64,000 nucleotides of DNA from Candidatus Omnitrophota bacterium. Lineage in GTDB: Bacteria; Omnitrophota; Omnitrophia; Omnitrophales; Aquincolibacteriaceae. The stretch is taken from contig JACKFM010000001.1 of the NCBI GenBank assembly GCA_020632475.1, forward strand, positions 272,125 to 336,124, read 5' to 3'. How positions within the stretch are numbered: the stretch's first letter is position 1; each line of letters opens with the position of its first letter. Positions 1-64,000 of this stretch are shown here, piece after piece. Below the pieces are notes generated by a model. It did no database searches and was not told the origin of the DNA. It saw only the letters and a list, made by a program, of their open reading frames with translations. The position numbers and the translations under genes are program-made.

Positions 1-303
1 GTAAGAGCACTCACTGTAGTGATAGCCTTCTGATCTCTTCTCGCTTTTGTTCTTACGTTCACCCTGAATGGTGAGCAGATTACCCTTTACGCTGATCTCT
101 AAATCTTCTTTTTTGAGTCCGGGTAAATCTGTATGCACGAGGAATTTATCTTTTTCCTCGTCAATCTCGACCGCAGGGTTAAAGTTACGAACCCACGAAT
201 TTTCACGGGTCAAAGAACGGTTAAAAACTCGGTTAATGTCCGTTTGTAAATCGTTTAAGAGATTAAACGGATCCCAAACCTCTCGTTTTCTGATCAGTTC
301 CAT
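1..303 (-). CDS. Hsp20/alpha-crystallin family small heat-shock protein (3' end of gene runs off the window start)
   Basis: Reverse-complement translation from ATG at 303-301 gives MELIRKREVWDPFNLLNDLQTDINRVFNRSLTRENSWVRNFNPAVEIDEEKDKFLVHTDLPGLKKEDLEISVKGNLLTIQGERKNKSEKRSEGYHYSECSY, the classic alpha-crystallin domain pattern (P-x-V/A-D-I...DLPG.KKEDL.I.....L.I.GER). AGGAGG RBS lies 7-12 nt upstream (rc of 310-315). It is absent from the supplied ORF track because there is no stop codon inside the window. Confidence 0.9.
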   Translation of the reverse strand, partial: MELIRKREVWDPFNLLNDLQTDINRVFNRSLTRENSWVRNFNPAVEIDEEKDKFLVHTDLPGLKKEDLEISVKGNLLTIQGERKNKSEKRSEGYHYSECSY

Positions 304-484
304 GTTAATTCCTCCTTAGAATCCAAAGCTTTTTACCCTTGAAGCAGGGAGCAAAGCTGTTACATGTTTTCTGAAGGATATTAATCAAGATGCATGCCAC
401 TTCTAGTAACGCTTGGGACATGCCATAAGTTTCAGAAATCTAAAGGGGTTAGTAAAAATAGCCACATATCGTAGAGTAAAAGAT

Positions 485-514
485 GTGTGACAGAAATGTG
501 TTTTTTTGTCACAC
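485..514 (-). terminator. inverted repeat gtgtgaca...tgtcacac downstream of the helicase gene, between helicase and hsp20
   Basis: On the minus strand it reads gtgtgacaaaaaaacacatttctgtcacac followed by atctttt, an 8-bp stem with a weak U-tract about 45 nt after the helicase stop. It could alternatively be an operator for the downstream hsp20. Confidence 0.3.
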
Positions 515-554
515 GACGTGTGTTCACCGGACACATCGTGCCCGTCAACAGAAC

Positions 555-3500
555 CTAAAACATTTCAAGCTGGGATTTTTTTGCGGAAGTTCTTGGGGCG
601 TAACGGTTTGCACCGCGTTCAACCAACTCTTCTTCGATTGCTTTTAAAAAGGGAGATGCTTTTTGTTCGCAGACTTTTCCATTCACAACCCGTTTGAGCG
701 CATGAGAGAGGATCAGTTTATCTTTAGCCCGGGTCATGCCGACAAAAAACAGACGGCGTTCCTCAGCCAGGTCTTCATCGCTAATTTCAGGGCCCCAATG
801 CAGCGGCAAAAGGCCTTCTTCGCATCCGGTAATAAAGACGACAGAAAATTCCAGCCCTTTGGCGGCATGCAGTGTAAGCAATGAAACTCTGTCGGCGCGA
901 GGGTCCCAGGTGTCGGCATCCTGGCCTAAGTGAACGGCGGTTAGGAAGTTGTCGCGCTCACCTTGATTTTCGGCTATCAGCATACGCAGTCTTTCAATGA
1001 CGGGATGATTTTTCTGAAGTGAAGTATTTTGGGCCAGAATTTCCTGGGAGGCCTTTTCAAACCATTCAAAAAGATTTTCACTATCCGGTATTTTCTCAAG
1101 ACGGGTGAGATATTGAGCGGCCACTGGATTTTCGTTAAAAGGCACATGGCCTTTGCGTTGAAAAGGAATACCAGAGCGTTCAAAGGCTTCTTCAAGTAGT
1201 GCAGCCTGTTTTTCTGTACGGTAAAGCACGGAAAAATCCGAAAAACCATAATTACGGCCGTCACCTTCACTGCGTTTGCTGTCGATCGAAAAAAATGAAA
1301 AGCCGCCGATAAGCTGTTCAATTGCATGGACGACATGCTCGGCTTCGGCGCGATCGGTGGGAGCGTGGTGGATGGCGATTTTACCCGTATCCGCCAGGAG
1401 CGCGACGGCTTCACGTTCAGGATCCAGGCTTGCGGGACGGATCATCTGCATGGAAGCCGACAAAATGGTTTTACCCGAACGATAATTGTGTTTGAGACGA
1501 ACATGTCGGGCTGATTTAAAGTCTCGGCGAAATTTTAAAAAGAAACCGACGTCGGCGCCGCGAAAACGATAAATCGACTGATCGGGATCCCCGATGACAC
1601 AGAGATTTTCTTTGGGGCCGGTCAAAAGCCGGATCAGGCGATATTGCAGCGCATCAATGTCCTGATACTCATCGGCAGAAATCCAGGAGTAGCGTTTTTG
1701 ATAACCGGCTTGTATCCCTGCATTTTCTTCAAGGAGACGGCAGGGAAGCAGCATGAGATCGTCATAATCCAGCCAGCCCTCACGGTCTTTTTGTGTCTCA
1801 AAAACTGAAAGTGCTTTTTGAACCTCAGGATCTTTTTCGGATGAGCCGCGTTTGGTTTTTGAAACAGCGCGGCAGAGTTTTTGAGCTTTTGATGTGCTGA
1901 TCTGTAAGGCTTTTGCCAGGAAGGACTGCCTTTCCTCATCACTTGTGACTCTGAAAGAGCGCGGCAGGCCCAGAAGCAGGCGGTTTTCACGGATGATTTC
2001 ATAACCCAGAGCATGAAAAGTCAAAATGGGAATGCGTTTGTAGACCATGGGACAAAGGGTTTTAAGCCGTGTACGCATTTCTTCACAGGCCCGGCGTGTA
2101 AAAGTAAGTGTCAGACACTTTTCGGGTGCTACCCCGTGTTCGCTGATCAGAGCGGCAACGCGGTGTGTAAGGGTGCGTGTTTTGCCTGATCCCGGTCCGG
2201 CCGTGATGATCAAGGGTCCGTCTGTGATTTCGACCGCGGTTAATTGTTCACTGTCAAGGTGGTCTTTAAGAACGGCTCCGGGAGTTTCTTTAGGGGAACC
2301 TTCGAAATTCTCTGTGATTTTATTTTCGGAGGTCAGAGCCTTTTTCTTCGGCTCTGAAGATTCTTTTTTTTCTGAGTTCAGCCCTTGTGCAAAATCAAAA
2401 AGGACCCCGGCCGAAACCGGGTTCTTGAGTTCTTTCTCGGTAAAAAGTTTAATCTTGCCATATTCGCCGTCGTAACCGGCATCGCGAATGACGCGGCCTT
2501 CGCGCATGCGTGAAATGGCTTCGGTAATGAGTGTTGAAGAGGCATTTTTAATGTCGTCGATAGGAATGCTGCTTAAAATGTCGAGTTCGGAACCAAGTTT
2601 GGAGAGCAGTCCTTCATAGGCATGTCCGACTTTTTGTGAACTCGGCCCCGACTGTACGGTCTCTGAAATAATTTCAGGCAAGGGTATGAAATTTTTAAAA
2701 TCATCGGTGTTTTCGGGTTTTTCATTTTCCTTGCGGTCCGCAAGTTCTTCAACGCGATAGAGAACACCGAGAGTTAAAGGTTTGTGGCATTCGGGGCATA
2801 GGCCTCCGTTTTGACGGCTCTCGGCAGGATTTAACCGTACACCGCATTTGCGGTGTCCGTCCATATGATATTTGCCCTCTTCGGGAAAAAATTCGATGGT
2901 TCCGCCGAAGTGTTCGCCGGTCTCAAGCGATTTTTTCATGGCAAAATAATCCAGTTCACTATGGAAAATAGTTGCTTCACGTCCAAGTTTTGCGGGTGAA
3001 TGGGCATCTGAATTGGAAATCAGACGATAGCGATCCAGTCCCGAAACACGCCAATTCATTTCCGGATCGGATGACAAACCGGTCTCGACCGCAAAGACAT
3101 GGTCCGCCAAATCCCCATAACAATCGGCGATGGAATCAAAACCCGATTTAGAACCCAGAACCGCAAACCATGGTGTCCAGATATGCGCGGGCACTAAGAA
3201 ACAATCCGGCCCGCCGTTTTCTAAAACAATTTCAAGCAGATGCCGGGAATCAAGCCCGAGAATCGGACGTCCGTCCGAGCGGATGTTACCGATGCTGCCC
3301 AGTTTGGCATTGATTTTTTCAGCCTGTGCAATCGTGGGGGCATAGATCAAATGATGAACTTTGCGGGTCTTATCGCCCTTTTTATAGATGGTCGAAATTT
3401 CGACCGAAAGCATAAATCGTGTTTTGCCGTGGCAGGCGGGAGGGAGCGTTTTCAGAATGTCCTGTTCAAGGTCATCGCGCAATTTAAAAAGACCGGGTTC

Positions 3501-3677
3501 GGCCGGCACCAGTTTATCTTTAATCTCGGCAATCCATGCGGGGTGGGTGAAGTCCCCGGTACCGATTACGGTGATGCCTTTTTTGCGGCCCCAATAAGTC
3601 AGGTGTTCAAGGTCACAGTCCTTACTGGTAGCCCGGGAGTATTTGGAGTGAATATGCAGATCTGCGTAGAAAGACAT
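555..3677 (-). CDS. PHP-domain phosphoesterase fused to a UvrD/Rep-type superfamily-1 DNA helicase
   Basis: 1040-aa ORF. The N-terminus MSFYADLHIHSKYSRA carries the PHP HxH metal-binding signature plus a zinc-ribbon CPECHKPLT. The C-terminal half has Walker A GPGSGKT, the UvrD motif II ISADEYQD and other SF1 helicase motifs (TFH, GMTRAK). Confidence 0.85.
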   Translation of the reverse strand: MSFYADLHIHSKYSRATSKDCDLEHLTYWGRKKGITVIGTGDFTHPAWIAEIKDKLVPAEPGLFKLRDDLEQDILKTLPPACHGKTRFMLSVEISTIYKKGDKTRKVHHLIYAPTIAQAEKINAKLGSIGNIRSDGRPILGLDSRHLLEIVLENGGPDCFLVPAHIWTPWFAVLGSKSGFDSIADCYGDLADHVFAVETGLSSDPEMNWRVSGLDRYRLISNSDAHSPAKLGREATIFHSELDYFAMKKSLETGEHFGGTIEFFPEEGKYHMDGHRKCGVRLNPAESRQNGGLCPECHKPLTLGVLYRVEELADRKENEKPENTDDFKNFIPLPEIISETVQSGPSSQKVGHAYEGLLSKLGSELDILSSIPIDDIKNASSTLITEAISRMREGRVIRDAGYDGEYGKIKLFTEKELKNPVSAGVLFDFAQGLNSEKKESSEPKKKALTSENKITENFEGSPKETPGAVLKDHLDSEQLTAVEITDGPLIITAGPGSGKTRTLTHRVAALISEHGVAPEKCLTLTFTRRACEEMRTRLKTLCPMVYKRIPILTFHALGYEIIRENRLLLGLPRSFRVTSDEERQSFLAKALQISTSKAQKLCRAVSKTKRGSSEKDPEVQKALSVFETQKDREGWLDYDDLMLLPCRLLEENAGIQAGYQKRYSWISADEYQDIDALQYRLIRLLTGPKENLCVIGDPDQSIYRFRGADVGFFLKFRRDFKSARHVRLKHNYRSGKTILSASMQMIRPASLDPEREAVALLADTGKIAIHHAPTDRAEAEHVVHAIEQLIGGFSFFSIDSKRSEGDGRNYGFSDFSVLYRTEKQAALLEEAFERSGIPFQRKGHVPFNENPVAAQYLTRLEKIPDSENLFEWFEKASQEILAQNTSLQKNHPVIERLRMLIAENQGERDNFLTAVHLGQDADTWDPRADRVSLLTLHAAKGLEFSVVFITGCEEGLLPLHWGPEISDEDLAEERRLFFVGMTRAKDKLILSHALKRVVNGKVCEQKASPFLKAIEEELVERGANRYAPRTSAKKSQLEMF

Positions 3678-3735
3678 GACTTTATTATAAACTGTCTATA
3701 ACCTATTGGTCTACAGTCCATAGTCTGCTATGATC

Positions 3736-3843
3736 TTTTTGAATATTTCACCAGTCCGCAAAGATTCTCCGGCGCTCAGACATCCTCGGTCCTTACGGGC
3801 CTGCGGAACTCGCGCCGGGAGAACTTTCGTCCTGTTGAAATAA
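3736..3843 (+). repeat. copy 1 of a roughly 105-bp structured intergenic repeat (candidate ncRNA/regulatory element) between the divergent helicase and ppnP genes
   Basis: tttgaatatttcaccagtccgcaaagattctccGGCGCtcagacatcctcggtccttacgggcctgcggaactcGCGCCgggagaactttcgtcctgttgaaata aligns at roughly 90% identity with 8944-9046. Terminal inverted arms are tttcaccag / ctgGtgaaa. Confidence 0.6.
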
Positions 3844-3934
3844 CATCAATTTTTGATTCTTTCTTTTGCAGGGATGACAAGAAAACCTGTACACGGCGTT
3901 AAAATAATATGTTTTCAATGAAAGGGAAAGTTCA

Positions 3935-4252
3935 ATGAGCGAATTTAAAGAAGTCAGTGTGATTAAAAAAGCCAATGTCTATTTCGGTGGTAAAGTGACC
4001 AGTCGTACGATTCAATTCCAGGACGGCTCAAAGAAAACATTGGGTTTTATGCAGGCCGGTGAATATGAATTTGGAACTGCTGCGCCTGAATGCATGGAGG
4101 TTCTAAGCGGAGCCTGTCAGGTGCAATTAGCAGGGCAGTCTGAATGGACGAATTATGAAGAAGGGCAGAGTTTTGATGTGCCCGGTAATTCGAAATTTAA
4201 AATAAAAATTGCCGATATTCTTGATTACTGTTGTGCCTTTATTGAAAAATGA
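3935..4252 (+). CDS. ppnP: pyrimidine/purine nucleoside phosphorylase PpnP (YaiE/DUF1255 family)
   Basis: 105 aa. ANVYFGGKVTSRTIQF...GEYEFGTAAPECMEVLSGACQV...FDVPGNSKFKIKI matches the conserved YaiE/PpnP cupin-like pattern. The stop overlaps the next start (ATGA at 4249-4252). Confidence 0.8.
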   Translation: MSEFKEVSVIKKANVYFGGKVTSRTIQFQDGSKKTLGFMQAGEYEFGTAAPECMEVLSGACQVQLAGQSEWTNYEEGQSFDVPGNSKFKIKIADILDYCCAFIEK

Positions 4253-4614
4253 TTGTCCCTTCATTTCAGAGACTGGCACAGTCGAAATTCAGAGCAGGTT
4301 TTAGGCTAAAGGGTAAAGATCTGGAATATGCCCTTGCCAAAGATGCTGCGGTTTTGCGTCGGCATGCGTTTGATTTTATCCGTAAACGGCTGGCGCCCGA
4401 AAACCCTTTTAAAGACGGTAAGCAGACACCGTTTCGCGGTCATCCGGTATTTGTGGCTCAGCACGCAACGGCCACCTGCTGCCGCTCCTGTTTGAAAAAG
4501 TGGTATTGCATTCCTCGAAACCGCGCATTGAATGAGACGGAAATTGAAAGAATCGCCGATGTCTTGATTTCATGGATTGACCGCCAATGCAGCGCCTCCT
4601 TAAAAAGAATATGA
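4249..4614 (+). CDS. DUF4186 family protein
   Basis: 121 aa with the conserved HATATCCRSCLKKWY block typical of DUF4186. Translationally coupled to its neighbours by ATGA overlaps at both ends. Confidence 0.65.
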   Translation: MIVPSFQRLAQSKFRAGFRLKGKDLEYALAKDAAVLRRHAFDFIRKRLAPENPFKDGKQTPFRGHPVFVAQHATATCCRSCLKKWYCIPRNRALNETEIERIADVLISWIDRQCSASLKRI

Positions 4615-5423
4615 AAATAATAAAACCTTTAGGGTTGTTGATGGCCATTCTTCTTTTGCAGCCGATTTCGCTTTGGGGCGGAACGGATTGGAATGTTCTG
4701 TCGGATTCGGAAAAACAGGTGCTTGAGAGGATTCTGGATCACTGGCAGACTTGGGTGCCCGAGCGTAAAAGCAGCGGAACGGCCGTGATGATGACGTTTG
4801 AAGAGCTTTATGACGGATTAGGAGAAGAAGAAAGCGGTTTTCTTGACCGTTTGCGGGCCATAGATCCAAAGAGGCAGTTTAATTTCCAGGGAGATTTCCT
4901 GGGGAGTGATACGGAGGAAGTTCGCTTCAAACGGGTTGAAAATCAATGGATTGAACGAAACGGAGAGCGTACGCTGCTTTATCCGCAGTATGTTCCTGAG
5001 CCTGTCTATCTCGCTTTTGAAAAAATGATGCGTGCGATGGAAAAGAAAATCGGTAAAAGACTTTTTATTGAATCCGGATTTCGCTCCTCGGCCTATCAGC
5101 TTTATACCTATGTTTATTACATCAATAACCACGCTTATTCATTAGTCGAGACAGGACACTGGGTGGCACTTCCGGGATATAGTGAACATGGCCAGCCGTC
5201 CGTACAGGCTTTGGACCTTATCAATGAACAGGGAATTAACGGCGACGATGACGGCCAAAGTGTTGAGGATTTTGAGAGTCTTCCCGAGTATGCCTGGCTA
5301 ATGGAGCACGGAAGTGAATATGGTTTTGTGCTTTCGTATCCGCGGGATAAACCCGGTATTACGTTTGAGCCCTGGCATTGGAGTTATAGGGGGCCTGCTG
5401 CATTGGGAGGGGGCAGGACTTAA
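4611..5423 (+). CDS. secreted D-alanyl-D-alanine carboxypeptidase, peptidase M15B (VanY-like)
   Basis: N-terminal signal peptide MKIIKPLGLLMAILLLQPISLWG. M15 zinc-peptidase motifs SGFRS, ALPGYSEHGQPSVQALDL (SxHxxGxAxD) and EYAWLMEHGSEYGFVLSYPRDK...EPWHW. The ATG at 4611 overlaps the upstream stop (ATGA); the track's alternative start is at 4587. Confidence 0.8.
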   Translation: MKIIKPLGLLMAILLLQPISLWGGTDWNVLSDSEKQVLERILDHWQTWVPERKSSGTAVMMTFEELYDGLGEEESGFLDRLRAIDPKRQFNFQGDFLGSDTEEVRFKRVENQWIERNGERTLLYPQYVPEPVYLAFEKMMRAMEKKIGKRLFIESGFRSSAYQLYTYVYYINNHAYSLVETGHWVALPGYSEHGQPSVQALDLINEQGINGDDDGQSVEDFESLPEYAWLMEHGSEYGFVLSYPRDKPGITFEPWHWSYRGPAALGGGRT

Positions 5424-5435
5424 GTCCTGTCCCCG
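5407..5435 (+). terminator. near-perfect palindromic hairpin (gggggcaggactTAAgtcctgtcccc) spanning the stop codon of the M15 peptidase gene
   Basis: 11-13 bp stem with one G-U pair and a ttaa centre. It shares the cctgtcccc arm with the intragenic gggacagg/cctgtccc repeat family. No strong U-tract follows, so its function as a terminator is uncertain. Confidence 0.35.
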
Positions 5436-5529
5436 TAAAGGTCTTTATGTTATATTGCGCAGTACTAGCAATTTTGAGTTCAGTAACTCACAATTTTAAG
5501 ATTGAAAAGGTGCTAGAAAGGATGTATTC

Positions 5530-6519
5530 ATGACTAACAAGCGCGTACTTTCGGGTATTCAGCCCACCGGAGGTATTCATCTGGGCAATTATCTCGGGGC
5601 CGTTCAGAATTGGGTGCGGTCGCAGGATGAATACGATAATATTTTCTGCATCGTTGATTTGCATGCCATTACGGTTTACCAAGACCCCAAAATTCTGCGT
5701 AAAAATATTCGCGAACTGGCCGGAATTCTTTTCGCCTGCGGACTGGATCCTCAGAAATGTTCTCTTTTTGTGCAATCGGATGTGACCGAACACACTGAAC
5801 TGACCTGGATTTTAAATTGCACAACGCCGATCGGATGGATGAAGAGGATGACTCAGTTTAAAGATAAATCCGATAAGCAAAAAGAAAAATCCACTATGGG
5901 TCTTTTCGATTACCCGGTTCTGATGGCTGCCGATATTCTTCTCTATGAAACCGATCTGGTGCCGGTCGGAGAAGATCAGAAGCAGCATGTGGAATTGACC
6001 CGTGATATTGCCGAGAAGTTCAACGGAACTTACGGCCCGACGTTTAAAATTCCGGAACCCGTGATTCCCAAAGTCGGTGCCCGGGTTATGGGGCTGGATG
6101 ATCCGGCCAAAAAGATGAGCAAGAGCGAAGAAAAACAGGGGCATGCCATTTTTCTTCTGGATGAACCGGATGTCATCCGTAAGAAGATTATGAGGGCCAC
6201 GACCGACTCCTTAACCACGATCCAGTTTGATGAAAGTAGAGCCGGTATTTATAACCTGCTGTGTATTTACCAGGTCTTAACCGGTGAGGGCAGAGATGCC
6301 ATTGAGAAGCATTTTGAAGGTAAAGGGTACGGTGATTTTAAAAAGGCCCTGGCCGAAGTGGTGATTGAATCATTGCGCCCGCTCCAGGAAAAATATCAGC
6401 AGATTATCGCGGATCCTCATTATGTGGAATCGTTGTTAAAACAGGGGGCTTCCAAGATCAGACCGATTGCCCGTCGCGTAGTGGATGCCGCCAAGGACCG
6501 TATCGGGCTGGGACTTTAA
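5530..6519 (+). CDS. trpS: tryptophan--tRNA ligase
   Basis: 329 aa. Class-I aaRS signature [10 protein letters not shown] (HIGH-type) and KMSKS. Overall TrpS-like architecture. Confidence 0.95.
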
Positions 6520-6531
6520 AAAGGTGTCCGG

Positions 6532-7512
6532 TTGATCGCAAATCTTTTTTTATTCTGGTTACTGTTAAATTCTGTTTTTCCTTACCTGACGACTCCTTAT
6601 CCGCAGGTTGAAATCTTTCTCACCTATCCGCCCCGCATTTTCTGTTTCGCGATGTGTTTCATCTTTGCGATTTATCTCTGGTGGAAGAAATCCCGCATCC
6701 GTCTGACGCTTTTATCATTTGCCGTCATTTTATTTGCAGTGCAGATCGGAATCGGCGGCGGATATAAGGCCGTACCTGCGGATGCCCTCAGACTCTTAAG
6801 CCTGAATACGCATGAGCAATTGGAATATGGTGAGGATTTGCATCAGATCTGTCTGGATAATCAGATCGATATCATCCTTTTGCAGGAGGTTGTGCCCAGC
6901 CACTGGGCACATATTGAAAAGGTTTTTTCGGAATATCAATTTTTCGTGCCGGATATGGACAAGGATATTAAATATAAATATTCATGGTCTTTTGCTTTGC
7001 TGACAGGGATTAGAAAGACACTCCTCAACGGGGCTCCGGTCGATGTTGAAACCGGAATCACACAGTACCGGTCATTTGCCGTAAAGGCCAATCTCCGAGG
7101 GCGCTGGATGTGGATCGCCAATGTGCATATGACTAAACCGATCTCGATTCATCAGGGTGTCCTTGGCTTTTTTGAACGCCTGCAGACAAAGGCCGCCTGG
7201 CATGCTGAGGAAGGGGCTTTGCTTAAAAAATGGGTTGAAGAGCATGATGATTTGCCTCTGATTGCTGCGGGAGACTATAACGCACCCTATTACTCAAGAT
7301 ATTTTCATTCAGCACTATTGACCAACGCACACCGTGCCTCCGGAAGCGGATGGCACTTAAGTTTTCCCAATGTCTTTCCTCTCTGGGGAATTGATCATAC
7401 TTTCGGTAACCGCTGGATCCAGTTTTATCAATATCAAACACCGGACTTGGGCTTTAGCGACCATCGGGCACAGGTTGTCTGGTTCGGCCTCAAAGATGGG
7501 GCGAAGCGATGA
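6532..7512 (+). CDS. membrane-anchored endonuclease/exonuclease/phosphatase (EEP) family protein
   Basis: Three N-terminal hydrophobic helices, then the EEP motifs IILLQEVV, AAGDYNAPY and GFSDHRAQV. The stop overlaps the phrB start (ATGA). Confidence 0.75.
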   Translation: MIANLFLFWLLLNSVFPYLTTPYPQVEIFLTYPPRIFCFAMCFIFAIYLWWKKSRIRLTLLSFAVILFAVQIGIGGGYKAVPADALRLLSLNTHEQLEYGEDLHQICLDNQIDIILLQEVVPSHWAHIEKVFSEYQFFVPDMDKDIKYKYSWSFALLTGIRKTLLNGAPVDVETGITQYRSFAVKANLRGRWMWIANVHMTKPISIHQGVLGFFERLQTKAAWHAEEGALLKKWVEEHDDLPLIAAGDYNAPYYSRYFHSALLTNAHRASGSGWHLSFPNVFPLWGIDHTFGNRWIQFYQYQTPDLGFSDHRAQVVWFGLKDGAKR

Positions 7513-8930
7513 GGGCGATTGTCTGGTTCCGGCAGGACTTAAGACTTGAGGATAATCCCGCACTGATAGCGGCTTGCAAAGATGCAGAAGCTGTCATTCC
7601 GATTTATATCCGGCCGATTGAAAAAAAATCCGCTTGGCCGCTTGGCGGGGCGTCGAAGTGGTGGCTGCATCATTCGCTCAAAAGTCTGGACTCTGATTTG
7701 CGCAAGGTAGGATCAAAATTGATTGTACGTCAGGGGGATTGTCTTGAAACGCTGCTTTCGATCATTGAAGAGACGGGAGCGCGCAGGATTTGTTGGAATC
7801 GCCGGTATGAACCGAAATCCATTGAATACGATAAAAAAATCAAAGCCCGGCTTTTAGAGCTTGGATATCAGGTTGAAAGTTTTAATGGACACCTGCTTTA
7901 TGAACCCTGGGAGATTAAGAACAAACAGGGTGACCCCTATCAGGTTTATACGGCATTTTGGAATCAGATTCACTCAATGAAAGAGCCGTCTAAACCCTTG
8001 AATGCCCCCAAACAAATTCCGACGCCGGATAAATGGCCGCAATCACTTCAAATTGACAAGCTGCAGCTTGAACCCCGGATTAAATGGGATACGGGTTTGC
8101 ATGCGCAGTGGATTCCCGGTGCTGCCGAGGGCCGCAAAAAACTCAAGACGTTTGCAAGAGAAGATGTGGAACACTATGCTTCAGAACGCGACCGGCCTGA
8201 TCACCGAGGGACTTCCGAGCTTTCGCCTTATTTGTGTTTTGGAGAGATTAGTGCGCGTATGGTTTGGCATGCGCTGCAAGGTGTTCCGAAATCAACCGAT
8301 TACCGGAGGCAGATTGTGTGGCGTGACTTTGCCTATCATTTGCTCTATTATTTCCCGCAGACGCCGAATAAAAATTTGAAAAAAAAATTCGATGCCTTTC
8401 CCTGGCAGCCGGACAAAACGCTATTGAAAGCCTGGCGGAAAGGGTGTACCGGTTATCCGGTCGTTGATGCGGGGATGCGTCAATTGTGGGGCACGGGCTG
8501 GATGCATAATCGTGTGCGTATGATTACCGCATCTCTTCTGGTTAAACATTTTTTAATTCCCTGGCAGAAGGGAGCCGAGTGGTTCTGGGATACGTTGGTG
8601 GATGCGGATCTGGCCAATAATACCATGGGGTGGCAGTGGGTTGCAGGGTGCGGGGCCGATGCCGCGCCGTATTTCAGAATTTTTAATCCCGTTCTGCAGG
8701 GTGAGAGGTATGACCCTGCCGGAGATTATGTGAGGCGTTGGGTACCTGAACTTGCAGGGCTTCCATCCAAATGGATTCACAAACCCTGGCAGGCTCCGGA
8801 TGAAATTCTAAGCAAGGCGGGAGTGAAGCTTGATCAAAATTATCCGAGGCCGGTGGTTGATCATGAATCGGGAAGAAGGCGGGCACTGATGGCCTATGAA
8901 AAGATTAAGGGTGGAGATCGTGCTAAGTAA
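7509..8930 (+). CDS. phrB: deoxyribodipyrimidine photolyase (class I CPD photolyase)
   Basis: 473 aa. The N-terminus VWFRQDLRLEDNPALIAA is nearly identical in pattern to E. coli PhrB. The FAD-binding domain motifs TGYPVVDAGMRQLWGTGWMHNRVRMITASLL and NTMGWQWVAG are present. Confidence 0.9.
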   Translation: MRAIVWFRQDLRLEDNPALIAACKDAEAVIPIYIRPIEKKSAWPLGGASKWWLHHSLKSLDSDLRKVGSKLIVRQGDCLETLLSIIEETGARRICWNRRYEPKSIEYDKKIKARLLELGYQVESFNGHLLYEPWEIKNKQGDPYQVYTAFWNQIHSMKEPSKPLNAPKQIPTPDKWPQSLQIDKLQLEPRIKWDTGLHAQWIPGAAEGRKKLKTFAREDVEHYASERDRPDHRGTSELSPYLCFGEISARMVWHALQGVPKSTDYRRQIVWRDFAYHLLYYFPQTPNKNLKKKFDAFPWQPDKTLLKAWRKGCTGYPVVDAGMRQLWGTGWMHNRVRMITASLLVKHFLIPWQKGAEWFWDTLVDADLANNTMGWQWVAGCGADAAPYFRIFNPVLQGERYDPAGDYVRRWVPELAGLPSKWIHKPWQAPDEILSKAGVKLDQNYPRPVVDHESGRRRALMAYEKIKGGDRAK

Positions 8931-8943
8931 TAGTGCATAAGTC

Positions 8944-9046
8944 TTTGAATGTTTCACCAGTCCGCAAAGATTCTCCGACGCTCAGACATCCTCGGCCCTT
9001 CGGTCCTGCGGAACTCGCGTCGAGAGAACTTTCGTCCTGGTGAAAT
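8944..9046 (+). repeat. copy 2 of the roughly 105-bp structured intergenic repeat, immediately after the phrB stop
   Basis: Same element as 3736-3843. The internal stem ccGACGC...GCGTCg replaces ccGGCGC...GCGCCg of copy 1, a compensatory double change that preserves pairing. Confidence 0.6.
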
Positions 9047-9106
9047 AGCTTCTAATTAATTTTCACTTAATGACTTAGTGTTTAGATAGATAAGGTAGAG
9101 GTGTGT

Positions 9107-10018
9107 ATGAAAATTATTTTGACCGGAGGAACGGGTTTTATCGGTAGACCGCTGGTGAATCAATTGGTGGCTAAAGGGTACTCCGTGGTTCTTTTAACGC
9201 GTAACCCTTCGGGAATCAAAGAAACCAAAGGAGCTGTAGAGGCGCATTATTGGGATGGCCGATCAAACGGTCCCTGGGCTGCGGCTTTGGAAGGTGCGGA
9301 CGCGGTGATTAATTTGGCCGGAGAGCCGATTGCAGCCAAACGCTGGACATTAAAACAGAAGGAAAGAATTATTTCAAGCCGCGTGGACGCTGCGTATGCT
9401 ATTGTAAACGCCATTCGTTCCTGCGAGCACAAGCCCAAGGTTTTAATTAACGCCTCGGCGGTAGGATATTATGGCAATGTGGATGACGGTGACATTGATG
9501 AAAGTCATGATCGAGGGAAAGGTTTTTTGGCTCAAACATGTGATTTGTGGGAACAGGCAGCCGCGCAGGCTGAAAGTATGGGCATCCGCACGGTTTATTT
9601 GCGGATTGGTGTTGTGCTTGAGCGGGGAGGCGGTGCAATCGAAAAAATGATTCTGCCGTTTCGATTGTTTGCCGGAGGACCTCTCGGCAGCGGAAAACAA
9701 TGGTTTCCCTGGATTCACCGGGATGATATGATTGGGATTGTTTTATACAGTCTTGAGAATACCTCTGTCCGCGGACCGGTGAATGCGACGGCCCCCGGCC
9801 CCGTGACGATGAAAGGTTTTTGCAGCGCGCTCGGAAAAGTGATGAGAAGACCTTCTTGGGCGCCGGTTCCGGGTTTTATTTTGCGGTTGATGTTGGGAGA
9901 AATGTCTGAAATGCTTTTGGATGGACAAAAAGTGATCCCTGAAAAAATAACAAAAGCCGGTTATCAATTTAAATATCCGGACATCCGCTCAGCTTTGAAA
10001 GTTATTTTCAAAGGTTGA
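9107..10018 (+). CDS. TIGR01777/SDR39U1 family NAD-dependent epimerase-like protein (YfcH-like, C-terminal DUF1731)
   Basis: MKIILTGGTGFIGRPLV Rossmann motif. About 300 aa, typical of the YfcH family. AGGTAGAGG RBS upstream of the ATG at 9107; the track start at 9101 is GTG. Confidence 0.8.
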   Translation: MKIILTGGTGFIGRPLVNQLVAKGYSVVLLTRNPSGIKETKGAVEAHYWDGRSNGPWAAALEGADAVINLAGEPIAAKRWTLKQKERIISSRVDAAYAIVNAIRSCEHKPKVLINASAVGYYGNVDDGDIDESHDRGKGFLAQTCDLWEQAAAQAESMGIRTVYLRIGVVLERGGGAIEKMILPFRLFAGGPLGSGKQWFPWIHRDDMIGIVLYSLENTSVRGPVNATAPGPVTMKGFCSALGKVMRRPSWAPVPGFILRLMLGEMSEMLLDGQKVIPEKITKAGYQFKYPDIRSALKVIFKG

Positions 10019-10074
10019 AAAGAGAATAGAGAGAATTCATGGCCCGAAAAGTGAGTGCATTCCAATTGTCGATA

Positions 10075-10133
10075 GACCACAGTCCATAGCAAAAGCAACT
10101 GAGTCAATGGACTATGGACTATTGGCTGTGGAC
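10075..10133. repeat. imperfect palindrome built on the cagtccatag / ctatggact unit
   Basis: agtccatag (10081-10089) pairs with ctatggact (10112-10120), and ccacag pairs with ctgtgg. The same 10-mer cagtccatag occurs at 3714-3723, and tggactctag recurs inside giant ORF 1 (about 22840-22850). Confidence 0.4.
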
Positions 10134-10202
10134 TCTAGACGATATGTTAAAGTGTCCGCCAATGTGATAAAACCCTGATAGAAAGGAAATTTGCTAAAAA
10201 TT

Positions 10203-10721
10203 ATGGATACAATCATCGTATTAGCTATGCACGGTATGACCCCGAATGATTTTCCGCCGGATGAAAAACGTGAACTGTTTAAATTGCGAGTTCAGCTTGG
10301 CGACGGACCTTTTGAAGGGGAGAAGACACCTCAGCAAAAGCGGCTTGAAGAATTGGATGCTAAAATGCGTCAATGGCCGAGAACTGAAATGAATGATCCG
10401 TATGACGCCGCGGCCAAACGGCTTGCCGTGGAGTTGAAAAAACAGGCATCTTTGGAAGTGCTGGTGGGATATAATGAATTTTGCTCGCCAAACCTTTGCG
10501 AGGTTTTTGATGTCGCGGCCAGAATTGCAGGAATTAAAAAAGTGATCGTGATTACCCCGATGGTGACCCGGGGAGGCAATCATTCAGAAGAAGATATCCC
10601 CACTTTAGTTGAGGCGGCTCAGCTGAAACATCCTCACGTCCGTTTTGTTTATGCCTGGCCTTTTGCGGATACGGACATTGCCCAATTTCTGAATATTCAG
10701 GTTCAAAAATTTCAGAAGTGA
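10203..10721 (+). CDS. CbiX/SirB-like small chelatase-family protein
   Basis: The N-terminal half IIVLAMHGMTP and C-terminal half VIVITPMVTRGGNHSEEDIP resemble the duplicated CbiX motifs (HGS.. / ..G.H..EDIP). The start could instead be TTG at 10191. Confidence 0.5.
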   Translation: MDTIIVLAMHGMTPNDFPPDEKRELFKLRVQLGDGPFEGEKTPQQKRLEELDAKMRQWPRTEMNDPYDAAAKRLAVELKKQASLEVLVGYNEFCSPNLCEVFDVAARIAGIKKVIVITPMVTRGGNHSEEDIPTLVEAAQLKHPHVRFVYAWPFADTDIAQFLNIQVQKFQK

Positions 10722-10946
10722 GTATTCCCATACGATTTTACGGCCCAGACGGATATCTCGATCTCCTTAAATGCACAACTCATTTATGCTGAATAGGTTA
10801 AAGCTATTTTAGATTCTCTCACGGTAAATGAAACCTGCCTTATGGCCGATCTATAAAGGTTAGGTCTGTGCCTTTTAATTCATCTGAATATCATATAAAC
10901 TTTGTAATAATCATAAGTTAAAGCACGAATAACTGTTTTTCAGCCT

Positions 10947-12575
10947 ATGCGCCATAAAAATATTCATGCCTTATTAATAGAAGACAGTCCTGTTGACGCC
11001 AAAGTGATCAAAAACCAACTTGCTCAACAGGGGTCGCTGGTCGTGGATTTAAGCTGCCGAGAATCTATTGCTGAGGGACTCAAACGTCTTGCCAACCAGG
11101 ATATTGATGTTATTCTGCTCGATTTAAATCTCCCCGACGGACAAGGATTAGATAGCTTTGTCAAGATCCATGAACGCGCCGAAGATGTGCCGGTGATTGT
11201 TTTGACCAGTATGGATGATGAAGAAACCGGGCTGGATGCTCTGAAAATGGGAGCTCAGGATTTTTTGATTAAAGGCAGTTTCGATTATCATTTCTTATTT
11301 AAAACAATCCGTTACGCCCTGGAGCGGAGTGAGCTGCGTAGAAAAATTGAACAGATGTCTGAGATTGATCCTCTGACGTCGTTGATGAACCGCCGTGGAC
11401 TGCAGCGGGTTTTGGACCGCGAAGTTGCGTGGATTCGCCGGGGATTTGAAACCGTGTCGGTGCTGGTAGACCTTGATGATTTTAAGCGTATTAATGACGG
11501 ATACGGCCATTCTTCGGGGGATATGGTGCTCAAAGAAGTGGCTTCGCGTCTGCGGAGTGTATTACGCTCGACTGATTATATCGCCCGTATCGGCGGAGAT
11601 GAATTTATGGTGTTTTTGCCGCAAACCCGGTTGGCAGAGGCCCGTTTGGTGGCCGAAAAACTGAGGCAGGTTCTGGTATCCAATGAGATCTCATTTTTAA
11701 AAAGCAGTCTCAAAGTGACGGCAAGTATGGGGGTTTCTGCCGTGACGCGTGAGACGGCCACCATTGATGATTTATTAGTGATTACCCACCATGCCCTCGC
11801 TGCCAGCAAACGCACGGGGAAAAACCGGGTCATTGTCAGTTCCGGTGCTGATTATGAGGTTGAGGAAGGCTATGAATTAAGCGACGTGATTGAAATGATG
11901 AAACATCAGGAATCCTACCGGACGGTCAAACAGCCGATTGTCGCTCTGCCTGATCGTAAAGTCATTGCCTATGAAATATTGAGCCGATTTTGTATGGACG
12001 TTTTTAAGGAGCCGGTTGATTTTTTGCGGATGGCACACGAACATGAAATGCTTCACCAGGTTGACAAGCTTTGCCTTCAGAACGGACTTGAGGCCATGCG
12101 GAATTTTCCCAAAGGACTTCGCTATCATTTAAATCTTTTTCCGGAGACCCTGAGACTTATGGACGTGGCTGCATTTATTCAGGAACATGTCGAGGGATTG
12201 TCTGAAGGGCAGTCCATTTGCATTGAATTGAGTGAACAGCAGATTATCGGGGAGCCGGGTAATCTGGTAGAAAAAGTTCAAGCTCTTAAAGCTTCGGGAA
12301 TTTGTGTGGCGATGGATGAAGTGGGCTTTGGACAAAGCAGTCTGGAGAGCCTGATAGTCCTGGAACCGGATATTGTAAAGCTGGGCCGAAAATGTGTGAT
12401 GGGGATTGCCGCTGATGAAGGTAAGCGGCGTACATTAGCACGACTTTTAAAGGTTTTAAAAGGCATCGGCAGCGAAATCATTGCCCTGGGCATTGAAACC
12501 CCCGAAGACCTGGAGATCATCTGCGATTTTGGTATTTCTTATGCACAGGGATTTCTTCTCGGAAAACCGGAATAG
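10947..12575 (+). CDS. response regulator with receiver, GGDEF and EAL domains (c-di-GMP turnover)
   Basis: REC domain (LLIEDSPVD...ILLDLNLPDGQG). GGDEF domain (VLVDLDDFKRINDGYGHSSGD...RIGGDEFMVFL). EAL domain (YEILSRF...MDEVGFGQSSL). Confidence 0.85.
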   Translation: MRHKNIHALLIEDSPVDAKVIKNQLAQQGSLVVDLSCRESIAEGLKRLANQDIDVILLDLNLPDGQGLDSFVKIHERAEDVPVIVLTSMDDEETGLDALKMGAQDFLIKGSFDYHFLFKTIRYALERSELRRKIEQMSEIDPLTSLMNRRGLQRVLDREVAWIRRGFETVSVLVDLDDFKRINDGYGHSSGDMVLKEVASRLRSVLRSTDYIARIGGDEFMVFLPQTRLAEARLVAEKLRQVLVSNEISFLKSSLKVTASMGVSAVTRETATIDDLLVITHHALAASKRTGKNRVIVSSGADYEVEEGYELSDVIEMMKHQESYRTVKQPIVALPDRKVIAYEILSRFCMDVFKEPVDFLRMAHEHEMLHQVDKLCLQNGLEAMRNFPKGLRYHLNLFPETLRLMDVAAFIQEHVEGLSEGQSICIELSEQQIIGEPGNLVEKVQALKASGICVAMDEVGFGQSSLESLIVLEPDIVKLGRKCVMGIAADEGKRRTLARLLKVLKGIGSEIIALGIETPEDLEIICDFGISYAQGFLLGKPE

Positions 12576-12607
12576 TATAAGTGATCTCAGCCGCTCTTCG
12601 TTCTATC

Positions 12608-12658
12608 GTCTGCTTGCCCGCTAGAGTTTAGATGCAGGCGGGTGGCCTGTGGCAGACG
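12608..12658 (+). terminator. stem-loop downstream of the REC-GGDEF-EAL gene
   Basis: cgtctgc...gcagacg outer stem with inner gcccgc/gcgggt pairing, 33 nt after the stop. No clear U-tract. Confidence 0.3.
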
Positions 12659-13225
12659 AGTTCAAATAGAGCACATTCTAACATTTACCTGCATTTTTAA
12701 ACATCCGCTGATGACTTTTTTACCCCCATTTGTATTCTCAAAACCCGCCGTGTACCTTTTGATATCTTTCATTTCTGATTGGGGTTAAGGCTCAATACGG
12801 TAAGAATTTTTCGCACCGTTTTTTACCGCATTTTCATGCGGCTAAAAAATCGAGCCGTTCAAAAATGATTTTTTATGATCCGGAATTAAAAATCGTTCAG
12901 GGAAGAATTATTTTTTAAAAAGGCACGCACGGAGTGTCTTTTTTTAAAGGGACTTTTTTAATTCTTTTAGAGAATTTTTCAATACTCGGATTAAAAGGTT
13001 CTGTTGAAAGCCTTATGAGAAGAGTGACGAGGGTAAAGAAAATGTTATGTGGAAACAATTAGCGCCGTCTATGAGCGAAGGAGATCACCTCGCCGCATAG
13101 GTGGGGAAGCTCCTAAGCGATTGGCGCATTTCACAATAACATTTTCTTTATCATCTTAAATATCTAATCAGATTAGGGGTTTTAACAAAACCAAATCAAA
13201 AGAATACAGGGTTGCTTTTTATCCA

Positions 13226-16200
13226 ATGCTTATGCAAAAAACAAAAAAACAATATCTGAAAATCATCGCGGTGTTAACAGCCGTTGTCTTTACATTGACA
13301 TCGCTTGAACTGCAGCCTTTGGCTCGAGCGATGCAGGTGGCTCCGGCGGCTGTTTCAGGTGAGATCTCCCCTCATTCTGTGTTTGAATTAAACCTTCCAC
13401 CGGAACTTGGCGTGATTCAAAACCTCATCAGCGGAGACCGTGGGGCCATTGTCCATTTACAGGCAGCGCATGGCAATTATGACGCACAGAAAAAAATTGA
13501 AAATATCCTGCACTATCTCAAAGATCAATACGGGATGAATCTTTTATTGGTTGAAGGAAGTGCGTTTAAACTTCGGCCTGAGAGAATTCGCTTTTTCCCC
13601 AAACAGATGAATTTGAATAGGGAGATTCTTGAGGGGTTAGCGCACAAGGCCCTGGTGAAGGGCGCCGAGCTTTTTCTGGCGGAGGATAAAGGAGCCGAAG
13701 CCTACGGGATTGAAAATCTTGAGACCTATAAAGCCGATGCCGAGGCCTTCCGGTCTGTTATGGAACACCGTGAACAAATCGAGAATTTCCTGAAACGTCT
13801 GCATCAGGACATTGAGGCACTTAAAGCGCAAACGCTCAACCCGGTTTTGAAAAATTTTTTACGTGAGGCCGAACGCTATTTTCAAAATACGACACTGCTT
13901 GGCGACCGGATTCATTGGCTGGCCGCTCAATCTAAAGATCAGCTGGAAATAGACTTTTCAAATGTGATTTACCAGATGGATTGGCCGATGCTTGTGCGTT
14001 ACTTCGCTTTAAAGACAGTTGAGGGAAAACTGGACTCAACTGCGTTTGAAAAAGAACGCGATGCGTTCCTGGCAGTATTGGTCGGGGACAGGGCCGAAGC
14101 CCTGCCTGCCGGACAGGCGGGCCTGTCCCCGTTGGTCACAAAACGAGTCACGACTCTGCTTACTGAACCTATATCCGAAAACCAACTGCCTGACCCCGAA
14201 ACCGGCCTTCTTTTTGAAAAAATGGCCGAAGCGCTGCCGTTGAATTTTGATTATGACGCTTATCCGAATGTGAAACTTTTTATCGGGCATTTGATTCTGC
14301 AAAGTGAGATCAAAGCCGCTCCTTTATATGCTGAAATCGACCGTCTTGAAAATCAAATTTTAGAGAAACTGATCCGTACCCCCGCTGAGCGTGAAGTTGT
14401 TGAGAAGATCAAACAGGCCAGACTGCTTGAAAAGCTTTTGCATCTTGAATTAATGCCTGAGGAATGGAAAAAACTGCAGACCGCAGACTTGGCGACGGGG
14501 AGAAAAGAGACGGGGCGACAGGGTGAAGGGGTGACGGGGAGTGAGTCTGTCATTCCAGCGGAAGCCGCGCCATCCGGCGGACAAGCAGGAATCCATAGTA
14601 CAACCGAGCCTTCGGCCTTCGACCTTCTGCCTTCCCTCTCTGCTGAGCGGCCGTCCGTTCAGTCCTCCCGCCACACAGAAGGCGGGCAGGCAGCCCTCAG
14701 CCCTCAGTCCTTTGATATCCCCGAAGACATGCAGACGATTTATCAAAACGCGTTGGAGTTTTACCGCCTGGCCGAAAAACGTGATGAAGCGATGCTTGAA
14801 AACATTGAGGCTAAGCTGGCTGAGACCGGAAAGAATAAAGCCGTCGTGATCACCGGAGGTTTTCACTCGCAGGCTTTTTTTGAGCATTTTCGTGAAAATG
14901 GATACAGCTACGCTTTGGTCTCACCCGAGATAAAAGAACTCAGCGGCCGTGAAGCGTATGTCGAGAGTATGCTGAAAAATTCGTCGGCCCACAGGCGACA
15001 AACCGCAGACGACGGACTTGCGACAGAGATTGCTTCGCCTACGGCTCGCAATGACGGTAGTCTAAGTATCATTCCTGCGCAAGCAGGAATCCACAGTACA
15101 ACCGAGACCTCTCGGCCCTCAGCCCTCAGCCCTCAGTCCTCTTTAGAGTCACTTTTCCTCGCCCTCTCGCGTCAGGAAATTGAACAATCCGGCGGCAACA
15201 CACGCTGGCTTTTTCAGCAGGTGCGTAATGAAATTAGAAATGTGCTTAAACGTCACGATTTGAAGGCTCTTGATCTGAAATCTGAGTTGAGGACGGATGC
15301 AACGGATGAATCCGCATCTGCAGCTGCTGCAGATACAGAGATGTTTGCGCCTGAAATTACATGGATCCGTCAAGCTTCAGGTGAACAGGGCGATCAGCCT
15401 TATCTGATTCGTCTAAGGCTTGAACAAAGCAAAGCTCTTTCGGGGGGTACCGGTTTTCAGAACCGTTACCTTGTTGAGGTGGCGGCGCTTGACCAAATGA
15501 TGGATATTGATACGGTTCAAAATAACCCTCGCCTTTATGCCGGAAGTATTTCCTTGACTTTTGACTGGCAGGGAAAGCTGATTAAGAACGAGCAGTTTAA
15601 TTTAATTTTTTTGATCGGAATCGACCTTATTTTTAACGAGATTTTGAAAAAAGATATTCAGCCTTTCATTTTGCAGAAACTCGAAAGCCTGACCGGAAAA
15701 GCTTTTAATGAGACCAATGCCGAACTGATTGATGGTGCGGCATCGTTTGATGATGTTTTGAGACATGACCGGCGCTTGTCGCCTGAGCGTGACTATAACG
15801 CATTAACCCCGGGACAATTCAGGAATACTTTTTATGCCGGTTATGAGAGCGGCCGTATTCAGCATGAGTCCATGTATGAGCAATGGAAAGCTACGGGTGG
15901 AACTGAAGGGGAAGATAAATTTCATATCGGTGGAATGATCATCCTGAGAAAAATAAATGGTAAATGGTCTTTTCTGCTCGGTCGCCGAAATAAAACCGGC
16001 AAACCTTTCTACCGTGACTATACCATTCCTGTCGGCAAGAAAGAATCCCGGATTGGCCTGGGCCTGGAATTTGACCGGTTTTTTAACCAGCGCAAGCTTG
16101 AAAAATTGAAAACGATAGGTCTTACGCTGCATGACGGTGAGATCATGGATCCCGTCGAGTTTATTGCTGAGGCCGCGTTGCGTGAAACGATTGAAGAAAC

Positions 16201-19200
16201 CGGAGCAAAACACGATCCTCTTTACGGCCCTACGGTCTCTGATTTCGTAGCCCGGCTTAATGACTTTGAAGGCTACGATCCCAGAGTTCTAATCAGTCTT
16301 TTTGTTTATATTGATGAAAATGATTCCCCGGATGTAAACGAAACGGAGGAGTTGGTGGATTACCGGTGGGTTCCATTGGATGTGATCCTGATATCCGGGG
16401 ATCCCGGTGAGGCGGTTCAAGAATTTCTCGGTCCCGGAGAGCATCTTATCAGGGAATTTAGAGAAACAGGCCTGTTGCATTTTCAAAAGATTTTGCGCGA
16501 TGCGCTTACTCCGTGGACCAAGTTTCCCTCTAAAACAGAATTACGTATAGAACCCGGCTTGAATCTTAAAAGTGAACTCAGGTCCGGCGAAGAATTCTTG
16601 GCGGCGCATCAAGAGACCGTCGGGACTTATAGCGGGCAGTCCATTCTCTTAATCGGAAGTATGAATGACGGCGACTTAGCACGCTCAATTGCCGAGGCAC
16701 TGATTGCCGGATATGAGAACTTTACGCTACGTCTTTTTGATCCCGATGACGGACAAGTGGTTCAGGAATTTGGGACATCACTGCGCCAGGGTTTAAAACA
16801 GGGGGTTACGGTTACAGCCACCCGTGAGGTTAACGAAGCGCTTAAAAAATTCGCAACGCAACAAGCGACGATTATTATCAATGTCAGTCCGCATGAAAAA
16901 CCGTTTGACGGTTTTGAAAATGTTCCCGAAAGTGTACATGTTTTAAAGGCTACAGTCACGAGCGACGGCAGTGCAACTCAGGATGTTGAGCAACCGTCCC
17001 CTCAGCCCTCAGTCCTCAGTCCCCAGTCCTCTGCTTTAACTGAGCCCTCTCAATCCTTTATGGCCAAATCAGCTTTTGAAAGGAAATTGGAGGCTTTAGC
17101 TGAGCCCGGGTCGGTTACTGAGCGGAACGATGATGGATGGAAAGAGATCGCTGTCTGGTTTTCTTCCTATATGATTGAAGAAATACCCGATGAAGAACTT
17201 TCTGATCTGGATAAAGAAGCCCGTGAAATTTTTATGCGGAGCCTGACAGTAAGCGGCGCCTATAAGGATAACCGTCCCAAAGCAATCACGGCATTTACAA
17301 ATTTAAAAAAATCCCCTCAAGGAATTAAACAATTTAAAGATTTATTTGCCGTTCATATTGCCCACATCAATCATATCATCAAGGCATTGCGTGAAGAGCG
17401 TATTGAAGAACAGGGAGAGATTCCTAAGGCCGGTGCTTCGGATGAGGAAAGACAGCGGCATGATTATAAACAACTTATACGATCCGATGAAAAGAGTGTG
17501 CAGTATGAATTTATACCGAACTTTTTTTCAGCAGGGATGGCCGATGATGGGGAAGATCCCCGAAATGCTGAATCAAGGTTCATTCTCAACCCTTTTTATT
17601 TTTATCGTGAGTCAGGACTGCATGGGGTCACTGATCCCAGTGTGACAGCTGCGCTGCTAATTGATCGTGACAATCCGGTGCGGAGCATTCGTGTGATCGA
17701 AAGTGAAGGACATCGGTCCTTGCTTTTGGAATTCGAGTCGGATCAGACATTGCTTACCCCCTACGGAAAAAAGAAGAGCAGCTATCCCATACCCGGAGGG
17801 TATCTGCGGATGTTTGTTCTGAAGCAAAACGAGGTTGATGATTCCGGCTGGGAGGCGTTCGGAAAAAATATTGAACAGGACCTTGGAACATACACTTTTG
17901 GCGAAGATGAAGATGTTCCGGCGAAAAAACAAAAGCTGGAAGCCTTGTTTGAAAAAGTGACTGCCGGACAAGTTTTGGTTCAGGATCTCTACACACAAAC
18001 GACTCCGCAATTAATTCGCAACTTTTCAGATTACATGGGGCGTAGTGCGGATGAAGCAAATGCGATTTATTTTCACCATTGGGCAATTTATGAGGGGAGA
18101 AAAAAAGATAATCCCGAGAGTGTGACGCCGGTTGCAATTGACCGTGATTTTCTTGAAGAGCATTTTCAGGCCTGGAAAGAAAATAAACCGGTTCCGGATA
18201 TCCCCCTCAGGGCTGTTACCGGAGAGGGGATGGAAACGGTCACGGAACATGAGAGATGGATTGAAGAAATACTTGATCCTGAAAACGGGTGGAATCAGTT
18301 TGAATGGCTTCAGGCGCTTGATGCTGTCTTGCAGTCTCATCTGCCGGAGGTATGGGAGAGTACTATTGCGAGTGGGCCAGGAACGATGCAGTTGGCTGAA
18401 AGCGAATTTCAGACAGGCGGAGGGGCGGAGGATGCCGGTGAGCCGCTTTTGGGAACAAGTTCGTCTATGCTTCCCGGTTTTGAAACCCCGGGGCTCTTTC
18501 AACCGGATGAGCCAAGGAATTTTCTTCTCGCCGAATCATCTAAAGTATGGGAGTTGAACGAATACGAGCGAAAGGTTGTGGCTGAAGTCACGGCTGAAAA
18601 CAAGGAAGCTCTTCGAGATATTAAAAATCGCTTAAATTATAAGATAGCGGAACCTGAAGAGGTTCAGATTTATCTGCGCGCTTATGCGGCAACTTTAAAT
18701 CGCAAATTGAAATCTTATCGACTTGATGCCGAACAAGGTTTGCCGGGCACAGTCGAAGACAATGAAGCTATTTTGGACAGGCCTCTTGAAGAGTCGATAG
18801 AGGCTTATCGGGATGGGATTCGGCATCTTGAAAGACGCCAGGAGTTCGGCACCTGGCTGCATCTTGCTTCCGGCGGACTTGTTGTATCCGGCTCGGAAAC
18901 TGATTCCCGCGCCGCCTTTAATCCGGCCATTTTACTTGCTTTACGAAGAGCAGGCTTTGTGCCGGGGTACCCGGTTCGTGACTTTAATGCGCAGGATTAT
19001 CTTTCAGAACATAAAGAGGCTTTGGATGTCCATCAAAATAAAAATATTTTGATAGTAGGCTTGTCTTCCAAAGAAAGCGAAAAGCTGAGTATCGCTTTGG
19101 CCGAACAATTCGAAACGGAAGGAATCACGATTACACTGGTTGATGAAGCCACAACTCCTGCCGAGGCAAAAGATCATGAAAAAGCCTTTAGAGAGTCTTA

Positions 19201-22200
19201 TCCGAACCTTCATCTTAAGGTAATTACTAAGCCGGGAGAGATTCAAGGTGCGTTGTCAGAAGCCGGTTTGATTTTTAAAACTCATGATAGTGAAAAGCTA
19301 TTTATTTCTGAACAAAAAATTCCTGAGGGAGTCAGAGTTCTTGAGGTGCCCTTAGCCGCTCAGCAAACCATAGAGTCGCTTTTGGATGACCGTATCCGGC
19401 CGGAAAAACTGAATGTTCATAACCCTTTGTCGCTCGGGCGTGTCAACCCTATCCGGCGTATTATCGCGGTTGAGGGAAGAGGTAAAACTCCGCCGCACCT
19501 GGTGGTGGAATTTTCAAGCCCTGCGGGCGGTTATTCCTCGAAATTTATCCGGTTGAATATTCTTCACGAATCGCTGCCTGAAAGCCCCCGGGAAGATGAG
19601 ATGACCGATGCTTTTATGAAACGTGTTTTTGAGTACAACTATGCCGTGTTGCAGGGCTTTGAAATTAACGGAACGGAGTCGGCAGAAGACCGAAAAAGAA
19701 TTATTGACGGATTAAAAGATTTGGCCGCTCAAGGATTGATTCTGGCCGAGACCCGTTATGAGTTAAAACATGATGAGGAACATATAGGGCGTTTTGCCGA
19801 TTTTACCGCCAGATCAGAAACGGAAGCAAAAGCCATTCGGGCTTTTTATCCGGCGATATACGCGAGGGACACCTTGGCCACTCACCGTATGAGATTGGCC
19901 CAAAAGCTGGGTTTTAATCTAGGAATGTATGGTCCGCAGACGGCGGCAATTTTTCTTAAGCGGGTTCATATGATTGATGTTCATCCGGAGCTGAGCATTC
20001 TTCGGGATGAAGCCGAATCGAAGGGGTTCTTTGCGCCGCTGATTGCCTTGAGTGTCGCCGCCGAAGATGATGGATCGATTTTATTGGGCGATGCGAATGC
20101 CGAAATAGATTCTTTTATGGCCAAGGTTTTGAATGTTATTGGAAAAGCCAGGCGGCCTTCAATTGATTTGGTCGGGCGGCTTGAAACCGTTGAAGCATTG
20201 ATTCAAACCAAAGCCGAATCGGATGCTGCCGGAACTGCCAATTCAAAAGCATGGATCATTGATACCGGTGATCCTGAGGAGGACAGAACGCTTGCCCGCG
20301 AAATTCGTTACATCTTCAGGCTGGAAGTTCTTTATCGCCTGACTTATGAAACATTTCACAGTGACAATCTTATCAGGGGAACTCATGCTGATGGTACGTC
20401 GATGCGTGTTAAGGTTTGGAATGCTCTTTCGCAGAAGGCAGAGCAGATATGGCACAGTGATACTACGTCAAGCCGCATCTGGATGCTTGCTCTAAATGTA
20501 AACAGAGATAAGTGGGAGTCGTTTGTGGCTGAGCAGTGGCCCGGCTTTTGGCAAATTTTTACCGAGCCTGAAACCGAGGATAATGGAGCTTTTCTTGCCC
20601 AAAATTCCGGTGTTATGGCGATTAATCAGCGCAGACTGCTTCCTGCGAGTTTGCCTGAGACGTTGGGTAAATTTTCAAAATTCACAGAAAGAGATATGCC
20701 TAGAGAAAAAACCGGTTTTGATATAACCGCAATTCCAAACAGAACAACATTAACGGCTGAGGAAATTAGGGCCGGGATAACCTTGAAAAAATTCCCGGCA
20801 CAAAAACTGAACGGGGGATTTGAAGCTATTTTGCAGAGTTTGAAGCGGTCTGGCATTGAAGATCTCGCCAGATTTAAACGCAAGGAATCCAGAAAGATGC
20901 AGGCTTTTCTTGATGACATCGTGGCTATCCGTGAACTTTATGAAGCCGGGCATTATGAAGAGGCTCTAAGAATTGTGAACCGCTACGTTGCCTTTCAGCC
21001 TCAGCCAGCCTCTGCAGCGGATGGGGCCGTGGTTAGCGGGGACAGGGCTGAAGCCCTGTCCCCGGATTCAACGGCAGCGGCAAGTACAGCCGCATTACTC
21101 ACCGGTACCGGCGATGAGGGTGCTCACATTGATTGGCGCGGGTACCTGCCCGAGGGGGATTTGATCGAACCTCCGGTTGATGGCGCGGCAGAGGCCTTAG
21201 GTGAGATGCAGACGCGTTTGATCGAAAAAGTTAAGCGGCGTTCAGGAGGAACCTCCGTGGTAACCATTCTTCACGACTTGGATCGTGCCGGACATATTGG
21301 ACAAACATTTAATGTCCTTATGGCCGCGCTTGCAAAAATTGCAGAGGGCCATGAGGATGACGACACTGCAGCGGCACGTGCGCTGGTGGATGAGATTAAA
21401 ATTTTAATCCCCAGGCAAATTAAATCAGGGGCCTCTGCAGACATTGATGCCTTTGAAGAAAAAACACATGAAATGTCAGATGACGATGCGCTTAATGAGC
21501 TTGAAGTCATAGAAACCGATTTTAGTCAGACGGTTGACGTTTTGAGAGGACCGGTGGCAGGAGAAATTTTTAGTGATCAGTTGGATGAAGGGACCCGGGC
21601 TTTTGAACAGAGCCTTGAGTATCTTGGTAAAGTCCGCCGTGTTTTGGAAAGTTCAATTGCAATGACCCATGATGCAGCTAATCATCCCGAAACTGTTCGC
21701 GGTCTTTTACAATCAAGCGCGGAACTTGCCGGTGAATTCAACGCTGAAAATCAATGGGGGATACGCCTCGGGTTCGCGAGGGCTGCTTATGCACGCCGTT
21801 TTACCGACGCGGCTCTTGCGGGTCAGACGCAAACACAGACCGCAGACTTGGAGACGGGGAGAGTTGGAGACGGGGAGACCCGCCAAAAAGAAGTCGGGCA
21901 AGCGGGGCGAGAGTCTGTTGGCGTCGATGCAGCGGAACCGACACTTCAAAAAAGCAGAAGACAGCTTTTGGCTGAAACACAGCCTGAAGTTTCCAAACAC
22001 GATCCGGAAAACCCGGATGAATTATGGACTTTTGTCCAAAGTGAAGGGTGTGAAGGGTGCATGATTGTGCAGTTCACACCCGGAGGCTGGCTTTACTCAA
22101 CTGAAAGTCAGGCACGTGTGCGCGAGGCTTTTAATAAAAATGATCAAACGCGGGCTAAAAAAAGAGATGCTGACACAGTGTCGAATGCTATGGCGGCATA

Positions 22201-25200
22201 TCGGGAGACATCGGCTGGAAGCGTTGTGATTGTTCCGGACGAAAGAATTAATCTGCGCGGGGCATGGCATGATTCGGGTAATAAGGTGCTTTATTTTGGC
22301 GAGAAAGTTTTTCGTGCTGCAACGGCTGCGATGATTGTCGTCGCATTAGAAAAACATGATTTGAATGGCCTGAATCAGGCGGCTGCAGCGTATTGGAAAT
22401 CGGTCGCTCAGTCAGCGCAGCCTGCTGCCGTGCCTAAAAAGAAAAAAGATAAAAAAGAAAAAAAGAAAAAGCGTAAAGAAAACAGAGCGGCGGCAAGAGG
22501 GCCTCAGGATTTAACCGCAGAGATTGCGATCCTCGAAGGTTTTCCCGGTATGCAGGAAGAGTTGCGTGCAGTAAGCGTGAATGAGTCTGCAAGTCCGGAA
22601 GTCGAAAGTCCGGAAAGTCCTCAACATGACGTTGAACCCGTTCAGCCGGTCGAGCGACTAGCGACGAGCGACGTCAGTACAGCTGAGTCAGAAGGTCCGA
22701 AAGAGGCTGTTGAGCCAGTTGAGCTTCCTCAGTCCTCCCGCCAAACAGAAGGCGGGCAGGCAGTCCTCAGTCCTCAGACCCCTGAAGCCGTTGAGTCCGA
22801 ATCCCAAGTCGTCGTTGAGCCGGTGGATAGTGGACCGTCGACTGTGGACTCTAGTGCAGCTGAGATTGTTGAACCAGTTGAGCCTATGGACCATGGACTA
22901 CCGACGGTGGACTCTTCTGGTGCAACCGAGCCCCCTCAGCCCTCAAATATACTTGACCCCGCATTGCGCGTGCGATTTAAAGAATCGGTTCAGGCCGGCG
23001 TGATTCGCGGGCAGGTTTCCGCAAATAGGATGTTTTTAGAAAAGCCCAATCCGCTTGTCGGCGAATTCGATCAAAAGATTGTACTTGATACAAGCGAGAT
23101 GCCCGACGGAGCTTTTTTTGTCATGCCGGTTTCAACCCCTAAGGATACCGTGATGCCGCTTGTTCAGGCGCCCGATGCGGTTAAGAGGGGGCGTATCGCC
23201 AAAATACGCCGGTATGTCAGTCAGCACACACTGGATACTCAGATCATGGAGCATACGGATCAAGTGACGGCTCTGGTCAAAGCCGGCCGGGCGGTAAAAG
23301 GAGAGCCTAAAACACGGTTTGAAGCGATTTTTGACCGGGGTATTGAATTACTTTTAATTCCGGATGCGTCCGGAAAGACTGTTGAACAACGGATGCATGA
23401 AACGGAGGTCCGGTATGCCGGGCGACATGAAGAGTTTGAAAAGACGGTTCGGGCAGTTCAGGATTATAACCGCTGGTTTCTCTACTACAGTAGCCGGTTT
23501 GTAGATTTGACCGGCCGTCTCAAAAAAAAGACCGGGGACAATCAACAGGTCGATGTCGAAGTTCTAAGTGAAATTCTGACTGAGTTGGCGCGGAGTGAAA
23601 AGACATGGCCTGAGCTTCAATCTGAGATCAAAAGGATCAGAGAACATATTCCGTCTTCCGGAACCATGAATTATCAGGAAGCGCGGTTGCTTATCGGGCG
23701 GGGTGAGTCGATCATCGGAAACATGATTTTGGATGATATGCTCAGCGCGGCATCTCCTGATATTTTGCAGGTTGTCTTCTACGATGCGCGCAGCACTTTT
23801 TTTCTGGAGTGGTATCGAACTCAAAAACAAGCGATTCCCGAAGGCGAGGATGACCTTTTGCGTTTTGAGGCCACGCTCTTAATGAGTGTGCGCATGCTGG
23901 TCAACTATAAGCTGGAAAGCCAAATGACGGAACAGATCACGGAAGCCGCCAGGGAGTTTAGTGCGAATGAGCGAATGACCCGTAAAGTCGTGAGTGCAGG
24001 AGGCCTCCTTTATGCCGGTCAAACCAACCGTTATTTTCAAGGCGGCGGTGCAATCGAAACCAGCGGTGAATATGCCCCGAATTATTCACGGATCCATAGC
24101 AGCGCTTTTTATGAAAAAGGAGACCGGGTCATTTTTCTTTATCATTCCGAAACCGGTTATCCCAACCCTGCCGAGCAGCAGAATTATTTAAACGACTCAA
24201 CAATCCTGAGAGAGTCTCTTGAAGACAATGCCGGTGTTTATCTGGGAACGATTGATGCTGAAGGGGAGTTGAGAATTTTTGAATATGCCGGCAATGATTT
24301 AGGAATTGAAACATTTGAATTTGTGGAGGCCTTTGACCGGGCCTTGGACAAAAAATTCTGGGCCCCGATCAAAACTTCGGCATTGAAAAGTGAAGACGAA
24401 CTGAGGGTGGAACGTCGCCGCATCACCGCGCATCAGTTTGCTCAGATTGCCGAAGCCGAGCTGGCACAAATACCCGGCATGGATCAGGTCAAAGCCTCAC
24501 GTCTAATGCTCGATGCCCGTCGTCAGTTTAAACCCGAGCTTGACCGGCTGGCGGCAATGAAATTGAAACACCCCGGTGCACCGCCGAAAGCCAAAAATCT
24601 TCAAAAAGCATACAAGAAACAATTAAAAGCAGTCCAGGTGGAATTGGATGTTGTGGACGATTTGATTGATTCATTGGCGGCACGGCTTGTGATGTATATC
24701 AGTGAAAGGATTGCGGCCGAAAGCCCTGATCACGGGGATTGGAAGCAGATTGCAATTGAAGGCCTGAGCGGAATTGTTCCGCCGCGATGGGTGCCTGTTG
24801 AAGAACTTGAGGTCCCCGCACAACCTGTGCCTGCCGGGAAATCACCGGCGGCCGGTTTAAGTGATGAACGGCAGGCTAAGCTTGCGTCGCAGATTGACCA
24901 AGTGATTGAATCTGTGATTTCCAAAACGGAAATGACTGACGGGGATGAAATTGCAGCGCTTCGTGCGTTTGCACATACGCAATGGGATCACGGTGGTAGT
25001 CCGGGTTATGCACGGCTCAAAGCGGCCTGGAATCAGAACCGCGCGGTTTTTGTACAAATCAGCGCATTGCAAGGTGTGGAACCCGGTGATCTGCAGGCGG
25101 TTGAAACCGCTCTCAGTCATTCTGTGCAGGCCACCAGGCCGCAGGCAAGAATCGAGCAGGCGCAAAAGGAATTGCTTAGCCGCATGGCGGATGCCGTATT

Positions 25201-28200
25201 GACGGAAATTGAAGAGGCTCTTGGGGCGGTTTATGCCGGCGCGCGGGCCGAATTAAGACAGCAGGTCCGTTCCGAGATCAGGATTGAAGCGGTTGAAGTG
25301 CTGGATGAAAAGCTGACGCGTGTTGAGGCTGCGATGGCTTTAATGCAGCGTTTTCCTGATCTGGCGGATGCGGAGCGAATGACACAGCTTAACCGTGCTA
25401 AGGCACGGATTCAATCGATACGTTTAGCGGCCCCGCTTTTATTTAGATTCGATCAAGCTCATCCGGAAATCACGGCTGAGAGCGCGAAGACCGTTCGTCA
25501 GCTTTTGACGGATGCCCGTGATGTGCTGGCATCCATTCAGGAATTTAATGTACCTGAAGATTCCGCCCGTTTGATTGAAACAAGAAATCGATTGATTTAC
25601 CGTTATGCAGAGGTTGTACAGGCAGCCGTACCGCAGGACCCTACCGGCCCAGATCCCCAATCAGCCGGTCTTGCGTCTGCGGCTGCCGCTCTGCTTACGG
25701 AGTTTCATGAACCTGATTTTCAGACAGCCATTGATGCGCTGCAGCGCTTAGTCAGCAGTGCCCAAAGACGGAAGGCCGCAGAGCAAATGGTCGAGTCTTT
25801 GACCGGTTTACAACCGGGTTTGCAGGATGAGTCTCTGACGAGTGCCGTTGCGGTACGTGTGCGGGAAGTTTTGGAGGGTGTCGAAGGCTTTTTAACCGGG
25901 CCTGATGCACAAGAGGATGAATGGTCAGAAAGAGTGAGAAATCTCCGGGACGATATGATTGCTCAGATTAGCAGACGGATTGATCAGGTCGGGCACGATA
26001 AAGGGGAAACGGCGGCCGACCTTCAGAAAACCGTGAATCAGCTTAAAGCGATTCGCGAAGGATTAGAGGGAACAGAAGTTCCGGTTTTAAGTCCGGTGAT
26101 TGAACGGCTTCATGCCCTTGAAGAAACAGTTGGCCATGAGTTTCATGCGGCAGTGTTGAGGGAACGGCCGCTTTATGAAGATTTTCGAGAGATTGAAGGG
26201 CCGAGTGATTATGTTAAAGATCTCTTGATCAGAATTTTAAATGTGGAGTCTCAAGGGGACAAAACGCCGGCACAGTGGAAAGCCCTGCATCAGGAATTTT
26301 TCGATTATTTTCTGGTCCTGGAAGGAAATACCGCGAGACCCGGCCAAGCGCAGCCTAATGCGGCGGAAGCAGAAGTCTGGAATAAAGCGCGCAAGGCTTT
26401 TGATGGAGAAGCTGGGCCTAAGATGCAGGCCTACAGACACGAATTCGGCTTTACGGCAGGTAAGCTTTTGACCAAAGAGTTTGCTATGCAGAGAGATCCC
26501 AAAAACAAAGTCGGCAGCTTCGGCTCTGAAAGTGACCAGCCTTTAAGTGCGAAGCGAATACAATTGCAGCCGACCAAAACGCTGCTCTTAATGGCTTTGA
26601 ATATGGCGCGCATTTTTGCCGGACAAGCTGCAGAGGCTCAGGAGCATCGGGGGCCGCCGCTTGAAGCCATGCCTGAAGCGAATCCGGCGATGAATGCTGA
26701 AGAGGCCTTTGCCTTTATGCGTGAATATCTGATTAATGATAACCGCCGTGATGGTTTCCTTTATTACAATAATCAGCCTCTTGCCCTGGGATACTTATCC
26801 AGTAGTGCGGTCCACGAAAATTCAGTGGGTGCGCCTATTAATCTTTCCCATCTTGAAGCGGCGCGTCATAGTGGTCTTATGCCCGTTTTAGGGATTGAAC
26901 AGTTTTTGCGGGCTATTAGTTTTAACGGCGTTAAAAAAGTTGATTTGATTGAGGCTAATGCGGACAATCCTCCCGCCCTGGCGGTATGGTTTGCTAAGCC
27001 TTTTACCGAGTCATTTACCGAATTTGCTTATGAAGGCGCGACGCTTGTTGTTTTAAAAGAAGCTCCGCAGGAAGGCCGGGATATCCATGACCTGGTTGAA
27101 TCCTCCGGCGAACAAATCAACCGCTATGTTTTTTCGGAAAGCGACGACGCTGATGAAAAGGCCCGAAAAACTGCTGCCTTGCTTGATTTGATCACCGAAG
27201 AGAAAACCCTTTACCGGGGAACCTATCGTGTTTCCTTTTTTGCCGAAAACGCCGTAAAACTCGGCCGTACGATGGGGCGTACACGTGCCGAGGAATGGTT
27301 GATTACCCAGAGCGTTAAATTAGGTTTTGTCAGCCCGCAGGCCTACATTAAGCGGTATGGGGAATCCGCACCGACCTACGCCGAGTGGTATCACCGTTTT
27401 CGGTTATTTAAACAGGTGCAGCGACCGCTGCTGGCTTTTTTTACCGGAGCCGGCCCCAGGTCCAGTGAGCTTGAAAGAGAAAATATCGCATTCATGATTC
27501 AAAATGAGCTTACTCTGCCGCTTGCCCGGTTACTTATTGCCAGGTCGGGTAAAGATTGGCTGATTGATCCGCGTGCGGTGGCTGGTTTTGCTGCGGGAAT
27601 GAATAAATTTATTGCGAGGGGAGTGGTTGGTTCTTTAGATGCTTTGGCGTGGGCGAATACCGAATTGGAGTCCAATGCGGCCAGGGCGGCTTTTTCGGCG
27701 GAATTCGGCTTAAGCCTTTTGAGTGAGTTTCAGAGAAAGAATTTACAGGGACTGGATATTTATGATTTGCGCCAGGCACTGGTGCGTGAAACGGAACTGG
27801 TTTTCGGAGTGAATCTGAATATAGACGTACGCACGTACCGCTCACCGGTCAAATCAGCCAAAGACGCGGCTGCCGTTAAAGTTCAGATCGAACAGGAAGA
27901 CAATGCGCTTTGGAACCTGTTTGAAACCCCTGGGGATCAGCAGGTCAGCGCCGAGATTGAACAAAGGCTTGAAAAACGCCGCCAGCTTGGGCCCGATCCG
28001 GTGACCGTGGACTGCACCTCGGCCGAGAGCTGCGCGCAGGGCATCGCGGATTTGACACAGTGGGTTCGTGTGCGTCAGACGCATCCAGAAGTAACGGATT
28101 ATTTGGGCGTGATTGAATCGGCCGTGCAGGCACGTGTTTTGGCCGAACGCGGAAATGTAAGACAGGCGTTATCTGAAATTGAAATCATTTTAAGTCAGCC

Positions 28201-31200
28201 CGGTTTTGATCAGCATCCCAAGCATGCGGCAGTTACCTCCTTCGGCGGCTATCTCAACGAACGTTTGCAACGGCGTGCATCGGAATTACCCGGATTAATT
28301 TTTGAAGCGCTGACTGCCGCGCAGGACCAAACAACAGTTGATCAGCTGCAAGGTTATGCTGTGGAACTTGAAGCTTTGAGGGGACAGACCACTGATGCAA
28401 CTGAGTCCGCTCAGTCCTCCCGCCAAACAGAAGGCGGGCAGGCAGTCCTCAGTCCTCAGTCCTTAATAGCAATCCGCCAGGCCTACGAAAACGGACGGTT
28501 GAGAGAAGCGGCTGATCAGGTTTCAGGGCTCGCTCAGGCACCAGGGCCGTATCAGGAGACTCTGCGCCAATTTGCCGGCAGAATCGAACAGGAGATTGAA
28601 GCCAAGGTGACTCCGTTGGAACGGCAGATTCAGGAGTTTGTACAGGATTTATTTAAACGAGTTGAGGACAATCTGGCTAGAGCTGTTTCTCAAAGTACTG
28701 CCGATACCAAAACGGCTCTTGCTGAAGTTGAAAGAGATCTCCGTGAAGTTCAGGCGCGGTTAGGGCATCTTCCGCAGTCTGATTTTCTTGCGTCTGAGCG
28801 GAAGCGTCACGAGGTCTTTTCTGCGCAGATTGGGCGTATCCGCCCTGCCGTAGAGATGATCGAAGAAATCGAATTTTTGCCGGGATCTTTTGTGCCCGGT
28901 GATTATGAGGCGAATCAGAATCAAATCAGAACATTATCCGGCCGGGTGGATACGTTCATTGCCTCTGAGCTTCAGGACCAAACGGATGCAGACTGGATTC
29001 TGAAAATTCAGAATGCAAGGCAGAGTCTGATTAACGAATATACGGATGAAGCCTCAGAGACTTTGACAGCTCAATTGGAGGCCATTGTATCTCGGGGAGA
29101 TTTTCAAGCTCAAAGCCAAGGCTTAGCTGAACTTCAGGAAAGTATCGGGACTGTTCGTGCGTTTACGGCTGAGTTTAAGGTGAGCAAGGAAGATGATTTG
29201 AATAGGCTTGAAGTTGCCATTCAGGAAAAAGAAAAGGAACTTCAGGCAAAAAATGAAAGAGTTCAAGGCGTTCCGGTGATCATTGAAAGGATGAGAAAAG
29301 CGATCAGTGACATTCAAAGCGGAGAACAGGTTTCCGGCGGCCGGGTCAAACGGCTTCTGGCCGAAGGTTATGAACTCGGGCGGACTCTGGTTCCGGCCAA
29401 AGATGAAGGTGAGCTTGTCGCGCTTGGGAATGCCCGTAAAGATTTGGCCGGAGAATATTCTGAAGGTCTGTTGCTTGAGCTGGATCAGCGTAAAGATTTG
29501 GCCCACGGAAGAGATGCTGACGGGAAGCCGGTGGAGGCGGTTGAATGGACACCCCAAGAGATGCGTGATTTTCTTCTGAGATTGAATGATTTGTTGAATG
29601 TGGTTCGCAGTGCGCCTCAGGATAGGACCGACCCGGATACCGACCATTTATATCTGGGAATACAGGATGAGATGGCTGTGATTTTGAGACAGGGCGCGGG
29701 TCTGGCCGAGGGCGATATTTTGCGGTTACACCGTGCCAAAACAAAAAAAAGCGAAGAAACCACGATAGATATTCGTATCGACCGGATTGATTCAGAAGAG
29801 GTGCATTTTTCGGTGACGCTGCAGGGTTCCGAGGTGGCTCTTTCAGGGCATGATCTCATGGAAGAAACGCGTCATGAAAACGCGTGGCCCTTTAAAGCGG
29901 CTGAAGTGTCGGACAAGAGACAGAAGAATCCTGGAGAATCCAGCATGACGGTGACGCTGGGTTATCCCTCAGACGGTTCGGAGGCGGCGAGTCCCGATTG
30001 GGTGTTTGGCCTGGGTGAGGCCAAACCACTTTTTATTGCATCCTCCCGTGCGCGAAATGCACAGGGAACGGCTGATGAACAGATTTTTGAATTTTTGCAA
30101 AAAAATGCGGACATTCTGCTGAGTGCATGGCATCTGGATGAAGACGCGGATTATGTCACACTCGCTTTATATGAAAGAGATGAATCTGAAGAGTGGAGTC
30201 TGGAATTTGTCGAAAACCCCGAGAATGTTCAGTGGCGGCGCGATGCCGAAAGGGCTCTTGAAAACAAGGAGGAGAGAGCTGGTGAATTTCAGGAGTTGAT
30301 AGAACAGTTGCAGCTGGCGGAGCTTGAAATTAACGATGAGGAGACCGACTTTGTTCCGACGCTTGAAAATGTTCATCGAGTTGGAAATCTGCTCAATGAT
30401 GCGGCCAAACAATACAAACGCCTGGTGCCAGGGGTGGATGATGAAATGATGCAGAGTGTTACCGATGCTTTGACCAGCACTCTTCAGGCCTTTTTTACGA
30501 GTATTCTGACGGCCATTTATTATGAAACCGGAGAAAATCAGGATGGGCCGGAGATTTCCGCGGTTTTAAATCCGGATACGAATTTAAATCTGAATTTTGT
30601 GCATGAGTTGATGCTGATTGTGGGCGAAGCCATACGGACCTTGAGTGATTTTGAAAGCTATGAGCAGGTCCTGCGCGAACAATGGCTTTATCCGCTTTTT
30701 GAAATGGAAAATTACTTTTTAAAACAACACGGGGTCGCTCTTGTGGAAAACAGCCGGTTGACGGCCGTTGAAAGAACGAGCGGTGAATATAGTGATTTTA
30801 ATTTTGAAGGTATGGCTCAAGACCGGCAAAGCGGGCGGATTCAAAAAGGTTTGATCTCATGGACTGCACGTACACCGGCCGCGCAACTGCCTTTGATCGG
30901 AAGATTTATTAACTATAAATATCTGGATGAATTGAAGGGTGAGACTGATCCGTGGATGGCCTATGTGCATGAAGTTATTTCCAGAAGTAAACGACGGCAA
31001 CGTACACAAAAAGACGGTGGTGTCGTCACAACCCGGTTTAATATTCATTCATACGGCAACGATGAGGATAAACGCTGGTTTAATGCTTTTGCTCTTTATG
31101 ATCTCGATACCCTGATTGGGCTGGTGGGTGATGCGGAAACCGGACAATCGGGTTCTTTGGGTCTTGAAGAAGAGGACATTGACCGCTTAATGTTTGAAGC

Positions 31201-34200
31201 ACCGCGCCTGGCGATGCAGGTGCTTGAAACCGAACATGAAACCGCCGACGAAAGGGTTTATGTTACCCAGACGCTTTATACCAGTGATCCCGCGGCAGAC
31301 ACAGTTAATTTTCTTCGCGGCCGTTATCTTCTCCATTTCAGCGGGGAAAAAGAAAACGATCCGGTGCGTGCTGAAGCCTGGAAAGCAGTTAATGAGGCTT
31401 TTGAAAAATATCGTGAATCGTTTAGCCCGAAGAGTGAATTGAGAAGACAGACTGCAGACCTGGTGACGGGGAGACTGGGAGTCCCTCTTACGTCAAGACT
31501 CCGTTGGACAAGCGAGGAAAGTGAGTCGGAAAGTCAGAAGGTCGAAAGTTCTCTATACCCGGAGCAATCTTTACGCCGGTCCGAGGCGAGAAGAACGACC
31601 TTCTTTAGTTTACTCTCTCTTTTGAATTACTTTTCCGTATCCGCAGGACTGGGTTTCCTTGCACACATTCTGTTCCCTGCAATTCCTTATTTGCCCGCAG
31701 CCGTTTTTGTTGCAGCCGCCGTATTTACGGGGATCTCTCCCTTTGGGGAGGAGTGGTTAATGTCCTTGGCCGACCGATTGAGATGGATTCCCGAATCATG
31801 GGTAAAAAAACGCGCCGTTCGCTTTTATGATCAAATAGCCTCCAGAGCGCATGCCTTAAAAGACAGTGAAATGATTGAAGGGCTCAAGAGAATTAACCCG
31901 GCATCACCCGTACGGCTTTTAATGGATCATATTTTGATCAGGGTGATGCAGATGTCCGATACGATCGGTTTTTACATTGAACAGGTGTTGTTCAAATTTC
32001 TTTTTAACTATACTGCGGTGGAGCAAATTCTGGAATTAGGTTATCAAAACCGCTACCGTCAGTTACGTAACACCATTCATAATGCCTATTCGGAATATCT
32101 TATGGATCGGCTGGAAGATTCATTTCACCGTTTTTATATCAGTTATCAGCTTGCCGCGCGCAGCTTACGCTACGCTTATTGGCCGATGCTTCCCTGGATT
32201 TTTGCCCGGTTTAATTTTAACAGTCTGATATTACTCGCATCGTTGTTTAGAACCGGTCCGCCTCAGAGTGCTTATGCCGCGCCGTCACGCTTTACGGTTT
32301 TAAGCTATAACCTGAAGACCTTGTGGTTTTTAGTGAGGGCTTTGATTTTTCAGGAAGATCTGACCGCTGCCGACGAATCCTTTTTCATCTTTTCGCGATC
32401 GCTGGTTGATGATGTGCTGGATACACCTTACAGCGTCAATCATCAGGACCGGCCCCATTTGGTGCGTTATATCCTTGATCTGATGACCCGTGCGGTTTCT
32501 GAGCAGCCGGGCCTGACAGACAGAGAAATCCGCCATTGGCAGTGGATTTATGTCACACAGAATCATGAACGCAGGGCCTTTAGCGTTTTACGTCACTCAG
32601 CCCGATACCGTAACGTTTTACGGCGGTTTATGTCGAATGAGCGAATGATTATTGAATCAACCGGAGCCCTCAGCCTCCGGAAACTTTTACAAACACTTGA
32701 TCTCGAGACGGCGGATCAGGTGTCTCTTGAAATGTCAAAGCAAAGCCGACACCGTGAGGATGAATTCAGGGAAGTTTTTGAAGGGCATATTTCAGTCAAA
32801 AATCAACTGTTCCATTGGAAATATCACGCCGTGTGGGCCGGAGTAGTATTAATGCTGGTCACGGCAGTGATGTTTTTGGCCGGTGCTCATGGAGTATTTA
32901 TGATGCCGGCGCTTCATTTTTATGCGCTGTTTATGCCCATTACGATTGCGAGCTTTGCTGCGCTGGCATTCAGTCTGATTTACCGGCAGGTGAAACATCA
33001 ACTGGATGCCGAGCTGAAAGAAAAGACCGCGGCTCATAACGAGGATCAAAACACGAAGATCGGTTTTAAACCTATTCACTCCCGGGTGGTGCTGGCACGT
33101 TACATTCCGCCCGGTCAAGATCTGCATCAGTCGGTATTGGCCCAGATTACGGATGTGGATCATGAGCGCCGCAGTGTCAGCCTTAAATATATTCAAGACG
33201 GCCGTTTGATCTATCGGCCTAAAGTCAATATGCGTTTCATACAGGTTCTTCAGGCAACCCAAGATTCAATGGCTTTGTTGGCCCGCCCCGGATTTTTGGG
33301 CGAAAGGGAATACCCTGAAACAATGGACGCTCAGGTTCTTGAGCGTTTTACCGGAGAGTTTACCCGTCTGGTTAAAGAAGGGGCCGATGGTGATTCGTTT
33401 GCGCTTCAACAACGCCCTCATTTTATAAAATTTGTTCTCGGAGAATATTTTGATTTTCTTAGTAGTGAGCATCGTGATGAATCCGAAGGGTGGCTGGATG
33501 ATCTTATGAAAAGTACTCTTGCGGATAAATATCATTCGGTTTTTGTTTCGCCACGCGGTTATGGGCGCTATCTACCCGATCTCATCAAAGAATTTTACCG
33601 GAAAAAATATATTGATCCGGCCGGACGGTGGAATTGGCCCGTGCTTTATAAGACTTTTGGATACGATTTTGTTTCGAACCTGAGGATTGATCTTATGAAA
33701 AGCCGGGAAAGCCTGAATGCTCAAGCTCATCTGAATCAGCTGGAATCCATTGAAGGAAAATTGGCCACCAGAGCATTTGTTTTGCGTATTGCACTTATGG
33801 CAGCCTTTTTGTTACTGCCGCTTTCACTGGTTTTTGCGGCCATGCCCAACTCGTTGGTCTTCATTGCTTCTGTGGCTTCAGTGACCCTGTTTTTCGGAGT
33901 CGATTTTTTTACCGGCCGGCTGGTGGATACGCTTGTCGATTATTCTCTGAAGTTAAAAAATCCTCATCAACCGCTTAACGCCTATGCCGATCAGGTGCTT
34001 TCGCAGCTTCAAATCGGTGATGAAGTTGAATATTTTGACCCGCGATACGCAGTGGTCCAAAAAGGTCTTTTACGACAGGAACTAGAGAAAGACCAACCGC
34101 TGGTGGCCGAGGTGCTTTCAATCAACCGCCAAAACCGGACCGTACGTTTGCGTTATTACTATTCCCGGGTAAGCAGTGATGGTCTTGAGTCGCATTACAC

Positions 34201-37200
34201 ACCCGACCAGGTTGAAGAAACAAGTGTGCTCGGCGGCCGAATTGAGAAACTGGAGTTAATTTCCGAACTTTTGGACGATCAGCTCAATGCCGGTGTGCCC
34301 AGGCATGCCGAACTCCGTACGTTGACCTCCCTTAAGCGTTTGGATGATAAAGTCATTGAGATTTATGAAGCCCGCATGGCGGCACTTAAAGCCAAATCCC
34401 AAAAACATAGGATCTTTTTTGGAGTGATCGCACTGGCGATTGCAGCCCTTGCCGCTATTTCATGGCAGACAGCGATATTGCTTGCAGCCCCATACGTGAT
34501 TTATGAGCTTGCGCGCATTTTGTTTTTTGATCATACGACGGTTCGCTGGCCGGTTCTGGGTGCTTTTTTTCGGGCAATTCCTGCGCGCGAAATGCAATTT
34601 CCAGCCCTTCAGAGGTTGTATGCCGATCCCGTGCAGTATTGGAACCAACGCAGTGTTCGTCAACGCGCACAAAGAATTGCGGATGTTGCCGAACAACGCT
34701 TTAAAGACGAGGTGAAAATTGTCAGGACCGTCGAACATACGGCTGATTTTGCTGAAAATGCGGCGGATGTTCTAAAACTGGTCACGGGTCGTGGTGGGGA
34801 AATTCAGGCCGGAAAAGGATTTGATCAGCGTGTGTTCACCCGGTTCAAAAGGGTTTATGCGGTAGACGAGGATGCTGTTTTTATGCTGACTCGGGACGGC
34901 CGTTTTTATCTGATGCATAAACTTGAATCCGGGACCCAGGAGGCTTCCGGCCGCGTGCAGGCCATTTTTGAAGCCGAGAGTCTGGGCGCTGTGACAGTGC
35001 CCATTCAGGTATCCGGGCGTCTGATCCGGAAAACCGTTCAGCAGGGCAAACAACGCGTTGAAGAATCCGTCACTAAAATTGATGGAGTGCCGTACGCCTT
35101 TTATAAGATCGAGAATTATCCCGATTGGTTTTTTAATCCCGAAGTAACCCTTGAACAAAAACAAGCGATGCTTGTGCGTGAGCAGAGCCCAGACTTGGTG
35201 ACGGGGAGACCGGGAGATGGGGAGACAGGGAGAAAAGAGACGGGGCGACAGGGTGACGGGGTGAGTGAGTTTAAAAGTCAGCAGGTCGAAGGTCCGGAAA
35301 GTCCTCAAGTCCCAGTTGAGTCCGCTCAGTCCCCAGTCCCCAGTCCTCAGTCCTCTGAAGCAACTGAGCCCGCGCCACTGCTCCCGAGCGACGAGCAACC
35401 AGCGACGAGCGACATCAATCCAGCCGAGTTGGAAAATGTTTCCGCGGATACGAGCGATCAAACCGTGCAGCTTGTGCGGGATCATACGGCGTATGCGGCC
35501 GATTTAAGCGGAGAAAGTGCCGGCGCAGAGGAGTTAAGAGACGCGTTGGCACATCTGACGCATGCCGTGCAATTGGGTTTGAAATTATTGGAGGTTGCAG
35601 CGCAAGATGCAGATACGCGCGATCTGCTTTATATCGCCGGGCAGTTTAAGTCTCTGTCGGATGCACTTGAGCGTGCTTTTGAGATTCGCGGAAGGTATCG
35701 TGCCTTAGTTCCGGAAGCCGAAGAACCCAGTCTGGATGAAAATCCGCTGATTCTGATGACTGCAACTCTATGGGAAGATGAATTCATGAAATATTTACCG
35801 GTGCCGCAGGCAGCCCGGATTTTGGATGCCGCCGCGCGTATGGCCTCAGAAGAACAATATTCTGAATCGGATTTGGCCGACAGTTTGTGGGCCACAGCAC
35901 TTCAAACCCTGGATCGCGACTGGACTCTGGATCTGGGATTTGAACGTTTGATGTATCAAAAGCAGGAAGCCGTTCAGAAAGAAAAGGTTAAAACGGCTGA
36001 GGTGGATTCTGAAAACCCGGCGCTTAAAAAGCAATTAAGTGATTTCTATTCTGGAGTCGGGCGGTTAAGAAAAGGGACTCCTGATAATGAGGCCATTATT
36101 GCGGTCGCTCTCCAGATTTTTGAAGCGATCAGTGACTGGCCGGATGAATATTATCAGAGAAAGGACGTTCAGGGGATGTCGATTGCCATGAGTCAGCTGG
36201 CGGGAATCATGCGTGAGCATGACCTTTATGAGCGTGCGGTAGAACTCCTGAAGCTTTATGTTTCCAAAACTGAAAATCAGCCGAATGCGTTTATTCTTTT
36301 TCATCTGGGTGGAATTTACCGCCGTGCAGCCCATTTTGCCTGGAAGGCAAACGATAGAAAAACCAATATCCGCTATTTAGAACGATCACTTTTTTATTAT
36401 GCGCAAGGATTGCCGGGTGCCAATCCGGATGAAAAATTGGATCCGGTGCTTGAGGGGTTGGCCAATCAGGTCATTCCGACGTTACTTAAAGCCGCACGCG
36501 AAGGCCGTTTTGATTGGAAAATGCTTAATCCGACACTTCGGCAATTTGTGACTTCAATCCGTCTGCTGATGCGACGGCATGAATGGATTCCTCAAAGCCA
36601 TGGTCAGCTGCTTGCACTGGCTTTAAACAAGATTGTGTTGGATTGGAAAACCCAAGGCCTTTATCAGGCTGCACAATTATCCGCTGAGTTGGCCTATGCG
36701 CTTGATCCTGTCAATCCGTATGTTCTTTTTAATCTTGCCGACATTGCCGTGGCGCAGGGGCGTTTGGACAAAGCGCGTGAATATAGAGAAGAGATTGTCC
36801 GTCTGAATGAGACCGCAGTAACACCATTTGATCTAAGAGTGCTTAATAGCCTTATTCGGCAGGCCGAGCGCAAAGAGGACCGCACGGATAAGGTGTTTGC
36901 ACCTGCGCATCAGGTGGTTATGTCGACCAAGAGAAGACGTGTGTTGGAAACAAAACTTCGGACATTGCCGCAAACAGCCGCGGCAGAGATTGACGAAACC
37001 ACACCGGCCGAAACGGACTGGAATGCCCTGATTGCCCTTTTGGATGAGATTGAGGTCTTTCACCGCCGTGTACGGACCGGTGAGCTGGTTGATGGAGCAG
37101 TGTTTGAAGAACAGGAGCGCCTTCAGAATCAAATCGCCGGATATGAATTTGAAGAAATCGGAAGATTTTATGCATTATTGTATCTGGATTCCACCGATGA

Positions 37201-39994
37201 AACAGCGATTGACGCTGAAGTTCAGTCATTAGAGCAATATCTGCAAAATCAAAAATCCGAACTGAGAAGCAAGACAAGCGAGAAAAGAGAACATAAGGAC
37301 TGGTACTTTATTAAACAAAGAATTACGGGAGCCTATCAAGGTCTGTTTTTATGGAGACCTGCGGGATTTCAATATAAACCCGGTTTTTTTGAAGCATCCA
37401 AAAAAAATTCAAATGGTGAAGATCAAACCGTGCGCACACTCATCGCGGCGGTTTTTGCCTATACTGAAAAACGAACGGCGGAGGCCACGCCTCAACAGAA
37501 AATGATTGCCGCCAGAATGCAGACCCTTCGGGAGTCTTCGGCTGTAATCAGTATCGAAGACTATCCATTCCATTTTTTAAGACCGGGCGACGCAGTAAAA
37601 TTACCTGAGGCGACACGCGTTTCAGTGAGACGCCGCGCCATTCACATTTCGCGAAAATTGGTGGATGCGCTTAATCCCGAATCTGAACTGGATCTGGCGA
37701 TTCTGGCGTACTATTTAAATCGCGCTCAATATCAAATTGATCTTTATCATGACAATGCGGTTGCTCAAAAGCCAATTAGTGAAGCTCATCGAAAGATGAC
37801 CCGTGCCCGTGTGCGTCCGGATTATAAGGACCGCCGGTTTTTCTTTGGGAGCTTTGATTCCGAACAGGTTGGCTTCAGGTTTAAAGAGCTCCAGGACACT
37901 GATGCGGAGCTCTTGCGGGGAGATATCCCGCTCGAACAAGCGGCCGAACAGGAAGGCGCAGTGACCTTTGCCAATCGTCTTGATGATATTTTTGGAGAAT
38001 TAGGCGCAGATGAAACCGTTCCTCATGATCAGGATCTCCTGGGGCTGCTGCTGGCGACGGCACGCAACTTTGAACGTCTTGGTGTCGTGTATGACTTGAG
38101 GGACGATCATGCCAAGGCCGAAGAATTCTATAGCCGTGCGATTAAACTCTATACTTATGCTTTAAAGATTGATCCTACGGGTTGGGGGCCTGCCTTAATT
38201 CAGGAAGAAGTCATTTTTACTCTTCTTCGGCATGGGCGCGTGAAGGAATTCATCCAGGCATTCAAAAAATTGTTTACCGCGGGATATACCTTGAAAGATT
38301 TCCGCCAGAGGCAAATGGAGTTTGCCGAACCGGTTCTTCTGGAATGGGCGGTTCAGGCACTGCCCGATATGCTTTATAAACTTCATTTTTACCTTGCGGT
38401 CTTTCACAAGACCGGGGATCTGAAAAAGGTTCGTGAAGCAATTGTGACTGTGCGTAAACAGTATCAGGAAGTTATTTTTGAACTTGATGCACGTAAGCGA
38501 AATGCCCGTCGTGTCGGTGCCGATGCTAAAAGATTTGTGTCTAGTCACGGAATTCCTCGAAAACGTTATGGTTTGAGAATAAGTCAGTTTGCCGAGACGA
38601 ACAGTCTTCTTCATCGGCGCTTTAAACAAATTCAGGCAAAACTTGAACGCCGTTTGCCGGGATTATTTATTTTCCCGGAAGCCGCCGAAATGCCTTTAGC
38701 GGCCGTCAGTCTTATGCAGCAACGGCCGATTGCTCAATCCAGACTTGAGCAGGCAAAGACTCAATTCGAGCAATTGGATCGCCTTACACTTGAAAATGAA
38801 TATGCAGCGGTCCAGGCGCTTGTGAGCGGTTCTGAGTTTGTCGGATTTAAAATGCAGGTCAGAGATGAAGAGGCTTTGCGTCAGTGGAGAGCTGCGGCCG
38901 GAGATCAATCCCAGCGCAGGCGTTTATATCTTCCCGTTGCATGGCCAAAACGAAAACTGACTGTTGAGGAAGCTCATGCCGTTTCTGATATTCTGGCCGG
39001 ATATAGTTTGGCACACATGGGCCGGTTAAAGCTGAATGATCCATCGTTGATTTATTACGAAGATATGATGCTTCGCCGGTACACCGTACTGAAAAAAACC
39101 GAACTTCGACGGCAGGCCGCAGACTTGGGGACGGGGGGAGAAATCAAGACTTCCGTCTCAGTTGAGCAACCGTCCATTCAGTCCTCGGCCCTCAGTCCTC
39201 AGTCCTTCAGTGTAACTGAGTCTGTGGACCGTGAACTGTCAACTGTCGTCGTTTCAGTTGAGCAACCGTCCACTCAGCCCTCAGTTCTCAAACCTCAGTC
39301 CTTGCATTTCATCCATGACGGTCCGCGTTTTGGAATCATCCCTTTGCGTTTTCTTGAAAGCATGGGAGCCGTTGCGGTCATGAAACGTTTCGGGGCCGTG
39401 CTCTTTGGTCCGGCCGCTTATGCGGATACCATCAGTGCCAACCCGCTGACATTGGCAGAGTTAGCGCCGGCGGCAGGGCCTGTTCGGCCGATTCGCAGAA
39501 CTGTTTCCGATGAACGCAAAACCAAAGCTTTGGCCGCTCTCGGGATTAAGCAGGAAGGGGGTGCCTATGTCATGGGTTCCGGCTTTGCTCTGGAATATGG
39601 TGCATTGGCCGCATGGCATGAGATCTTTGGCAAAAAACCGGTTGTGGTGATTGTCCGCAACACTGAAGAACGCCGAAAAATCGAACAATATAATAAAGAG
39701 GTTCTGGTTAAACAGGGGTACCCGTCTGTTTTAATTGCTGATAATTTTCGTCAGGCCCGGACACAGATTGAAAAAGCGGTTTCTCAAATAGATGCGTCCC
39801 TGCGCGTTCAGGGCTTTTTCGCAACGGAGGATCTGGACCTGGCCGCTGAAGCCGAAGCGCTCAAAAAGCAGCTGGCTGATTTTTCGATTTATATACGCTC
39901 GCAAAACGAATTCCAGCGGTTTATTCGTGCTGCCCATCTCGAAGACATTGTTCAGACCTTCCTGGCAGCAAACGAGGTTTCCAGCGCTGCGTAA
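13226..39994 (+). CDS. giant multidomain protein 1 (8,922 aa) with signal peptide, conserved N-terminal domain, Nudix module, coiled-coil megaregion, polytopic membrane region and TPR-like C-terminal region
   Basis: Uninterrupted 26.8-kb ORF. Domains, in order:
- N-terminal signal-like MLMQKTKKQYLKIIAVLTAVVFTLTSLELQPLARA.
- Nudix box GX5EX7REUXEEXGU (...AEAALRETIEETGAK) at about 15900-16460.
- Lys-rich stretch KKKKDKKEKKKKRKENR at about 22435-22500.
- E/Q/R/L-rich heptad-like region at about 24400-30400.
- Hydrophobic helices at 31590-34530.
- TPR-like repeats at about 36100-36800.
The N-terminal roughly 450 aa are homologous to the start of giant ORF 2. Confidence 0.9.
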   Translation: MLMQKTKKQYLKIIAVLTAVVFTLTSLELQPLARAMQVAPAAVSGEISPHSVFELNLPPELGVIQNLISGDRGAIVHLQAAHGNYDAQKKIENILHYLKDQYGMNLLLVEGSAFKLRPERIRFFPKQMNLNREILEGLAHKALVKGAELFLAEDKGAEAYGIENLETYKADAEAFRSVMEHREQIENFLKRLHQDIEALKAQTLNPVLKNFLREAERYFQNTTLLGDRIHWLAAQSKDQLEIDFSNVIYQMDWPMLVRYFALKTVEGKLDSTAFEKERDAFLAVLVGDRAEALPAGQAGLSPLVTKRVTTLLTEPISENQLPDPETGLLFEKMAEALPLNFDYDAYPNVKLFIGHLILQSEIKAAPLYAEIDRLENQILEKLIRTPAEREVVEKIKQARLLEKLLHLELMPEEWKKLQTADLATGRKETGRQGEGVTGSESVIPAEAAPSGGQAGIHSTTEPSAFDLLPSLSAERPSVQSSRHTEGGQAALSPQSFDIPEDMQTIYQNALEFYRLAEKRDEAMLENIEAKLAETGKNKAVVITGGFHSQAFFEHFRENGYSYALVSPEIKELSGREAYVESMLKNSSAHRRQTADDGLATEIASPTARNDGSLSIIPAQAGIHSTTETSRPSALSPQSSLESLFLALSRQEIEQSGGNTRWLFQQVRNEIRNVLKRHDLKALDLKSELRTDATDESASAAAADTEMFAPEITWIRQASGEQGDQPYLIRLRLEQSKALSGGTGFQNRYLVEVAALDQMMDIDTVQNNPRLYAGSISLTFDWQGKLIKNEQFNLIFLIGIDLIFNEILKKDIQPFILQKLESLTGKAFNETNAELIDGAASFDDVLRHDRRLSPERDYNALTPGQFRNTFYAGYESGRIQHESMYEQWKATGGTEGEDKFHIGGMIILRKINGKWSFLLGRRNKTGKPFYRDYTIPVGKKESRIGLGLEFDRFFNQRKLEKLKTIGLTLHDGEIMDPVEFIAEAALRETIEETGAKHDPLYGPTVSDFVARLNDFEGYDPRVLISLFVYIDENDSPDVNETEELVDYRWVPLDVILISGDPGEAVQEFLGPGEHLIREFRETGLLHFQKILRDALTPWTKFPSKTELRIEPGLNLKSELRSGEEFLAAHQETVGTYSGQSILLIGSMNDGDLARSIAEALIAGYENFTLRLFDPDDGQVVQEFGTSLRQGLKQGVTVTATREVNEALKKFATQQATIIINVSPHEKPFDGFENVPESVHVLKATVTSDGSATQDVEQPSPQPSVLSPQSSALTEPSQSFMAKSAFERKLEALAEPGSVTERNDDGWKEIAVWFSSYMIEEIPDEELSDLDKEAREIFMRSLTVSGAYKDNRPKAITAFTNLKKSPQGIKQFKDLFAVHIAHINHIIKALREERIEEQGEIPKAGASDEERQRHDYKQLIRSDEKSVQYEFIPNFFSAGMADDGEDPRNAESRFILNPFYFYRESGLHGVTDPSVTAALLIDRDNPVRSIRVIESEGHRSLLLEFESDQTLLTPYGKKKSSYPIPGGYLRMFVLKQNEVDDSGWEAFGKNIEQDLGTYTFGEDEDVPAKKQKLEALFEKVTAGQVLVQDLYTQTTPQLIRNFSDYMGRSADEANAIYFHHWAIYEGRKKDNPESVTPVAIDRDFLEEHFQAWKENKPVPDIPLRAVTGEGMETVTEHERWIEEILDPENGWNQFEWLQALDAVLQSHLPEVWESTIASGPGTMQLAESEFQTGGGAEDAGEPLLGTSSSMLPGFETPGLFQPDEPRNFLLAESSKVWELNEYERKVVAEVTAENKEALRDIKNRLNYKIAEPEEVQIYLRAYAATLNRKLKSYRLDAEQGLPGTVEDNEAILDRPLEESIEAYRDGIRHLERRQEFGTWLHLASGGLVVSGSETDSRAAFNPAILLALRRAGFVPGYPVRDFNAQDYLSEHKEALDVHQNKNILIVGLSSKESEKLSIALAEQFETEGITITLVDEATTPAEAKDHEKAFRESYPNLHLKVITKPGEIQGALSEAGLIFKTHDSEKLFISEQKIPEGVRVLEVPLAAQQTIESLLDDRIRPEKLNVHNPLSLGRVNPIRRIIAVEGRGKTPPHLVVEFSSPAGGYSSKFIRLNILHESLPESPREDEMTDAFMKRVFEYNYAVLQGFEINGTESAEDRKRIIDGLKDLAAQGLILAETRYELKHDEEHIGRFADFTARSETEAKAIRAFYPAIYARDTLATHRMRLAQKLGFNLGMYGPQTAAIFLKRVHMIDVHPELSILRDEAESKGFFAPLIALSVAAEDDGSILLGDANAEIDSFMAKVLNVIGKARRPSIDLVGRLETVEALIQTKAESDAAGTANSKAWIIDTGDPEEDRTLAREIRYIFRLEVLYRLTYETFHSDNLIRGTHADGTSMRVKVWNALSQKAEQIWHSDTTSSRIWMLALNVNRDKWESFVAEQWPGFWQIFTEPETEDNGAFLAQNSGVMAINQRRLLPASLPETLGKFSKFTERDMPREKTGFDITAIPNRTTLTAEEIRAGITLKKFPAQKLNGGFEAILQSLKRSGIEDLARFKRKESRKMQAFLDDIVAIRELYEAGHYEEALRIVNRYVAFQPQPASAADGAVVSGDRAEALSPDSTAAASTAALLTGTGDEGAHIDWRGYLPEGDLIEPPVDGAAEALGEMQTRLIEKVKRRSGGTSVVTILHDLDRAGHIGQTFNVLMAALAKIAEGHEDDDTAAARALVDEIKILIPRQIKSGASADIDAFEEKTHEMSDDDALNELEVIETDFSQTVDVLRGPVAGEIFSDQLDEGTRAFEQSLEYLGKVRRVLESSIAMTHDAANHPETVRGLLQSSAELAGEFNAENQWGIRLGFARAAYARRFTDAALAGQTQTQTADLETGRVGDGETRQKEVGQAGRESVGVDAAEPTLQKSRRQLLAETQPEVSKHDPENPDELWTFVQSEGCEGCMIVQFTPGGWLYSTESQARVREAFNKNDQTRAKKRDADTVSNAMAAYRETSAGSVVIVPDERINLRGAWHDSGNKVLYFGEKVFRAATAAMIVVALEKHDLNGLNQAAAAYWKSVAQSAQPAAVPKKKKDKKEKKKKRKENRAAARGPQDLTAEIAILEGFPGMQEELRAVSVNESASPEVESPESPQHDVEPVQPVERLATSDVSTAESEGPKEAVEPVELPQSSRQTEGGQAVLSPQTPEAVESESQVVVEPVDSGPSTVDSSAAEIVEPVEPMDHGLPTVDSSGATEPPQPSNILDPALRVRFKESVQAGVIRGQVSANRMFLEKPNPLVGEFDQKIVLDTSEMPDGAFFVMPVSTPKDTVMPLVQAPDAVKRGRIAKIRRYVSQHTLDTQIMEHTDQVTALVKAGRAVKGEPKTRFEAIFDRGIELLLIPDASGKTVEQRMHETEVRYAGRHEEFEKTVRAVQDYNRWFLYYSSRFVDLTGRLKKKTGDNQQVDVEVLSEILTELARSEKTWPELQSEIKRIREHIPSSGTMNYQEARLLIGRGESIIGNMILDDMLSAASPDILQVVFYDARSTFFLEWYRTQKQAIPEGEDDLLRFEATLLMSVRMLVNYKLESQMTEQITEAAREFSANERMTRKVVSAGGLLYAGQTNRYFQGGGAIETSGEYAPNYSRIHSSAFYEKGDRVIFLYHSETGYPNPAEQQNYLNDSTILRESLEDNAGVYLGTIDAEGELRIFEYAGNDLGIETFEFVEAFDRALDKKFWAPIKTSALKSEDELRVERRRITAHQFAQIAEAELAQIPGMDQVKASRLMLDARRQFKPELDRLAAMKLKHPGAPPKAKNLQKAYKKQLKAVQVELDVVDDLIDSLAARLVMYISERIAAESPDHGDWKQIAIEGLSGIVPPRWVPVEELEVPAQPVPAGKSPAAGLSDERQAKLASQIDQVIESVISKTEMTDGDEIAALRAFAHTQWDHGGSPGYARLKAAWNQNRAVFVQISALQGVEPGDLQAVETALSHSVQATRPQARIEQAQKELLSRMADAVLTEIEEALGAVYAGARAELRQQVRSEIRIEAVEVLDEKLTRVEAAMALMQRFPDLADAERMTQLNRAKARIQSIRLAAPLLFRFDQAHPEITAESAKTVRQLLTDARDVLASIQEFNVPEDSARLIETRNRLIYRYAEVVQAAVPQDPTGPDPQSAGLASAAAALLTEFHEPDFQTAIDALQRLVSSAQRRKAAEQMVESLTGLQPGLQDESLTSAVAVRVREVLEGVEGFLTGPDAQEDEWSERVRNLRDDMIAQISRRIDQVGHDKGETAADLQKTVNQLKAIREGLEGTEVPVLSPVIERLHALEETVGHEFHAAVLRERPLYEDFREIEGPSDYVKDLLIRILNVESQGDKTPAQWKALHQEFFDYFLVLEGNTARPGQAQPNAAEAEVWNKARKAFDGEAGPKMQAYRHEFGFTAGKLLTKEFAMQRDPKNKVGSFGSESDQPLSAKRIQLQPTKTLLLMALNMARIFAGQAAEAQEHRGPPLEAMPEANPAMNAEEAFAFMREYLINDNRRDGFLYYNNQPLALGYLSSSAVHENSVGAPINLSHLEAARHSGLMPVLGIEQFLRAISFNGVKKVDLIEANADNPPALAVWFAKPFTESFTEFAYEGATLVVLKEAPQEGRDIHDLVESSGEQINRYVFSESDDADEKARKTAALLDLITEEKTLYRGTYRVSFFAENAVKLGRTMGRTRAEEWLITQSVKLGFVSPQAYIKRYGESAPTYAEWYHRFRLFKQVQRPLLAFFTGAGPRSSELERENIAFMIQNELTLPLARLLIARSGKDWLIDPRAVAGFAAGMNKFIARGVVGSLDALAWANTELESNAARAAFSAEFGLSLLSEFQRKNLQGLDIYDLRQALVRETELVFGVNLNIDVRTYRSPVKSAKDAAAVKVQIEQEDNALWNLFETPGDQQVSAEIEQRLEKRRQLGPDPVTVDCTSAESCAQGIADLTQWVRVRQTHPEVTDYLGVIESAVQARVLAERGNVRQALSEIEIILSQPGFDQHPKHAAVTSFGGYLNERLQRRASELPGLIFEALTAAQDQTTVDQLQGYAVELEALRGQTTDATESAQSSRQTEGGQAVLSPQSLIAIRQAYENGRLREAADQVSGLAQAPGPYQETLRQFAGRIEQEIEAKVTPLERQIQEFVQDLFKRVEDNLARAVSQSTADTKTALAEVERDLREVQARLGHLPQSDFLASERKRHEVFSAQIGRIRPAVEMIEEIEFLPGSFVPGDYEANQNQIRTLSGRVDTFIASELQDQTDADWILKIQNARQSLINEYTDEASETLTAQLEAIVSRGDFQAQSQGLAELQESIGTVRAFTAEFKVSKEDDLNRLEVAIQEKEKELQAKNERVQGVPVIIERMRKAISDIQSGEQVSGGRVKRLLAEGYELGRTLVPAKDEGELVALGNARKDLAGEYSEGLLLELDQRKDLAHGRDADGKPVEAVEWTPQEMRDFLLRLNDLLNVVRSAPQDRTDPDTDHLYLGIQDEMAVILRQGAGLAEGDILRLHRAKTKKSEETTIDIRIDRIDSEEVHFSVTLQGSEVALSGHDLMEETRHENAWPFKAAEVSDKRQKNPGESSMTVTLGYPSDGSEAASPDWVFGLGEAKPLFIASSRARNAQGTADEQIFEFLQKNADILLSAWHLDEDADYVTLALYERDESEEWSLEFVENPENVQWRRDAERALENKEERAGEFQELIEQLQLAELEINDEETDFVPTLENVHRVGNLLNDAAKQYKRLVPGVDDEMMQSVTDALTSTLQAFFTSILTAIYYETGENQDGPEISAVLNPDTNLNLNFVHELMLIVGEAIRTLSDFESYEQVLREQWLYPLFEMENYFLKQHGVALVENSRLTAVERTSGEYSDFNFEGMAQDRQSGRIQKGLISWTARTPAAQLPLIGRFINYKYLDELKGETDPWMAYVHEVISRSKRRQRTQKDGGVVTTRFNIHSYGNDEDKRWFNAFALYDLDTLIGLVGDAETGQSGSLGLEEEDIDRLMFEAPRLAMQVLETEHETADERVYVTQTLYTSDPAADTVNFLRGRYLLHFSGEKENDPVRAEAWKAVNEAFEKYRESFSPKSELRRQTADLVTGRLGVPLTSRLRWTSEESESESQKVESSLYPEQSLRRSEARRTTFFSLLSLLNYFSVSAGLGFLAHILFPAIPYLPAAVFVAAAVFTGISPFGEEWLMSLADRLRWIPESWVKKRAVRFYDQIASRAHALKDSEMIEGLKRINPASPVRLLMDHILIRVMQMSDTIGFYIEQVLFKFLFNYTAVEQILELGYQNRYRQLRNTIHNAYSEYLMDRLEDSFHRFYISYQLAARSLRYAYWPMLPWIFARFNFNSLILLASLFRTGPPQSAYAAPSRFTVLSYNLKTLWFLVRALIFQEDLTAADESFFIFSRSLVDDVLDTPYSVNHQDRPHLVRYILDLMTRAVSEQPGLTDREIRHWQWIYVTQNHERRAFSVLRHSARYRNVLRRFMSNERMIIESTGALSLRKLLQTLDLETADQVSLEMSKQSRHREDEFREVFEGHISVKNQLFHWKYHAVWAGVVLMLVTAVMFLAGAHGVFMMPALHFYALFMPITIASFAALAFSLIYRQVKHQLDAELKEKTAAHNEDQNTKIGFKPIHSRVVLARYIPPGQDLHQSVLAQITDVDHERRSVSLKYIQDGRLIYRPKVNMRFIQVLQATQDSMALLARPGFLGEREYPETMDAQVLERFTGEFTRLVKEGADGDSFALQQRPHFIKFVLGEYFDFLSSEHRDESEGWLDDLMKSTLADKYHSVFVSPRGYGRYLPDLIKEFYRKKYIDPAGRWNWPVLYKTFGYDFVSNLRIDLMKSRESLNAQAHLNQLESIEGKLATRAFVLRIALMAAFLLLPLSLVFAAMPNSLVFIASVASVTLFFGVDFFTGRLVDTLVDYSLKLKNPHQPLNAYADQVLSQLQIGDEVEYFDPRYAVVQKGLLRQELEKDQPLVAEVLSINRQNRTVRLRYYYSRVSSDGLESHYTPDQVEETSVLGGRIEKLELISELLDDQLNAGVPRHAELRTLTSLKRLDDKVIEIYEARMAALKAKSQKHRIFFGVIALAIAALAAISWQTAILLAAPYVIYELARILFFDHTTVRWPVLGAFFRAIPAREMQFPALQRLYADPVQYWNQRSVRQRAQRIADVAEQRFKDEVKIVRTVEHTADFAENAADVLKLVTGRGGEIQAGKGFDQRVFTRFKRVYAVDEDAVFMLTRDGRFYLMHKLESGTQEASGRVQAIFEAESLGAVTVPIQVSGRLIRKTVQQGKQRVEESVTKIDGVPYAFYKIENYPDWFFNPEVTLEQKQAMLVREQSPDLVTGRPGDGETGRKETGRQGDGVSEFKSQQVEGPESPQVPVESAQSPVPSPQSSEATEPAPLLPSDEQPATSDINPAELENVSADTSDQTVQLVRDHTAYAADLSGESAGAEELRDALAHLTHAVQLGLKLLEVAAQDADTRDLLYIAGQFKSLSDALERAFEIRGRYRALVPEAEEPSLDENPLILMTATLWEDEFMKYLPVPQAARILDAAARMASEEQYSESDLADSLWATALQTLDRDWTLDLGFERLMYQKQEAVQKEKVKTAEVDSENPALKKQLSDFYSGVGRLRKGTPDNEAIIAVALQIFEAISDWPDEYYQRKDVQGMSIAMSQLAGIMREHDLYERAVELLKLYVSKTENQPNAFILFHLGGIYRRAAHFAWKANDRKTNIRYLERSLFYYAQGLPGANPDEKLDPVLEGLANQVIPTLLKAAREGRFDWKMLNPTLRQFVTSIRLLMRRHEWIPQSHGQLLALALNKIVLDWKTQGLYQAAQLSAELAYALDPVNPYVLFNLADIAVAQGRLDKAREYREEIVRLNETAVTPFDLRVLNSLIRQAERKEDRTDKVFAPAHQVVMSTKRRRVLETKLRTLPQTAAAEIDETTPAETDWNALIALLDEIEVFHRRVRTGELVDGAVFEEQERLQNQIAGYEFEEIGRFYALLYLDSTDETAIDAEVQSLEQYLQNQKSELRSKTSEKREHKDWYFIKQRITGAYQGLFLWRPAGFQYKPGFFEASKKNSNGEDQTVRTLIAAVFAYTEKRTAEATPQQKMIAARMQTLRESSAVISIEDYPFHFLRPGDAVKLPEATRVSVRRRAIHISRKLVDALNPESELDLAILAYYLNRAQYQIDLYHDNAVAQKPISEAHRKMTRARVRPDYKDRRFFFGSFDSEQVGFRFKELQDTDAELLRGDIPLEQAAEQEGAVTFANRLDDIFGELGADETVPHDQDLLGLLLATARNFERLGVVYDLRDDHAKAEEFYSRAIKLYTYALKIDPTGWGPALIQEEVIFTLLRHGRVKEFIQAFKKLFTAGYTLKDFRQRQMEFAEPVLLEWAVQALPDMLYKLHFYLAVFHKTGDLKKVREAIVTVRKQYQEVIFELDARKRNARRVGADAKRFVSSHGIPRKRYGLRISQFAETNSLLHRRFKQIQAKLERRLPGLFIFPEAAEMPLAAVSLMQQRPIAQSRLEQAKTQFEQLDRLTLENEYAAVQALVSGSEFVGFKMQVRDEEALRQWRAAAGDQSQRRRLYLPVAWPKRKLTVEEAHAVSDILAGYSLAHMGRLKLNDPSLIYYEDMMLRRYTVLKKTELRRQAADLGTGGEIKTSVSVEQPSIQSSALSPQSFSVTESVDRELSTVVVSVEQPSTQPSVLKPQSLHFIHDGPRFGIIPLRFLESMGAVAVMKRFGAVLFGPAAYADTISANPLTLAELAPAAGPVRPIRRTVSDERKTKALAALGIKQEGGAYVMGSGFALEYGALAAWHEIFGKKPVVVIVRNTEERRKIEQYNKEVLVKQGYPSVLIADNFRQARTQIEKAVSQIDASLRVQGFFATEDLDLAAEAEALKKQLADFSIYIRSQNEFQRFIRAAHLEDIVQTFLAANEVSSAA
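14084..14130 (+). repeat. intragenic hairpin repeat, family C (ggggacaggg...cctgtcccc), in-frame in giant ORF 1
   Basis: ggggacagggccgaagccctgcctgccggacaggcgggcctgtcccc, encoding GDRAEALPAGQAGLSP. The same arms occur at 21027-21056, 55038-55066 and intergenically at 42574-42599. Confidence 0.7.
14483..14548 (+). repeat. intragenic G-rich repeat, family D (cagacttggNgacggggaga...), in-frame in giant ORF 1
   Basis: cgcagacttggcgacggggagaaaagagacggggcgacagggtgaaggggtgacggggagtgag, encoding ADLATGRKETGRQGEGVTGSE. Related copies at 21842-21880, 31454-31480, 35190-35270 and 39119-39142. Confidence 0.7.
14661..14710 (+). repeat. intragenic hairpin repeat, family A (cccgccaaacagaaggcggg core), in-frame in giant ORF 1
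   Basis: agtcctcccgccacacagaaggcgggcaggcagccctcagccctcagtcc, encoding SSRHTEGGQAALSPQS. Near-identical copies at 22727-22777 and 28405-28463. An intergenic relative is at 42621-42645. Confidence 0.75.
15071..15142 (+). repeat. composite intragenic repeat: perfect hairpin attcctgcGCAAgcaggaat followed by a cctcagccctcagtcct unit (family B)
   Basis: 15071-15090 is an 8-bp stem with a 4-nt loop. 15111-15142 is ctcggccctcagccctcagccctcagtcctct. Together they encode IPAQAGIHSTTETSRPSALSPQSS. A related copy (caagcaggaatccatagtacaaccgag) sits at about 14580-14615. Confidence 0.65.
16988..17032 (+). repeat. family B (gagcaaccgtcc-cctcagccctcagtcctcagtcc) intragenic repeat
   Basis: gagcaaccgtcccctcagccctcagtcctcagtccccagtcctct encodes EQPSPQPSVLSPQSS. 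Related copies at 35321-35356, 39161-39210, 39256-39303 and 45763-45808, plus an inverted intergenic cluster at 43881-43938. Confidence 0.7.
21027..21056 (+). repeat. family C hairpin repeat copy in giant ORF 1
   Basis: cggggacagggctgaagccctgtccccgg encodes SGDRAEALSPD. Perfect 9-bp arms gggacaggg / ccctgtccc. Confidence 0.7.
21842..21880 (+). repeat. family D repeat copy in giant ORF 1
   Basis: gcagacttggagacggggagagttggagacggggagacc encodes ADLETGRVGDGET. Confidence 0.65.
22727..22777 (+). repeat. family A hairpin repeat copy in giant ORF 1
   Basis: cctcagtcctcccgccaaacagaaggcgggcaggcagtcctcagtcctcag encodes PQSSRQTEGGQAVLSPQ. Confidence 0.75.
28405..28463 (+). repeat. family A hairpin repeat copy in giant ORF 1
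   Basis: gtccgctcagtcctcccgccaaacagaaggcgggcaggcagtcctcagtcctcagtcc encodes SAQSSRQTEGGQAVLSPQS. Confidence 0.75.
31454..31480 (+). repeat. family D repeat copy in giant ORF 1
   Basis: gcagacctggtgacggggagactggga encodes ADLVTGRLG, preceded by RRQT as in the other copies. Confidence 0.55.
35190..35356 (+). repeat. composite repeat block in giant ORF 1: family D, then a gtccggaaagtcctcaa unit, then family B
   Basis: 35190-35270 is cagacttggtgacggggagaccgggagatggggagacagggagaaaagagacggggcgacagggtgacggggtgagtgag. 35287-35313 is gaaggtccggaaagtcctcaagtccc, and the same unit occurs at about 22597-22620. 35321-35356 is tccgctcagtccccagtccccagtcctcagtcctct. Confidence 0.7.
39119..39303 (+). repeat. 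repeat block near the 3' end of giant ORF 1: one family D copy and two family B copies
   Basis: 39119-39142 is gcagacttggggacggggggagaa. 39161-39210 and 39256-39303 both start gttgagcaaccgtcc and continue ...ctcagtcctcagtcc. They encode VEQPSIQSSALSPQS and VEQPSTQPSVLKPQS. Confidence 0.7.
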
Positions 39995-39995
39995 T

Positions 39996-40053
39996 ACGCG
40001 GTTTCATTGGCCGCGATTACGCGTACCCAAGCATAGGCTTGGGTGCTGCGTAC
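39996..40053 (+). terminator. hairpins immediately downstream of the giant ORF 1 stop
   Basis: gcgtaatacgcgg tttcattgg ccgcgattacgc is an imperfect stem. A perfect cccaagc-atag-gcttggg hairpin lies at 40036-40053. The direct repeat cggtttcattggc occurs twice (40007-40019 and 40053-40065). No U-tract. Confidence 0.3.
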
Positions 40054-40213
40054 GGTTTCATTGGCACCACGCAGTTCTCAAACTGGACAATGCGCGGTAC
40101 AAGTATCTCTAACAATTTTGAATCAATAACACATACTTTCAAAATTGAAGAGATACTAGCCGCGTAATATTTTTTGCTTTAAAAGTCTGCATCCCCTCAA
40201 TAAGATACTTTCC

Positions 40214-41056
40214 ATGGACGACATCAAAGGCTCCATAATTTGGGATAATCGTGAACGGACTTACCGCCTGCATGTGCCGCTGCATTATTTGCCGGATCAG
40301 ATTTATCCGCTTGTGATTGTTCTGCATGGCGGAGCGGCCAATGCCGAATATGCGATGCGGATGTCGGAGATGAACCGGATTGCGGATGAAGAAAATTTTC
40401 TGGTGCTTTATCCCAATGGAACCGGTATATACAAACATGCGGTTTTGACGTGGAATGCGGGTAACTGCTGCGGGTATGCGCATGAACATCAGGTCGATGA
40501 CGTGGGATTTATCCGGTCGCTGATTGGGTACCTGCAAAGCCATTATGGAATTGATTCTAAGCGAATCTATGCGACCGGGATTTCCAACGGTGCGATGATG
40601 GCCTACCGTCTGGCCGTTGAAATGGCGGGTGTGATCGCCGCGATTGCGCCTGTAGCCGGGCCGTTTAATCACGCAGGAACAATGCCTGAGGAACCCGTTT
40701 CGGTCATTGCCTTTCATGGCCTTGAAGATCAACATGCGCCCTATTTGGGCGGCACAGGTCCTAAAACACTCTACCCGCGTATTGATCGACCGGTGCAGGA
40801 AAGTATCCGGTTGTGGGTAGAACATAATCAGTGTTCACGAGAACCTCAAATTGAAAAGAAGGGTAAGATCACCTGCGAAACCTATCATGGCGGCCGCGGA
40901 GAAAGCAGGGTGGTTCTCTATACCCTTGAAGAGGAAGGACATACCTGGCCCGGAGGGCAGCCGGGGCTGCGTAACGGCAATGTCGATCCCCCGACGCAGG
41001 AAATATCGGCCAGCCGGCTGATATGGGATTTTTTCAAAGCCCACCCCAAGTCTTGA
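40214..41056 (+). CDS. alpha/beta-hydrolase esterase of the PHB-depolymerase (LpqC/COG3509) family
   Basis: LVIVLHGGAANAEYAMRMS...LYPNGT...TWNAGNCCGYA and the nucleophile elbow GISNG are characteristic of the extracellular PHB depolymerase-type esterase family. No obvious signal peptide. Confidence 0.65.
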   Translation: MDDIKGSIIWDNRERTYRLHVPLHYLPDQIYPLVIVLHGGAANAEYAMRMSEMNRIADEENFLVLYPNGTGIYKHAVLTWNAGNCCGYAHEHQVDDVGFIRSLIGYLQSHYGIDSKRIYATGISNGAMMAYRLAVEMAGVIAAIAPVAGPFNHAGTMPEEPVSVIAFHGLEDQHAPYLGGTGPKTLYPRIDRPVQESIRLWVEHNQCSREPQIEKKGKITCETYHGGRGESRVVLYTLEEEGHTWPGGQPGLRNGNVDPPTQEISASRLIWDFFKAHPKS

Positions 41057-41081
41057 CAAGTTCTGTGAAAGTATATACAAT
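41053..41081 (+). promoter_or_regulatory. candidate sigma-70 promoter for the sugar-modification gene cluster
   Basis: -35 TTGACA (41053-41058, a perfect match), a 17-nt spacer, and -10 TACAAT (41076-41081). This is about 65 nt upstream of the epimerase ATG. It overlaps the first arm of a perfect 10-bp inverted repeat, gtatatacaa (41071-41080) / ttgtatatac (41101-41110). Confidence 0.45.
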
Positions 41082-41146
41082 TTCAAAATCAAGGCCTTGT
41101 TTGTATATACACAAGGGTCAATTTATTCTTATCGGGGGTATGATCC

Positions 41147-42565
41147 ATGAGTCAAAAACTGAAGACAAAATCCAAAAAACCCAAAATTCAGGGTAAGATC
41201 AAGACCGCTAAAAATTCAAAAGGCAACGAGAGTAAACTTATTTCGATCCGTATCCCTGAAAATGTCATTTCGAAATTGAGGGAAGTCGCCGGGAAAAAAG
41301 GCGATGGCGGATATCAGCATCTGATCAAAACTTATATTGCCAAAGGCCTCGTTAAGGAAGACGAACTTTCCGGAAATTTGATCAGCCAGGACACGGGCGC
41401 AAAAGAACCCGTTCCCGCCAAGAAAAAAGTCAAACCGATTTTAAAAGAAACCCTGAAGAAGATCGGAACGCCGGTACCGAAAACAGGGAAGAACGACCGC
41501 AGTAATGTGGCCCAACTGACCCAGTCGGATGTAATCGCCGAAGATATCCGGCAGCTGGCCAAGGCTCTGGAACCGTATTATTCCTTTTTTGCGGGGAAGA
41601 CGTTTTTGATTACCGGGGCTTTTGGTTTTCTGGGGCGTTACATTGTCAACTTATTAAAATATCTCAATGATGAAGTCCTTGAAGAAAAAACCAATGCCTT
41701 GCTTCTGGATAATTTTGTAACCGGCTATGAACAGCGCGTAATCCATGATAAGCATCTGCGTTTTCACCGTCACAATGTGATCGAGCCTTTTCAAACGGAT
41801 GAGGATGTTGACTACATCATTCATGCTGCCGGCATTGCCTCTCCGGCCTACTATACCAAGTTTCCGATTGAAACCATGGATGTCGGTACGATCGGTACAC
41901 GGAATATGCTGGAACTGGCTTATGAAAAGAATGTGAAGAGTTTTCTTTTTACGAGCTCAAGTGAAGTCTACGGTGACCCTGATCCAAAATTTGTACCGAC
42001 CCCCGAAGATTATTACGGCAATGTTTCGATTACCGGGCCGCGTTCCTGTTACGATGAGTCCAAGCGTTTTGGTGAAACGATGACGCTGGCTTACTGGCGC
42101 ACTTATGGCGTGCCGGTGAAAAATGTGCGGCCGTTTAATGTTTATGGTCCCGGTATCCGTCCGGATGATTTTCGTGTGCTGCCGAATTTTATTGAACATG
42201 CCCTGCGTAAGGAGCCGATTCCGATTCACGGTGAAGGCCGCAACACAAGATCGTTTTGCTACATCAACGATGCGATTGAAGCCATTTTTAGAATCCTTTT
42301 TTCCAATCATAACGGAGAAGCCTTTAATGTCGGCAATCCGTCCAACGAAATATCGGTCAAAGATCTGGCGCTGATGGTGGCACAAAGCATGCCCTATAAG
42401 ATTGATGTCGTACACATTGATCCGCCGCATGCGGTTTATGCCAGCTCGGATCCTAAGCGACGCTGCCCCGACATCTCTAAGTTGAAAAAATTGACCGGGT
42501 ATAAACCGCGTTACAGTCTTCAGGAAGGTATTTCCCGAACGATCCAATGGTTTTGCGAGTTTTGA
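41147..42565 (+). CDS. NAD-dependent epimerase/dehydratase (UDP-glucuronate decarboxylase-like extended SDR) with a roughly 150-aa lysine-rich N-terminal extension
   Basis: From about aa 150: KTFLITGAFGFLGRYIV (GxxGxxG), catalytic YDESK, and NVRPFNVYGPG. The N-terminal 150 aa are K-rich (MSQKLKTKSKKPKIQGKIKTAKNSKG...) and include a segment resembling ribbon-helix-helix/BrnA-like proteins (ISIRIPENVISKLREVAGKKGDGGYQHLIKTYIAKGL). No in-frame stop separates the two parts. Confidence 0.8.
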   Translation: MSQKLKTKSKKPKIQGKIKTAKNSKGNESKLISIRIPENVISKLREVAGKKGDGGYQHLIKTYIAKGLVKEDELSGNLISQDTGAKEPVPAKKKVKPILKETLKKIGTPVPKTGKNDRSNVAQLTQSDVIAEDIRQLAKALEPYYSFFAGKTFLITGAFGFLGRYIVNLLKYLNDEVLEEKTNALLLDNFVTGYEQRVIHDKHLRFHRHNVIEPFQTDEDVDYIIHAAGIASPAYYTKFPIETMDVGTIGTRNMLELAYEKNVKSFLFTSSSEVYGDPDPKFVPTPEDYYGNVSITGPRSCYDESKRFGETMTLAYWRTYGVPVKNVRPFNVYGPGIRPDDFRVLPNFIEHALRKEPIPIHGEGRNTRSFCYINDAIEAIFRILFSNHNGEAFNVGNPSNEISVKDLALMVAQSMPYKIDVVHIDPPHAVYASSDPKRRCPDISKLKKLTGYKPRYSLQEGISRTIQWFCEF

Positions 42566-42573
42566 CCCAAATA

Positions 42574-42599
42574 AGGGACAGGTCTTTAGACCTGTCCCT
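42574..42599 (+). terminator. perfect hairpin agggacaggtc-ttta-gacctgtccct after the epimerase gene (intergenic member of repeat family C)
   Basis: 11-bp perfect stem with a 4-nt loop, 9 nt after the stop. A second hairpin atccgcc-acaaagaa-ggcggat follows at 42621-42645 and matches the core of intragenic family A. Confidence 0.45.
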
Positions 42600-42710
42600 T
42601 AAAATGCGTAACTAAGGAAATCCGCCACAAAGAAGGCGGATTAAATTCGCACAAATCATTTATGCTTCTTTCGGTCGCATAAATGATGTGCTCATTTAAG
42701 GAGATTTCCC

Positions 42711-43133
42711 ATGGAATTAGAAACGATCCAGCATATTGATCCCGCATTTGTGGATGCCCGCGGTGAAATTCATAATCTTTTTGAAGGAACTCTTGGTCAT
42801 GTGGCGATGATTACTTCCAAAAAGGGAACCGTGCGTGCCAATCACTATCATAAAAAAGACCTCCAATATATTTATCTGGTCAGCGGCGCTTATGAAGCCC
42901 ACAGCTGTCCTATCGATGATCCTTCCAATAAACAGGTGCTTCAGGTGAAACCCGGCGATATCGTTAAGACTCCGCCGCTTGTCGCGCATGCTCAGAAGTT
43001 CACCGAAGACTCGGTGTTTCTGGCTTTTACGACATTGCAGCGCGAAGACGGGAAGTATGAAGAAGATACCCTTGCTTTCCCGGTCATTGAAGGCGCTTAT
43101 CTGAACAAAAACCTGACACAGGCCAAAGCGTAA
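42711..43133 (+). CDS. WxcM/FdtA-like cupin (putative sugar 3,4-ketoisomerase)
   Basis: 140-aa cupin fold with the VRANHYHKK...Q.IYLVSG pattern typical of the FdtA/WxcM C-terminal domain. Assigned from size, motifs and sugar-pathway context. Confidence 0.55.
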   Translation: MELETIQHIDPAFVDARGEIHNLFEGTLGHVAMITSKKGTVRANHYHKKDLQYIYLVSGAYEAHSCPIDDPSNKQVLQVKPGDIVKTPPLVAHAQKFTEDSVFLAFTTLQREDGKYEEDTLAFPVIEGAYLNKNLTQAKA

Positions 43134-43147
43134 AGTAATCGGACAGT

Positions 43148-43879
43148 ATGAATAAGATCGTCGTTATTACGGGAGCAAGCAGAGGGCTGGGGCTGAGCCT
43201 CGCCGAACGGTTTTTGCAAAACGGGGATACGGTGATCGGCTTGAGCCGGACCGAACGCTACTGGAAATCCGCAAAAACCGCTTTGACCTGCCCCGAAAAA
43301 TTCATACTCAAAAAAGTTGATTTGTGTTCAGAGACACAGATTAAGTCTTTTTGGCGGGAGCTGATTAAAAAGTATAAGCGCATTGATATTCTGATCAATA
43401 ATGCCGGATACGGCGGCGGGTTGGCGAAACTCGAAAAACTTTCTCTGAAAGAGTTTGAAACGAATATCAATACCAATCTGCTTTCGGCTTTTTTGATGAC
43501 GAAATATGCGCTACCCATTTTTCAAAAATTGAAGCAGGGGATCATTGTGAACATTTCTTCGATGGCGGGGGTCAGGGCGGTGCCGGGGTTATTTGCTTAT
43601 TCAGCCAGCAAATTTGGTCTTTCGGCATTGACCCAGTGTATCGTCAAGGAAAATGAACAGAGCCGTATCCAGGCTTATACCCTTTGCCCGGGCGGAATGA
43701 ATACCGAAATGCGCGCGCAAATATTCGGCAAAGCGGATGCTGCCAGACAACAGAGCCCTGATTTTGTGGCCGGTGTCCTGATGCAAATCCTTGAGGGTAA
43801 ACTGACGGTGGCAAACGGCAGTGATGTTGTGGTGCGGCATAGTAAAGTGACCATGATCCGCCCCTTGCCCAGCGCCTAG
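43148..43879 (+). CDS. SDR family oxidoreductase (short-chain dehydrogenase/reductase)
   Basis: VVITGASRGLGLSLA (TGxxxGxG), NNAG and catalytic YSASK motifs. Confidence 0.85.
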   Translation: MNKIVVITGASRGLGLSLAERFLQNGDTVIGLSRTERYWKSAKTALTCPEKFILKKVDLCSETQIKSFWRELIKKYKRIDILINNAGYGGGLAKLEKLSLKEFETNINTNLLSAFLMTKYALPIFQKLKQGIIVNISSMAGVRAVPGLFAYSASKFGLSALTQCIVKENEQSRIQAYTLCPGGMNTEMRAQIFGKADAARQQSPDFVAGVLMQILEGKLTVANGSDVVVRHSKVTMIRPLPSA

Positions 43880-43880
43880 C

Positions 43881-43938
43881 AGGACTGAGGACTAAGCGTA
43901 GAGGACTGAGTCCTCAGTGCTCATAGCTCAGTCCTTTG
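43881..43938. repeat. intergenic cluster of inverted ctcagtcct units (family B in reverse orientation), likely terminator
   Basis: aggactgaggactaagcgtagaggactgagtcctcagtgctcatagctcagtcctttgag. ggactgag (43903-43910) pairs with ctcagtcc (43927-43934), followed by ttt. The same 9-mer in forward orientation is tiled through both giant ORFs. Confidence 0.5.
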
Positions 43939-43954
43939 AGTTAAGGAGAGATGA

Positions 43955-45244
43955 ATGGAGATAGACGCTTTTAAGAAAAAATTATGCCGCTATTGCGACA
44001 GCCTTTTACCCGAATCTTTTTTGGATTTAGGCTCGATGCCGCTGGCCAATAATCTGCCGCGTAAAGAAGATCTGGATAAAAAAGAATTCGAATGTCCTTT
44101 GAGTCTTGTTCATTGTCCGTCCTGTCATTTGATTCAGCTCAGTCATGCCGTCCCCGCAGATTTGATGTTTTCGCATTACCTGTATGTCAGTTCCACGACC
44201 AAAACCTTCCGTGAGCATTTTGCGGCCTACGCCAAAGATGTGCGCGGCCGTTTAAAAAATGAAAAAGATCCGCTTGCGGTGGATATCGGCAGTAATGACG
44301 GGTTGCTCCTATCCTGTTACCAGAATGAAGGAATGCGCATTGTCGGGGTTGACCCTGCTGCAAATTTATGCAAAGAGGCCAATGAAAAGGGACTGACAAC
44401 ATTGAACCGCTATTTTGACGAAGAGTCGGTTAATCTGATTCTGAAAGATTTCGGTAAAGCGCATGTGATCAGCGGTAACAATGTTTTTGCTCATATTGAT
44501 GATATCCAGTCGGTGATTAAAAATGTGGATAAACTGCTGGATGATCAGGGATTTTTTGTCATCGAGTTTCCTTACCTCGGGACCATGCTTGAAGAATTGC
44601 TTTTTGACATGATTTATCATGAGCACGTTTCCTATATCGGACTTCATGCGTTGAGTCATTTTGCCGGCAAGTTTGGTTTTGAGATTTTTGATATTCTTCC
44701 GGTTGCTTCGCATGGAGGATCGTTTAGGGTTTTTATGCAAAAGAAGGGCGCCTCGCATCCAAAGGCAAAAATTGTGGATGAGTTCCTGACAGCCGAAAAA
44801 AACAAGGGTTATCTGACTGCTGAGGCCTATCAAGCCTTTGCCGGACGTGTGCTCAAAGTTAAAGAGGATTTTATGCAGTTGGTGTCGGAATTAAAAGCTG
44901 CAGGAAAGAGTATTTCAGGTTATGGTGCACCAGCCAAAGCCAGTACCATTATCAACTTTTACGGACTGACGCCGGACCAAGTCGATTATGTCGTTGATGA
45001 TAATCCGCTTAAACAAAACCGTTATATTCCCGGTGCACATATTCCGATTGTTCCCAGTTCTCATCTCGAAGCCCATCCCACGGATTATGTGGTGATTTTT
45101 GCCTGGAATTTTGCCAAGGAAATTACACAAAAAATCGGACATTTGCGTCAAAAGGGTGTGCAGTTTATCATTCCGCTCTTTAACCCCAGACAAGCCCAAT
45201 CGACCGAATCCCTCCAAAAAGCCTTTGAAGTCGCAGCGTCTTAA
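43955..45244 (+). CDS. NDP-sugar C-methyltransferase (TylC3-like: N-terminal zinc-ribbon, class-I SAM MTase core, C-terminal C-methyltransferase domain)
   Basis: CRYCDS...CPSCHLIQL zinc-binding module. SAM motif AVDIGSNDGLLL. About 410-430 aa, typical of TylC3/CloU-type sugar 3-C-methyltransferases. Confidence 0.7.
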   Translation: MEIDAFKKKLCRYCDSLLPESFLDLGSMPLANNLPRKEDLDKKEFECPLSLVHCPSCHLIQLSHAVPADLMFSHYLYVSSTTKTFREHFAAYAKDVRGRLKNEKDPLAVDIGSNDGLLLSCYQNEGMRIVGVDPAANLCKEANEKGLTTLNRYFDEESVNLILKDFGKAHVISGNNVFAHIDDIQSVIKNVDKLLDDQGFFVIEFPYLGTMLEELLFDMIYHEHVSYIGLHALSHFAGKFGFEIFDILPVASHGGSFRVFMQKKGASHPKAKIVDEFLTAEKNKGYLTAEAYQAFAGRVLKVKEDFMQLVSELKAAGKSISGYGAPAKASTIINFYGLTPDQVDYVVDDNPLKQNRYIPGAHIPIVPSSHLEAHPTDYVVIFAWNFAKEITQKIGHLRQKGVQFIIPLFNPRQAQSTESLQKAFEVAAS

Positions 45245-45529
45245 GAGGGCGTGAGGGCCTCTCCCACCGTTTTTTCGATCTTGTTGAAAATAAAGGAGTT
45301 AGGCCATGATTTGGCGCTAGCATGAACTAGCATTCAAGGCTATCTTACTGCTTTCTATAGCTTCGGATTTGTAAGAGCTACCTCTCCGTGTTACCTTTTA
45401 TAAAGGTTAGAAATAGCAAGGGGTTAGATCGGTTTAACCGGTCTAAAAAGCAGTTTTGGAAAGGGCTGTATTCTTTCTATATCTAATGTAGAAACACCGA
45501 CAAAAAATACTTAACAATAATCATTTCAC

Positions 45530-48500
45530 ATGAAGCATCCTTTTTTCAATTTTAAACGTTTTATTGCGATCACCGTTGCTCTGTGCATGGTGTTGACCGA
45601 CCGTTCGGCAGTTTCCTATGCGCAGGCGGCGTCTGCCCAGTTTGCTTCAGAGGCTCAAGCCGTAAATACCAAACTGGCCTCAGCTCAATTCGTTCTGCCT
45701 GGCTTTAATCTTCCTTCCGAGCTGGGCTTCATCGAGGAAGTCTATAGCGCACCGCGTGAAAAAGAGCAACCGTCTCCCTCGGCCCTCAGTCCTCAGCCCT
45801 CAGTCCTGCCGTCGAAGACGGTGATTTATATCCAGGATGCCCATGACTCGCTTGAAGCTCAGGAGCATATTGCTGAAATGATCCGTCTTTTCGTGCATGA
45901 CAACGGTATCAAGACGGTCCTTGAAGAGGGGTATGATGGGAAAGTTCCGACGGATGAGTATTTCGGATCAATTAAAGACCCGGAGATTAAAGAAGAAGTT
46001 TCCTACTTTTTGATGGATAAGCTTCGGATCGGCGGTGCGGAGTACACCCACATCAATCGCCAAGAGGATTTTAAGCTGATCGGTGCGGACAGCATTGAGC
46101 TGCACCGCGAAAACGTCAAAGCCTACCAGAAAAATTCAGTTTATCTCAAACAGGTTCAAAAAGATCTGAAGGAAATGTTTGAACGGATTGAAAGGATGGC
46201 GAATGTCCATTTTTCAAAAGAACTCAAGCAATGGATGAAAAACAAGAAACGATACGATGCCGGACAGCTTGATCTTTTAAGCTATCTTAAGCGGACAGCC
46301 GGCCTCTTAGGCGATTCTGCTTTGCCGTATCCGAATATTCTCGTGCTGCTTTCGGCTGAAGAAACCAAAAATGCCCGGGCGATTGAAAAGGCCAAGGAGA
46401 TCCATAGTGCGCAGTTATTTGAGGAAATAGGAGAATTTGAAAATAGTGTGGCTGAAAAGTTTTTAACCCATGATCGTGACCGGGATATTTTTAAATATTA
46501 TAAAGCCTTGAGTCTTATGCTGCGTTTAAGCGACATTGAAGTAACCCCTGAGGAATACGAGGCCGCCAAAGGCACCCTTAAAAATTTCGATACCCGCAGG
46601 ATGGCCGAATTTATCGTGGCGGATACCAAGCATACCGCTGTACTTTCGACCGAATGGGAAGACAAGATTAAAAATGCCATCCGTTTTTATGAGATTGCGC
46701 ATCAGCGCGATGACAGTATTGAAAAGCATCTGGAAGACTTTTTAGCTTCCGACCAGCAGACGGCTGTCCTTGTTTTTGGAGGTTTTCACCGAGATAAAAT
46801 TCAGGCCATTATGCGTGCAAAGGGGATCTCGTTCGTTACTTTACAACCCGCAATCAGTTCGGTCAGCCAAACCCACCAGGAATATTATAAACAGTTGATG
46901 TCTTCCGGTTATCTTGATTTTGAAAAAACACTTCATCTGGATTCGGAGCAAGGTTTTTCCGGATCAAATATCCCACTGCCGCAAGCCTCCCGCATGTCCA
47001 GGACACTTCTGGTCTGGGATGTCCCGGGCTATGGACGGGTTGTCGAGGGGTTGGCGGAGACGGCACGCGTTTTGAAAAATCGAAAGCCGGATATGGATCG
47101 CCCTCTTTTACTGCGTCAGATGGCCAGGGGACTTCAGGCGCGCAGTAGCGCCTTTGAACAGGAAACTGTTCCGGGACACGCGGAATTGCGTAATCAGGAA
47201 GCCTCTCCGCAAAACGAACCTCCCGAATCTTCCGTTAGACTTCGGATGGATGAGCCTCAGGGGTTTGCGGCGCCGCGTATACGCGGGCATTTACAGGCCT
47301 ATGAACGCCGTCTCAGAGCGCAGGCCTTAAGAAGAAAATTGGCTGAACTGGGACTTCTTTTTACGGCCGTTGCACTTGCGGTTACCGCGGTTATATGGAG
47401 TGTTGTGGATGCAGAGACTGAAATCCGTGCCACGGATGTTATTTGGATGACGATTGGTGCTTTTGCTGCAAGCGTATGGGTGTTGTACCGTTTTCTTTCA
47501 GAACGTGATTTTAGAATCAGTAGTGAACAGGAGCGGATTAATTTTGAACGCATTCTCAATGGAACCAAAGACGGAGAAAGTGTGATTCGTTCCGTTGAAA
47601 TGCTTGAGGCCTATGCCCAATCACCCGATCGGTCACAGAGAAGCGATATTATCCGCTCGGCTGAAAGGGTTAAAGATGAGATTCTTGAGCGGAATCCATT
47701 ATTGACGATTGTCGATCAGGAAAAGATTACCGAAGGTGATAAGATCGTCATTTTTGAAATTCCCGGTACCGGACATGAAGGGCTTGGGATTAAAGAGATG
47801 AATGCTTTATTTGGAGAGCTTTTAACGGATAACTTTCTGGCTGAAGTTAAAAAGAGCCTTTATGCAATGGTCCGTGCATCTGCCTCAGTAAGAGGAATTT
47901 CAATCACGCCGCTTTATTCTACCCATAAAGAGCATGCCTTTGTCGTCAGAGGAGATGTTTCACAGGATTTTTTGCGAAATGAAATCCAGAAAAAACTCGT
48001 TGAGGCCATGAATCGGATTCTGCTCACATCCGATGACCTCCCGTACCGCCGGATCATCGAAGAGAAGAAGCTTGATCAAAACGGGGAGGATTTATTTGAA
48101 ATTCATTTTGGAATGAGCCGCGTTGAAGAAGATTCCGAAGAGGGGAGGCTGACGGCCAATATTCGCGCTAAACAGGCTTTGCTGATTTCCAGATACCGGA
48201 ACGTCTGGGACAATAACCGTGATCCGGATCTGGTTTTATATTCCCATGAGAATTACGCTGCCGTGGTTGATGAGTTGGCGAGCATCCGTCGCCGGCTTTT
48301 AGCCAATGAAGGGGCGGCTCTGTTTGCCACGGGTGAAAATGAAGCGTTTGGGCAATATTTCTTTTTAAGACCGGGGGCAGCCAATATCCTGAGAAAAAAA
48401 GTTGAATGGGGCGAGCTGTCGACGGAAGAAAAGAAAGTTTTTCATCATGTCGAAATTTACCAGCTTGCACAACGATACTTTGAACTCCTGAATCTGCAGG

Positions 48501-51500
48501 ATGTAATTAAAAAATGGCAGATGGATGAGGCGGAGGCCTTTCGTGAAATCAGAGAAATTCGCGGCATTCTTGAAACACTGGATTTTCTAGTGGATCTTCT
48601 CGTGAGCGGAGCACAGGGACGCGTCCGTCCTGAAGAAATGCCTCTGGATGTGATTGGGCAGCAACGGCTCGGCCTTTTGCGCAAATATGCTTTAAATGAT
48701 GCGCGCAACCGTAAAGCCTATTCGCAAAATGTATTTCATGCGAAGGCGGCTGAGATGGCTAATCCTGTCATTGTCGGTTTAGATGTGATCGGAATGGGGC
48801 CCATGAATTATGAGGCCTTTGACGGCGAATTGCAGCAGATCGACAAGCAATTGAAATCCGGAAATCCCGTGACCGATGCAGAGGTTCAGGCGATTCAAAG
48901 ACAGGCGGCCGACTCGGTGACGCTCAGGCGTGACCATATCCTGGATGAAATCCGTGATCAATTACAGGAAACCTACCGTGAAGTTAATCTGACACCACCG
49001 GGTGAGTTGATTGCACGCATTGGCGGAGATGAAGTGGTCTTTGTGGGAGATAGTTCGGTTTTGCACGGGGCTGTGCTGGACCGGTTTCTAACCGGATTGC
49101 GTGAGAGGATTCGCTCGAATCTGGGTATTCATGTGCGCATTGCGGCTGATTCTTTGATCCAGGACTACCGCCGGCGTTTCACTCGGACAACGCGTTCGGA
49201 TCCGAAGATGATGGCCCATGCCCGGGCGCTCAGTCTTCAGGACACGAATGTCAATCATGTCCTCAAGCCGATGGAGAAGAAAGGCTTAACCGGAGAGTTG
49301 CATGGCCACGGCGGGGCGATCGTTGTGCGTGCCAAACGCTGGGGCTTGAACCGCTGGAACCGCGTCGTGGAAACCGATCAGGGTACGACCCGTATCGATG
49401 CCGAAGCGGAAATTATTTTAAGCAACTGGCATTTTAACCCGGGATTACTCACCACCAGGCGTACGGAACTGAGATCTTCTGCCAATGATTCTGAGGTCTA
49501 TCCGCAGCCGGTTGAATTTTTCACTCATCCATGGACACTTCAAGAAAGATGGCCGTTTGCGCCCAGTGCCTTACTGCGTTTTCCGGGCCAGTTGACCGCG
49601 CTAAAACGCAGCGTATTTCCGGCGCTTTTAAAAAGACAGGGCGATTCGAAAAAACTGAAAATGTCTTTTCTGGCGACCAACACCGGAGAGGAAATCGCCG
49701 GATATCTTTATGCCTTGTCATTAGCCTATGACGCGCATACCGAATGGGGACAGGCTGGAAAACTCGATCTTTCGATCGTCGCCAATGATTTGCACGCGGA
49801 TATTCTTGAAGAAGCCCAAAGGCGTCTTTCCGGAAAATCTCCTTTTGTTTTCAATGGCGATTTTATCGGCGGTGATCAGGAAGCGGAAATGACCATTTAT
49901 GAGCCGCTGCTCCGGCCGCTGCCGTCGTCGTTTGAACCCTTTCTTCGGGCAATTAATCCGATTAAATCTCGGATTCAAAAGTCTTTTTCTTTTATTTCCG
50001 GCAGTATGTTCCGCAGTTTTCGTCTGTTTAAGGCGATCGTCGGTTCGGACATTATTGTTTTAAATGCAGCGCCGATCCCTTCCTGGAAACCTCTCCTGTG
50101 GCTGTTCGGAAAAATATTAACACGCGGCGAAAGACCTCCCGTAATCATTACCACCAATCGGCAATTAGCCGAGGGTCTTTCCGGATATCAGGTGCTTGGA
50201 TTACGCGATCTGGGGTGGGCTGGTTCTTATCTTGCGATTCCTAAATGGCTGCAAGAGGATTTTGATATCGAGCCGTTAACTTCGATGATTTTGAATCGTG
50301 CAGAGTTGCGGGCTGCGAGCGATCAGACATTAAGGCAGCAGTTGTTAGGTGAACTGCATTCAGAACCGGATGCCCAAAACCCTGTTCTGCAGACCTTGTT
50401 TATGTTTGATGCTTTGAAGAGAGTGGTTCAGGGGGAACCTTCAGCGCGAAATCCTGTGTTTCAATTGAGATCCGATGATATTTTAAAAGCCATTTTGGGA
50501 AACCGTAAAGCCATTGAGGTTTTTGAAAATCCGGTAACTCAGGAGAATTTAAAACGTCTGGAAGGTTTGCCTTATCTTTATCGCCTGGCCGTCAACGGAA
50601 TTGCCACCGAGCCCGAGCATTACGGGCGCCTTTTTATCCGGGCAGGGGAATCCCGTCTGGCGCCTGAGGAATCCTTTCGTCAGGCACTTGAAATGGGCTT
50701 GAAAACTGTCAGCAGTGGGACGCCTCAGGAGATCCGGGATGAAAAACTGAAGAAGGTTAAAAGATTTCTGGATTATCACTTTTTGAAAGTTTTTCTGCGT
50801 TATTGGAACCGTGAATATGCCCCGTCGCTGCCGACCATGCTTGAAGGGGTTATCCCGGACACCGTGAAAAGAAATCAAATGCTGATGGCCAATATTACCC
50901 ATTTAAGCGGTGCGGTTTTGCAGGCTGTCTATGACGTTAATCATGAATATTTAAGTGCCCAGTACGGTGAGCCCGATTCAACCGGCAGTATTGTTCTGGC
51001 CGGTGCCAATGCCCGCGGCGAATATCCTACTTTTGATTATGATGCCGTAGTTCTTTATGAAAAAGACGGCCGCACTCCCGGAGGCCCCAGCGGGACTCTC
51101 TCCCATGCTGAATTTTATAACCGGCTTGCGGTATTAATCCGCCAAAGTTTTGAAGGCGATCCTCAATCGGGGTATGCGGGGATGGGCCGTGAAATGGACA
51201 GCCGGTATCAATATACAATTTTTAAATCATTTCTGAACGCTTGGGGTGTTGAAGAAAACCGGCCGATGTGGGCAGTGAGCATTAACCGTGCCGAGGCAGC
51301 GCTTAAAAGTTCTCAGCCGGTTGGTTTGATCCTTAGCTTTCTGGATCTTATGCCCGGTGCCGGTGACATGGACCTAGCCGAACGTTTTATCCAAAGCACG
51401 CAGGAATATCTCGCGGATGAAAAACATCTGTATACGGGCATGGCACAGACGCTGAGTGCCTATCAGTTTATGCGGCAAAAGACGGCAGAGACATCCCCGG

Positions 51501-54500
51501 TGCTGGATATCAAAGGCACTGCAGGCGGGCTGCGATCATTCCATTATTTTTTATGGTTTTTGCGCCTTTACCGCCGTTTGCTCTTTATGCGTGCCGGGCA
51601 ACCCAGGGCAGCTCAAAAACCCGCTTCCGGTTTGAATTTTCTGGATAATCTGACCGTGTTAGAACGGGAATTTTCCGGGACCTCTGTGCGTAATGAGTTG
51701 ACCGCTTATTATCTTTATTTGATCAATTTACGACTGACCATGGATCTTTTTTATGCGCGCAATAGCAAACAGCTTCCGACGGATTCTTTGGCCCTGGCTT
51801 ATTTTGCCTTTTACAATGCAACCCTTTATCGTCTGGCCGAAGGCGCCTCTCCTCTCGGTTTTGATCCTGCGCAAGCGCTGCCTCTTCAAGAAGAGTTTTT
51901 GAGGCAGTTGAAGCAGGTGATGACACGGATTGATGGTTTAATCGACGGTTTGATGAATGACCTTCTGTCCGGAAATTTTGATCAGGTCAATATGCATTTG
52001 TCCCAATGGCAGTCCTCACCGGAGTTAATTGATGCAGCGGATCTTCGGCAAACTGCTGCAAGTCTGGTGGAGACAAGCCGGGAGGAACTGGATCAGGCCG
52101 CTCAGAAGCATGTGGAGCAACTGGTTGAAGATCGCACAGGGCTATCTCCTCAAAAAATGATTATTTTTGTAACTGCTTTTTTGATGAGGACGCGGAACAT
52201 GACACAAGTTGCGGCGGAAAGAAGCGCTCTCTGGTATTCTGAGAACAGGCCTCGGGAGTTTGAACGAATGGCCCATAAAGAGGAAAAACATCGTAAAGCA
52301 GAATTGAGGAATGATACCGAGACTCTGGCTGGGGTGCGCGGTGAGATCGAACGTTGGGATGTCAATTACATCGTAAAGAAAAAACATTTTGGTCTGCAGC
52401 TTGGAAGGCGTTTGAATATGGCTTCGGGGCCCGGCAGCGTGCTTGAATTTGATTTTCTGAAACGCATGATGCGTTTAATGCTTCCGGAAGCGGAAGGCAT
52501 TTCTGCCGCCACACCTCCGGGCGGTACAATGCCGGATTATGTCAGGTCTCAAGAAGAGTTTGAACAAATGCTTGACGTTTTGGAACAGACGGGGATCTTA
52601 AAAGAGCCTGTCATCCCTCGCGGCGAATTTGAAACCGAATCGCAGCGGTTGATGCGTGCCAATAAAACATTAGCCGAAAATTTTGATTTTTTCAGCCGGA
52701 ATCACCTGCACGATATGACGCTGACCGATGACCGCAACCCGTTAGTCCGGGATTACAAAACACGTATACCGGAACATTATTTGCAATCCGAAAGAGCTTT
52801 TCAAACCGTGATTCCGCTGGTGCTGCTGATGTATGAAAGACGCTTTCCCGGAGAGGTTGAGACACAAACGCTCAAAGATCTGGATGATCATTTTGTTTTA
52901 CAAAAAAAGAAAACACTTCACTTTGACTGGGAACGCGGATTTTTCGAAGGGGAAAGTGAAGTGGTTGCCCTGAAGCCTTCAGAAGGTGCTGCTGTTCAGT
53001 TCTTTGCCGTTCACCCCGAATTAACTTTTAAAGCCTTTGAGTATGGAGTGCCGGATGTCAATATTCTTGAGGGCCTCAGGCTTAACCGGGATGCTTTTGA
53101 AAAGTGGATCCATTTACAGCGCGCCTCTCCGTCCGGTGTGGGCAGTGCAGGCTTTCAAGTGCTTGTGCAATCTTTTGTGCACCTCTTAGGAAAAGCTTCG
53201 GGTGATCAGCATGCCTTTTCGAAAACAATCTGGTATTTACACCGGTTTGGGCTATTAAATGCGTATATTCGTGAATATGAACCCGGAAAAATCGGCAATC
53301 TGATCGCTGATCCCGCTGTGCATGAGTTTACCACCGATCAGCACAGCCTTTATCATTTTGAAGTTCTGGATAAAATCGGTCCTGATGATCCGGCCGCGTT
53401 TAGTCTGATCCGTGATTTTTATTTAAAAATTGAGAATTCCCCTGAAGACTCCCATGAGCGAAAACTGCTGGCGGCATTGCGATTAAGCGTTTTTTTACAC
53501 GACTCCGCCAAGAGTTTCTTTTTTGCCGGTTCGGCCGATCATGCCATTCAGGCTGCACAAAATGCGGTTCCCCGTTATCTCAAAGAAATGGGCTTTGACG
53601 ATGAGACAATTGAAACCACCGCCTGGGTTGTTCGCAATCACATGGTTTTAAACAGCTATGCCTACAGGCGGCTTGTTGATCATCCCGAAGAAATCAGTGA
53701 TGCGGTGGAACGCATGGTCTGGGATCCCGGGATTACTCCCGAACGTTTGAGGCTGCTTTATCTCATATCCCTTTCGGATTATTTCTCGCTGCAGCCTCTC
53801 AAGGATTATCCTTCTTTAAATCCGCATTTTGAGTTGGGGTTACGGGTTCTTCCGGATGCCGAGTCTGAAGGGAAGTGGACTTCGCTGGAACGTATGCATC
53901 AGCTTTACCAGGCACTTGCCTCGATTGTAGGCGAGACGGATCCGGTTTCAAGAGAAGATAATATGGCTCGTATCCGCGCGTTAAGAACAAACGAAATGCA
54001 GAGTTTCTGGAACCGCTTTTTTGCCGAAACCGCTTCCCAGGTTCTAGAGCACCTGACCGAGGATGCTCTTTATGAGCGGTATTTAGCCGCGGCCCGGAAA
54101 GGGACGGGCGAAGTCCGGGAAAATGAAATCCGGAGGAATGCCGCCTATACTGTGGAGCATCTTTATCAGGACTATTTTTCTGAAATTTTGGATGATGGGG
54201 CCCGCACCCCCGAAATCCAGGCAGAGGTGCAACGAAGGGCTTCTTCAGAATTTGCACAGCTTTTTTATCGGGGCTACATTCAGTCTTTTGATGAAGGCTA
54301 TTTGAAAAATCTGACGCTTCAAGAACATCTTCGGAGGTATCTTTTCACCGTTCATTTGGATGTCCTGCGCAAGCGCGGTTATAAAAAACCCATCATTCTA
54401 TTTAATCCCGGTTTTGATAATGTTTCAGAACGTCAGCATGAGTTCATTATCGGGTTGACGACCGATGAACGAGGCGTTTTTGAAGATGTCACCGGGGTGC

Positions 54501-57500
54501 TGGCCTTGCATGAAGTAGATGTGCAGGGAGCCCGTTTTGTGCGCACCGGATCAGGGCTTATTGTTGACCGCATTTTTGGGTTCCGCCGTAACGGTGATGC
54601 CGAGATCGATACCCTGCGCCAGCGCATCTGGACAGATCTGGGCCGTATTTTTACGGATTACAACCGGCAGGACCATGCGGTTGAAATCTTTTACCGTGAA
54701 AAGGAAAAACCCTATCAATCCGTCCGTCCGCCGACACGGTTAAAACAGGATACTCACATACAGTGGTTTCATGACCGCAATACCGACGGTGAGGAGACCT
54801 CTGTTTTTACGGTTAAAACCACAGACCGGCCTGCGCTCCTTCATGTCATCGGCCGTATTTTGAATACCCGGGGTTATAGTGTGATTAAAGCACCGATCAC
54901 CACCTATGAGCCGTTTACCGACAATACGTTTTATATCAATAAAGACGGGACTTTTTTAAGTGATGCCGAAAAAGAAGCGCTTGAAAAACTGTTGGTTTCT
55001 ATCCTTGATCAACCCATCATCAACATTGCGGATATTAAAGGGGACAGGTCTTCAGCCCTGTCCCCTGACCAGGTACCTCCCAGCGCAGCTAATGACGCCG
55101 CGTCTGGACATTCCGAGTTACGAATTACCATGCATTCCGATGAGGCGGAGGTTGCGGCATGGATGGATGAGCTTGCAGCGGAGATTACAGATGCCGGTGA
55201 TCGTAAAGCCGCCGAGGCGTTTATTACTGTTTTTAGACAAAATCCCGAACTTGACCGTAGCGAAATATCCTATGAAGGCTGGCATCAGTTCGTTGGTGTT
55301 TCACGCGATGATGCCGGTACAAGCTATGCCCATATTCTTCTGGATGCCGCTGTTCATTTTCCGCGCAAATTAATCCGTGCCGCACTGGTGCATGAGGGAA
55401 CGCACATTTTGAATAAGGATCTGCAGGATGCGCAGCTTGCAGCCTTTTTAGCGGCACAACAAGAATGGGCTGCAATGACGGCCCGGGGCGGAGCTCAAAC
55501 GCAAGACGATGTGGACGTTCTTTTGGAACCGCTTGCAGACTCCATGGCGCTAACGATGGAAGACGAGTGGCGGGCCTATCAGGCCGGTGACCGTGTATTC
55601 TTGTCATCTCTTGACGGGTCGGTCGATGATTTTATTCAGGCACTGCCTCAGCCGGATGCACACGCCCCAAGAGTTGATCAGGCGAGGTATCTGATGATTC
55701 GTGGGTTGGTAGAAGATATTCGGGTGCGGTCAACGCAGCTCGAGACTTATGAACTTAAGACTAAAGCCACTGCTTTGCAGGGAATTCTTTCGATTGATAA
55801 CCTTTTAGCCTTAAACCAGGGATCGCGGGCAGAGCTGATCAATCTTTTTCTGATCATTGTGGCAACTAACGGCGAAGGCGCGAGGTATGTGACCTGGGAT
55901 CAAAGTCGTGAATATCTTCATCAGACGACCATTACTGATATTCAGGGTCTGACCCGATGGCTGCTTTCTCAGCCGCGTGCTCAGCAGATCGGTCAACTCA
56001 TCGCCCATTACACCAGGACGGAGTCGAGAGCTTATCTCAGTGATTCTGATTTTGTGACCCATGAAGCCATTGAAGAAAGCGGATATGGTCAGGAGCTGCG
56101 CCGTAAATTCACATCTGCTTTTGACCGGATTATGGCAGCAAGTGTTCCAGCGGCGTCGCAGGATCTGCATACCGGAATTAAGGCGGTACTTTATACCGCC
56201 TATGATAAAGCCCCTCAGATTTTCCTAAGCATTGATCCGAACATGGAAGCCCGGGCAGCACATGTCATTTATCTTTCTTCGGAAAGACAATTGATTCTGA
56301 AATTTCCATCGGTGGAAAAAGCGCGCGAAGCAGATGAGAATTTTCTGATCGGTGCGATCCTCTATGCTGCCGGCGTGCCGAGGACAGGGCATCCGTGGAA
56401 TATATGGACGTTTAATCCGAGGATTCGTGACAATACCTATAATATTCCAGCCGCAGGCGTTACTTACCGTGTGACAAACGATCTTTTGAATTCTCTTCAG
56501 CAGGTGATTGCTCAAAACATCCCGTCGGCTGCAGTGGGAACCTCAGCGTCGCCGGCTCCAAGGAGGAGATGGCAATTTCGCCGTGTAGCACCCAATGAGC
56601 GTGTGGACGTTCCTCCCCGTCAGAGGAGCGGCAGCCCTTTGCCAGCAGCTGTTCCACCGCGAGAATCTCCGGATGAAATTGAGGAAATCCGGTTTGTTAA
56701 TTTTCGGGGCAATGAGAATTGGCAGCAAAACGCTGAGAAAGTCATCCGTGAAGCATTCCGAGCCATTGCAAGAACGCCAACTGAGAGTTTGAGTGATCAG
56801 CGTCTTCAGGGTGTGCTTCAATTCATTCATGAGATGATGGAAATCCGCGGGACATCCAGTCATGTGGTTTTAGCGGTTGAACCGAATCTCACCGGTGTTG
56901 CCGGTGAGGTGGCTTCGCTCGGACGTCTCCCGGCTTTTTTTAGGATCATGCTTGATCGTGACGGTCAAAATAACGGGCAGAAGCGGTTCGCCCGCGGGCC
57001 AAGAGGGAATTTGTTTGATCAGAAGGTTTTTATTATGCATCTTCGAAAATGGCAGGTGCTTGCCTCAGCTGACGGCACTCCTGCAAATGACGTTCAAATT
57101 TATGACGGCATCAATGTCAGACAGAGCATTGCCACTCGCCCAGGAGAACAAATTATTAAGTTCGACCGTGATTTTCTGATCAAGGCCATGGTTCACTCTT
57201 TGCTGGATCAACAGCATTCCTATCCCTGGATCATGGCTGAAAAATATCCCCAGATTCAGTTTAATTCGGATACGAATGCGATTGTCCTTCCCGGAACAAG
57301 GCGGGTTTTTGTCCCGACACCGAGTGAAATCGTTCAAATCGTTGAACACATCATTCAATTTGCTAATCTTCACCCCGAATTGCGCGTGAGCAACGCAGAA
57401 GAGCTGATTGCCTATGCTCGTGATCATAGGGCCGCACCTGCCGAAAATGTGACGGATTTAGCGAATAAAATTGTGCGACTTGGTCTTGGATTTAGCGCGA

Positions 57501-60500
57501 CGACAAGAGATGATCAGACAATATCGGTCACACGTTATGCCCCGTCGTATCTAAGTTTCGAATTAACCGTGGCTGAGTTTAATGCAGGCATTGCTGTGGA
57601 CGACACGATTCCGGTAGCTCTTAATGCGCAGAGCTTTGCGCCTGTGGTTATTCCTCTTATGCAGCACATTGCCGGGCAGATGGATGCTGGACAAATTCCG
57701 GATTTTACGCAGTTTTTTGCCCTGGAACAACGTTTCTCGGATGCTCGCGGATGGCAAGAGGTTGCTCAAAAAATAAAAGACATTGTGACAACTGGAAAGG
57801 TTGAACGTATCACATCCCCAAAGAACAATGAAATCTTTATTGAAATGCTGCGCGTGCTAAATCACGATTGGTTGATCGATCACAATATGGTTATGGTTAG
57901 AGTAACAGGTGCACCTGCTGACAGAAACGGACAAGATGCTGTAAGCGCGGCTGAAACTTTAAGAGTTGCTGAGGTGATCGATAAACGGGTTAGAAAACTG
58001 GCGGGGCGGAATGTGCCTGTGTTAGTGGTTAACCGCGTTTTTGCACAAAATGAGATGCAACCCCTTGGCTATAATACGTCACTTGATTTGCAGGGGATGG
58101 TGATTCTTAATCAACCTCGTTTGAACACCGTGGCGTTAGCGCCTGGGACCTGGAGGAGTTCGATTGCTCCCCAAATGATTTCACATCCATATGGCCAAGC
58201 GCTAAGAAAAATTTATACTGGACATCGCAAGAGGTATGCCGAACGAGCTCCGTACTTTTTACTTTTTCAAAGAGAAAGAGCTTTAGAAGAGTACCGTCAC
58301 GCAATTGATCATTTTCGTATTGAAGATTCTATGGATCGACGCTTTTTTACCATTAGAACGGATTATCTTGATGAGTTTGAAAAAATAGCGATTCAACCGG
58401 AAGGGATTTTAAAGGGCATTCTGTCAGATCAATCATTGATTTCCAAAGCCGGGAAACCCAAATATCATTTTCAAAATGCCTTTTTTGAATTACAAGGGCA
58501 GATTGCACGCGGTGATCATGCTGAGGACCCTACCTTTTTATTGGCTTCATGGCTGCAGCGGTTGGCTTCACCTGTAACGGCTTCCTCTCATCATTATGAT
58601 GCAGCGTATTATGGTCTGTACTTAGCTATTTATTATGATTTCATCACACAAAGCGGTTCCGAATCGCTAAATCAAAGACCTCTCCTTGGTGAATTTCTGA
58701 CTTGGCAGCAAACCCTCATGCCGCAGCTGAGCCAGCAATTGACGCAATTCGTTAATGATCCTGAACGTTTCAGACAAGCTTTAAAAACGATTCACAAATA
58801 CGAATTCACCGGATCGCTTGAAGACCTCGGGGAAGACGTTCGAGTGCCGGAGCCTAATGCTTCGGAACCTTCCAGCGCAGCTAATGATGCTGCGTCTGGT
58901 CGAGCACCGGACGCCGATGCGTCGGTACTTCCAAGCGCAGCTAATGATGCTGCGTCTGGTCGAGCCGAACAGCGGTTTCAGGAAATGATGACGGATTTTG
59001 TTGCGCTTGTGCGTGAGAAGGATTTGATTCGTTCTGAACCGGAGGAAGGGAAGTATCAATTTGAAGAGCGAGGCGCAGGCGGTTTTCGTCTCTGGTCGGT
59101 CAGAGAGAATGGGGATTGGGCTGGAAGCGAGACATCAAACCAAGTGACAGAACTCATTTTTGATCAGCTGGAAAATGTGTTAACACTTAAAGTAACAGGT
59201 GGTGTGGATGGAGACATTGCCTATGAGTTTCGTCCTGACGGCGCGCGTTTCTATGCAGATCACAACAAAACCGGAGAATTTATAGCCCTGGACGCTAAAA
59301 ATCCGATTGTGAATTTTGGAGTTGATGAGCTAAATCGTATTTATTTGATTTATTCTGATGGCTTGATGAACGAATTTTTTGCTAAAGAAGGGCAGAGCCC
59401 TCTGGGAATTTATCCAAGCATCCTTGGAGGCGGGTTTTCTCTTCAAGATGTCAATACAGCGACGAGGTTTACGAGTCCGGATAGCCTTGTGAAGGTTAGT
59501 TTTCTTCATGAACCTTCTCAGGATAGAGACTGGGGGGATGAGATTTTTGTGATTGCAGATGTCAGTTTTGATGAAGAAACTTTCCCGAACGCTGAAAGCC
59601 GTAGCGAGTATCAGCAGCTTTTTAAAGCACATGATTTTCTCTCTGCGACCATTAAAAACCTTGAGCTGGATATTCTTGGGGCACCGATCTCGCAAATCCA
59701 CATCCGAAAAATTAATGATGAACTCAATTATCAAATAAGCCGCGTGACATTGACCAATATGACCGGTAAACAGGCCTCTTTTATTCTGAAACGGGGTTTT
59801 TCAAGTACGTTGAAAGATGAACAGGGGCTTGATGCTTATCAGAAAAAAAAGGATGGGTTGGTGGATCCTGATTTTAGAGGGTTTCCCCTTATAGGTGATT
59901 CGCGGCAGATTTCAGGTGGAGCCTATCACTTTTGGTCTGTTGAAGATTGGGGGGACCAACAGCCGGACAATGAGAGAGGTTTTGACTACTTTTTCCGTCT
60001 TTTTCGTGAGGGGTGGGAACCGCACATCGAGCAGTCTTTTGAATTGGATCGATTAAGAGTCGTTGAAAAAGATGGCCACCGGCATATTGTCCTTTCAGAC
60101 TATAATTATTTTAGGCAAGAGCGGCAGAAAACGCGGCTTTTTGCGACACGGTTGATTCAGGGTTTAATTCTAAATAATCACCAAGCAGGCGCTGATGTTT
60201 TATTGACATTAGGCGCTGTAGCCAGCCGCTATTTAAAAAAGGAACTGATTCAGGAGGTCTTCGATTCATATCGTACAGGCGAGTCACCGGTTCCGCCGGA
60301 ACATTTGCCTGCAATAGGGGATTTGAATGAGGTGATGCAGGATGCTCCAACGGCTGATTTGCTTGATGCTTCGGCAGCGGCTCCTGAAACCCCGCTGCCT
60401 GTACTTCCGCATCCGGTTGCGGTGATCAAGAGTGCTCTTGAAGAGCTGGAACGTGAATTTCCGCGTATCCAGGAATTAAGACAGGAATTTGTACGCCTTA

Positions 60501-61735
60501 AAACATTTTTTGAAGACGTGGAGCCGGGGCAGGATGATTTTTCAGTTCTTCAGGTTTTCAGACTTGCCGCTCTGGCAGACAGGTGGGATGCTTTCTGGGA
60601 TAATCATATTCGTTATCAAATTGGGCGTCCTCAAGATTTTGGTGCAGACAGCGGTAATTTTGTCAGGCATGAACTGATGACCGGAACCAGACACGAATGG
60701 GGTTTTGGAGTTCGGAATCTGGTTGCACGTCTAACAGAACAGTCTATACGTGATCCGCTCAATAATCTGGTTTCTAATCAATTGAAAAGGCTCTCGACTG
60801 ATTTGTTGTCGCATGTTCAGGAAGTTCAGACGGTTGGAGAAGCCTATGGACTTTTTCTAGCGCGTGAATCTTTAGGCAAGGTTCCCGAAGTCAGGTTTCA
60901 AGATGCAGACGGCGTATCAGTCAATTTTTTTAGCGGGATAGGATATCTTAAAGCAAAAAAACGATTCGATCTGCCTGTTGGTAGTGTGGCCTATGATGAA
61001 GCTCAGAACCTGATTACGTTTACTCTTCCCAAATCGGAATTGCGTATAGCACCGCCCGCCGATGCGTCGGTACCTCCCAGCGCAGCTAATGACGTTGCGT
61101 CTGCGTACTCTCGTGTAACTGCGCCCGAGTCACGAGCGACGAGCGACGAGTTCCGCCGCATAGAAGTCAACTACGAACTCTTCGACACAGATGCCGAAGG
61201 AACGATCACCATGCCGGTTGCGGCTTTTGCCGAAATTGCGCAGCAGACTGTTTCAGCTGATGAGGATTTGAAAGCGGAGGCGTTAGCAAAAATGGATGCC
61301 CTGGCTGTGGCAGCCAACCGCTGGCACAATGTTCAGTTAATTTTATATGCCGAAGGCTCGGAGTATGACGCCCAAACCAATTATTATCTGGAACAATTCC
61401 GTCCGCTGGGGAATGTGACCATTACACCGCAAAAACTTGAAGAAGCTTTATCGGTTCCGCGCGGCAAGGAACATCATACGCCTGTCGACATTTCACCCGA
61501 AGGGCGCATTCAGGATCATGACTATGTCGGCGGAGAACTGGTTAAAAAACTGAAATTTGTGAAGCTGCGCAAAAATCCGGGAGATATTCTTTTCGGGCTT
61601 TTGGCTTCAATTACCGGCGGTGATCTTCCGGGTGTCGTCACAGGTGAGGACGGCAACCTGGATGACCTGACCGGTTATGCCACCAGTCAGGCCCAGGCTT
61701 ATCTTGCCCGGCAGGTTGTGGCCTGGTCAGCATAA
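45530..61735 (+). CDS. giant multidomain protein 2 (5,401 aa) with signal peptide, conserved N-terminal domain, TM hairpin, GGDEF-like palm, GlnD-like NTase-HD-ACT-ACT module and HExxH motif
   Basis: Uninterrupted 16.2-kb ORF. Domains, in order:
- N-terminal MKHPFFNFKRFIAITVALCMVLTDRSAVSYAQA.
- First roughly 450 aa homologous to giant ORF 1 (shared ...GGFH... block).
- TM helices at about 47335-47500.
- RIGGDEVVFVGD palm-like motif at about 49020-49060.
- NTase motif AGANARGEYPTFDYD (G-x-R-G-E...D-x-D) at about 50985-51060.
- HD motif VFLHDSAKS...H at about 53470-53700.
- Two ACT-like segments at 54440-54910.
- HEGTH at 55391-55405. Confidence 0.9.
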   Translation: MKHPFFNFKRFIAITVALCMVLTDRSAVSYAQAASAQFASEAQAVNTKLASAQFVLPGFNLPSELGFIEEVYSAPREKEQPSPSALSPQPSVLPSKTVIYIQDAHDSLEAQEHIAEMIRLFVHDNGIKTVLEEGYDGKVPTDEYFGSIKDPEIKEEVSYFLMDKLRIGGAEYTHINRQEDFKLIGADSIELHRENVKAYQKNSVYLKQVQKDLKEMFERIERMANVHFSKELKQWMKNKKRYDAGQLDLLSYLKRTAGLLGDSALPYPNILVLLSAEETKNARAIEKAKEIHSAQLFEEIGEFENSVAEKFLTHDRDRDIFKYYKALSLMLRLSDIEVTPEEYEAAKGTLKNFDTRRMAEFIVADTKHTAVLSTEWEDKIKNAIRFYEIAHQRDDSIEKHLEDFLASDQQTAVLVFGGFHRDKIQAIMRAKGISFVTLQPAISSVSQTHQEYYKQLMSSGYLDFEKTLHLDSEQGFSGSNIPLPQASRMSRTLLVWDVPGYGRVVEGLAETARVLKNRKPDMDRPLLLRQMARGLQARSSAFEQETVPGHAELRNQEASPQNEPPESSVRLRMDEPQGFAAPRIRGHLQAYERRLRAQALRRKLAELGLLFTAVALAVTAVIWSVVDAETEIRATDVIWMTIGAFAASVWVLYRFLSERDFRISSEQERINFERILNGTKDGESVIRSVEMLEAYAQSPDRSQRSDIIRSAERVKDEILERNPLLTIVDQEKITEGDKIVIFEIPGTGHEGLGIKEMNALFGELLTDNFLAEVKKSLYAMVRASASVRGISITPLYSTHKEHAFVVRGDVSQDFLRNEIQKKLVEAMNRILLTSDDLPYRRIIEEKKLDQNGEDLFEIHFGMSRVEEDSEEGRLTANIRAKQALLISRYRNVWDNNRDPDLVLYSHENYAAVVDELASIRRRLLANEGAALFATGENEAFGQYFFLRPGAANILRKKVEWGELSTEEKKVFHHVEIYQLAQRYFELLNLQDVIKKWQMDEAEAFREIREIRGILETLDFLVDLLVSGAQGRVRPEEMPLDVIGQQRLGLLRKYALNDARNRKAYSQNVFHAKAAEMANPVIVGLDVIGMGPMNYEAFDGELQQIDKQLKSGNPVTDAEVQAIQRQAADSVTLRRDHILDEIRDQLQETYREVNLTPPGELIARIGGDEVVFVGDSSVLHGAVLDRFLTGLRERIRSNLGIHVRIAADSLIQDYRRRFTRTTRSDPKMMAHARALSLQDTNVNHVLKPMEKKGLTGELHGHGGAIVVRAKRWGLNRWNRVVETDQGTTRIDAEAEIILSNWHFNPGLLTTRRTELRSSANDSEVYPQPVEFFTHPWTLQERWPFAPSALLRFPGQLTALKRSVFPALLKRQGDSKKLKMSFLATNTGEEIAGYLYALSLAYDAHTEWGQAGKLDLSIVANDLHADILEEAQRRLSGKSPFVFNGDFIGGDQEAEMTIYEPLLRPLPSSFEPFLRAINPIKSRIQKSFSFISGSMFRSFRLFKAIVGSDIIVLNAAPIPSWKPLLWLFGKILTRGERPPVIITTNRQLAEGLSGYQVLGLRDLGWAGSYLAIPKWLQEDFDIEPLTSMILNRAELRAASDQTLRQQLLGELHSEPDAQNPVLQTLFMFDALKRVVQGEPSARNPVFQLRSDDILKAILGNRKAIEVFENPVTQENLKRLEGLPYLYRLAVNGIATEPEHYGRLFIRAGESRLAPEESFRQALEMGLKTVSSGTPQEIRDEKLKKVKRFLDYHFLKVFLRYWNREYAPSLPTMLEGVIPDTVKRNQMLMANITHLSGAVLQAVYDVNHEYLSAQYGEPDSTGSIVLAGANARGEYPTFDYDAVVLYEKDGRTPGGPSGTLSHAEFYNRLAVLIRQSFEGDPQSGYAGMGREMDSRYQYTIFKSFLNAWGVEENRPMWAVSINRAEAALKSSQPVGLILSFLDLMPGAGDMDLAERFIQSTQEYLADEKHLYTGMAQTLSAYQFMRQKTAETSPVLDIKGTAGGLRSFHYFLWFLRLYRRLLFMRAGQPRAAQKPASGLNFLDNLTVLEREFSGTSVRNELTAYYLYLINLRLTMDLFYARNSKQLPTDSLALAYFAFYNATLYRLAEGASPLGFDPAQALPLQEEFLRQLKQVMTRIDGLIDGLMNDLLSGNFDQVNMHLSQWQSSPELIDAADLRQTAASLVETSREELDQAAQKHVEQLVEDRTGLSPQKMIIFVTAFLMRTRNMTQVAAERSALWYSENRPREFERMAHKEEKHRKAELRNDTETLAGVRGEIERWDVNYIVKKKHFGLQLGRRLNMASGPGSVLEFDFLKRMMRLMLPEAEGISAATPPGGTMPDYVRSQEEFEQMLDVLEQTGILKEPVIPRGEFETESQRLMRANKTLAENFDFFSRNHLHDMTLTDDRNPLVRDYKTRIPEHYLQSERAFQTVIPLVLLMYERRFPGEVETQTLKDLDDHFVLQKKKTLHFDWERGFFEGESEVVALKPSEGAAVQFFAVHPELTFKAFEYGVPDVNILEGLRLNRDAFEKWIHLQRASPSGVGSAGFQVLVQSFVHLLGKASGDQHAFSKTIWYLHRFGLLNAYIREYEPGKIGNLIADPAVHEFTTDQHSLYHFEVLDKIGPDDPAAFSLIRDFYLKIENSPEDSHERKLLAALRLSVFLHDSAKSFFFAGSADHAIQAAQNAVPRYLKEMGFDDETIETTAWVVRNHMVLNSYAYRRLVDHPEEISDAVERMVWDPGITPERLRLLYLISLSDYFSLQPLKDYPSLNPHFELGLRVLPDAESEGKWTSLERMHQLYQALASIVGETDPVSREDNMARIRALRTNEMQSFWNRFFAETASQVLEHLTEDALYERYLAAARKGTGEVRENEIRRNAAYTVEHLYQDYFSEILDDGARTPEIQAEVQRRASSEFAQLFYRGYIQSFDEGYLKNLTLQEHLRRYLFTVHLDVLRKRGYKKPIILFNPGFDNVSERQHEFIIGLTTDERGVFEDVTGVLALHEVDVQGARFVRTGSGLIVDRIFGFRRNGDAEIDTLRQRIWTDLGRIFTDYNRQDHAVEIFYREKEKPYQSVRPPTRLKQDTHIQWFHDRNTDGEETSVFTVKTTDRPALLHVIGRILNTRGYSVIKAPITTYEPFTDNTFYINKDGTFLSDAEKEALEKLLVSILDQPIINIADIKGDRSSALSPDQVPPSAANDAASGHSELRITMHSDEAEVAAWMDELAAEITDAGDRKAAEAFITVFRQNPELDRSEISYEGWHQFVGVSRDDAGTSYAHILLDAAVHFPRKLIRAALVHEGTHILNKDLQDAQLAAFLAAQQEWAAMTARGGAQTQDDVDVLLEPLADSMALTMEDEWRAYQAGDRVFLSSLDGSVDDFIQALPQPDAHAPRVDQARYLMIRGLVEDIRVRSTQLETYELKTKATALQGILSIDNLLALNQGSRAELINLFLIIVATNGEGARYVTWDQSREYLHQTTITDIQGLTRWLLSQPRAQQIGQLIAHYTRTESRAYLSDSDFVTHEAIEESGYGQELRRKFTSAFDRIMAASVPAASQDLHTGIKAVLYTAYDKAPQIFLSIDPNMEARAAHVIYLSSERQLILKFPSVEKAREADENFLIGAILYAAGVPRTGHPWNIWTFNPRIRDNTYNIPAAGVTYRVTNDLLNSLQQVIAQNIPSAAVGTSASPAPRRRWQFRRVAPNERVDVPPRQRSGSPLPAAVPPRESPDEIEEIRFVNFRGNENWQQNAEKVIREAFRAIARTPTESLSDQRLQGVLQFIHEMMEIRGTSSHVVLAVEPNLTGVAGEVASLGRLPAFFRIMLDRDGQNNGQKRFARGPRGNLFDQKVFIMHLRKWQVLASADGTPANDVQIYDGINVRQSIATRPGEQIIKFDRDFLIKAMVHSLLDQQHSYPWIMAEKYPQIQFNSDTNAIVLPGTRRVFVPTPSEIVQIVEHIIQFANLHPELRVSNAEELIAYARDHRAAPAENVTDLANKIVRLGLGFSATTRDDQTISVTRYAPSYLSFELTVAEFNAGIAVDDTIPVALNAQSFAPVVIPLMQHIAGQMDAGQIPDFTQFFALEQRFSDARGWQEVAQKIKDIVTTGKVERITSPKNNEIFIEMLRVLNHDWLIDHNMVMVRVTGAPADRNGQDAVSAAETLRVAEVIDKRVRKLAGRNVPVLVVNRVFAQNEMQPLGYNTSLDLQGMVILNQPRLNTVALAPGTWRSSIAPQMISHPYGQALRKIYTGHRKRYAERAPYFLLFQRERALEEYRHAIDHFRIEDSMDRRFFTIRTDYLDEFEKIAIQPEGILKGILSDQSLISKAGKPKYHFQNAFFELQGQIARGDHAEDPTFLLASWLQRLASPVTASSHHYDAAYYGLYLAIYYDFITQSGSESLNQRPLLGEFLTWQQTLMPQLSQQLTQFVNDPERFRQALKTIHKYEFTGSLEDLGEDVRVPEPNASEPSSAANDAASGRAPDADASVLPSAANDAASGRAEQRFQEMMTDFVALVREKDLIRSEPEEGKYQFEERGAGGFRLWSVRENGDWAGSETSNQVTELIFDQLENVLTLKVTGGVDGDIAYEFRPDGARFYADHNKTGEFIALDAKNPIVNFGVDELNRIYLIYSDGLMNEFFAKEGQSPLGIYPSILGGGFSLQDVNTATRFTSPDSLVKVSFLHEPSQDRDWGDEIFVIADVSFDEETFPNAESRSEYQQLFKAHDFLSATIKNLELDILGAPISQIHIRKINDELNYQISRVTLTNMTGKQASFILKRGFSSTLKDEQGLDAYQKKKDGLVDPDFRGFPLIGDSRQISGGAYHFWSVEDWGDQQPDNERGFDYFFRLFREGWEPHIEQSFELDRLRVVEKDGHRHIVLSDYNYFRQERQKTRLFATRLIQGLILNNHQAGADVLLTLGAVASRYLKKELIQEVFDSYRTGESPVPPEHLPAIGDLNEVMQDAPTADLLDASAAAPETPLPVLPHPVAVIKSALEELEREFPRIQELRQEFVRLKTFFEDVEPGQDDFSVLQVFRLAALADRWDAFWDNHIRYQIGRPQDFGADSGNFVRHELMTGTRHEWGFGVRNLVARLTEQSIRDPLNNLVSNQLKRLSTDLLSHVQEVQTVGEAYGLFLARESLGKVPEVRFQDADGVSVNFFSGIGYLKAKKRFDLPVGSVAYDEAQNLITFTLPKSELRIAPPADASVPPSAANDVASAYSRVTAPESRATSDEFRRIEVNYELFDTDAEGTITMPVAAFAEIAQQTVSADEDLKAEALAKMDALAVAANRWHNVQLILYAEGSEYDAQTNYYLEQFRPLGNVTITPQKLEEALSVPRGKEHHTPVDISPEGRIQDHDYVGGELVKKLKFVKLRKNPGDILFGLLASITGGDLPGVVTGEDGNLDDLTGYATSQAQAYLARQVVAWSA
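45763..45808 (+). repeat. family B repeat copy near the 5' end of giant ORF 2
   Basis: agagcaaccgtctccctcggccctcagtcctcagccctcagtcctg encodes EQPSPSALSPQPSVL. Confidence 0.65.
55038..55107 (+). repeat. composite: family C hairpin followed by a family E palindrome in giant ORF 2
   Basis: 55038-55066 is aggggacaggtcttcagccctgtcccc. 55075-55107 is cctcccagcgcagctaatgacgccgcgtctgga, which has the inverted arms cgcagc / gcgtct and ccag / ctgg. Together they encode KGDRSSALSPDQVPPSAANDAASG. Confidence 0.7.
58872..58963 (+). repeat. two tandem family E palindromic units in giant ORF 2
   Basis: tccagcgcagctaatgatgctgcgtctggtcgagc appears twice (58872-58906 and 58929-58963), separated by accggacgccgatgcgtcggtacttc. 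Encodes PSSAANDAASGRAPDADASVLPSAANDAASGRA. Confidence 0.7.
61058..61106 (+). repeat. family E palindromic unit in giant ORF 2
   Basis: gccgatgcgtcggtacctcccagcgcagctaatgacgttgcgtctgcg encodes ADASVPPSAANDVASA. It shares the gccgatgcgtcggtac leader with the 58914 copy. Confidence 0.65.
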
Positions 61736-61939
61736 GCTTGGGTGCTGCATAAGCGTTTAGCGTGGAGCGGATAGCGTAGAGAGTAGCCAGTTGTGCAAGA
61801 TACAGTTAACTTGAAACTTTTCACCCCTTCACGTAACATTCATCAAATAACCTTGGTCTCCTTTGTGAGACTGATTTTTCTAAGCGCTATGCGCTAAACG
61901 CTCGACGCTTCACAGCGAGAATTTTTTTTGAGGAATTAA

Positions 61940-63097
61940 ATGAGTATTCTTTTTCTGACTAAAGAGGAAAGTCCGGATGACGGGCTTTGGCTGGAGCATC
62001 TGCTTGAGGTGCTTTCATCCAGTATCTGTGCGGTCGGAGCCGATCCTCTACTGAGAAAAATCAAGTATCCGAAACGTGTTTCACTTTTCAATCTGGGGAA
62101 AGGATTTAATCCTTTGATGGCTCCGCTGTGCTGGCTGCCGCTGCCTTTTTTGAAGCCCGCAGGCTGCTCGGGAATACAACGATTGAAAAAAGAAATCGCG
62201 CATCCGGACACAGGATTGGTTTTTATTCCTTTTCTGGATTTGGCCGTCAAATACGAAGAGATTCTTCTGGAATCTGAAAAGCCTGTCTTTATTTATTGTA
62301 CGGGAAGGGATGTGATGTGGCAGAGTCGTTACCACTATTTGCCGCTGTGTGAACGCTATGCGCCGGATTATCCCGAAAAAGTCAAACGGCTGGCCCGCAA
62401 AGCAACGATGATTGCCTGTTCCCGGTTTGTACGCATGCAGTTGATGCATAGGGGGATTGAAAAAGAAAAAATCGTCCTCTGTCAGGGAGGGATTGGAGTT
62501 CCGGAGATGTGTCCCGAACGGACCGGGCGCAAAGGCCCTCTACAGATTTTATATCTCGACCGGTTGGTGGATTACAAGGGACCTGATCAGATTATTCGTA
62601 TTTTTGACCTGGCCTGTGATAAGGGGCTGGATGCTGAATTGATTCTTGCCGGCGATGGTCCGATGCGGGTTGAATGTGAACGGTTGCGGATGAAGGTTAA
62701 CAGTCGTGACCGTATTCATATGCCGGGTCTCGTTACAGGCAATGAGGCCGAAGACCTTTTCTGGAAAGCGGATCTTTATACCAGCCACCACCGGCTTGGT
62801 ATTGTCTCCCAGGAAGAAGACGGTATGGGAAGCGGTATTTTGAGGGCCATGGCACGGGGATTGCCTGTTATTTCGACAAACAGCGGCGCGGTGCCTGAAA
62901 TTGTCGCACACGGACGTTCGGGGATTTTGGTGGATCCGGGGGATATTAACGGACATGCTGAAGCGTTAGTGCGTCTTTACAGGGATGAAGAGTTGCGATT
63001 ACTGATGGGGAAAATGAGTTGGAAGCGGGTGCAGGAGAATTTTAATGGCCGGCAGAAGGATGCCGAATTACGGCAGGTTTTAGGTTTGAGTAGTTGA
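61940..63097 (+). CDS. GT4-family (GT-B) glycosyltransferase
   Basis: C-terminal E-x7-E-type motif block EDGMGSGILRAMARGLPVISTNSGAVPEIVAHGRSGILVDPGD, typical of family 4 retaining glycosyltransferases. Confidence 0.8.
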   Translation: MSILFLTKEESPDDGLWLEHLLEVLSSSICAVGADPLLRKIKYPKRVSLFNLGKGFNPLMAPLCWLPLPFLKPAGCSGIQRLKKEIAHPDTGLVFIPFLDLAVKYEEILLESEKPVFIYCTGRDVMWQSRYHYLPLCERYAPDYPEKVKRLARKATMIACSRFVRMQLMHRGIEKEKIVLCQGGIGVPEMCPERTGRKGPLQILYLDRLVDYKGPDQIIRIFDLACDKGLDAELILAGDGPMRVECERLRMKVNSRDRIHMPGLVTGNEAEDLFWKADLYTSHHRLGIVSQEEDGMGSGILRAMARGLPVISTNSGAVPEIVAHGRSGILVDPGDINGHAEALVRLYRDEELRLLMGKMSWKRVQENFNGRQKDAELRQVLGLSS

Positions 63098-63369
63098 CGG
63101 ACCGGAAAACCGCTGCATTGCAATAACGGTCGGTTCTTGCTACAATACACGAATTATAAGCTGTCCTTCCTATATATAGCCTTTTGTGGAGGCACCGGGC
63201 CTCTTGAATGATTTAATGTGATCTGTTGTCCCAAAGATCAAAACCGCTAGTGCTCCGTCAATGCCGGCGGCATCGTTACGGACACTTGTACTACGAACCC
63301 GTCTTTTGATCGTTGGCGCAGCACTAAGACATCAAAGCCTGTCAAGATTAAACAAGATGGATATGACAC

Positions 63370-64000
63370 ATGGACAATCTTCTCAAATCAATCGGTTTTA
63401 AAACCGGACCGCAGGATGCAAAAGCGAGCGAACATCGATTGATTCAATATATCAATCTGAAGCTGGCTGCGCTTGATCAGCCGATTTATGGCGAGCAGGA
63501 TGAGTTTATCGAAATTGCCAATCCGCTTTTGCGAAATCACCAGGAAAAAGACCGCCTTCTTTCCGATTACCTTTGTCCCGCTGATTACAGAATCCAATCT
63601 TTTTTAGATGCTTATTTAAAGGACATTCCCGTTCAGGAAAGAATTAAATTACCGGCACAAACATTTATTCTGGATTGCTACGGACTTGCACGTACCATTT
63701 CGGTGCCTGCCAATAAGGACAGTTTTGTTTCGGATATCGTCAGCTCTTATCGCGTGCGGCAGGGGGTGCTGCATAACCCTAAAAATGACCGTCGTACGAC
63801 CAAAGGGGTTTTTCATATTGCCGAAGGCGGATTGCCGATTCCGGATGATAAAAAGGCCGTGCCTAAAAATGTTTTTGCCAACGTGTTGTTTCATGCCTTG
63901 CGTCCGCCGAAAGAAATTATGCGTTTGCCGTTTACCTCAGGCCAGGCCGAACAGGCCGAAGTGATGGTCTCACTGCTTTTGCGTCCGGTCGTTTGCCCTG
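63370..64000 (+). CDS. hypothetical protein, 5' portion (ORF continues past window end)
   Basis: Open frame from the ATG at 63370 to the window end, with no stop: MDNLLKSIGFKTGPQDAKASEHRLIQYINLK...GVFHIAEGGLPIPDDKKAVPKNVFANVLFHAL... No family recognised. Absent from the ORF track because no stop is reached. Confidence 0.45.
   Translation, partial: MDNLLKSIGFKTGPQDAKASEHRLIQYINLKLAALDQPIYGEQDEFIEIANPLLRNHQEKDRLLSDYLCPADYRIQSFLDAYLKDIPVQERIKLPAQTFILDCYGLARTISVPANKDSFVSDIVSSYRVRQGVLHNPKNDRRTTKGVFHIAEGGLPIPDDKKAVPKNVFANVLFHALRPPKEIMRLPFTSGQAEQAEVMVSLLLRPVVCP

Follow-up and report, generated by a model that had tools for sequence, protein, structure and literature searches.

A probable 24-nt palindromic insertion element nested in heptanucleotide repeats of a giant open reading frame in Omnitrophota

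How units of about 50 nt, each with a hairpin at its core, come to be nearly identical at the nucleotide level at three places in one giant open reading frame is the question raised by the 64,000-nt stretch of an Omnitrophota genome analysed here (the window). A preliminary description had reported three such units of 90-100% identity and had attributed them to DNA-level spread or gene conversion rather than protein-level selection. The units are readily confirmed: a 45-mer is matched without error at 22733-22777 and at 28415-28459, with three mismatches at 14663-14707, and was found in none of 100 shuffles of the sequence. Copies 2 and 3 share an exact run of 50 nt (22728-22777 and 28410-28459), from which copy 1 differs at four positions (92% identity). 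All three occupy the same strand and a single frame of the giant ORF 1 (Table 1); the encoded peptide is SSRQTEGGQAVLSPQS in copies 2 and 3 and SSRHTEGGQAALSPQS in copy 1. The loose pattern CCGCCNNNNNGAAGGCGG, with at most one mismatch, has five matches in the window against 0.06 expected; the fifth of these, missed previously, is a decayed fourth copy.

The repeat is real, but the supposed 50-bp hairpin unit proved to be two nested things, a 24-nt element within a heptanucleotide array, the composite consisting of one heptamer, the element and two to three further heptamers. The element, CCCGCCA(A/C)ACAGAAGGCGGGCAGG, comprises a 6-bp GC stem, an 8-nt loop and a CAGG tail, often with CAG directly 3' of it; its length is a multiple of three and it contains no stop codon in any of the six frames. 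As reported earlier, CCCGCC and GGCGGG pair as a stem around an 8-nt loop; this hairpin is the dominant local fold, and CCT/AGG lengthens it in the window copies. The intergenic sibling hairpin is equally genuine, placed as in Table 1, and has a close relative, TCCGCCACAAAGCGTGGCGGA, in the metagenome locus L010.

Table 1. Positions of the family-A copies, their heptamer arrays and related features in the window.
Feature	Position	Strand	Remarks
Giant ORF 1, 8,922 aa	13226-39994	+	Hosts all family-A copies; Pfam: NUDIX and TPR only
Single heptamer TCAGTCCT	14659-14666	+	Precedes element of copy 1
Copy 1, C variant, CCCGCCACACAGAAGGCGGGCAGG	14667-14690	+	Long-type heptamer module, composite unit 14641-14711
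Heptamer array (CAGCCCT/CAGTCCT)	14691-14711	+	3' of copy 1
Empty module	16985-17044	+	GTTGAGCAACCGTCC then (CCTCAGY)n, without the 24-nt element
Decayed fourth copy, CCCGCCAAAAAGAAGTCGGGCAAG	21879-21902	+	Broken stem; same reading frame (TRQKEVGQA); directly after octamer array
Copy 2, A variant, CCCGCCAAACAGAAGGCGGGCAGG	22737-22760	+	Composite unit 22728-22777, same as that of copy 3
Heptamer array (CAGTCCT)	22761-22777	+	3' of copy 2
Copy 3, A variant	28419-28442	+	Composite unit 28410-28459, heptamers on to 28463; between two predicted helices
Heptamer array (CAGTCCT, three units)	28443-28463	+	3' of copy 3
Empty module, short type	35309-35368	+	Left flank GTTGAGTCCGCTCAG, similar to that of copy 3
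Empty module	39161-39220	+	Closest empty counterpart of copy 1 (GAGCAACCGTCCATTCAGTCCT/CGGCCCTCAG...)
Empty module	39257-39316	+	Without the 24-nt element
Sibling hairpin AATCCGCCACAAAGAAGGCGGATT	42619-42642	+	Intergenic; closing pair C-G to T-A (compensatory); without CAGG tail
Inverted heptamer array	43881-43945		Intergenic; (AGGACTG)n facing (CAGTCCT)n
Empty module	45759-45821	+	Near N-terminus of giant ORF 2 (45530-61735)

The element sits at one fixed heptamer boundary of (CAGTCCT)n arrays, and exactly these 24 nt are missing from five paralogous arrays of the two giant ORFs. In a MAFFT alignment (A1), the five empty and three filled modules differ by a clean 24-column gap at the same heptamer junction, so that the boundaries of the element are sharp. 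Period-7 and period-8 arrays are numerous, those of at least 2.4 units being absent from all 14 ordinary genes, and inside ORFs they occur in stop-free orientations only. An array of the same heptamer in inverted orientation also lies between genes, which shows that the heptamer repeats at the level of genomic DNA rather than of codons; a period of seven in the repeats flanking the element cannot be a protein-level repeat.

The identity of the copies, as previously stated, far exceeds that of the surrounding ORF (150-nt flanks are 25-31% identical, the random level), but this shows only that the flanks are not paralogous; neither a comparison with the flanks nor a synonymous-site test is applicable, because the flanks are unrelated sequence. 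The earlier conclusion of spread at the DNA level holds on other grounds, namely the copies in foreign genomes, the insertion in lysS, the empty modules and the period of seven. Its denial of protein-level selection goes too far, since the strong reading-frame bias of the copies indicates that selection on the encoded peptide evidently does act, as a filter on the insertions that survive.

An exact 27-mer was found in one of 185,579 species-representative genomes, another Omnitrophota MAG (L001), where the 27-mer copy and a variant copy lie in one open frame of 2,666 aa or more (two copies). A 23-mer pattern retrieved 10 metagenome loci, which range from 45 to 63% GC and have unrelated flanks; all the external copies come from exact-match patterns, which partly builds in their uniformity and leaves diverged copies uncounted. 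The 23-27-mer matches in other genomes fall in coding and intergenic DNA alike, and the settings are heterogeneous, from lysS and a secreted protein to a toxin-antitoxin spacer and a tRNA flank; the intergenic sites include neighbours of a tRNA-Pro, of a toxin-antitoxin pair and of a serine recombinase gene. The coding copies are read almost throughout in the hydrophilic frame (S)RQTEGGQA: RQTEGGQ is encoded by copies 1-4 of the window, by both copies of L001, by L005 and L008 and probably by L011, and PATQKAGRQ by L003 and L010 only. The loop carries C in copy 1 and A in copies 2 and 3, and because both variants also occur outside the window, two or more separate acquisitions seem as likely as one spread.

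A precise insertion is found in lysS of an Acidobacteriota-like contig (L008) and of an independent ENA assembly (L017): the gene carries eight extra residues, equal to the 24 nt, that none of the 29 closest orthologues (identity up to 83%) has, and this is the only indel of more than 16 nt across 7.1 kb of synteny. In this gene the coding sequence was demonstrably in place before the element entered it. L010 also has sister palindromes of 30 and 33 nt (CCTGCCT...AGGCAGG) that its orthologue in L003 lacks (about 88% identical, an estimate from alignment A3 outside indels), a comparison that shows turnover of such mini-palindromes between close relatives.

Within the window, nt 22728-23628 are 100% identical to the NCBI contig JAGQKW010000530.1 (protein assigned by NCBI to Candidatus Omnitrophica bacterium). 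In an AlphaFold model around copy 3, the sole segment with pLDDT below 50 (residues 89-107) and a coil (96-112) overlap the unit (residues 100-115), which thus lies in a short predicted coil of about 20 aa within a continuous helical region. The other copies lie in low-complexity linker sequence, the composition of which suggests disorder.

Family A is probably a very small palindromic insertion element that exists and spreads as DNA and is tolerated in disordered linkers. Its apparent spread as DNA rather than as a protein motif is supported by the recurrence of the 24 bases in unrelated genes of other bacteria, where they are inserted cleanly and in frame, by the filled/empty difference of 24 nt in lysS and between paralogous heptamer modules, and by a linker peptide that has no relatives and is flanked by repeats of period 7. 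New copies may arise by either of two routes: insertion of the hairpin by a trans-acting enzyme recognising single-stranded hairpin DNA, or, once one array carries the element, gene conversion between heptamer arrays. To our knowledge, HUH/Y1 transposases (of the RAYT or IS200/IS605 TnpA type) are the only class that moves hairpin DNA without target duplication. Selection would retain only frame-preserving insertions that encode a harmless flexible loop, which would account for the accumulation in giant-protein linkers, and a cellular function of the hairpin would not be required.

Several points weigh against such an insertion element. The three window copies share one module position and could all descend from a single insertion whose composite was afterwards converted or duplicated, in which case no ongoing mobility is needed. 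The strong frame bias, too, may reflect some peptide-level function. The copy number looks low (1-4 per contig), no mobilising gene (transposase or RAYT) was found in the window or at any locus, and neither a conserved target sequence nor a target duplication is visible around the copies. The identical 24-mer is, moreover, present in different phyla.

A rather unlikely alternative is that the linkers are fossil intergenic spacers left by the fusion of neighbouring genes, the hairpins and heptamers being former REP- or terminator-like elements that are now read through, with no insertion into coding DNA in the window genome. Heptamers and two hairpin families do occupy present intergenic regions (10074-10134, 42572-42642 and 43881-43945), the linkers have a common order of sub-repeats (D1 and octamers, then heptamers), and giant Omnitrophota proteins have been described in the literature as multi-enzyme fusions. 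However, copy 3 is in no long linker, the difference between similar filled and empty modules shows that gain or loss of the 24 nt came later than the modules themselves, and the lysS copy entered coding sequence that was already there. Fossil spacers account better for where the arrays lie than for how the 24-mer arose, and for the arrays they are compatible with the insertion element favoured here.

It is very unlikely that SSRQTEGGQAVLSPQS is a functional linker peptide of a giant polyprotein (e.g. a protease-processing, glycosylation or docking site), duplicated so recently that its nucleotides are still identical. One reading frame is indeed common to the four window copies and to nearly all coding copies elsewhere, and the copies lie at apparent domain boundaries in predicted coil. 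Yet the same 24 nt occur in non-coding DNA, in the PATQKAGRQ frame and in a housekeeping gene, lysS, of another phylum, the flanking peptide simply translates a DNA repeat of period 7 that also lies between genes, a phmmer search of the whole linker peptide against 1.84 billion representative proteins returned no matches, and the fourth copy is decaying in both peptide and stem.

A hairpin selected in place as an RNA or DNA structure (a translation or transcription pause, a site for an RNase or one that binds a protein) that aids expression of the 27-kb mRNA is highly improbable. The stem is intact in 14 of 15 distinct copies, although the exact-pattern search makes this conservation partly a matter of ascertainment, and the sibling hairpin keeps its pairing by a compensatory change; the element is also identical in L003 and L010 despite a difference of about 12% in the surrounding gene (estimated from alignment A3). 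In 80-nt windows, copies 1 and 3 fold better than shuffles (z = -2.4 and -3.0), but copy 2 does not (z = -1.3). Against selection also stand the lack of any Rfam match even at E up to 10, the absence of a T-run 3' of the stem and of any terminator call, heterogeneous contexts with no obvious common regulatory logic, and the loss of the stem in the fourth copy with the ORF undisturbed. That metagenome assembly created or misplaced the repeats is scarcely credible: the 50-nt repeat does confuse assemblers, since JAGQKW010000530.1 (L014) joins the upstream side of copy 3 (98.5%) to the downstream side of copy 2 (100%) exactly across it, and the shared frame would keep the ORF open over a wrong join, but the element and each flank recur in independent assemblies (the window and L014; L008 from JGI and L017 from ENA; L002 from JGI and L007 from ENA), an artefact would not yield a stop-free hairpin of length 3n within lysS in two data sets, and the existence of the copies is safe, only the order of segments between them being possibly wrong.

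The closest parallels to the 24-nt element appear to be the SDRs of cyanobacteria, intragenic REPs and the RPEs of Rickettsia. SDRs are reportedly located in heptamer arrays and hairpins, and RPEs, which are roughly 100-150 nt long, are said to use a consistent reading frame, as the element does here. The heptanucleotide repeats of cyanobacteria and Xanthomonas are presumably STRR, and we take the Nostoc heptamer to be STRR1 (CCCCAGT).

The passages of PMC5861425 on SDRs describe SDR1-8 as small dispersed repeats of Nostocaceae of 21-27 nt (citing Elhai et al., 2008, Genome Res 18:1484), reported there from Nostocaceae only. By description, the element resembles them in size class, dispersed copies, boundaries made sharp by filled/empty comparison, association with hairpins and nesting in tandem heptanucleotide repeats, a nesting independently supported by the Nostoc trnL intron, in which stem-loops are inserted at a fixed position within a region of 7-nt repeats (PMC4476775). 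Unlike SDRs, it occurs in Omnitrophota, an Acidobacteriota-like contig and unassigned metagenome contigs, most copies lie within coding sequence and are translated, and the copy number per genome appears low. RPEs, as the relevant part of PMC3733652 relates (Ogata et al., 2000), are palindromic and in-frame in protein-coding genes that stay functional, are confined to Rickettsia and have CGTC at their ends. The element is likewise palindromic, in-frame and tolerated as a surface or loop peptide; it differs in its 24 nt, in the lack of CGTC and in that the whole linkers around it do not fold into long palindromes.

REPs and REPINs are GTAG- and CGTC-tagged palindromes, also found inside genes in some species (PMC3733652, PMC3116915); PVC phyla are reported to have REPs, and Acidobacteria to have related transposases (PMC3733652). 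The element shares with REPs a GC-rich imperfect palindrome of the 20-40-nt class and a presumed movement without target duplication. In contrast to REPs, it has no GTAG or CGTC tag, forms no inverted dimers of the REPIN type, has no RAYT gene in sight, is predominantly intragenic, has few copies rather than tens to hundreds, and is identical in different phyla where REP families are species-specific. The G-rich strand of the Nostoc heptamer is written GGGGA(C/T)T (PMC4692102), and the window heptamer variants include CAGTCCC, a rotation of the Nostoc heptamer. Dispersed period-7 arrays of related motif near gene ends and between genes are likewise known from cyanobacteria and Xanthomonas (PMC4692102), whereas in the window the two giant ORFs contain, in translated form, 13 of the 15 period-7 arrays.

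A repeated 45-mer is present in giant ORF 1 (13226..39994, plus strand, 8,922 aa), exact at 22733-22777 and 28415-28459 and with three mismatches at 14663-14707, and no match to it was obtained in 100 shuffles. Copies 2 and 3 share an identical run of 50 nt (CTCAGTCCT-CCCGCCAAACAGAAGGCGGGCAGG-CAGTCCTCAGTCCTCAG), and the corresponding 50 nt of copy 1 are 92% identical to it. The preliminary description had treated this as one hairpin unit of about 50 bp; the repeated unit exists, but it is made of two nested repeats, a 24-nt element within a heptamer array. The element comprises a 6-bp GC stem, an 8-nt loop and a 4-nt tail, with CAGGCAGTCC found 3' of the stem. The stem described earlier, CCCGCC/GGCGGG, is the dominant local fold and is extended in the window copies by CCT/AGG of the adjoining heptamer, and the intergenic sibling hairpin is likewise real. 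A loose pattern (CCGCCNNNNNGAAGGCGG, up to one mismatch) gave five matches in the window against 0.06 expected, the fifth being a decayed copy (CCCGCCAAAAAGAAGTCGGGCAAG) with the same frame and a broken stem. Four of these five copies are intragenic, all in giant ORF 1 on the plus strand and in one common frame. As had been claimed, identity between copies far exceeds that of the surrounding ORF, with 150-nt flanks only 25-31% identical, but these flanks are random, unrelated sequence, and the proposed synonymous-site test is therefore inapplicable.

The boundaries of the element and its nesting were established by alignment A1, in which the three units were compared with five other heptamer modules from both giant ORFs. 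Filled modules (with the element) are set off from empty modules (without it) by a single clean gap, exactly 24 columns wide and located at the same heptamer boundary. The gap content is CCCGCCA[A/C]ACAGAAGGCGGGCAGG, and all three intact window copies share one heptamer junction within (CAGTCCT)n. The module of copy 1 is of a long type (GAGCRRCCGTCC...), with its best empty counterpart at 39161, and that of copy 3 is of a short type (GAGTCCGCTCAG), with its counterpart at 35309.

Period-7 arrays of CAGTCCT, CAGCCCT, CGAGCGA, GCCTTCG, ATGGACT and CTAAGCG and period-8 arrays of GACGGGGA were found in the window by Tandem Repeats Finder. Thirteen of the 15 period-7 arrays are inside giant ORFs and two between genes, and the 14 ordinary genes of the window (UvrD-type helicase, VanY, TrpRS, photolyase, epimerases, GGDEF/EAL regulator, glycosyltransferases) have no array of at least 2.4 units. 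The period of seven runs through all three frames (QSSVLSP...) and therefore cannot be a protein-level repeat. Inside ORFs only stop-free array orientations occur, and the stop-containing AGGACTG and CTAAGCG arrays are found between genes only; both CAGTCCT and ATGGACT also form inverted arrays in intergenic spacers. Most linkers of giant ORF 1 open with repeat family D1, CAGACYGCAGACYTGGNGACGGGGAGA (QTADLxTGR in translation); next come octamer arrays rich in G, (GACGGGGA)n, so that the linkers share an order of sub-repeats (D1, octamers, ... heptamers). These D1-associated arrays might form G-quadruplexes. Just upstream of the copy-2 linker, an A-rich run of giant ORF 1 encodes KKKKDKKEKKKKRKE.

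Coordinates and settings of the 24-nt element and of other repeats (offset 2 reads RQTEGGQA, or RHTEGGQA in the C loop variant; offset 0 reads PATQKAGRQ and is found in L003/L010 only)
Feature	Sequence	Position	Setting	Frame of element
Element, copy 1	window	14667-14690	giant ORF 1	sense, offset 2
Element, copy 2	window	22737-22760	giant ORF 1	sense, offset 2
Element, copy 3	window	28419-28442	giant ORF 1	sense, offset 2
Element, copy 4 (decayed)	window	21879-21902	giant ORF 1	sense, offset 2
Sibling hairpin	window	42619-42642	intergenic	
Element, two copies	L001			sense, offset 2
Element	L003, L010		small conserved ORF	sense, offset 0
Element	L004		intergenic, ~70 nt downstream of tRNA-Pro(GGG)	
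Element	L005		TolB-like protein	sense, offset 2
Element	L006		between toxin-antitoxin genes, beside type I R-M system	
Element	L008		lysyl-tRNA synthetase (LysRS)	sense, offset 2
Element	L009		~400 nt upstream of large serine recombinase gene	
Element	L011		probable secreted protein, directly after signal peptide	probably sense, offset 2
Empty heptamer modules (A1), start	window	16980, 35309, 39156, 39252, 45759	giant ORFs	
Inverted array, (AGGACTG)n opposite (CAGTCCT)n	window	43881-43945	spacer	
Inverted array, ATGGACT	window	10074-10134		
D1 + octamers	window	14477-14540, 21836-21879, 31448-31481, 35183-35264, 39113-39146		
Second hairpin family	window	21037-21064, 55039-55066, 42572-42601 (also 14111-14128)		
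~100-nt repeat	window	3738-3840, 8944-9050	intergenic	
CAAGCAGGAATCCAYAGTACAACCGAG, two copies	window	14555-14613, 15060-15111		
Short hairpin ATTCCTGCGCAAGCAGGAAT	window	15071-15090		
A-rich run	window	22436-22470	giant ORF 1	

The same element occurs in other genomes. A 27-mer had one match among 185,579 species-representative genomes, in another Omnitrophota MAG; the open frame around it is at least 2,666 aa long and also has a second, variant copy. In JGI metagenome contigs the 23-mer pattern was matched 10 times, against ~0.2 expected by chance on our rough estimate for a collection of unstated size, at loci of 45-63% GC with wholly unrelated flanks. The loop variants A and C were both found outside the window, and copy 1 (C) and copies 2 and 3 (A) thus match two widespread variants; the external copies were retrieved by exact matching, which makes their uniformity partly a matter of construction. 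No conserved target motif is visible at the insertion sites in alignment A4. The region 1139-8894 of L006, which has an intergenic copy, contains several period-7 arrays (GATTTCG, CAATCCG, AATCCGA, AATTGTC and GTCTCCA), and heptamer arrays and the 24-mer therefore occur together in at least one other organism.

Insertion polymorphism is seen in lysS. The best named relatives of the LysRS encoded on L008 are Acidobacteriota proteins. At the insertion site, exactly eight residues are missing from every one of its 29 closest orthologues (identity up to 83%); in nucleotide terms, exactly 24 nt are missing from the two nearest, L015 and L016. L017, an independent ENA assembly, has the insertion, and no other indel in its 7.1 kb of synteny with the empty relative L018 (75.6% identity) exceeds 16 nt. 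Neither the lysS junctions nor those of the modules show a target-site duplication. The orthologous loci L003 and L010 are ~88% identical outside indels by our estimate (alignment A3), and the element, carried by both, is identical in the two despite an estimated ~12% divergence around it. Over 1595-2010 of L010, compared with 560-900 of L003, L010 carries two additional palindromic insertions, one of 30 nt (CCTGCCTACGCCGAGGCTTCGGCAGGCAGG) and one of 33 nt (CCTGCCTGCCGCGCTGCGCTTGGCGTAGGCAGG), which form one palindrome family bounded by CCTGCCT and AGGCAGG, and also a pair of CCGCC-type hairpins absent from L003, one of which (TCCGCCACAAAGCGTGGCGGA) closely resembles the window sibling. Small palindromes rich in GC thus come and go between close relatives in these organisms.

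The length of the element is a multiple of three and none of its six frames contains a stop. About nine in ten coding copies are read in the RQTEGGQ frame, the only hydrophilic, uncharged-to-acidic one, the others being strongly basic or hydrophobic and Cys-rich; we attribute this bias to a survival filter rather than to a function of the peptide. AlphaFold, run on the single sequence of 230 residues around copy 3, gave a model (mean pLDDT 71) that is helical except for one coil at residues 96-112, which overlaps the sole segment with pLDDT below 50 (89-107), and the unit, at residues 100-115, falls in this predicted coil. The other copies are in low-complexity linker context (SSRQTEGGQAVLSPQS being the predicted linker peptide). 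A protein repeat or linker family was rejected, as the 87-aa linker 1 had no phmmer match among 1.84 billion representatives at E up to 0.001 and the linker had no match in Pfam. A search with the RQTEGGQA peptide in a 70-aa synthetic query gave no match either; the words were common to one candidate only, and this search is hence uninformative.

Judged by analogy, the element appears to work most like the SDRs of the Nostocaceae, dispersed repeats of 21-27 nt with filled and empty boundaries, a pattern found here as the 24-nt gap in the modules and in the lysS orthologues. SDRs are reportedly nested in heptamer arrays and hairpins, as the intact window copies are at their heptamer junction. 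The window heptamer is related to that of Nostoc, GGGGA(C/T)T (PMC4692102), and stem-loop insertions at a fixed position have been described in the 7-nt repeat region of Nostoc trnL (PMC4476775). SDRs (SDR1-8) have been reported from the Nostocaceae only (PMC5861425). The element is from Omnitrophota and other lineages, and we therefore consider its formal membership in the SDR family unlikely.

Rickettsia palindromic elements (RPEs) are roughly 100-150 nt long, and the element, at 24 nt and with no CGTC, shares neither their size nor their CGTC end; what it has in common with them, as a working resemblance only, is insertion in frame, and in a constant frame, in functional protein genes. In-frame tolerance is documented for RPEs and intragenic REPs (PMC3733652) and is common to all three, but the element lacks the size or tag that defines the other two. 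At 24 nt it does fall within the 20-40 nt of the imperfect palindromes of REP/REPIN systems. REP superfamilies are, however, defined by a GTAG or CGTC tetranucleotide at one end (PMC3733652), and neither these nor their complements are in the 24-mer or conserved in its flanks (alignment A4). REP/RAYT systems are further characterized by a Y1/HUH transposase gene and by high, mainly extragenic copy number; in the 64 kb of genome covered here, four of the five copies are intragenic. The element is filed here as a very small palindromic dispersed insertion outside every named family.

Several other readings were rejected. A MITE would be 70-300 bp long with terminal inverted repeats and a target-site duplication, and the element has neither that size nor a visible duplication. 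The whole linker as one long RPE- or MITE-like palindrome was also rejected, since linkers of 221-261 nt folded no better than shuffles (z = -0.8, +0.2 and -1.9). Against an intrinsic terminator, there is no T-run 3' of the stem, and a scan of 39900-45600, the sole region scanned, called neither the sibling nor the neighbouring hairpins. A known structured RNA would be expected to give an Rfam match; none reached the gathering score in the whole window, with only noise (E up to 10) around copy 2. A CRISPR array, with its evenly spaced repeats and short unique spacers, or a tandem array does not fit copies spaced 8,070 and 5,682 nt apart within one ORF. Phage origin was dismissed with no match to the 23-mer pattern in 2.9 million viral contigs, and plasmid carriage with only chance-level partial blastn matches of the 35-mer (E of 1 to 4).

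A scan for transposase domains, covering the window and the ten largest open frames of L003, L005, L006 and L009-L011, detected none. All that was noted near external copies was a serine recombinase at L009, toxin-antitoxin genes with a type I R-M system at L006 and a tRNA-Pro at L004. At 24-330 of L004 the tRNA 3' end (CCAGTCGCCCCGAC) is repeated ~165 nt further on, and the interval resembles a small integration scar. Intergenic copies near a tRNA integration site, a serine recombinase gene and a defence/toxin-antitoxin island suggest carriage on mobile DNA. Further CCGCC hairpins, some with GTAG, were observed in the L004 interval.

The giant genes of the window (the second giant ORF, 45530..61735, encodes 5,401 aa) are of the kind described in preprints on giant Omnitrophota genes. 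The preprints deal with protein repeats and domains; as far as a text search shows, neither hairpins nor palindromes nor linkers are mentioned in them. The only Pfam matches in giant ORF 1 were NUDIX and TPR. Giant-ORF orthologues with empty sites were sought with a 600-aa query around copy 3, which returned one partial protein from the same population, named by NCBI as from Candidatus Omnitrophica bacterium and encoded on contig L014 (JAGQKW010000530.1, GCA_020429935.1); the close match of this contig places the window in an Omnitrophota genome. In this contig of 1,124 nt, window positions 28187-28459 are joined to 22728-23628 across the 50-nt repeat. It is most likely an assembly chimera, because the part upstream of copy 3 is 98.5% identical to the window and that downstream of copy 2 is 100% identical; the identical in-frame 50-nt repeats would then account for at least one chimeric public contig. 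As the copies are in one frame, real recombination between them would also keep the ORF open.

New copies of the element may arise by trans-acting, hairpin-directed single-strand insertion; to our knowledge, HUH/Y1 enzymes are the only class that moves hairpins without target duplication. Within one genome, copies may also be made by conversion between heptamer arrays. Selection would keep those copies that preserve the frame and encode a flexible loop, and they would therefore accumulate in giant-protein linkers. A compensatory C-G to T-A change in the sibling stem and the identity between L003 and L010 are a hint, from thin data, that the hairpin itself may be maintained.

The locus presents giant-gene linkers built of genome-wide period-7/8 DNA repeats together with a palindromic insertion of 24 nt, which also inserts into ordinary genes in other phyla. 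Giant genes of the Omnitrophota pose a puzzle at present, and this composition, if general, would be a concrete source of disordered spacers in giant multi-domain proteins. It would also be a warning for annotation, in that peptides such as RQTEGGQA and SPQSSVLSPQ look conserved and are translated selfish or slippage DNA, and would extend very small mobile repeats, so far essentially a matter of the Nostocaceae, to uncultivated phyla. A joint reading, to which we give only a small chance of being correct, would place the hairpin among the smallest known mobile DNAs, active in several phyla (Omnitrophota, Acidobacteriota, others) and homing by a new mechanism to heptanucleotide arrays, together with which it would supply stop-free, frame-preserving joints. 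Such joints would both create disordered linkers and offer places where giant-gene segments could be shuffled or duplicated by recombination in frame; the L014 junction would then be a real recombinant.

Several further repeats were observed in the window. A second hairpin family, (A/G)GGGACAGG-loop-CCTGTCCC(C/T), occurs in frame in giant ORF 1 ('GDRAEALSP') and also in giant ORF 2, and its third copy is intergenic; it follows directly on the stop of gene 41147..42565, with the sibling 18 nt downstream. The two copies of the ~100-nt repeat are about 93% identical. Their ends are inverted (TTTCACCAG...CTGGTGAAA), and inside lies a stem (TTCTCCGGCGC/GCGCCGGGAGAA) whose two differences between the copies compensate each other (G to A against C to T). 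This repeat has no Rfam match and is like a MITE/REPIN or small-RNA element. CAAGCAGGAATCCAYAGTACAACCGAG is present twice, with a short hairpin before it, and translates as IPAQAGIHSTTE, which resembles peptide 'words' such as IPAKAGIQ. Words of this type abound in hypothetical proteins from uncultivated bacteria, their source being small hairpins rich in GC. Similar words were seen in L005 ('CRDCFVATLLAMT') and L001 ('EIASSPAASRNDK').

Follow-up and report, generated by a model that had tools for sequence, protein, structure and literature searches.

Why should one short palindrome occur both at the ends of genes and, in translated form, inside two giant proteins? The question is raised by a 64-kb stretch of DNA from a Candidatus Omnitrophica MAG (the window, i.e. 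the whole stretch that was analysed), which carries five copies, spread over 50 kb, of a 26-nt GC-rich hairpin, here called family C, with the pattern GGGGACAGG-NC-NNNN-GN-CCTGTCCCC. Two of the five lie directly 3' of genes and three lie in frame within two giant genes. All five hairpins of the original prediction exist in the sequence. Its coordinates were exact for 14084-14130 and 42574-42599; the other three were shifted, the hairpin given at 5407-5435 being at 5409-5434, that at 21027-21056 (about 10 nt too far left) at 21038-21063, and that at 55038-55066 at 55040-55065. In window coordinates, the features are:

5409..5434, no strand assigned: family C hairpin GGGGGCAGGAC-TTAA-GTCCTGTCCCC at the 3' end of a VanY-like ORF
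13226..39994, + strand: giant ORF1, 8922 aa, host of two family C copies
14078..14083, + strand: TTGGTC, left copy of a 6-nt direct repeat flanking the compound copy, read from the sequence
14084..14130, + strand: compound copy in ORF1, in which two decayed copies stand head to tail and pair by their outer arms, translated GDRAEALPAGQAGLSP
14132..14137, + strand: TTGGTC, right copy of the flanking direct repeat, read likewise
21038..21063, + strand: perfect copy GGGGACAGGGC-TGAA-GCCCTGTCCCC in ORF1, translated GDRAEALSP
42574..42599, no strand assigned: intergenic perfect copy AGGGACAGGTC-TTTA-GACCTGTCCCT, whose 13-bp stem spans 42572-42601
45530..61735, + strand: giant ORF2, 5401 aa, host of one family C copy
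55040..55065, - strand: copy GGGGACAGGTC-TTCA-GCCCTGTCCCC in ORF2, translated GDRSSALSP

In the family C unit a stem of 10-13 bp encloses a loop of 4 nt (2 nt if a T-A pair closes it), and the copies are arranged as four singletons and one head-to-tail dimer, with core centres that vary by copy (CTGAAG, CTTCAG, CTTTAG and CTTAAG). The full hairpin pattern, with up to three mismatches allowed, has 5 matches in the window against 0.13 expected, and the 8-mer GGGACAGG / CCTGTCCC occurs 10 times against 1.46 expected, a count that was reached in 0 of 100 shuffles. When the window was scanned with a 20-position consensus, the five copies scored 17-20 matches and nothing else scored 14 or more, i.e. 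there were no decayed relics. Perfect stems of 8 bp or more occur in 21 hairpins of the window, and the three longest of them (13, 12 and 10 bp) are family C stems; the predicted RNA folding energies of the copies range from -20 to -36 kcal/mol, with z-scores of -2.9 to -7.8. No Rfam family matched in the window. Contigs assembled independently from three sequencing runs match the window at 100% identity across both the 5409 and the 42574 copy, so these two are not an assembly artefact; in a search of other assemblies for polymorphic or empty sites, every Logan contig carrying window proteins was again 100% identical to the window. Family C is a true multi-copy element of DNA, and its nucleotide sequence is conserved in both orientations.

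Both gene-end copies lie at the 3' end of a gene that is followed by a co-directional gene. The 5' arm of the 5409 copy codes for GGRT, with which the VanY-like protein ends, and the loop of this hairpin holds the TAA (5421-5423) that serves as the stop codon of this ORF; the C-terminal tails of VanY-like homologues are variable beyond a conserved EPWHW motif. The 42574 copy starts 9 nt past the stop codon of an epimerase ORF (41147-42565), upstream of the co-directional ORF at 42711. The description of these copies as terminator-like is justified loosely, in that they are hairpins at gene ends, but neither is followed by a T tract (the sequences following are GTAAAGG and TAAAATG), so they are not canonical terminators, and the 42574 copy was not called in a terminator scan of the window.

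The host ORFs of the three intragenic copies are intact and 16-27 kb long. Together the giant ORFs cover 67% of the window, so the presence of three of the five copies within them matches unselective placement. The N-terminal 420 aa of ORF1 make up a domain that has 6746 homologues, and many of these are giant proteins; the N-terminal region of ORF2 is paralogous to that of ORF1. The 14084 copy is sited in a hypervariable loop of this conserved domain, the stretch between its conserved DWPML and LPDPET motifs, which is 69 aa long in ORF1 compared with a modal length of 57 aa (16 of 53 homologues). The TTGGTC direct repeat around this copy, which duplicates the flanking codons (LV ... LV in translation) and is present at this copy only among the five, may be a target-site duplication. 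The 21038 copy, with a stem of 12 bp counting a flanking C/G pair, lies in an Ala/Ser/Thr/Gly-rich stretch of ORF1; neither a word-index search nor local BLAST against 150 giant homologues found homologues of the 800 aa around it. The 55040 copy opens a 23-aa lineage-specific insertion in ORF2, with an ACT-like domain before it and the HSELR boundary motif after it. In the homologue P0177, ...FSDLR and RHELR are separated by two residues (AS); ORF2 has 23 at this place, with GDRSSALSP first. A word-index homologue search around this copy gave no match, and the call of an insertion comes from one informative match in the local BLAST against the 150 giant homologues.

The intragenic copies extend loops or linkers of the two giant ORFs by 9-16 in-frame codons. 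Judged by their homologues, the 14084 and 55040 copies (two of the three) are lineage-specific insertions absent from related proteins, and it is for these two that the predicted term coding insertions is upheld. The three peptides resemble GDRAEALSP as had been proposed, and the central claim, that one structural element is found at gene ends as a hairpin and within both giant ORFs as translated sequence, holds. The suggestion that transcription pauses or is attenuated at the in-ORF copies found no support, all three being in linkers or loops, as tolerated insertions would be.

The core of the hairpin also occurs in other lineages. A pattern with 22 specified bases had at least 125 matches in JGI metagenomes, compared with a chance expectation that we estimate at less than 1, and the matches listed carry lineage-specific flanks; a looser pattern was found in at least 119 stretches of genome contigs. 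The core has GTA...TAC flanks in several other lineages (e.g. L111, L116, L029 and L006), runs of A and T on its flanks in some other organisms (L164, L168, L188, L219 and L223), and a single conserved syntenic locus in Comamonadaceae (L105, L186, L204 and L218). In other organisms, candidate copies within genes are found in all three reading frames. The arm sequence itself did not prove special: family C had 8 matches in viral contigs, against 2, 8 and 2 for three composition-matched shuffled-arm controls. As control arms were about as frequent in the viral collection, arm sharing across lineages is not in itself evidence of common descent, and because the arm sequence alone is not special we do not claim homology across phyla.

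Among known systems, the repetitive extragenic palindromes (REPs) of the GTAG- and CGTC-tagged super-families are imperfect palindromes, 20-40 bp long, in which a GC-rich stem of 6-13 bp encloses a short loop. They are mostly found near the 3' ends of upstream ORFs and sometimes give a stop codon; some lie within ORFs, and this is at its most frequent in Opitutus terrae, a PVC bacterium (Di Nocera, De Gregorio and Rocco 2013, PMC3733652). Their hallmarks are an unpaired GTAG (or GTGG) or CGTC end tag, many dispersed copies, a preference for sites just 3' of an ORF where the next gene is co-directional or convergent, frequent inverted dimers (REPIN-like) and a cognate RAYT (TnpA-REP) gene in the genome that is itself flanked by REPs. 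The same survey also mentions Rickettsia palindromic elements (RPE), and its searchable text and supplements do not contain the family C arm sequence (PMC3733652). Family C is like REPs in its size (26 nt), GC-rich stem and very short loop, in having gene-end copies near the 3' end of an ORF between co-directional genes, in occasionally supplying a stop codon, and in occasionally occupying an in-frame site inside ORFs. It differs in that the flanks of the five window copies share no GTAG or CGTC tag, in that it forms singletons or one tandem dimer rather than inverted dimers, and in that the genome has no known RAYT gene, no RAYT domain having been found in any window ORF. RPE, which Ogata et al. 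are said to have described in 2000 as selfish DNA inserted in frame in protein-coding genes, are similar to family C in being palindromes that occur between genes and in frame inside genes, where they add a peptide at tolerated positions and leave the ORF unbroken, and in making in-frame insertions that homologues lack (the 14084 and 55040 copies in our case). They are found in a different phylum, and RPE-1 is about 100-150 bp long with a complex palindromic structure, whereas family C is only 26 nt long and adds 9 codons. The small dispersed repeats (SDR) of Nostoc punctiforme, reportedly described by Elhai et al. in 2008 as 21-27 nt long with hairpin potential, are by description also alike in being very small and dispersed, with some copies within other repeats or coding regions. 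Family C shares with intrinsic (Rho-independent) terminators a GC-rich hairpin right after a stop codon and the A and T runs seen on its flanks in some other organisms, but the window copies have no T tract and three of them are inside intact ORFs.

We consider that family C is probably a small REP-type dispersed palindrome whose in-frame copies are tolerated in giant-gene linkers. Copies would spread at the DNA level, most plausibly through single-strand hairpins on which an enzyme of the HUH/RAYT type, or a similar one, encoded elsewhere in the genome acts in trans, and would survive only at harmless sites. Where a copy follows a gene, its hairpin in the transcript may protect the mRNA 3' end or attenuate read-through; a copy in a giant gene would persist only if it were in frame, free of stop codons and in a disordered linker. 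The giant genes, at two thirds of the window, would be unusually tolerant targets. No RAYT, IS200-type or other transposase gene was found among the window ORFs, and no transposase-like family recurs beside the core in 239 loci from other organisms: all-against-all clustering of the 7127 ORFs of these core-carrying loci gave housekeeping-type families only (histidine kinases, ABC ATPases, a proline-utilisation (PutA-like) enzyme, peptide release factor 2 and similar). Two further identities were considered and rejected from the letters alone, a LexA box (the half-sites are in the wrong order, ACAG-N10-CTGT) and a restriction site in the core (the centres differ between copies).

Could the hairpins instead be RNA structures that were selected independently, with no mobile or dispersed element involved? 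They would then be terminators or 3'-end stabilisers at gene ends and pause or attenuation sites within ORFs, and would resemble one another through a shared recognition factor. The two copies that adjoin gene ends, the great predicted stability of the hairpins, the A and T runs that make the core elsewhere look like a bidirectional intrinsic terminator, and the conserved locus in Comamonadaceae are all in keeping with this. It is nevertheless unlikely, because the window copies have no T tract and one went uncalled by the terminator scan, because a functional pause site needs no nucleotide identity in both orientations, because two of the in-ORF copies are recent additions and lie in loops or linkers where anything is tolerated, and because the distribution of copies fits the share of the window taken up by the giant ORFs. 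Rather improbable, too, is a local origin that needs no transposase, for example through template switching, mutation that perfects a hairpin, slippage, or gene conversion among existing GC-rich palindromes. The tandem duplication at 14084 with its 6-nt direct repeat is a possible slippage product, and both the untagged state of the window copies and the lack of a transposase gene in the window or beside the core elsewhere would suit such an origin, but de novo formation predicts neither five copies that lie up to 50 kb apart in unrelated contexts, match 17-20 of 20 consensus positions and have no intermediates, nor a core that is multi-copy in several unrelated lineages.

We regard as very improbable indeed the idea that giant proteins carry GDRxxALSP as a true short protein motif, with the intergenic hairpins coincidental or derived from coding sequence. 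All three intragenic copies do begin at codon position 1 and so share one reading frame, but three copies would share a frame by chance with a probability of about 1/9 to 1/4, and given also the use of all three frames by the candidates in other organisms we rejected the common frame as a sign of protein-level selection. Family C peptides in any of the three reading frames are absent from the 150 homologous giant proteins (436,385 aa in total). The arm codons GGG GAC AGG ... CTG TCC CC are common to the three in-frame copies, and the 55040 and 21038 copies differ by 1 nt when compared as reverse complements and by 3 nt in direct orientation, so it is a strand flip of the element, not selection on the protein, that produced the central difference between AEA and SSA. 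The intergenic copies share nucleotides with the others and not the peptide, one ending the VanY-like protein as GGRT and the other lying past a stop codon.

If family C is a REP-type element as we propose, some linkers of giant proteins are translated selfish DNA, and part of their 'dark' low-complexity linker sequence comes from repeats and is not evolved protein, which matters for annotation, domain parsing and structure prediction in genes that are among the largest known in bacteria. Family C also marks sites that tolerate insertion, namely the hypervariable loop of the N-terminal domain and linkers just before R-S-E-x-R boundary motifs. The biology itself is not new, as in-frame REP and RPE insertions and REPs that supply stop codons are already known in other phyla. 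Within the searchable literature this is the first such repeat family in this phylum; palindromes and hairpins go unmentioned in two preprints on Omnitrophota giant genes, and a literature search with family C sequence strings returned eukaryotic primer sequences only. A broader reading, which we put forward as speculative and doubtful, is that the core GGGGACAGG-KC-TRAA-GM-CCTGTCCCC is one micro-element, or the target of one DNA- or RNA-handling system, widespread across phyla (Omnitrophota, Aminicenantes, Chloroflexi, Brocadiales, Actinobacteria and termite-gut Clostridia), and that in Omnitrophota it belongs to a set of several palindromic repeats with recurrent in-frame insertion at the same permissive loops and linkers of giant genes. 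If this were true, linkers in the largest bacterial proteins would grow and diversify systematically through repeat insertion.

Other palindromic repeats do occur in giant genes of this phylum, and classical REPs in other Omnitrophota insert into the same loop as the 14084 copy. The giant gene for P0182 (locus L145, 1083-1144) contains GTAG-GGGCGCAAT-TT-ATTGCGCCC, 11 nt, and then GGGCGTGAT-GA-ATCACGCCC-CTAC, which is a true inverted GTAG dimer. P0131 carries a single GTAG-tagged hairpin, and P0121 carries a MITE-like element of about 100 nt.

The original prediction described five hairpins with shared arms (family C, a 26-nt GC-rich repeat), and all five are present in the window. Two of the proposed coordinate ranges were slightly off and are corrected here, from 21027-21056 to 21038-21063 and from 5407-5435 to 5409-5434. 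Three copies lie in the two giant ORFs on the + strand, i.e. ORF1 (13226-39994, 8922 aa) and ORF2 (45530-61735, 5401 aa), which together occupy 67% of the window. The reading of one element serving both as a gene-end hairpin and as translated sequence in both giant ORFs is supported. The copies, named below by their first position, are:

5409-5434, end of the VanY-like gene
14084-14130, inside ORF1 (+ strand), head-to-tail dimer
21038-21063, inside ORF1 (+ strand)
42574-42599, intergenic, after the epimerase gene
55040-55065, inside ORF2

The family consensus is GGGGACAGG-NC-NNNN-GN-CCTGTCCCC. Its 8-mer arm occurs 10 times in the window against 1.46 expected, a count reached in none of 100 shuffles, and, when up to three mismatches are allowed, the full hairpin pattern is present five times against 0.13 expected. 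When the window was scanned with the 20 specified consensus positions, the five copies scored 17-20 matches and nothing else reached 14, i.e. there were no decayed relics. The window has 21 perfect hairpins with stems of 8 bp or more, of which the three longest belong to family C, and the predicted RNA stability of the family's hairpins is -20 to -36 kcal/mol. Rfam gave no family match anywhere in the window. Logan contigs from three sequencing runs were 100% identical to the window and span the 5409 and 42574 copies, whose sequence they confirm.

As predicted, the intragenic copies encode GDRAEALSP-like peptides: all three start in the first codon position, giving GDR..(A)LSP. Compared with the 21038 copy, the 55040 copy differs by one base when reverse-complemented and by three in direct orientation, and a strand flip of the element gives the difference between the AEA and SSA forms of the peptide. 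The family C peptide, in all three frames, was absent from 150 homologous giant proteins (436,385 aa). Alignments show two of the intragenic copies (14084 and 55040) as insertions relative to homologues, as judged by sequence comparison. Taken together, the strand flip, the absence of the peptide from homologues and the two insertions show that it is the DNA, not the peptide, that is conserved.

For the domain made up of the N-terminal 420 aa of ORF1, 6746 homologues are detectable (top identity 48%). Most of the 25 that were aligned have a compact loop, FLxxIxx-IPxx-IYxQIExLLSSPLS, to which ORF1 adds VGDRAEALPAGQAGLSP; measured from anchor to anchor, the loop is 69 aa long in ORF1 against a mode of 57 aa (16 of 53 homologues). 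The 14084 copy consists of two decayed units arranged head-to-tail between 6-nt direct repeats (TTGGTC), and no such flanking repeat was found at the four other copies. At the 55040 site the sole informative homologue, P0177, reads ...FIVFSDLR-AS-RHELR where ORF2 reads ...INIADIK-GDRSSALSPDQVPPSAANDAASG-HSELR; relative to P0177, ORF2 has a lineage-specific insertion of 23 aa in a linker between domains, with the copy at its start. The 21038 copy is set in an Ala/Ser/Thr/Gly-rich stretch of ORF1, for which homologue searches, including the 150 giant proteins, returned nothing. Pfam content is sparse in both ORFs: ORF1 has NUDIX and TPR repeats, and ORF2 has a GlnD-like region. Such sparseness is typical of giant genes in Omnitrophota (preprint 10.1101/2023.11.21.568195). 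The in-ORF copies would be neutral, inserted in frame at loops and linkers where giant genes tolerate them.

In other homologues of the N-terminal domain, different extra segments occupy the site of the 14084 copy, and we examined the DNA of three such homologues (P0182, P0131 and P0121). P0182 contains a textbook REP dimer whose GTAG tags are outermost: a first hairpin, GTAG-GGGCGCAAT-TT-ATTGCGCCC, an 11-nt spacer and a second hairpin, GGGCGTGAT-GA-ATCACGCCC-CTAC. P0131 has one GTAG-tagged hairpin, and P0121 a palindromic MITE-like element of ~100 nt. Classical tagged REPs therefore exist in Omnitrophota, and palindromes enter giant genes in frame recurrently across the phylum. The loop (window 14000-14200, ORF1 aa 262-338) is a hot spot for unrelated in-frame palindromes in different Omnitrophota lineages, and further homologues have translated inverted repeats there, e.g. 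EYGVRS...HRTPY. The hot-spot insertions located in contigs of other organisms are:

L145, 1083-1144 (the REP dimer of P0182)
L147, 1359-1427
L148, 1512-1631

In L145 (245-3411; Logan ERR3281021), from a different Omnitrophota organism, the homologous ORF for the giant-gene N-terminus ends after 388 aa. Next come a 134-aa ORF that matches 23S_rRNA_IVP/bAvd and an ORF longer than 686 aa; insertion of a cassette may have split this giant gene.

The two remaining copies lie at gene ends. The VanY-like gene ends within the 5409 copy, whose 5' arm encodes the last four residues and whose loop, TTAA, contains the stop codon; the tails of VanY homologues are variable beyond the conserved EPWHW motif. 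The 42574 copy begins 9 nt past the epimerase stop codon, upstream of a co-directional gene. These hairpins had been called terminator-like, which holds in that they are gene-end hairpins but not in the sense of canonical intrinsic terminators, as neither is followed by a T tract; a terminator scan of the window did not call the 42574 copy. In RNA, the gene-end copies may function as 3' hairpins. The intergenic stretch that follows the epimerase gene (42566-42710, 145 nt) contains three perfect hairpins in a row:

42572-42601, family C
42619-42642, AATCCGCC...GGCGGATT
42655-42687, ATCATTTATGC...GCATAAATGAT

The best explanation of family C is a small REP-like dispersed palindrome. REPs are 20-40 bp long with stems of 6-13 bp and, in many families, loops of 2-3 nt; in most cases they lie close to the upstream ORF's 3' end, some provide stop codons, and those entirely within ORFs are commonest in Opitutus terrae, which also belongs to the PVC superphylum (Di Nocera et al., PMC3733652). 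Family C resembles them in size, stem and loop, 3'-end placement, stop-codon supply and in-ORF copies, but lacks both the defining GTAG or CGTC tag and the inverted-dimer arrangement, and we therefore call it REP-like rather than a member of the tagged super-families. An HUH-type enzyme would mobilise it; no RAYT gene was found within the 64-kb window. The intragenic REPs of Opitutus and others, Rickettsia RPEs and Nostoc SDRs are earlier examples of this kind of biology. The literature that could be searched contained no description of it in Omnitrophota.

The core of the hairpin also occurs in other organisms. An 18-base pattern matched at least 119 stretches from many phyla in a species-representative genome collection, and a 22-base pattern gave at least 125 matches in JGI metagenomes. 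Loops of the T..A kind (TAAA, TGAA, TTCA, TTTA, TTAA), which the window copies share, were present in 31 of the 121 genome matches listed, against ~8 expected. Among the matches listed, the core is multi-copy in several lineages, each with flanks of its own (an Aminicenantes-like group, a termite-gut Oscillospiraceae MAG, a lineage in metagenome Ga0310810 and an actinobacterial MAG with flanks GTA...TAC), forms one conserved hairpin at a syntenic position in Comamonadaceae, and in some other organisms is a bidirectional terminator between A and T runs. Only 7 of the 125 metagenomic copies listed have an open frame of at least 100 codons on both sides, so outside the window organism the core is essentially intergenic.

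Descent, horizontal spread and convergence on a favourable hairpin are all candidate readings of a core common to several lineages. In viral contigs the family C arms gave 8 matches and three composition-matched control arms gave 2, 8 and 2, and no transposase-like family recurred near the core at 239 loci; since control arms are about as frequent and no such family recurs, a cross-phylum family should be viewed with caution. Four Comamonadaceae-type loci (L105, L186, L204 and L218) carry a 26-mer identical to the 55040 copy, internal mismatch included, at one conserved syntenic intergenic position, with flanks gaatgaattg / core / cgctgatcaagt. The same 26-mer is found with different flanks, outside the synteny clusters, at a Rhodoferax locus (L037).

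The giant proteins also share a short motif, R-[S/A]-E-[L/V/A/M/I/T]-R, which occurs 793 times in the 150 Omnitrophota proteins (P0121-P0270; 436,385 aa) against a shuffle mean of 10.1, with a median spacing of 234 aa. In the window it lies at ORF2 aa 3195 (HSELR, about 55112-55126) and ORF1 aa 686 (about 15281), and in the single alignment examined (ORF2 with P0177) it falls at a domain boundary. The window ORFs have fewer such motifs, with 8 and 5 matches to a looser pattern, [SA]E[LVAMI]R. The cleavage points of Omnitrophota giant proteins are stated as unknown in the giant-gene preprint (10.1101/2023.11.21.568195), so the motifs are candidate cleavage or linker sites.

ORF1 holds further translated repeat families (about 14500-14720, aa 425-500, and 15071-15090). 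Most homologues align to its N-terminal region as two separate stretches, and a ~38-aa segment of ORF1, from GEGVTGSESVIPAEAAPSGGQAGIHSTTEPS onward, is extra in comparison with the paralogue ORF2. The hairpin ATTCCTGC-gcaa-GCAGGAAT at 15071-15090 is translated as IPAQAGIH. A recurrent peptide, (S/A)(A/V)LSPQS, is encoded at 14693, 15122, 17018, 28451, 35342 and 39188 in ORF1 and at 45782 in ORF2; it looks like a separate repeat family translated as a linker, and its source may be heptamer repeats of the CAGTCCT/CCCCAGT type, which are present at about 35333. A G/A-rich segment of ~40 nt (GGGAGAAAAGAGACGGGGCGACAGGGTGA...) occurs twice in near-identical form in ORF1, at about 14495-14550 and 35225-35280, 21 kb apart.

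Follow-up and report, generated by a model that had tools for sequence, protein, structure and literature searches.

Giant protein 1, encoded in the 64-kb stretch of DNA analysed here (the window), has the features of a Sec-targeted multi-domain protein held by four alpha-helical hairpin membrane anchors, or 'staples', and giant protein 2 carries one such staple behind its head module (Table 1). We hold this reading, with the extracytoplasmic side as the most likely location, at about even confidence. The hydrophobic helices form tight pairs and look like membrane staples rather than a bridge between domains on opposite sides. A Candidatus Omnitrophota MAG encodes a protein with 100% identity to the helicase of the window.

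Table 1. Positions of features in the two giant proteins
Feature	Nucleotides	Strand	Residues (aa)	Remarks
Giant protein 1	13226..39994	+	8,922 in total	single uninterrupted ORF
Signal-peptide-like N-terminus, giant 1	13226..13330	+	1-35	K-rich n-region, 17-aa h-region, A-R-A before M36
N-terminal head module, giant 1	13382..14980	+	~53-585	from alignments and homologues
NUDIX domain, giant 1	16145..16387	+	974-1054	E 5.1e-07
Hairpin H1, giant 1	31601..31744	+	6126-6147 / 6153-6173	turn ILFPA
Hairpin H2, giant 1	32828..32983	+	6535-6555 / 6563-6586	turn GVFMMPA
Hairpin H3, giant 1	33782..33916	+	6853-6873 / 6877-6897	turn PNS
Hairpin H4, giant 1	34412..34525	+	7063-7080 / 7083-7100	turn QT; both helices short, 18 aa
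C-region part with TPRs, giant 1	36653..38152	+	~7810-8309	
Giant protein 2	45530..61735	+	5,401 in total	
Signal-peptide-like N-terminus, giant 2	45530..45622	+	1-31	S-Y-A before Q32
Head module, giant 2	45701..46909	+	~58-460	homologous to giant 1 head
Hairpin, giant 2	47339..47494	+	604-627 / 637-655	9-residue acidic turn AETEIRATD; N-flank RRLRAQALRRK
GlnD_UR_UTase-like domain, giant 2	51491..51946	+	1988-2139	E 2.3e-05; C-terminal to hairpin
HExxH motif, giant 2	55391..55405	+	3288-3292	single

Both giants were scanned for Kyte-Doolittle hydropathy (KD; 19-residue window, threshold 1.6) and with Hessa-scale sums. In giant 1, only the N-terminal segment (aa 11-29) and eight helices are membrane-grade, all eight lying within aa 6126-7100 (nt 31601-34525); in giant 2, the scans returned an N-terminal segment at aa 10-23 and one hairpin at aa 604-655. 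The original prediction of a polytopic region in the middle of giant 1 and two giant 2 helices after the N-terminal domain was borne out, with every quoted peptide in frame and in place, while its count of 9-10 helices in giant 1 came down to eight, arranged as four pairs. A ninth candidate (aa 6321-6343, KD 1.04) fell below transmembrane (TM) grade and was rejected. The helices are 18-24 residues long, contain 0-2 charged residues each and reach KD values of up to 2.5, with a summed Hessa value below zero in three of them; their Eisenberg <H> is 0.58-0.89 at a low hydrophobic moment (0.06-0.36), against a maximum <H> of 0.57 in the rest of giant 1. H1 is the least hydrophobic pair, its second helix being short and bounded by prolines (~15 residues between them), and no single helix is weaker than the second one of giant 2 (KD 1.52, Hessa sum 2.6-2.9). 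Sub-threshold peaks in the remaining ~13,000 aa have Hessa sums of 6-11 without exception, and all but one of them (aa 4026-4044 of giant 2) contain 1-5 charged residues. Shuffles of giant 1 gave 0.9 segments at a Hessa sum of <=2.0 compared with 5 observed, and by our own estimate the confinement of eight helices to 975 of the 8,922 aa would arise by chance with a probability of ~8 x 0.109^7, roughly 1.5e-6. An AT-skew dip in T-rich sequence at 32-34 kb fits hydrophobic codons. That these segments are instead the buried hydrophobic cores of globular domains is hardly credible: the AF2 model of the region is uninformative and so leaves room for such cores, but the hydropathy, Hessa sums, paucity of charge and low moments all support TM-grade helices, the helices are paired through Pro/Gly/Asn turns, the other 13,000 aa contain nothing comparable, and relatives L090, L092, L097 and L125 also contain hairpin-type hydrophobic blocks, 45-51 aa long.

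Turns of 2-9 residues join the helix pairs in both proteins. In the AF2 model of giant 1, which is of low confidence in this region (pLDDT 37.8), DSSP breaks the helix at each turn (aa 6153-55, 6556-61, 6871-76 and 7078-82), and the model of giant 2 shows a break at aa 626-627. With turns this short, each membrane crossing would be reversed at once; given the even number of crossings per cluster, the N-region of giant 1 (6,090 aa), the three inserts that separate its hairpins (361, 266 and 165 aa) and its C-region (1,822 aa) would share one side. Both giants are devoid of any other TM-grade segment, and the parity argument is therefore clean. Very large domains on both sides of the membrane, as originally proposed, are thus not borne out. 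The Nudix domain would lie on the same side as the giant 1 head because no TM segment separates them, and none lies between it and the signal peptide either, which gives no basis for placing the catalytic modules in the cytoplasm; of the proposed exported N-region with cytoplasmic or opposite-side catalytic modules, the signal-peptide-like start stood and the placement of the modules did not. A topology with domains on both sides would require an odd number of crossings in one cluster, most conceivably at H1 or, given its weaker second helix, at the giant 2 hairpin; we doubt such a count. Parity is least certain at H1.

Both giants begin in the manner of a cleavable signal peptide, as originally predicted, and the type is conserved family-wide: a K/R n-region, an h-region of ~12 aa and small residues at -3 and -1 are kept in 10 of 10 protein-database homologues that have a start codon and an intact N-terminus, and in most of 80 metagenome relatives, often as [AVL]-[YW]-S-A-P; in kind, this start is kept across more than 60 diverged relatives. 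Cysteine is almost absent, with 5 residues in the 14,323 aa of both giants versus 1.33% in 14 neighbouring genes (binomial P about 1e-74). The exclusion is present on either side of every hairpin, there being no cysteine in giant 1 aa 6174-8922 or in giant 2 aa 20-5401, and the sole cysteine of giant 2 lies within its signal-peptide-like N-terminus. Family-wide, cysteine amounts to 0.057% versus 0.77% in flanking ORFs; at the same loci, ORFs with a signal-peptide-like start contain 0.35% versus 1.02% in ORFs with neither such a start nor a TM segment. Exported proteins are known to exclude cysteine (PMC2823432). Together, the conserved signal peptide and the extreme, uniform cysteine exclusion point to the extracytoplasmic side, and the uniformity of the exclusion over the full length of both giants suggests a single compartment.

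On the staple reading, the cleavable signal peptide would initiate export, the first helix of each pair would act as a stop-transfer sequence and the second would let translocation resume. At each staple, the chain would enter the bilayer and exit on the same side, and the giant, although exported, would stay fastened to the cell membrane at four sites (a single site in giant 2). The N-region of giant 1 with its Nudix domain, the inserts and the C-region with its TPRs would all reside on one membrane face, most likely the extracytoplasmic one.

The distribution of charge argues for the opposite side. The 10-residue stretches that precede the hairpins have net charges of +3, +2, +1, +4 and +4, a sum reached in 0 of 20,000 random-window draws, whereas the giant 1 turns are free of positive charge and the giant 2 turn has a net charge of -2. 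Family-wide, the first internal hydrophobic segment has an N-flank charge of +1.16 versus -0.05 (Wilcoxon p = 0.003, n = 43). Positive flanks combined with turns that are not positive are typical of TM pairs with cytoplasmic flanks (PMC13220792), and by the positive-inside rule this conflicts with the signal peptide and the cysteine exclusion. H1 has asymmetric flanks, with a charge of +3 ahead of the pair and -3 behind it. The domain content of relatives (glutamate dehydrogenase, amino-acid kinase, HATPase_c) also counts against an extracytoplasmic location. So does the nature of the enzyme modules, Nudix and GlnD-like nucleotidyltransferases being normally cytoplasmic. The HExxH motif of giant 2 lacks a family match, and ~0.25 such motifs are expected by chance.

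These charge data would be accounted for if both proteins were wholly cytoplasmic, with a YidC-type insertase inserting the TM pairs from the cytoplasm, only tiny turns being translocated, and the hairpins holding a giant enzyme scaffold at the membrane's inner face. The cytoplasmic type of the enzyme domains fits as well, translocation of ~9,000 residues would be unnecessary, and TM-only proteins, predicted to be membrane-anchored and cytoplasmic, form 46% of long Omnitrophota proteins (10.64898/2026.06.07.730766). We consider this arrangement unlikely: the N-terminal segment would have to be dismissed as a functional export signal despite its full set of cleavable Sec signal-peptide features and their conservation among diverged relatives; the positive n-region would insert the segment N-in/C-out and place the head outside; and the cysteine content, 20- to 40-fold lower than in neighbouring cytoplasmic proteins, would be left without explanation. 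A minor but serious possibility is the topology first envisaged, in which the signal peptide exports the head and N-region, a cluster with an odd number of crossings (H1, or only the first helix in giant 2) leaves the remainder in the cytoplasm, and later hairpins are ordinary TM pairs, so that the protein would connect an external portion with enzyme modules in the cytoplasm, for signalling or scaffolding. The proline-bounded second helix of H1 with its asymmetric flanks and the weak second helix of giant 2 are compatible with such a crossing, and H2-H4 would then have flanks in keeping with the positive-inside rule. Compared with the acidic N-region (pI 5.0), inserts 1 and 2 are basic (pI 9.3 and 8.0), a basicity that reaches only the ~90th-95th percentile of comparable windows. 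Many relatives, moreover, have a single TM segment directly behind the head, followed by cytoplasm-type domains (the dehydrogenase in L131; HATPase_c, the kinase and an HTH in L161). However, the positive flanks before H1 and the giant 2 hairpin would lie outside, and the charge conflict therefore persists at the decisive crossing; in both hairpins the second helix is apolar throughout, with a low hydrophobic moment (0.14 and 0.24), and is unlikely to be soluble or interfacial; and cysteine exclusion is equally complete in the supposed cytoplasmic parts. Since the Nudix domain would be outside in this topology too, the type of enzyme is not decisive.

Signal peptide and charge pattern would be reconciled if the whole cysteine-free protein were secreted and its hairpins inserted from outside into a prey or host membrane or the producer's outer membrane, as post-translational insertion from the cis side predicts positive flanks at the entry side and short uncharged or acidic turns that cross. 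By inserting as the hydrophobic helical hairpins of toxin translocation domains do, they would anchor the protein there or deliver enzyme modules. The giant 2 hairpin tip, with three acidic residues and D627 ending the first helix, resembles the acidic tip of the TH8-TH9 hairpin in diphtheria toxin. Cysteine exclusion spans whole proteins regardless of the TM parity of relatives, the Nudix and nucleotidyltransferase modules are effector-like, and Omnitrophota are reported to live as predators or episymbionts whose giant proteins are implicated in attack (10.1101/2023.11.21.568195). This reading is nevertheless quite improbable. Going by Hessa-type stop-transfer data, the lateral gate of Sec would be expected to retain helices with sums between -1.4 and +0.5 in the membrane of the producer itself; the window contains no secretion-system genes; no homology was found to any toxin translocation domain; and single-TM relatives would need to pass thousands of residues across the target membrane.

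For the 1,021-aa membrane region of giant 1, no homologue was detected in any search. Similarity between giants 1 and 2 is confined to the ~550-aa N-terminal head, which has 13 homologues in the protein database and starts at least 80 otherwise unrelated long metagenome proteins, some with ~50-aa hairpins. The head of giant 1 contains the motifs NLPPELG, VHLQAAHGNY, LLVEGS and AVVITGGFH, and the core of the giant 2 head is modelled by AF2 at pLDDT 70-90. An erythromycin-esterase/ChaN-like fold is weakly indicated: the head shares its pattern of motifs (the H of IHIQxAHG, the E of LLEG and the H of GGFH) with the erythromycin esterase/ChaN/TraB-PrgY/TIKI superfamily but is about twice as long as the domain of that superfamily, with a large helical insertion. 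The top Foldseek matches in the PDB (EreC 6xcs/6xcq, 3b55/2rad and ChaN 2g5g; E 0.016, TM-score 0.15-0.25) are below significance, Pfam matches to Cofac_haem_bdg and TraB_PrgY_gumN are sub-threshold (E 0.076 and 0.57), and a PDB profile search of the head gave no matches. The arrangement recalls the TIKI layout of signal peptide, domain and TM segment.

Close TM helices with a very short loop, and a positive flank bias of ~+2 per pair, are common to the hairpins described here and the TM-domain pairs, or helical hairpins, of multipass proteins (Engelman & Steitz 1981; Wu & Hegde 2026, PMC13220792). Whereas in ordinary multipass proteins short cytosolic loops connect one pair to the next and the pairs pack in one bundle, those of the giants are separated by soluble inserts of 165-361 aa, are flanked by thousands of residues and come after a signal peptide from which the flanks would be expected on the opposite side. 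Toxin translocation and pore-forming hairpins (diphtheria toxin TH8-TH9, colicin pore domains, the hydrophobic region of large clostridial toxins) likewise present an apolar helix-turn-helix of ~40-50 aa in a large secreted multi-domain protein with enzyme modules, and giant 2 shares the acidic tip. Sequence or fold similarity to these hairpins was not detected; the first helices of the giants are more hydrophobic than is typical for such toxins, giant 1 has four dispersed hairpins in place of one compact domain, and membrane insertion is here predicted from sequence. Ebh of Staphylococcus aureus, a giant Sec-exported, membrane-anchored surface protein of many tandem repeats with a single C-terminal anchor, shares the megadalton scale, N-terminal signal peptide and TM anchoring. 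Unlike Ebh, the giants have internal hairpin anchors, beyond which the chains run on for 1,822 and 4,746 residues, and no internal repeats were found in either; with enzyme-like modules present, the original view that they are not simple fibrous adhesins holds.

The closest parallels come from the same phylum, in the long and giant Omnitrophota proteins with signal peptide and TM helices (West-Roberts et al. 2023, 10.1101/2023.11.21.568195; Nielsen & Lui 2026, 10.64898/2026.06.07.730766), the topology of which is uncertain by their authors' own account. Giants 1 and 2 share with them very long ORFs, mostly unannotatable but with a few divergent domains of enzyme type, as well as the N-terminal signal peptide and the scattered TM helices. 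DeepTMHMM assigned 39% of 916 long Omnitrophota proteins to the class with signal peptide and TM helices, with TM helices making up ~2% of residues in the proteins so classed (10.64898/2026.06.07.730766); the share in giant 1 is 1.8%. At 8,922 and 5,401 aa, the two giants are shorter than the catalogue threshold of >=10,000 aa and the 'giant' class of >30,000 aa. In contrast to the described proteins and systems, no SecA_DEAD, dockerin/TSP3, C39 or S8 domains were detected in them, and the window has no type II secretion or pilus genes. Neither study mentions the pairing of helices into hairpins, an erythromycin-esterase-like head or cysteine exclusion. The helices of giants 1 and 2 look like staples that hold an exported giant protein in the membrane; such a feature has been described before in the phylum Omnitrophota.

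Two very long open reading frames on the forward strand of the window, giant 1 (8,922 aa) and giant 2 (5,401 aa), were translated and scanned for TM-grade segments with Kyte-Doolittle 19-mers (>=1.6) and with the summed Hessa biological scale. Behind the hydrophobic segment at its N-terminus, giant 1 contains no membrane-grade segment over 6,100 residues in these hydropathy scans, then eight helices inside 975 residues, and again no membrane-grade segment in the 1,822 residues that follow the last of them. With the signal peptide included, giant 1 has nine hydrophobic segments and giant 2 has three. The helices of the original prediction are real and far beyond chance, and all the peptides it quoted were found in the translation, but giant 1 holds eight of them rather than nine or ten; a candidate ninth helix at aa 6321-6343 was rejected at a Kyte-Doolittle value of 1.04. 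Shuffled versions of giant 1 gave 0.9 segments at a stricter threshold, against 5 observed, and by our own estimate the clustering of the eight helices has a chance probability of ~1e-6. Each hairpin helix has 0-2 charged residues, an Eisenberg <H> of 0.58-0.89 and a low hydrophobic moment, compared with a maximum <H> of 0.57 elsewhere in giant 1. Sub-threshold peaks in the remainder of the two giants carry 1-5 charged residues each, except that at giant 2 aa 4026-4044, and all have Hessa sums of 6-11.

Positions of the two giant proteins, their hydrophobic segments and other features of the window
Feature	Residues (aa)	Window position (nt)	Turn
Giant 1 (+ strand)	1-8,922	13226-39994	
Giant 1, N-terminal hydrophobic segment	11-29		
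Giant 1, head module		13382-14980	
Giant 1, stretch matching metagenome locus L127	4332-4827	26219-27706	
Giant 1, hairpin H1	6126-6147 / 6153-6173	31601-31744	ILFPA
Giant 1, hairpin H2	6535-6555 / 6563-6586	32828-32983	GVFMMPA
Giant 1, hairpin H3	6853-6873 / 6877-6897	33782-33916	PNS
Giant 1, hairpin H4	7063-7080 / 7083-7100	34412-34525	QT
Giant 2 (+ strand)	1-5,401	45530-61735	
Giant 2, N-terminal hydrophobic segment	10-23		
Giant 2, head module		45701-46909	
Giant 2, hairpin	605-627 / 637-655	47339-47494	AETEIRATD
Endonuclease/exonuclease/phosphatase-family ORF		6532-7512	
GGDEF-EAL response regulator		10947-12575	
Sugar-modification genes between the giants		40214-45244	
Sugar-modification genes after giant 2		61940-63097	

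In all five pairs, H1-H4 of giant 1 and the single hairpin of giant 2, two TM-grade helices have only 2-9 residues of turn between them. Short or marginal second helices occur in H1, in H4 and in the hairpin of giant 2. An AF2 model of giant 1 aa 6100-7120, computed without an alignment (pLDDT 37.8), is usable for secondary structure, unreliable in fold and too poor for a fold search; in this low-confidence model the helix breaks at every hairpin turn, and a better model of giant 2 aa 1-700 has a break at aa 626-627. Soluble inserts of 361, 266 and 165 aa lie between the hairpins of giant 1. As predicted from these features, the membrane region of giant 1 is a series of four separate hairpins, not a compact polytopic domain. 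The possibility that the four modules are duplicates was rejected: alignment z-scores of up to 4 reflect hydrophobic composition, and the sole stretch aligned in pairwise local alignment is 21 residues long. The lowest AT skew of the window (-0.126, at 32001-34000) coincides with the hairpins, because T-rich codons encode hydrophobic residues.

A word-seeded HMMER search of 5.8 billion clusters and an exhaustive phmmer search of 1.84 billion representatives found no homologue of giant 1 aa 6100-7120, and the same region gave no match to GTDB genomes, JGI metagenomes or PDB sequences. At E<=5, Pfam returned only Claudin_2 and Tetraspanin for it, both at chance level. The membrane region has no sequence match to described membrane-protein families (transporter, channel or sensor), nor do the hairpins match toxin-translocation or pore-forming domains. 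For the two giants as a whole, Pfam scans identified NUDIX, TPR and GlnD_UR_UTase only, and an NCBIfam scan of giant 1 returned nothing. What had been read as HExxH modules reduces to a single motif in giant 2 with no family match, of which ~0.25 are expected by chance. Neither giant was returned by the protein-collection searches, not even as a self-match, whereas the neighbouring helicase of the same MAG is present in NCBI; the deposited genome may carry no annotation for the giant ORFs, or the collections searched may leave them out.

Likeness between the giants is confined to their first ~600 residues, where a conserved head module of ~400-550 aa stands directly behind the signal peptide. 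Its motifs LPPELG, IHIQxAHG, LLEG and VVITGGFH (the last containing the conserved GGFH) are retained, and H105, E133 and G134 are invariant. The protein collection holds 13 homologues, the named ones all from Candidatus Omnitrophica, and the JGI and ENA metagenomes at least 80 loci, in which the head is always at the start of a long ORF (1,000 aa to >4,000 aa) that is otherwise unrelated behind it. Only one non-head stretch of either giant matches any of 80 relatives: a segment of giant 1 aligns with aa 3234-3733 of locus L127 (22% identity over 523 aa, E 2e-19). To judge from these alignments, the family looks like an undescribed group of 'conserved head, hypervariable body' proteins. With the family alignment, AF2 models the core of the head at pLDDT 70-90. 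The top PDB fold matches of this model, erythromycin esterase EreC, its relatives 3b55/2rad and ChaN, are weak (Foldseek E 0.016-0.57) and agree with sub-threshold Pfam matches to ChaN and TraB/PrgY; we take membership of the erythromycin esterase/ChaN/TraB/TIKI superfamily as a lead, not a classification.

The internal hydrophobic regions of the relatives are of two types: single helices of ~20-30 aa, and hairpins of the kind seen in the giants, which take the form of blocks of ~45-51 aa or of helix pairs with only a few residues between them (L090, L092, L097, L125 and other loci). Counted roughly, there are 72 singles, 25 pairs and 11 larger clusters. In many relatives, one TM stands immediately after the head, where giant 2 has its hairpin; at L100, L121, L131, L150 and L161 the first TM after the head lies at aa ~620-730. 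In many relatives the single post-head TM is preceded by a very basic stretch, often ending in RR (for example SRRHLIGITAGF, NRRMFFTTVGAA and SRRQWLVAGG), which looks like an internal signal-anchor or a Tat-like n-region and is the opposite of the stop-transfer sequence expected after an exported domain. The long body of L131 includes a complete glutamate dehydrogenase (aa 1099-1597), and that of L161 includes HATPase_c, amino-acid kinase and HTH domains (aa 1331-1746 and 2013-2059); these metabolic or regulatory domains are behind one TM, yet almost cysteine-free. Two complete relatives, L105 (2,144 aa) and L114 (1,373 aa), carry a dense block of ~11-12 hydrophobic helices behind a shortened head (aa 489-1207 and 478-1197, respectively). 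Such a block would form a genuinely compact polytopic domain, in contrast to giant 1 with its dispersed hairpins. At L083, a head-module protein of 1,178 aa (10001-13537) is followed by an ORF of 1,248 aa (13495-17241) that overlaps it by 43 nt in a different frame. Three independent samples show it in identical form (also L084 and L085), and either two real genes or one longer protein with a conserved frameshift could lie behind it.

The UvrD-like protein of the window shares 100% identity with MCB9799343.1, encoded in a Candidatus Omnitrophota MAG, and, together with the named head homologues, identifies the genome as that of an Omnitrophota member; the best matches of the window's TrpRS, in Chloroflexota (65-70% identity), were misleading in this respect. 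Genes neighbouring the giants are of DNA-repair, tRNA-synthetase, GGDEF/EAL, sugar-modification and glycosyltransferase types. The sugar-modification set comprises a PHB-depolymerase-like esterase, an NAD-dependent epimerase/dehydratase, a short-chain dehydrogenase, a C-methyltransferase and a GT1 glycosyltransferase, and the GGDEF-EAL response regulator is just upstream of giant 1. The endonuclease/exonuclease/phosphatase-family ORF has a TTG start and ~3 hydrophobic segments in its first 80 residues, and its product is probably membrane-anchored. Type II secretion, pilus and PilZ genes were not found in the 64-kb window, and Rfam and tRNA scans of it returned nothing.

The firmest inference on topology, from sequence, is that the large parts of each giant would share one side of the membrane: crossings are even in every cluster and no other segment is of TM grade, so that the chain would always return to the side from which it came. 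The original prediction of very large domains on both sides does not follow from such even crossings. Which side the large parts occupy is contested. Both N-termini show the sequence pattern of a complete, cleavable Sec signal peptide: behind a K/R n-region come ~12 residues of h-region and a polar c-region, and positions -3 and -1 are small (residues -3 to -1 are A-R-A in giant 1 and S-Y-A in giant 2). This anatomy, kept in kind across the diverged head-module family and often taking the form [AVL]-[YW]-S-A-P, would favour an outside location, a point that the flank charges dispute. Cysteine exclusion, an established trait of exported proteins (PMC2823432), would favour the same location and is contested likewise. 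Giant 1 has 4 cysteines in 8,922 aa, arranged as two close pairs (aa 2942/2945 and 4930/4936), and giant 2 has 1 in 5,401 aa, within the signal peptide, against 1.33% in the window's 14 other genes (P about 1e-74). Cysteine content is 0.057% across the head-module family versus 0.77% in flanking ORFs, 25 of 59 long relatives have none, and at head-module loci it is 0.35% in ORFs with a signal-peptide-like start versus 1.02% in those with neither such a start nor a TM. The exclusion is equally strict before and after each hairpin.

By contrast, the ten residues N-terminal to the first helix have net charges of +3, +2, +1, +4 and +4 in the five hairpins, a sum reached in none of 20,000 random draws, and positive charge is absent from the turns of giant 1, while the turn of giant 2 has a net charge of -2. 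In 43 relatives, the N-flank of the first internal hydrophobic region is more positive than its C-flank (p = 0.003). Positive flanks typify TM pairs that keep their flanks in the cytoplasm (PMC13220792) and would here favour an inside location, which the signal peptide in turn contests. The inter-hairpin inserts, whose composition was considered as a marker of side, are basic, but rank only at about the 90th-95th percentile among windows of comparable kind. The domains that can be recognised belong to normally cytoplasmic enzyme types (Nudix and GlnD-like nucleotidyltransferase in the giants; glutamate dehydrogenase, amino-acid kinase and HATPase_c in relatives); this argument for the inside loses weight since no TM intervenes between the signal peptide of giant 1 and its Nudix domain, and domain type was rejected as a decisive marker of side on account of that contiguity. 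That a conserved signal peptide and the positive charges preceding internal TM segments contradict each other holds in ~40 relatives, and automated inside/outside labels for proteins of this class should therefore not be taken at face value.

We give about an even chance to the reading that the hairpins are staples in an exported protein whose large parts all face outward, each helix pair acting as a stop-transfer followed by a restart of translocation. The signal peptide and cysteine exclusion fit such an arrangement; the positive flanks do not. Domains would lie on both sides if H1 or the hairpin of giant 2 crossed an odd number of times, and both hairpins have a short or marginal second helix; against this stand the closely spaced helices of every pair and the uniform lack of cysteine on either side of them, and we regard an odd crossing as unlikely, if worth keeping in mind. 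A wholly cytoplasmic scaffold tethered by TM pairs would suit the flank charges at the price of a non-functional signal peptide whose anatomy is nonetheless conserved, and seems to us decidedly unlikely. If the protein were secreted and its hairpins entered a target membrane from the outside, the conserved export signal could be squared with the 'wrong-side' positive flanks; the hairpins resemble no toxin-translocation domain in sequence, and we rate this reading as a long shot. That the segments are no membrane helices at all is scarcely credible for paired helices so hydrophobic. Taking together all readings except the both-sides and non-membrane ones, it is probable that the large domains lie on one side, with outward-facing staples as our preferred form.

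Full-length giant genes of Omnitrophota encode numerous TM regions, on which TMHMM and DeepTMHMM are often in disagreement (West-Roberts et al., 10.1101/2023.11.21.568195). Among 916 proteins of >=10,000 aa, 39% were classified as combining a signal peptide with TM segments, with ~2% of residues in TM helices (Nielsen & Lui, 10.64898/2026.06.07.730766), and both surveys call their own topology predictions unreliable (10.1101/2023.11.21.568195; 10.64898/2026.06.07.730766). Giant 1, with 1.8% TM residues, resembles the signal peptide plus TM class of Nielsen & Lui, and on hydropathy, charge and the -3/-1 pattern the giants share with long Omnitrophota proteins an N-terminal signal peptide and internal alpha-helical TM segments. 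They differ in length, both being shorter than the >=10,000 aa required by the published catalogue and the >30,000 aa of the published 'giant' class. They differ also from the West-Roberts classes, as Pfam scans found neither SecA_DEAD or dockerin/TSP3 domains (Archaeovorin or Dockerin type) nor a C39/S8 peptidase near the N-terminus, and the 64-kb window lacks the secretion-gene neighbourhood of the West-Roberts giants. The membrane region itself is an ordinary feature of a known protein class. The side observations may be of more interest: hairpin pairing, cysteine depletion and an esterase-like head are absent from both surveys (10.1101/2023.11.21.568195; 10.64898/2026.06.07.730766).

For the questions of how the enormous proteins of Omnitrophota are made, placed and used, the present giants are a small, clean test case, with few hydrophobic segments and a clear parity argument; their near cysteine-free background is ideal for cysteine-accessibility mapping. 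A bolder and rather improbable proposal is that the signal peptide and esterase-like head mark a large and undescribed family of secreted Omnitrophota polyproteins, cysteine-free and hypervariable, whose dispersed hairpins would not anchor them in the producer but enter the membrane of a prey or host from outside, there tethering or delivering nucleotide-dependent enzyme modules. Those modules would be the Nudix and nucleotidyltransferase domains of the giants and the dehydrogenases and kinases of their relatives. If true, insertion into prey or host membranes would provide a mechanism by which these episymbionts act on their hosts.
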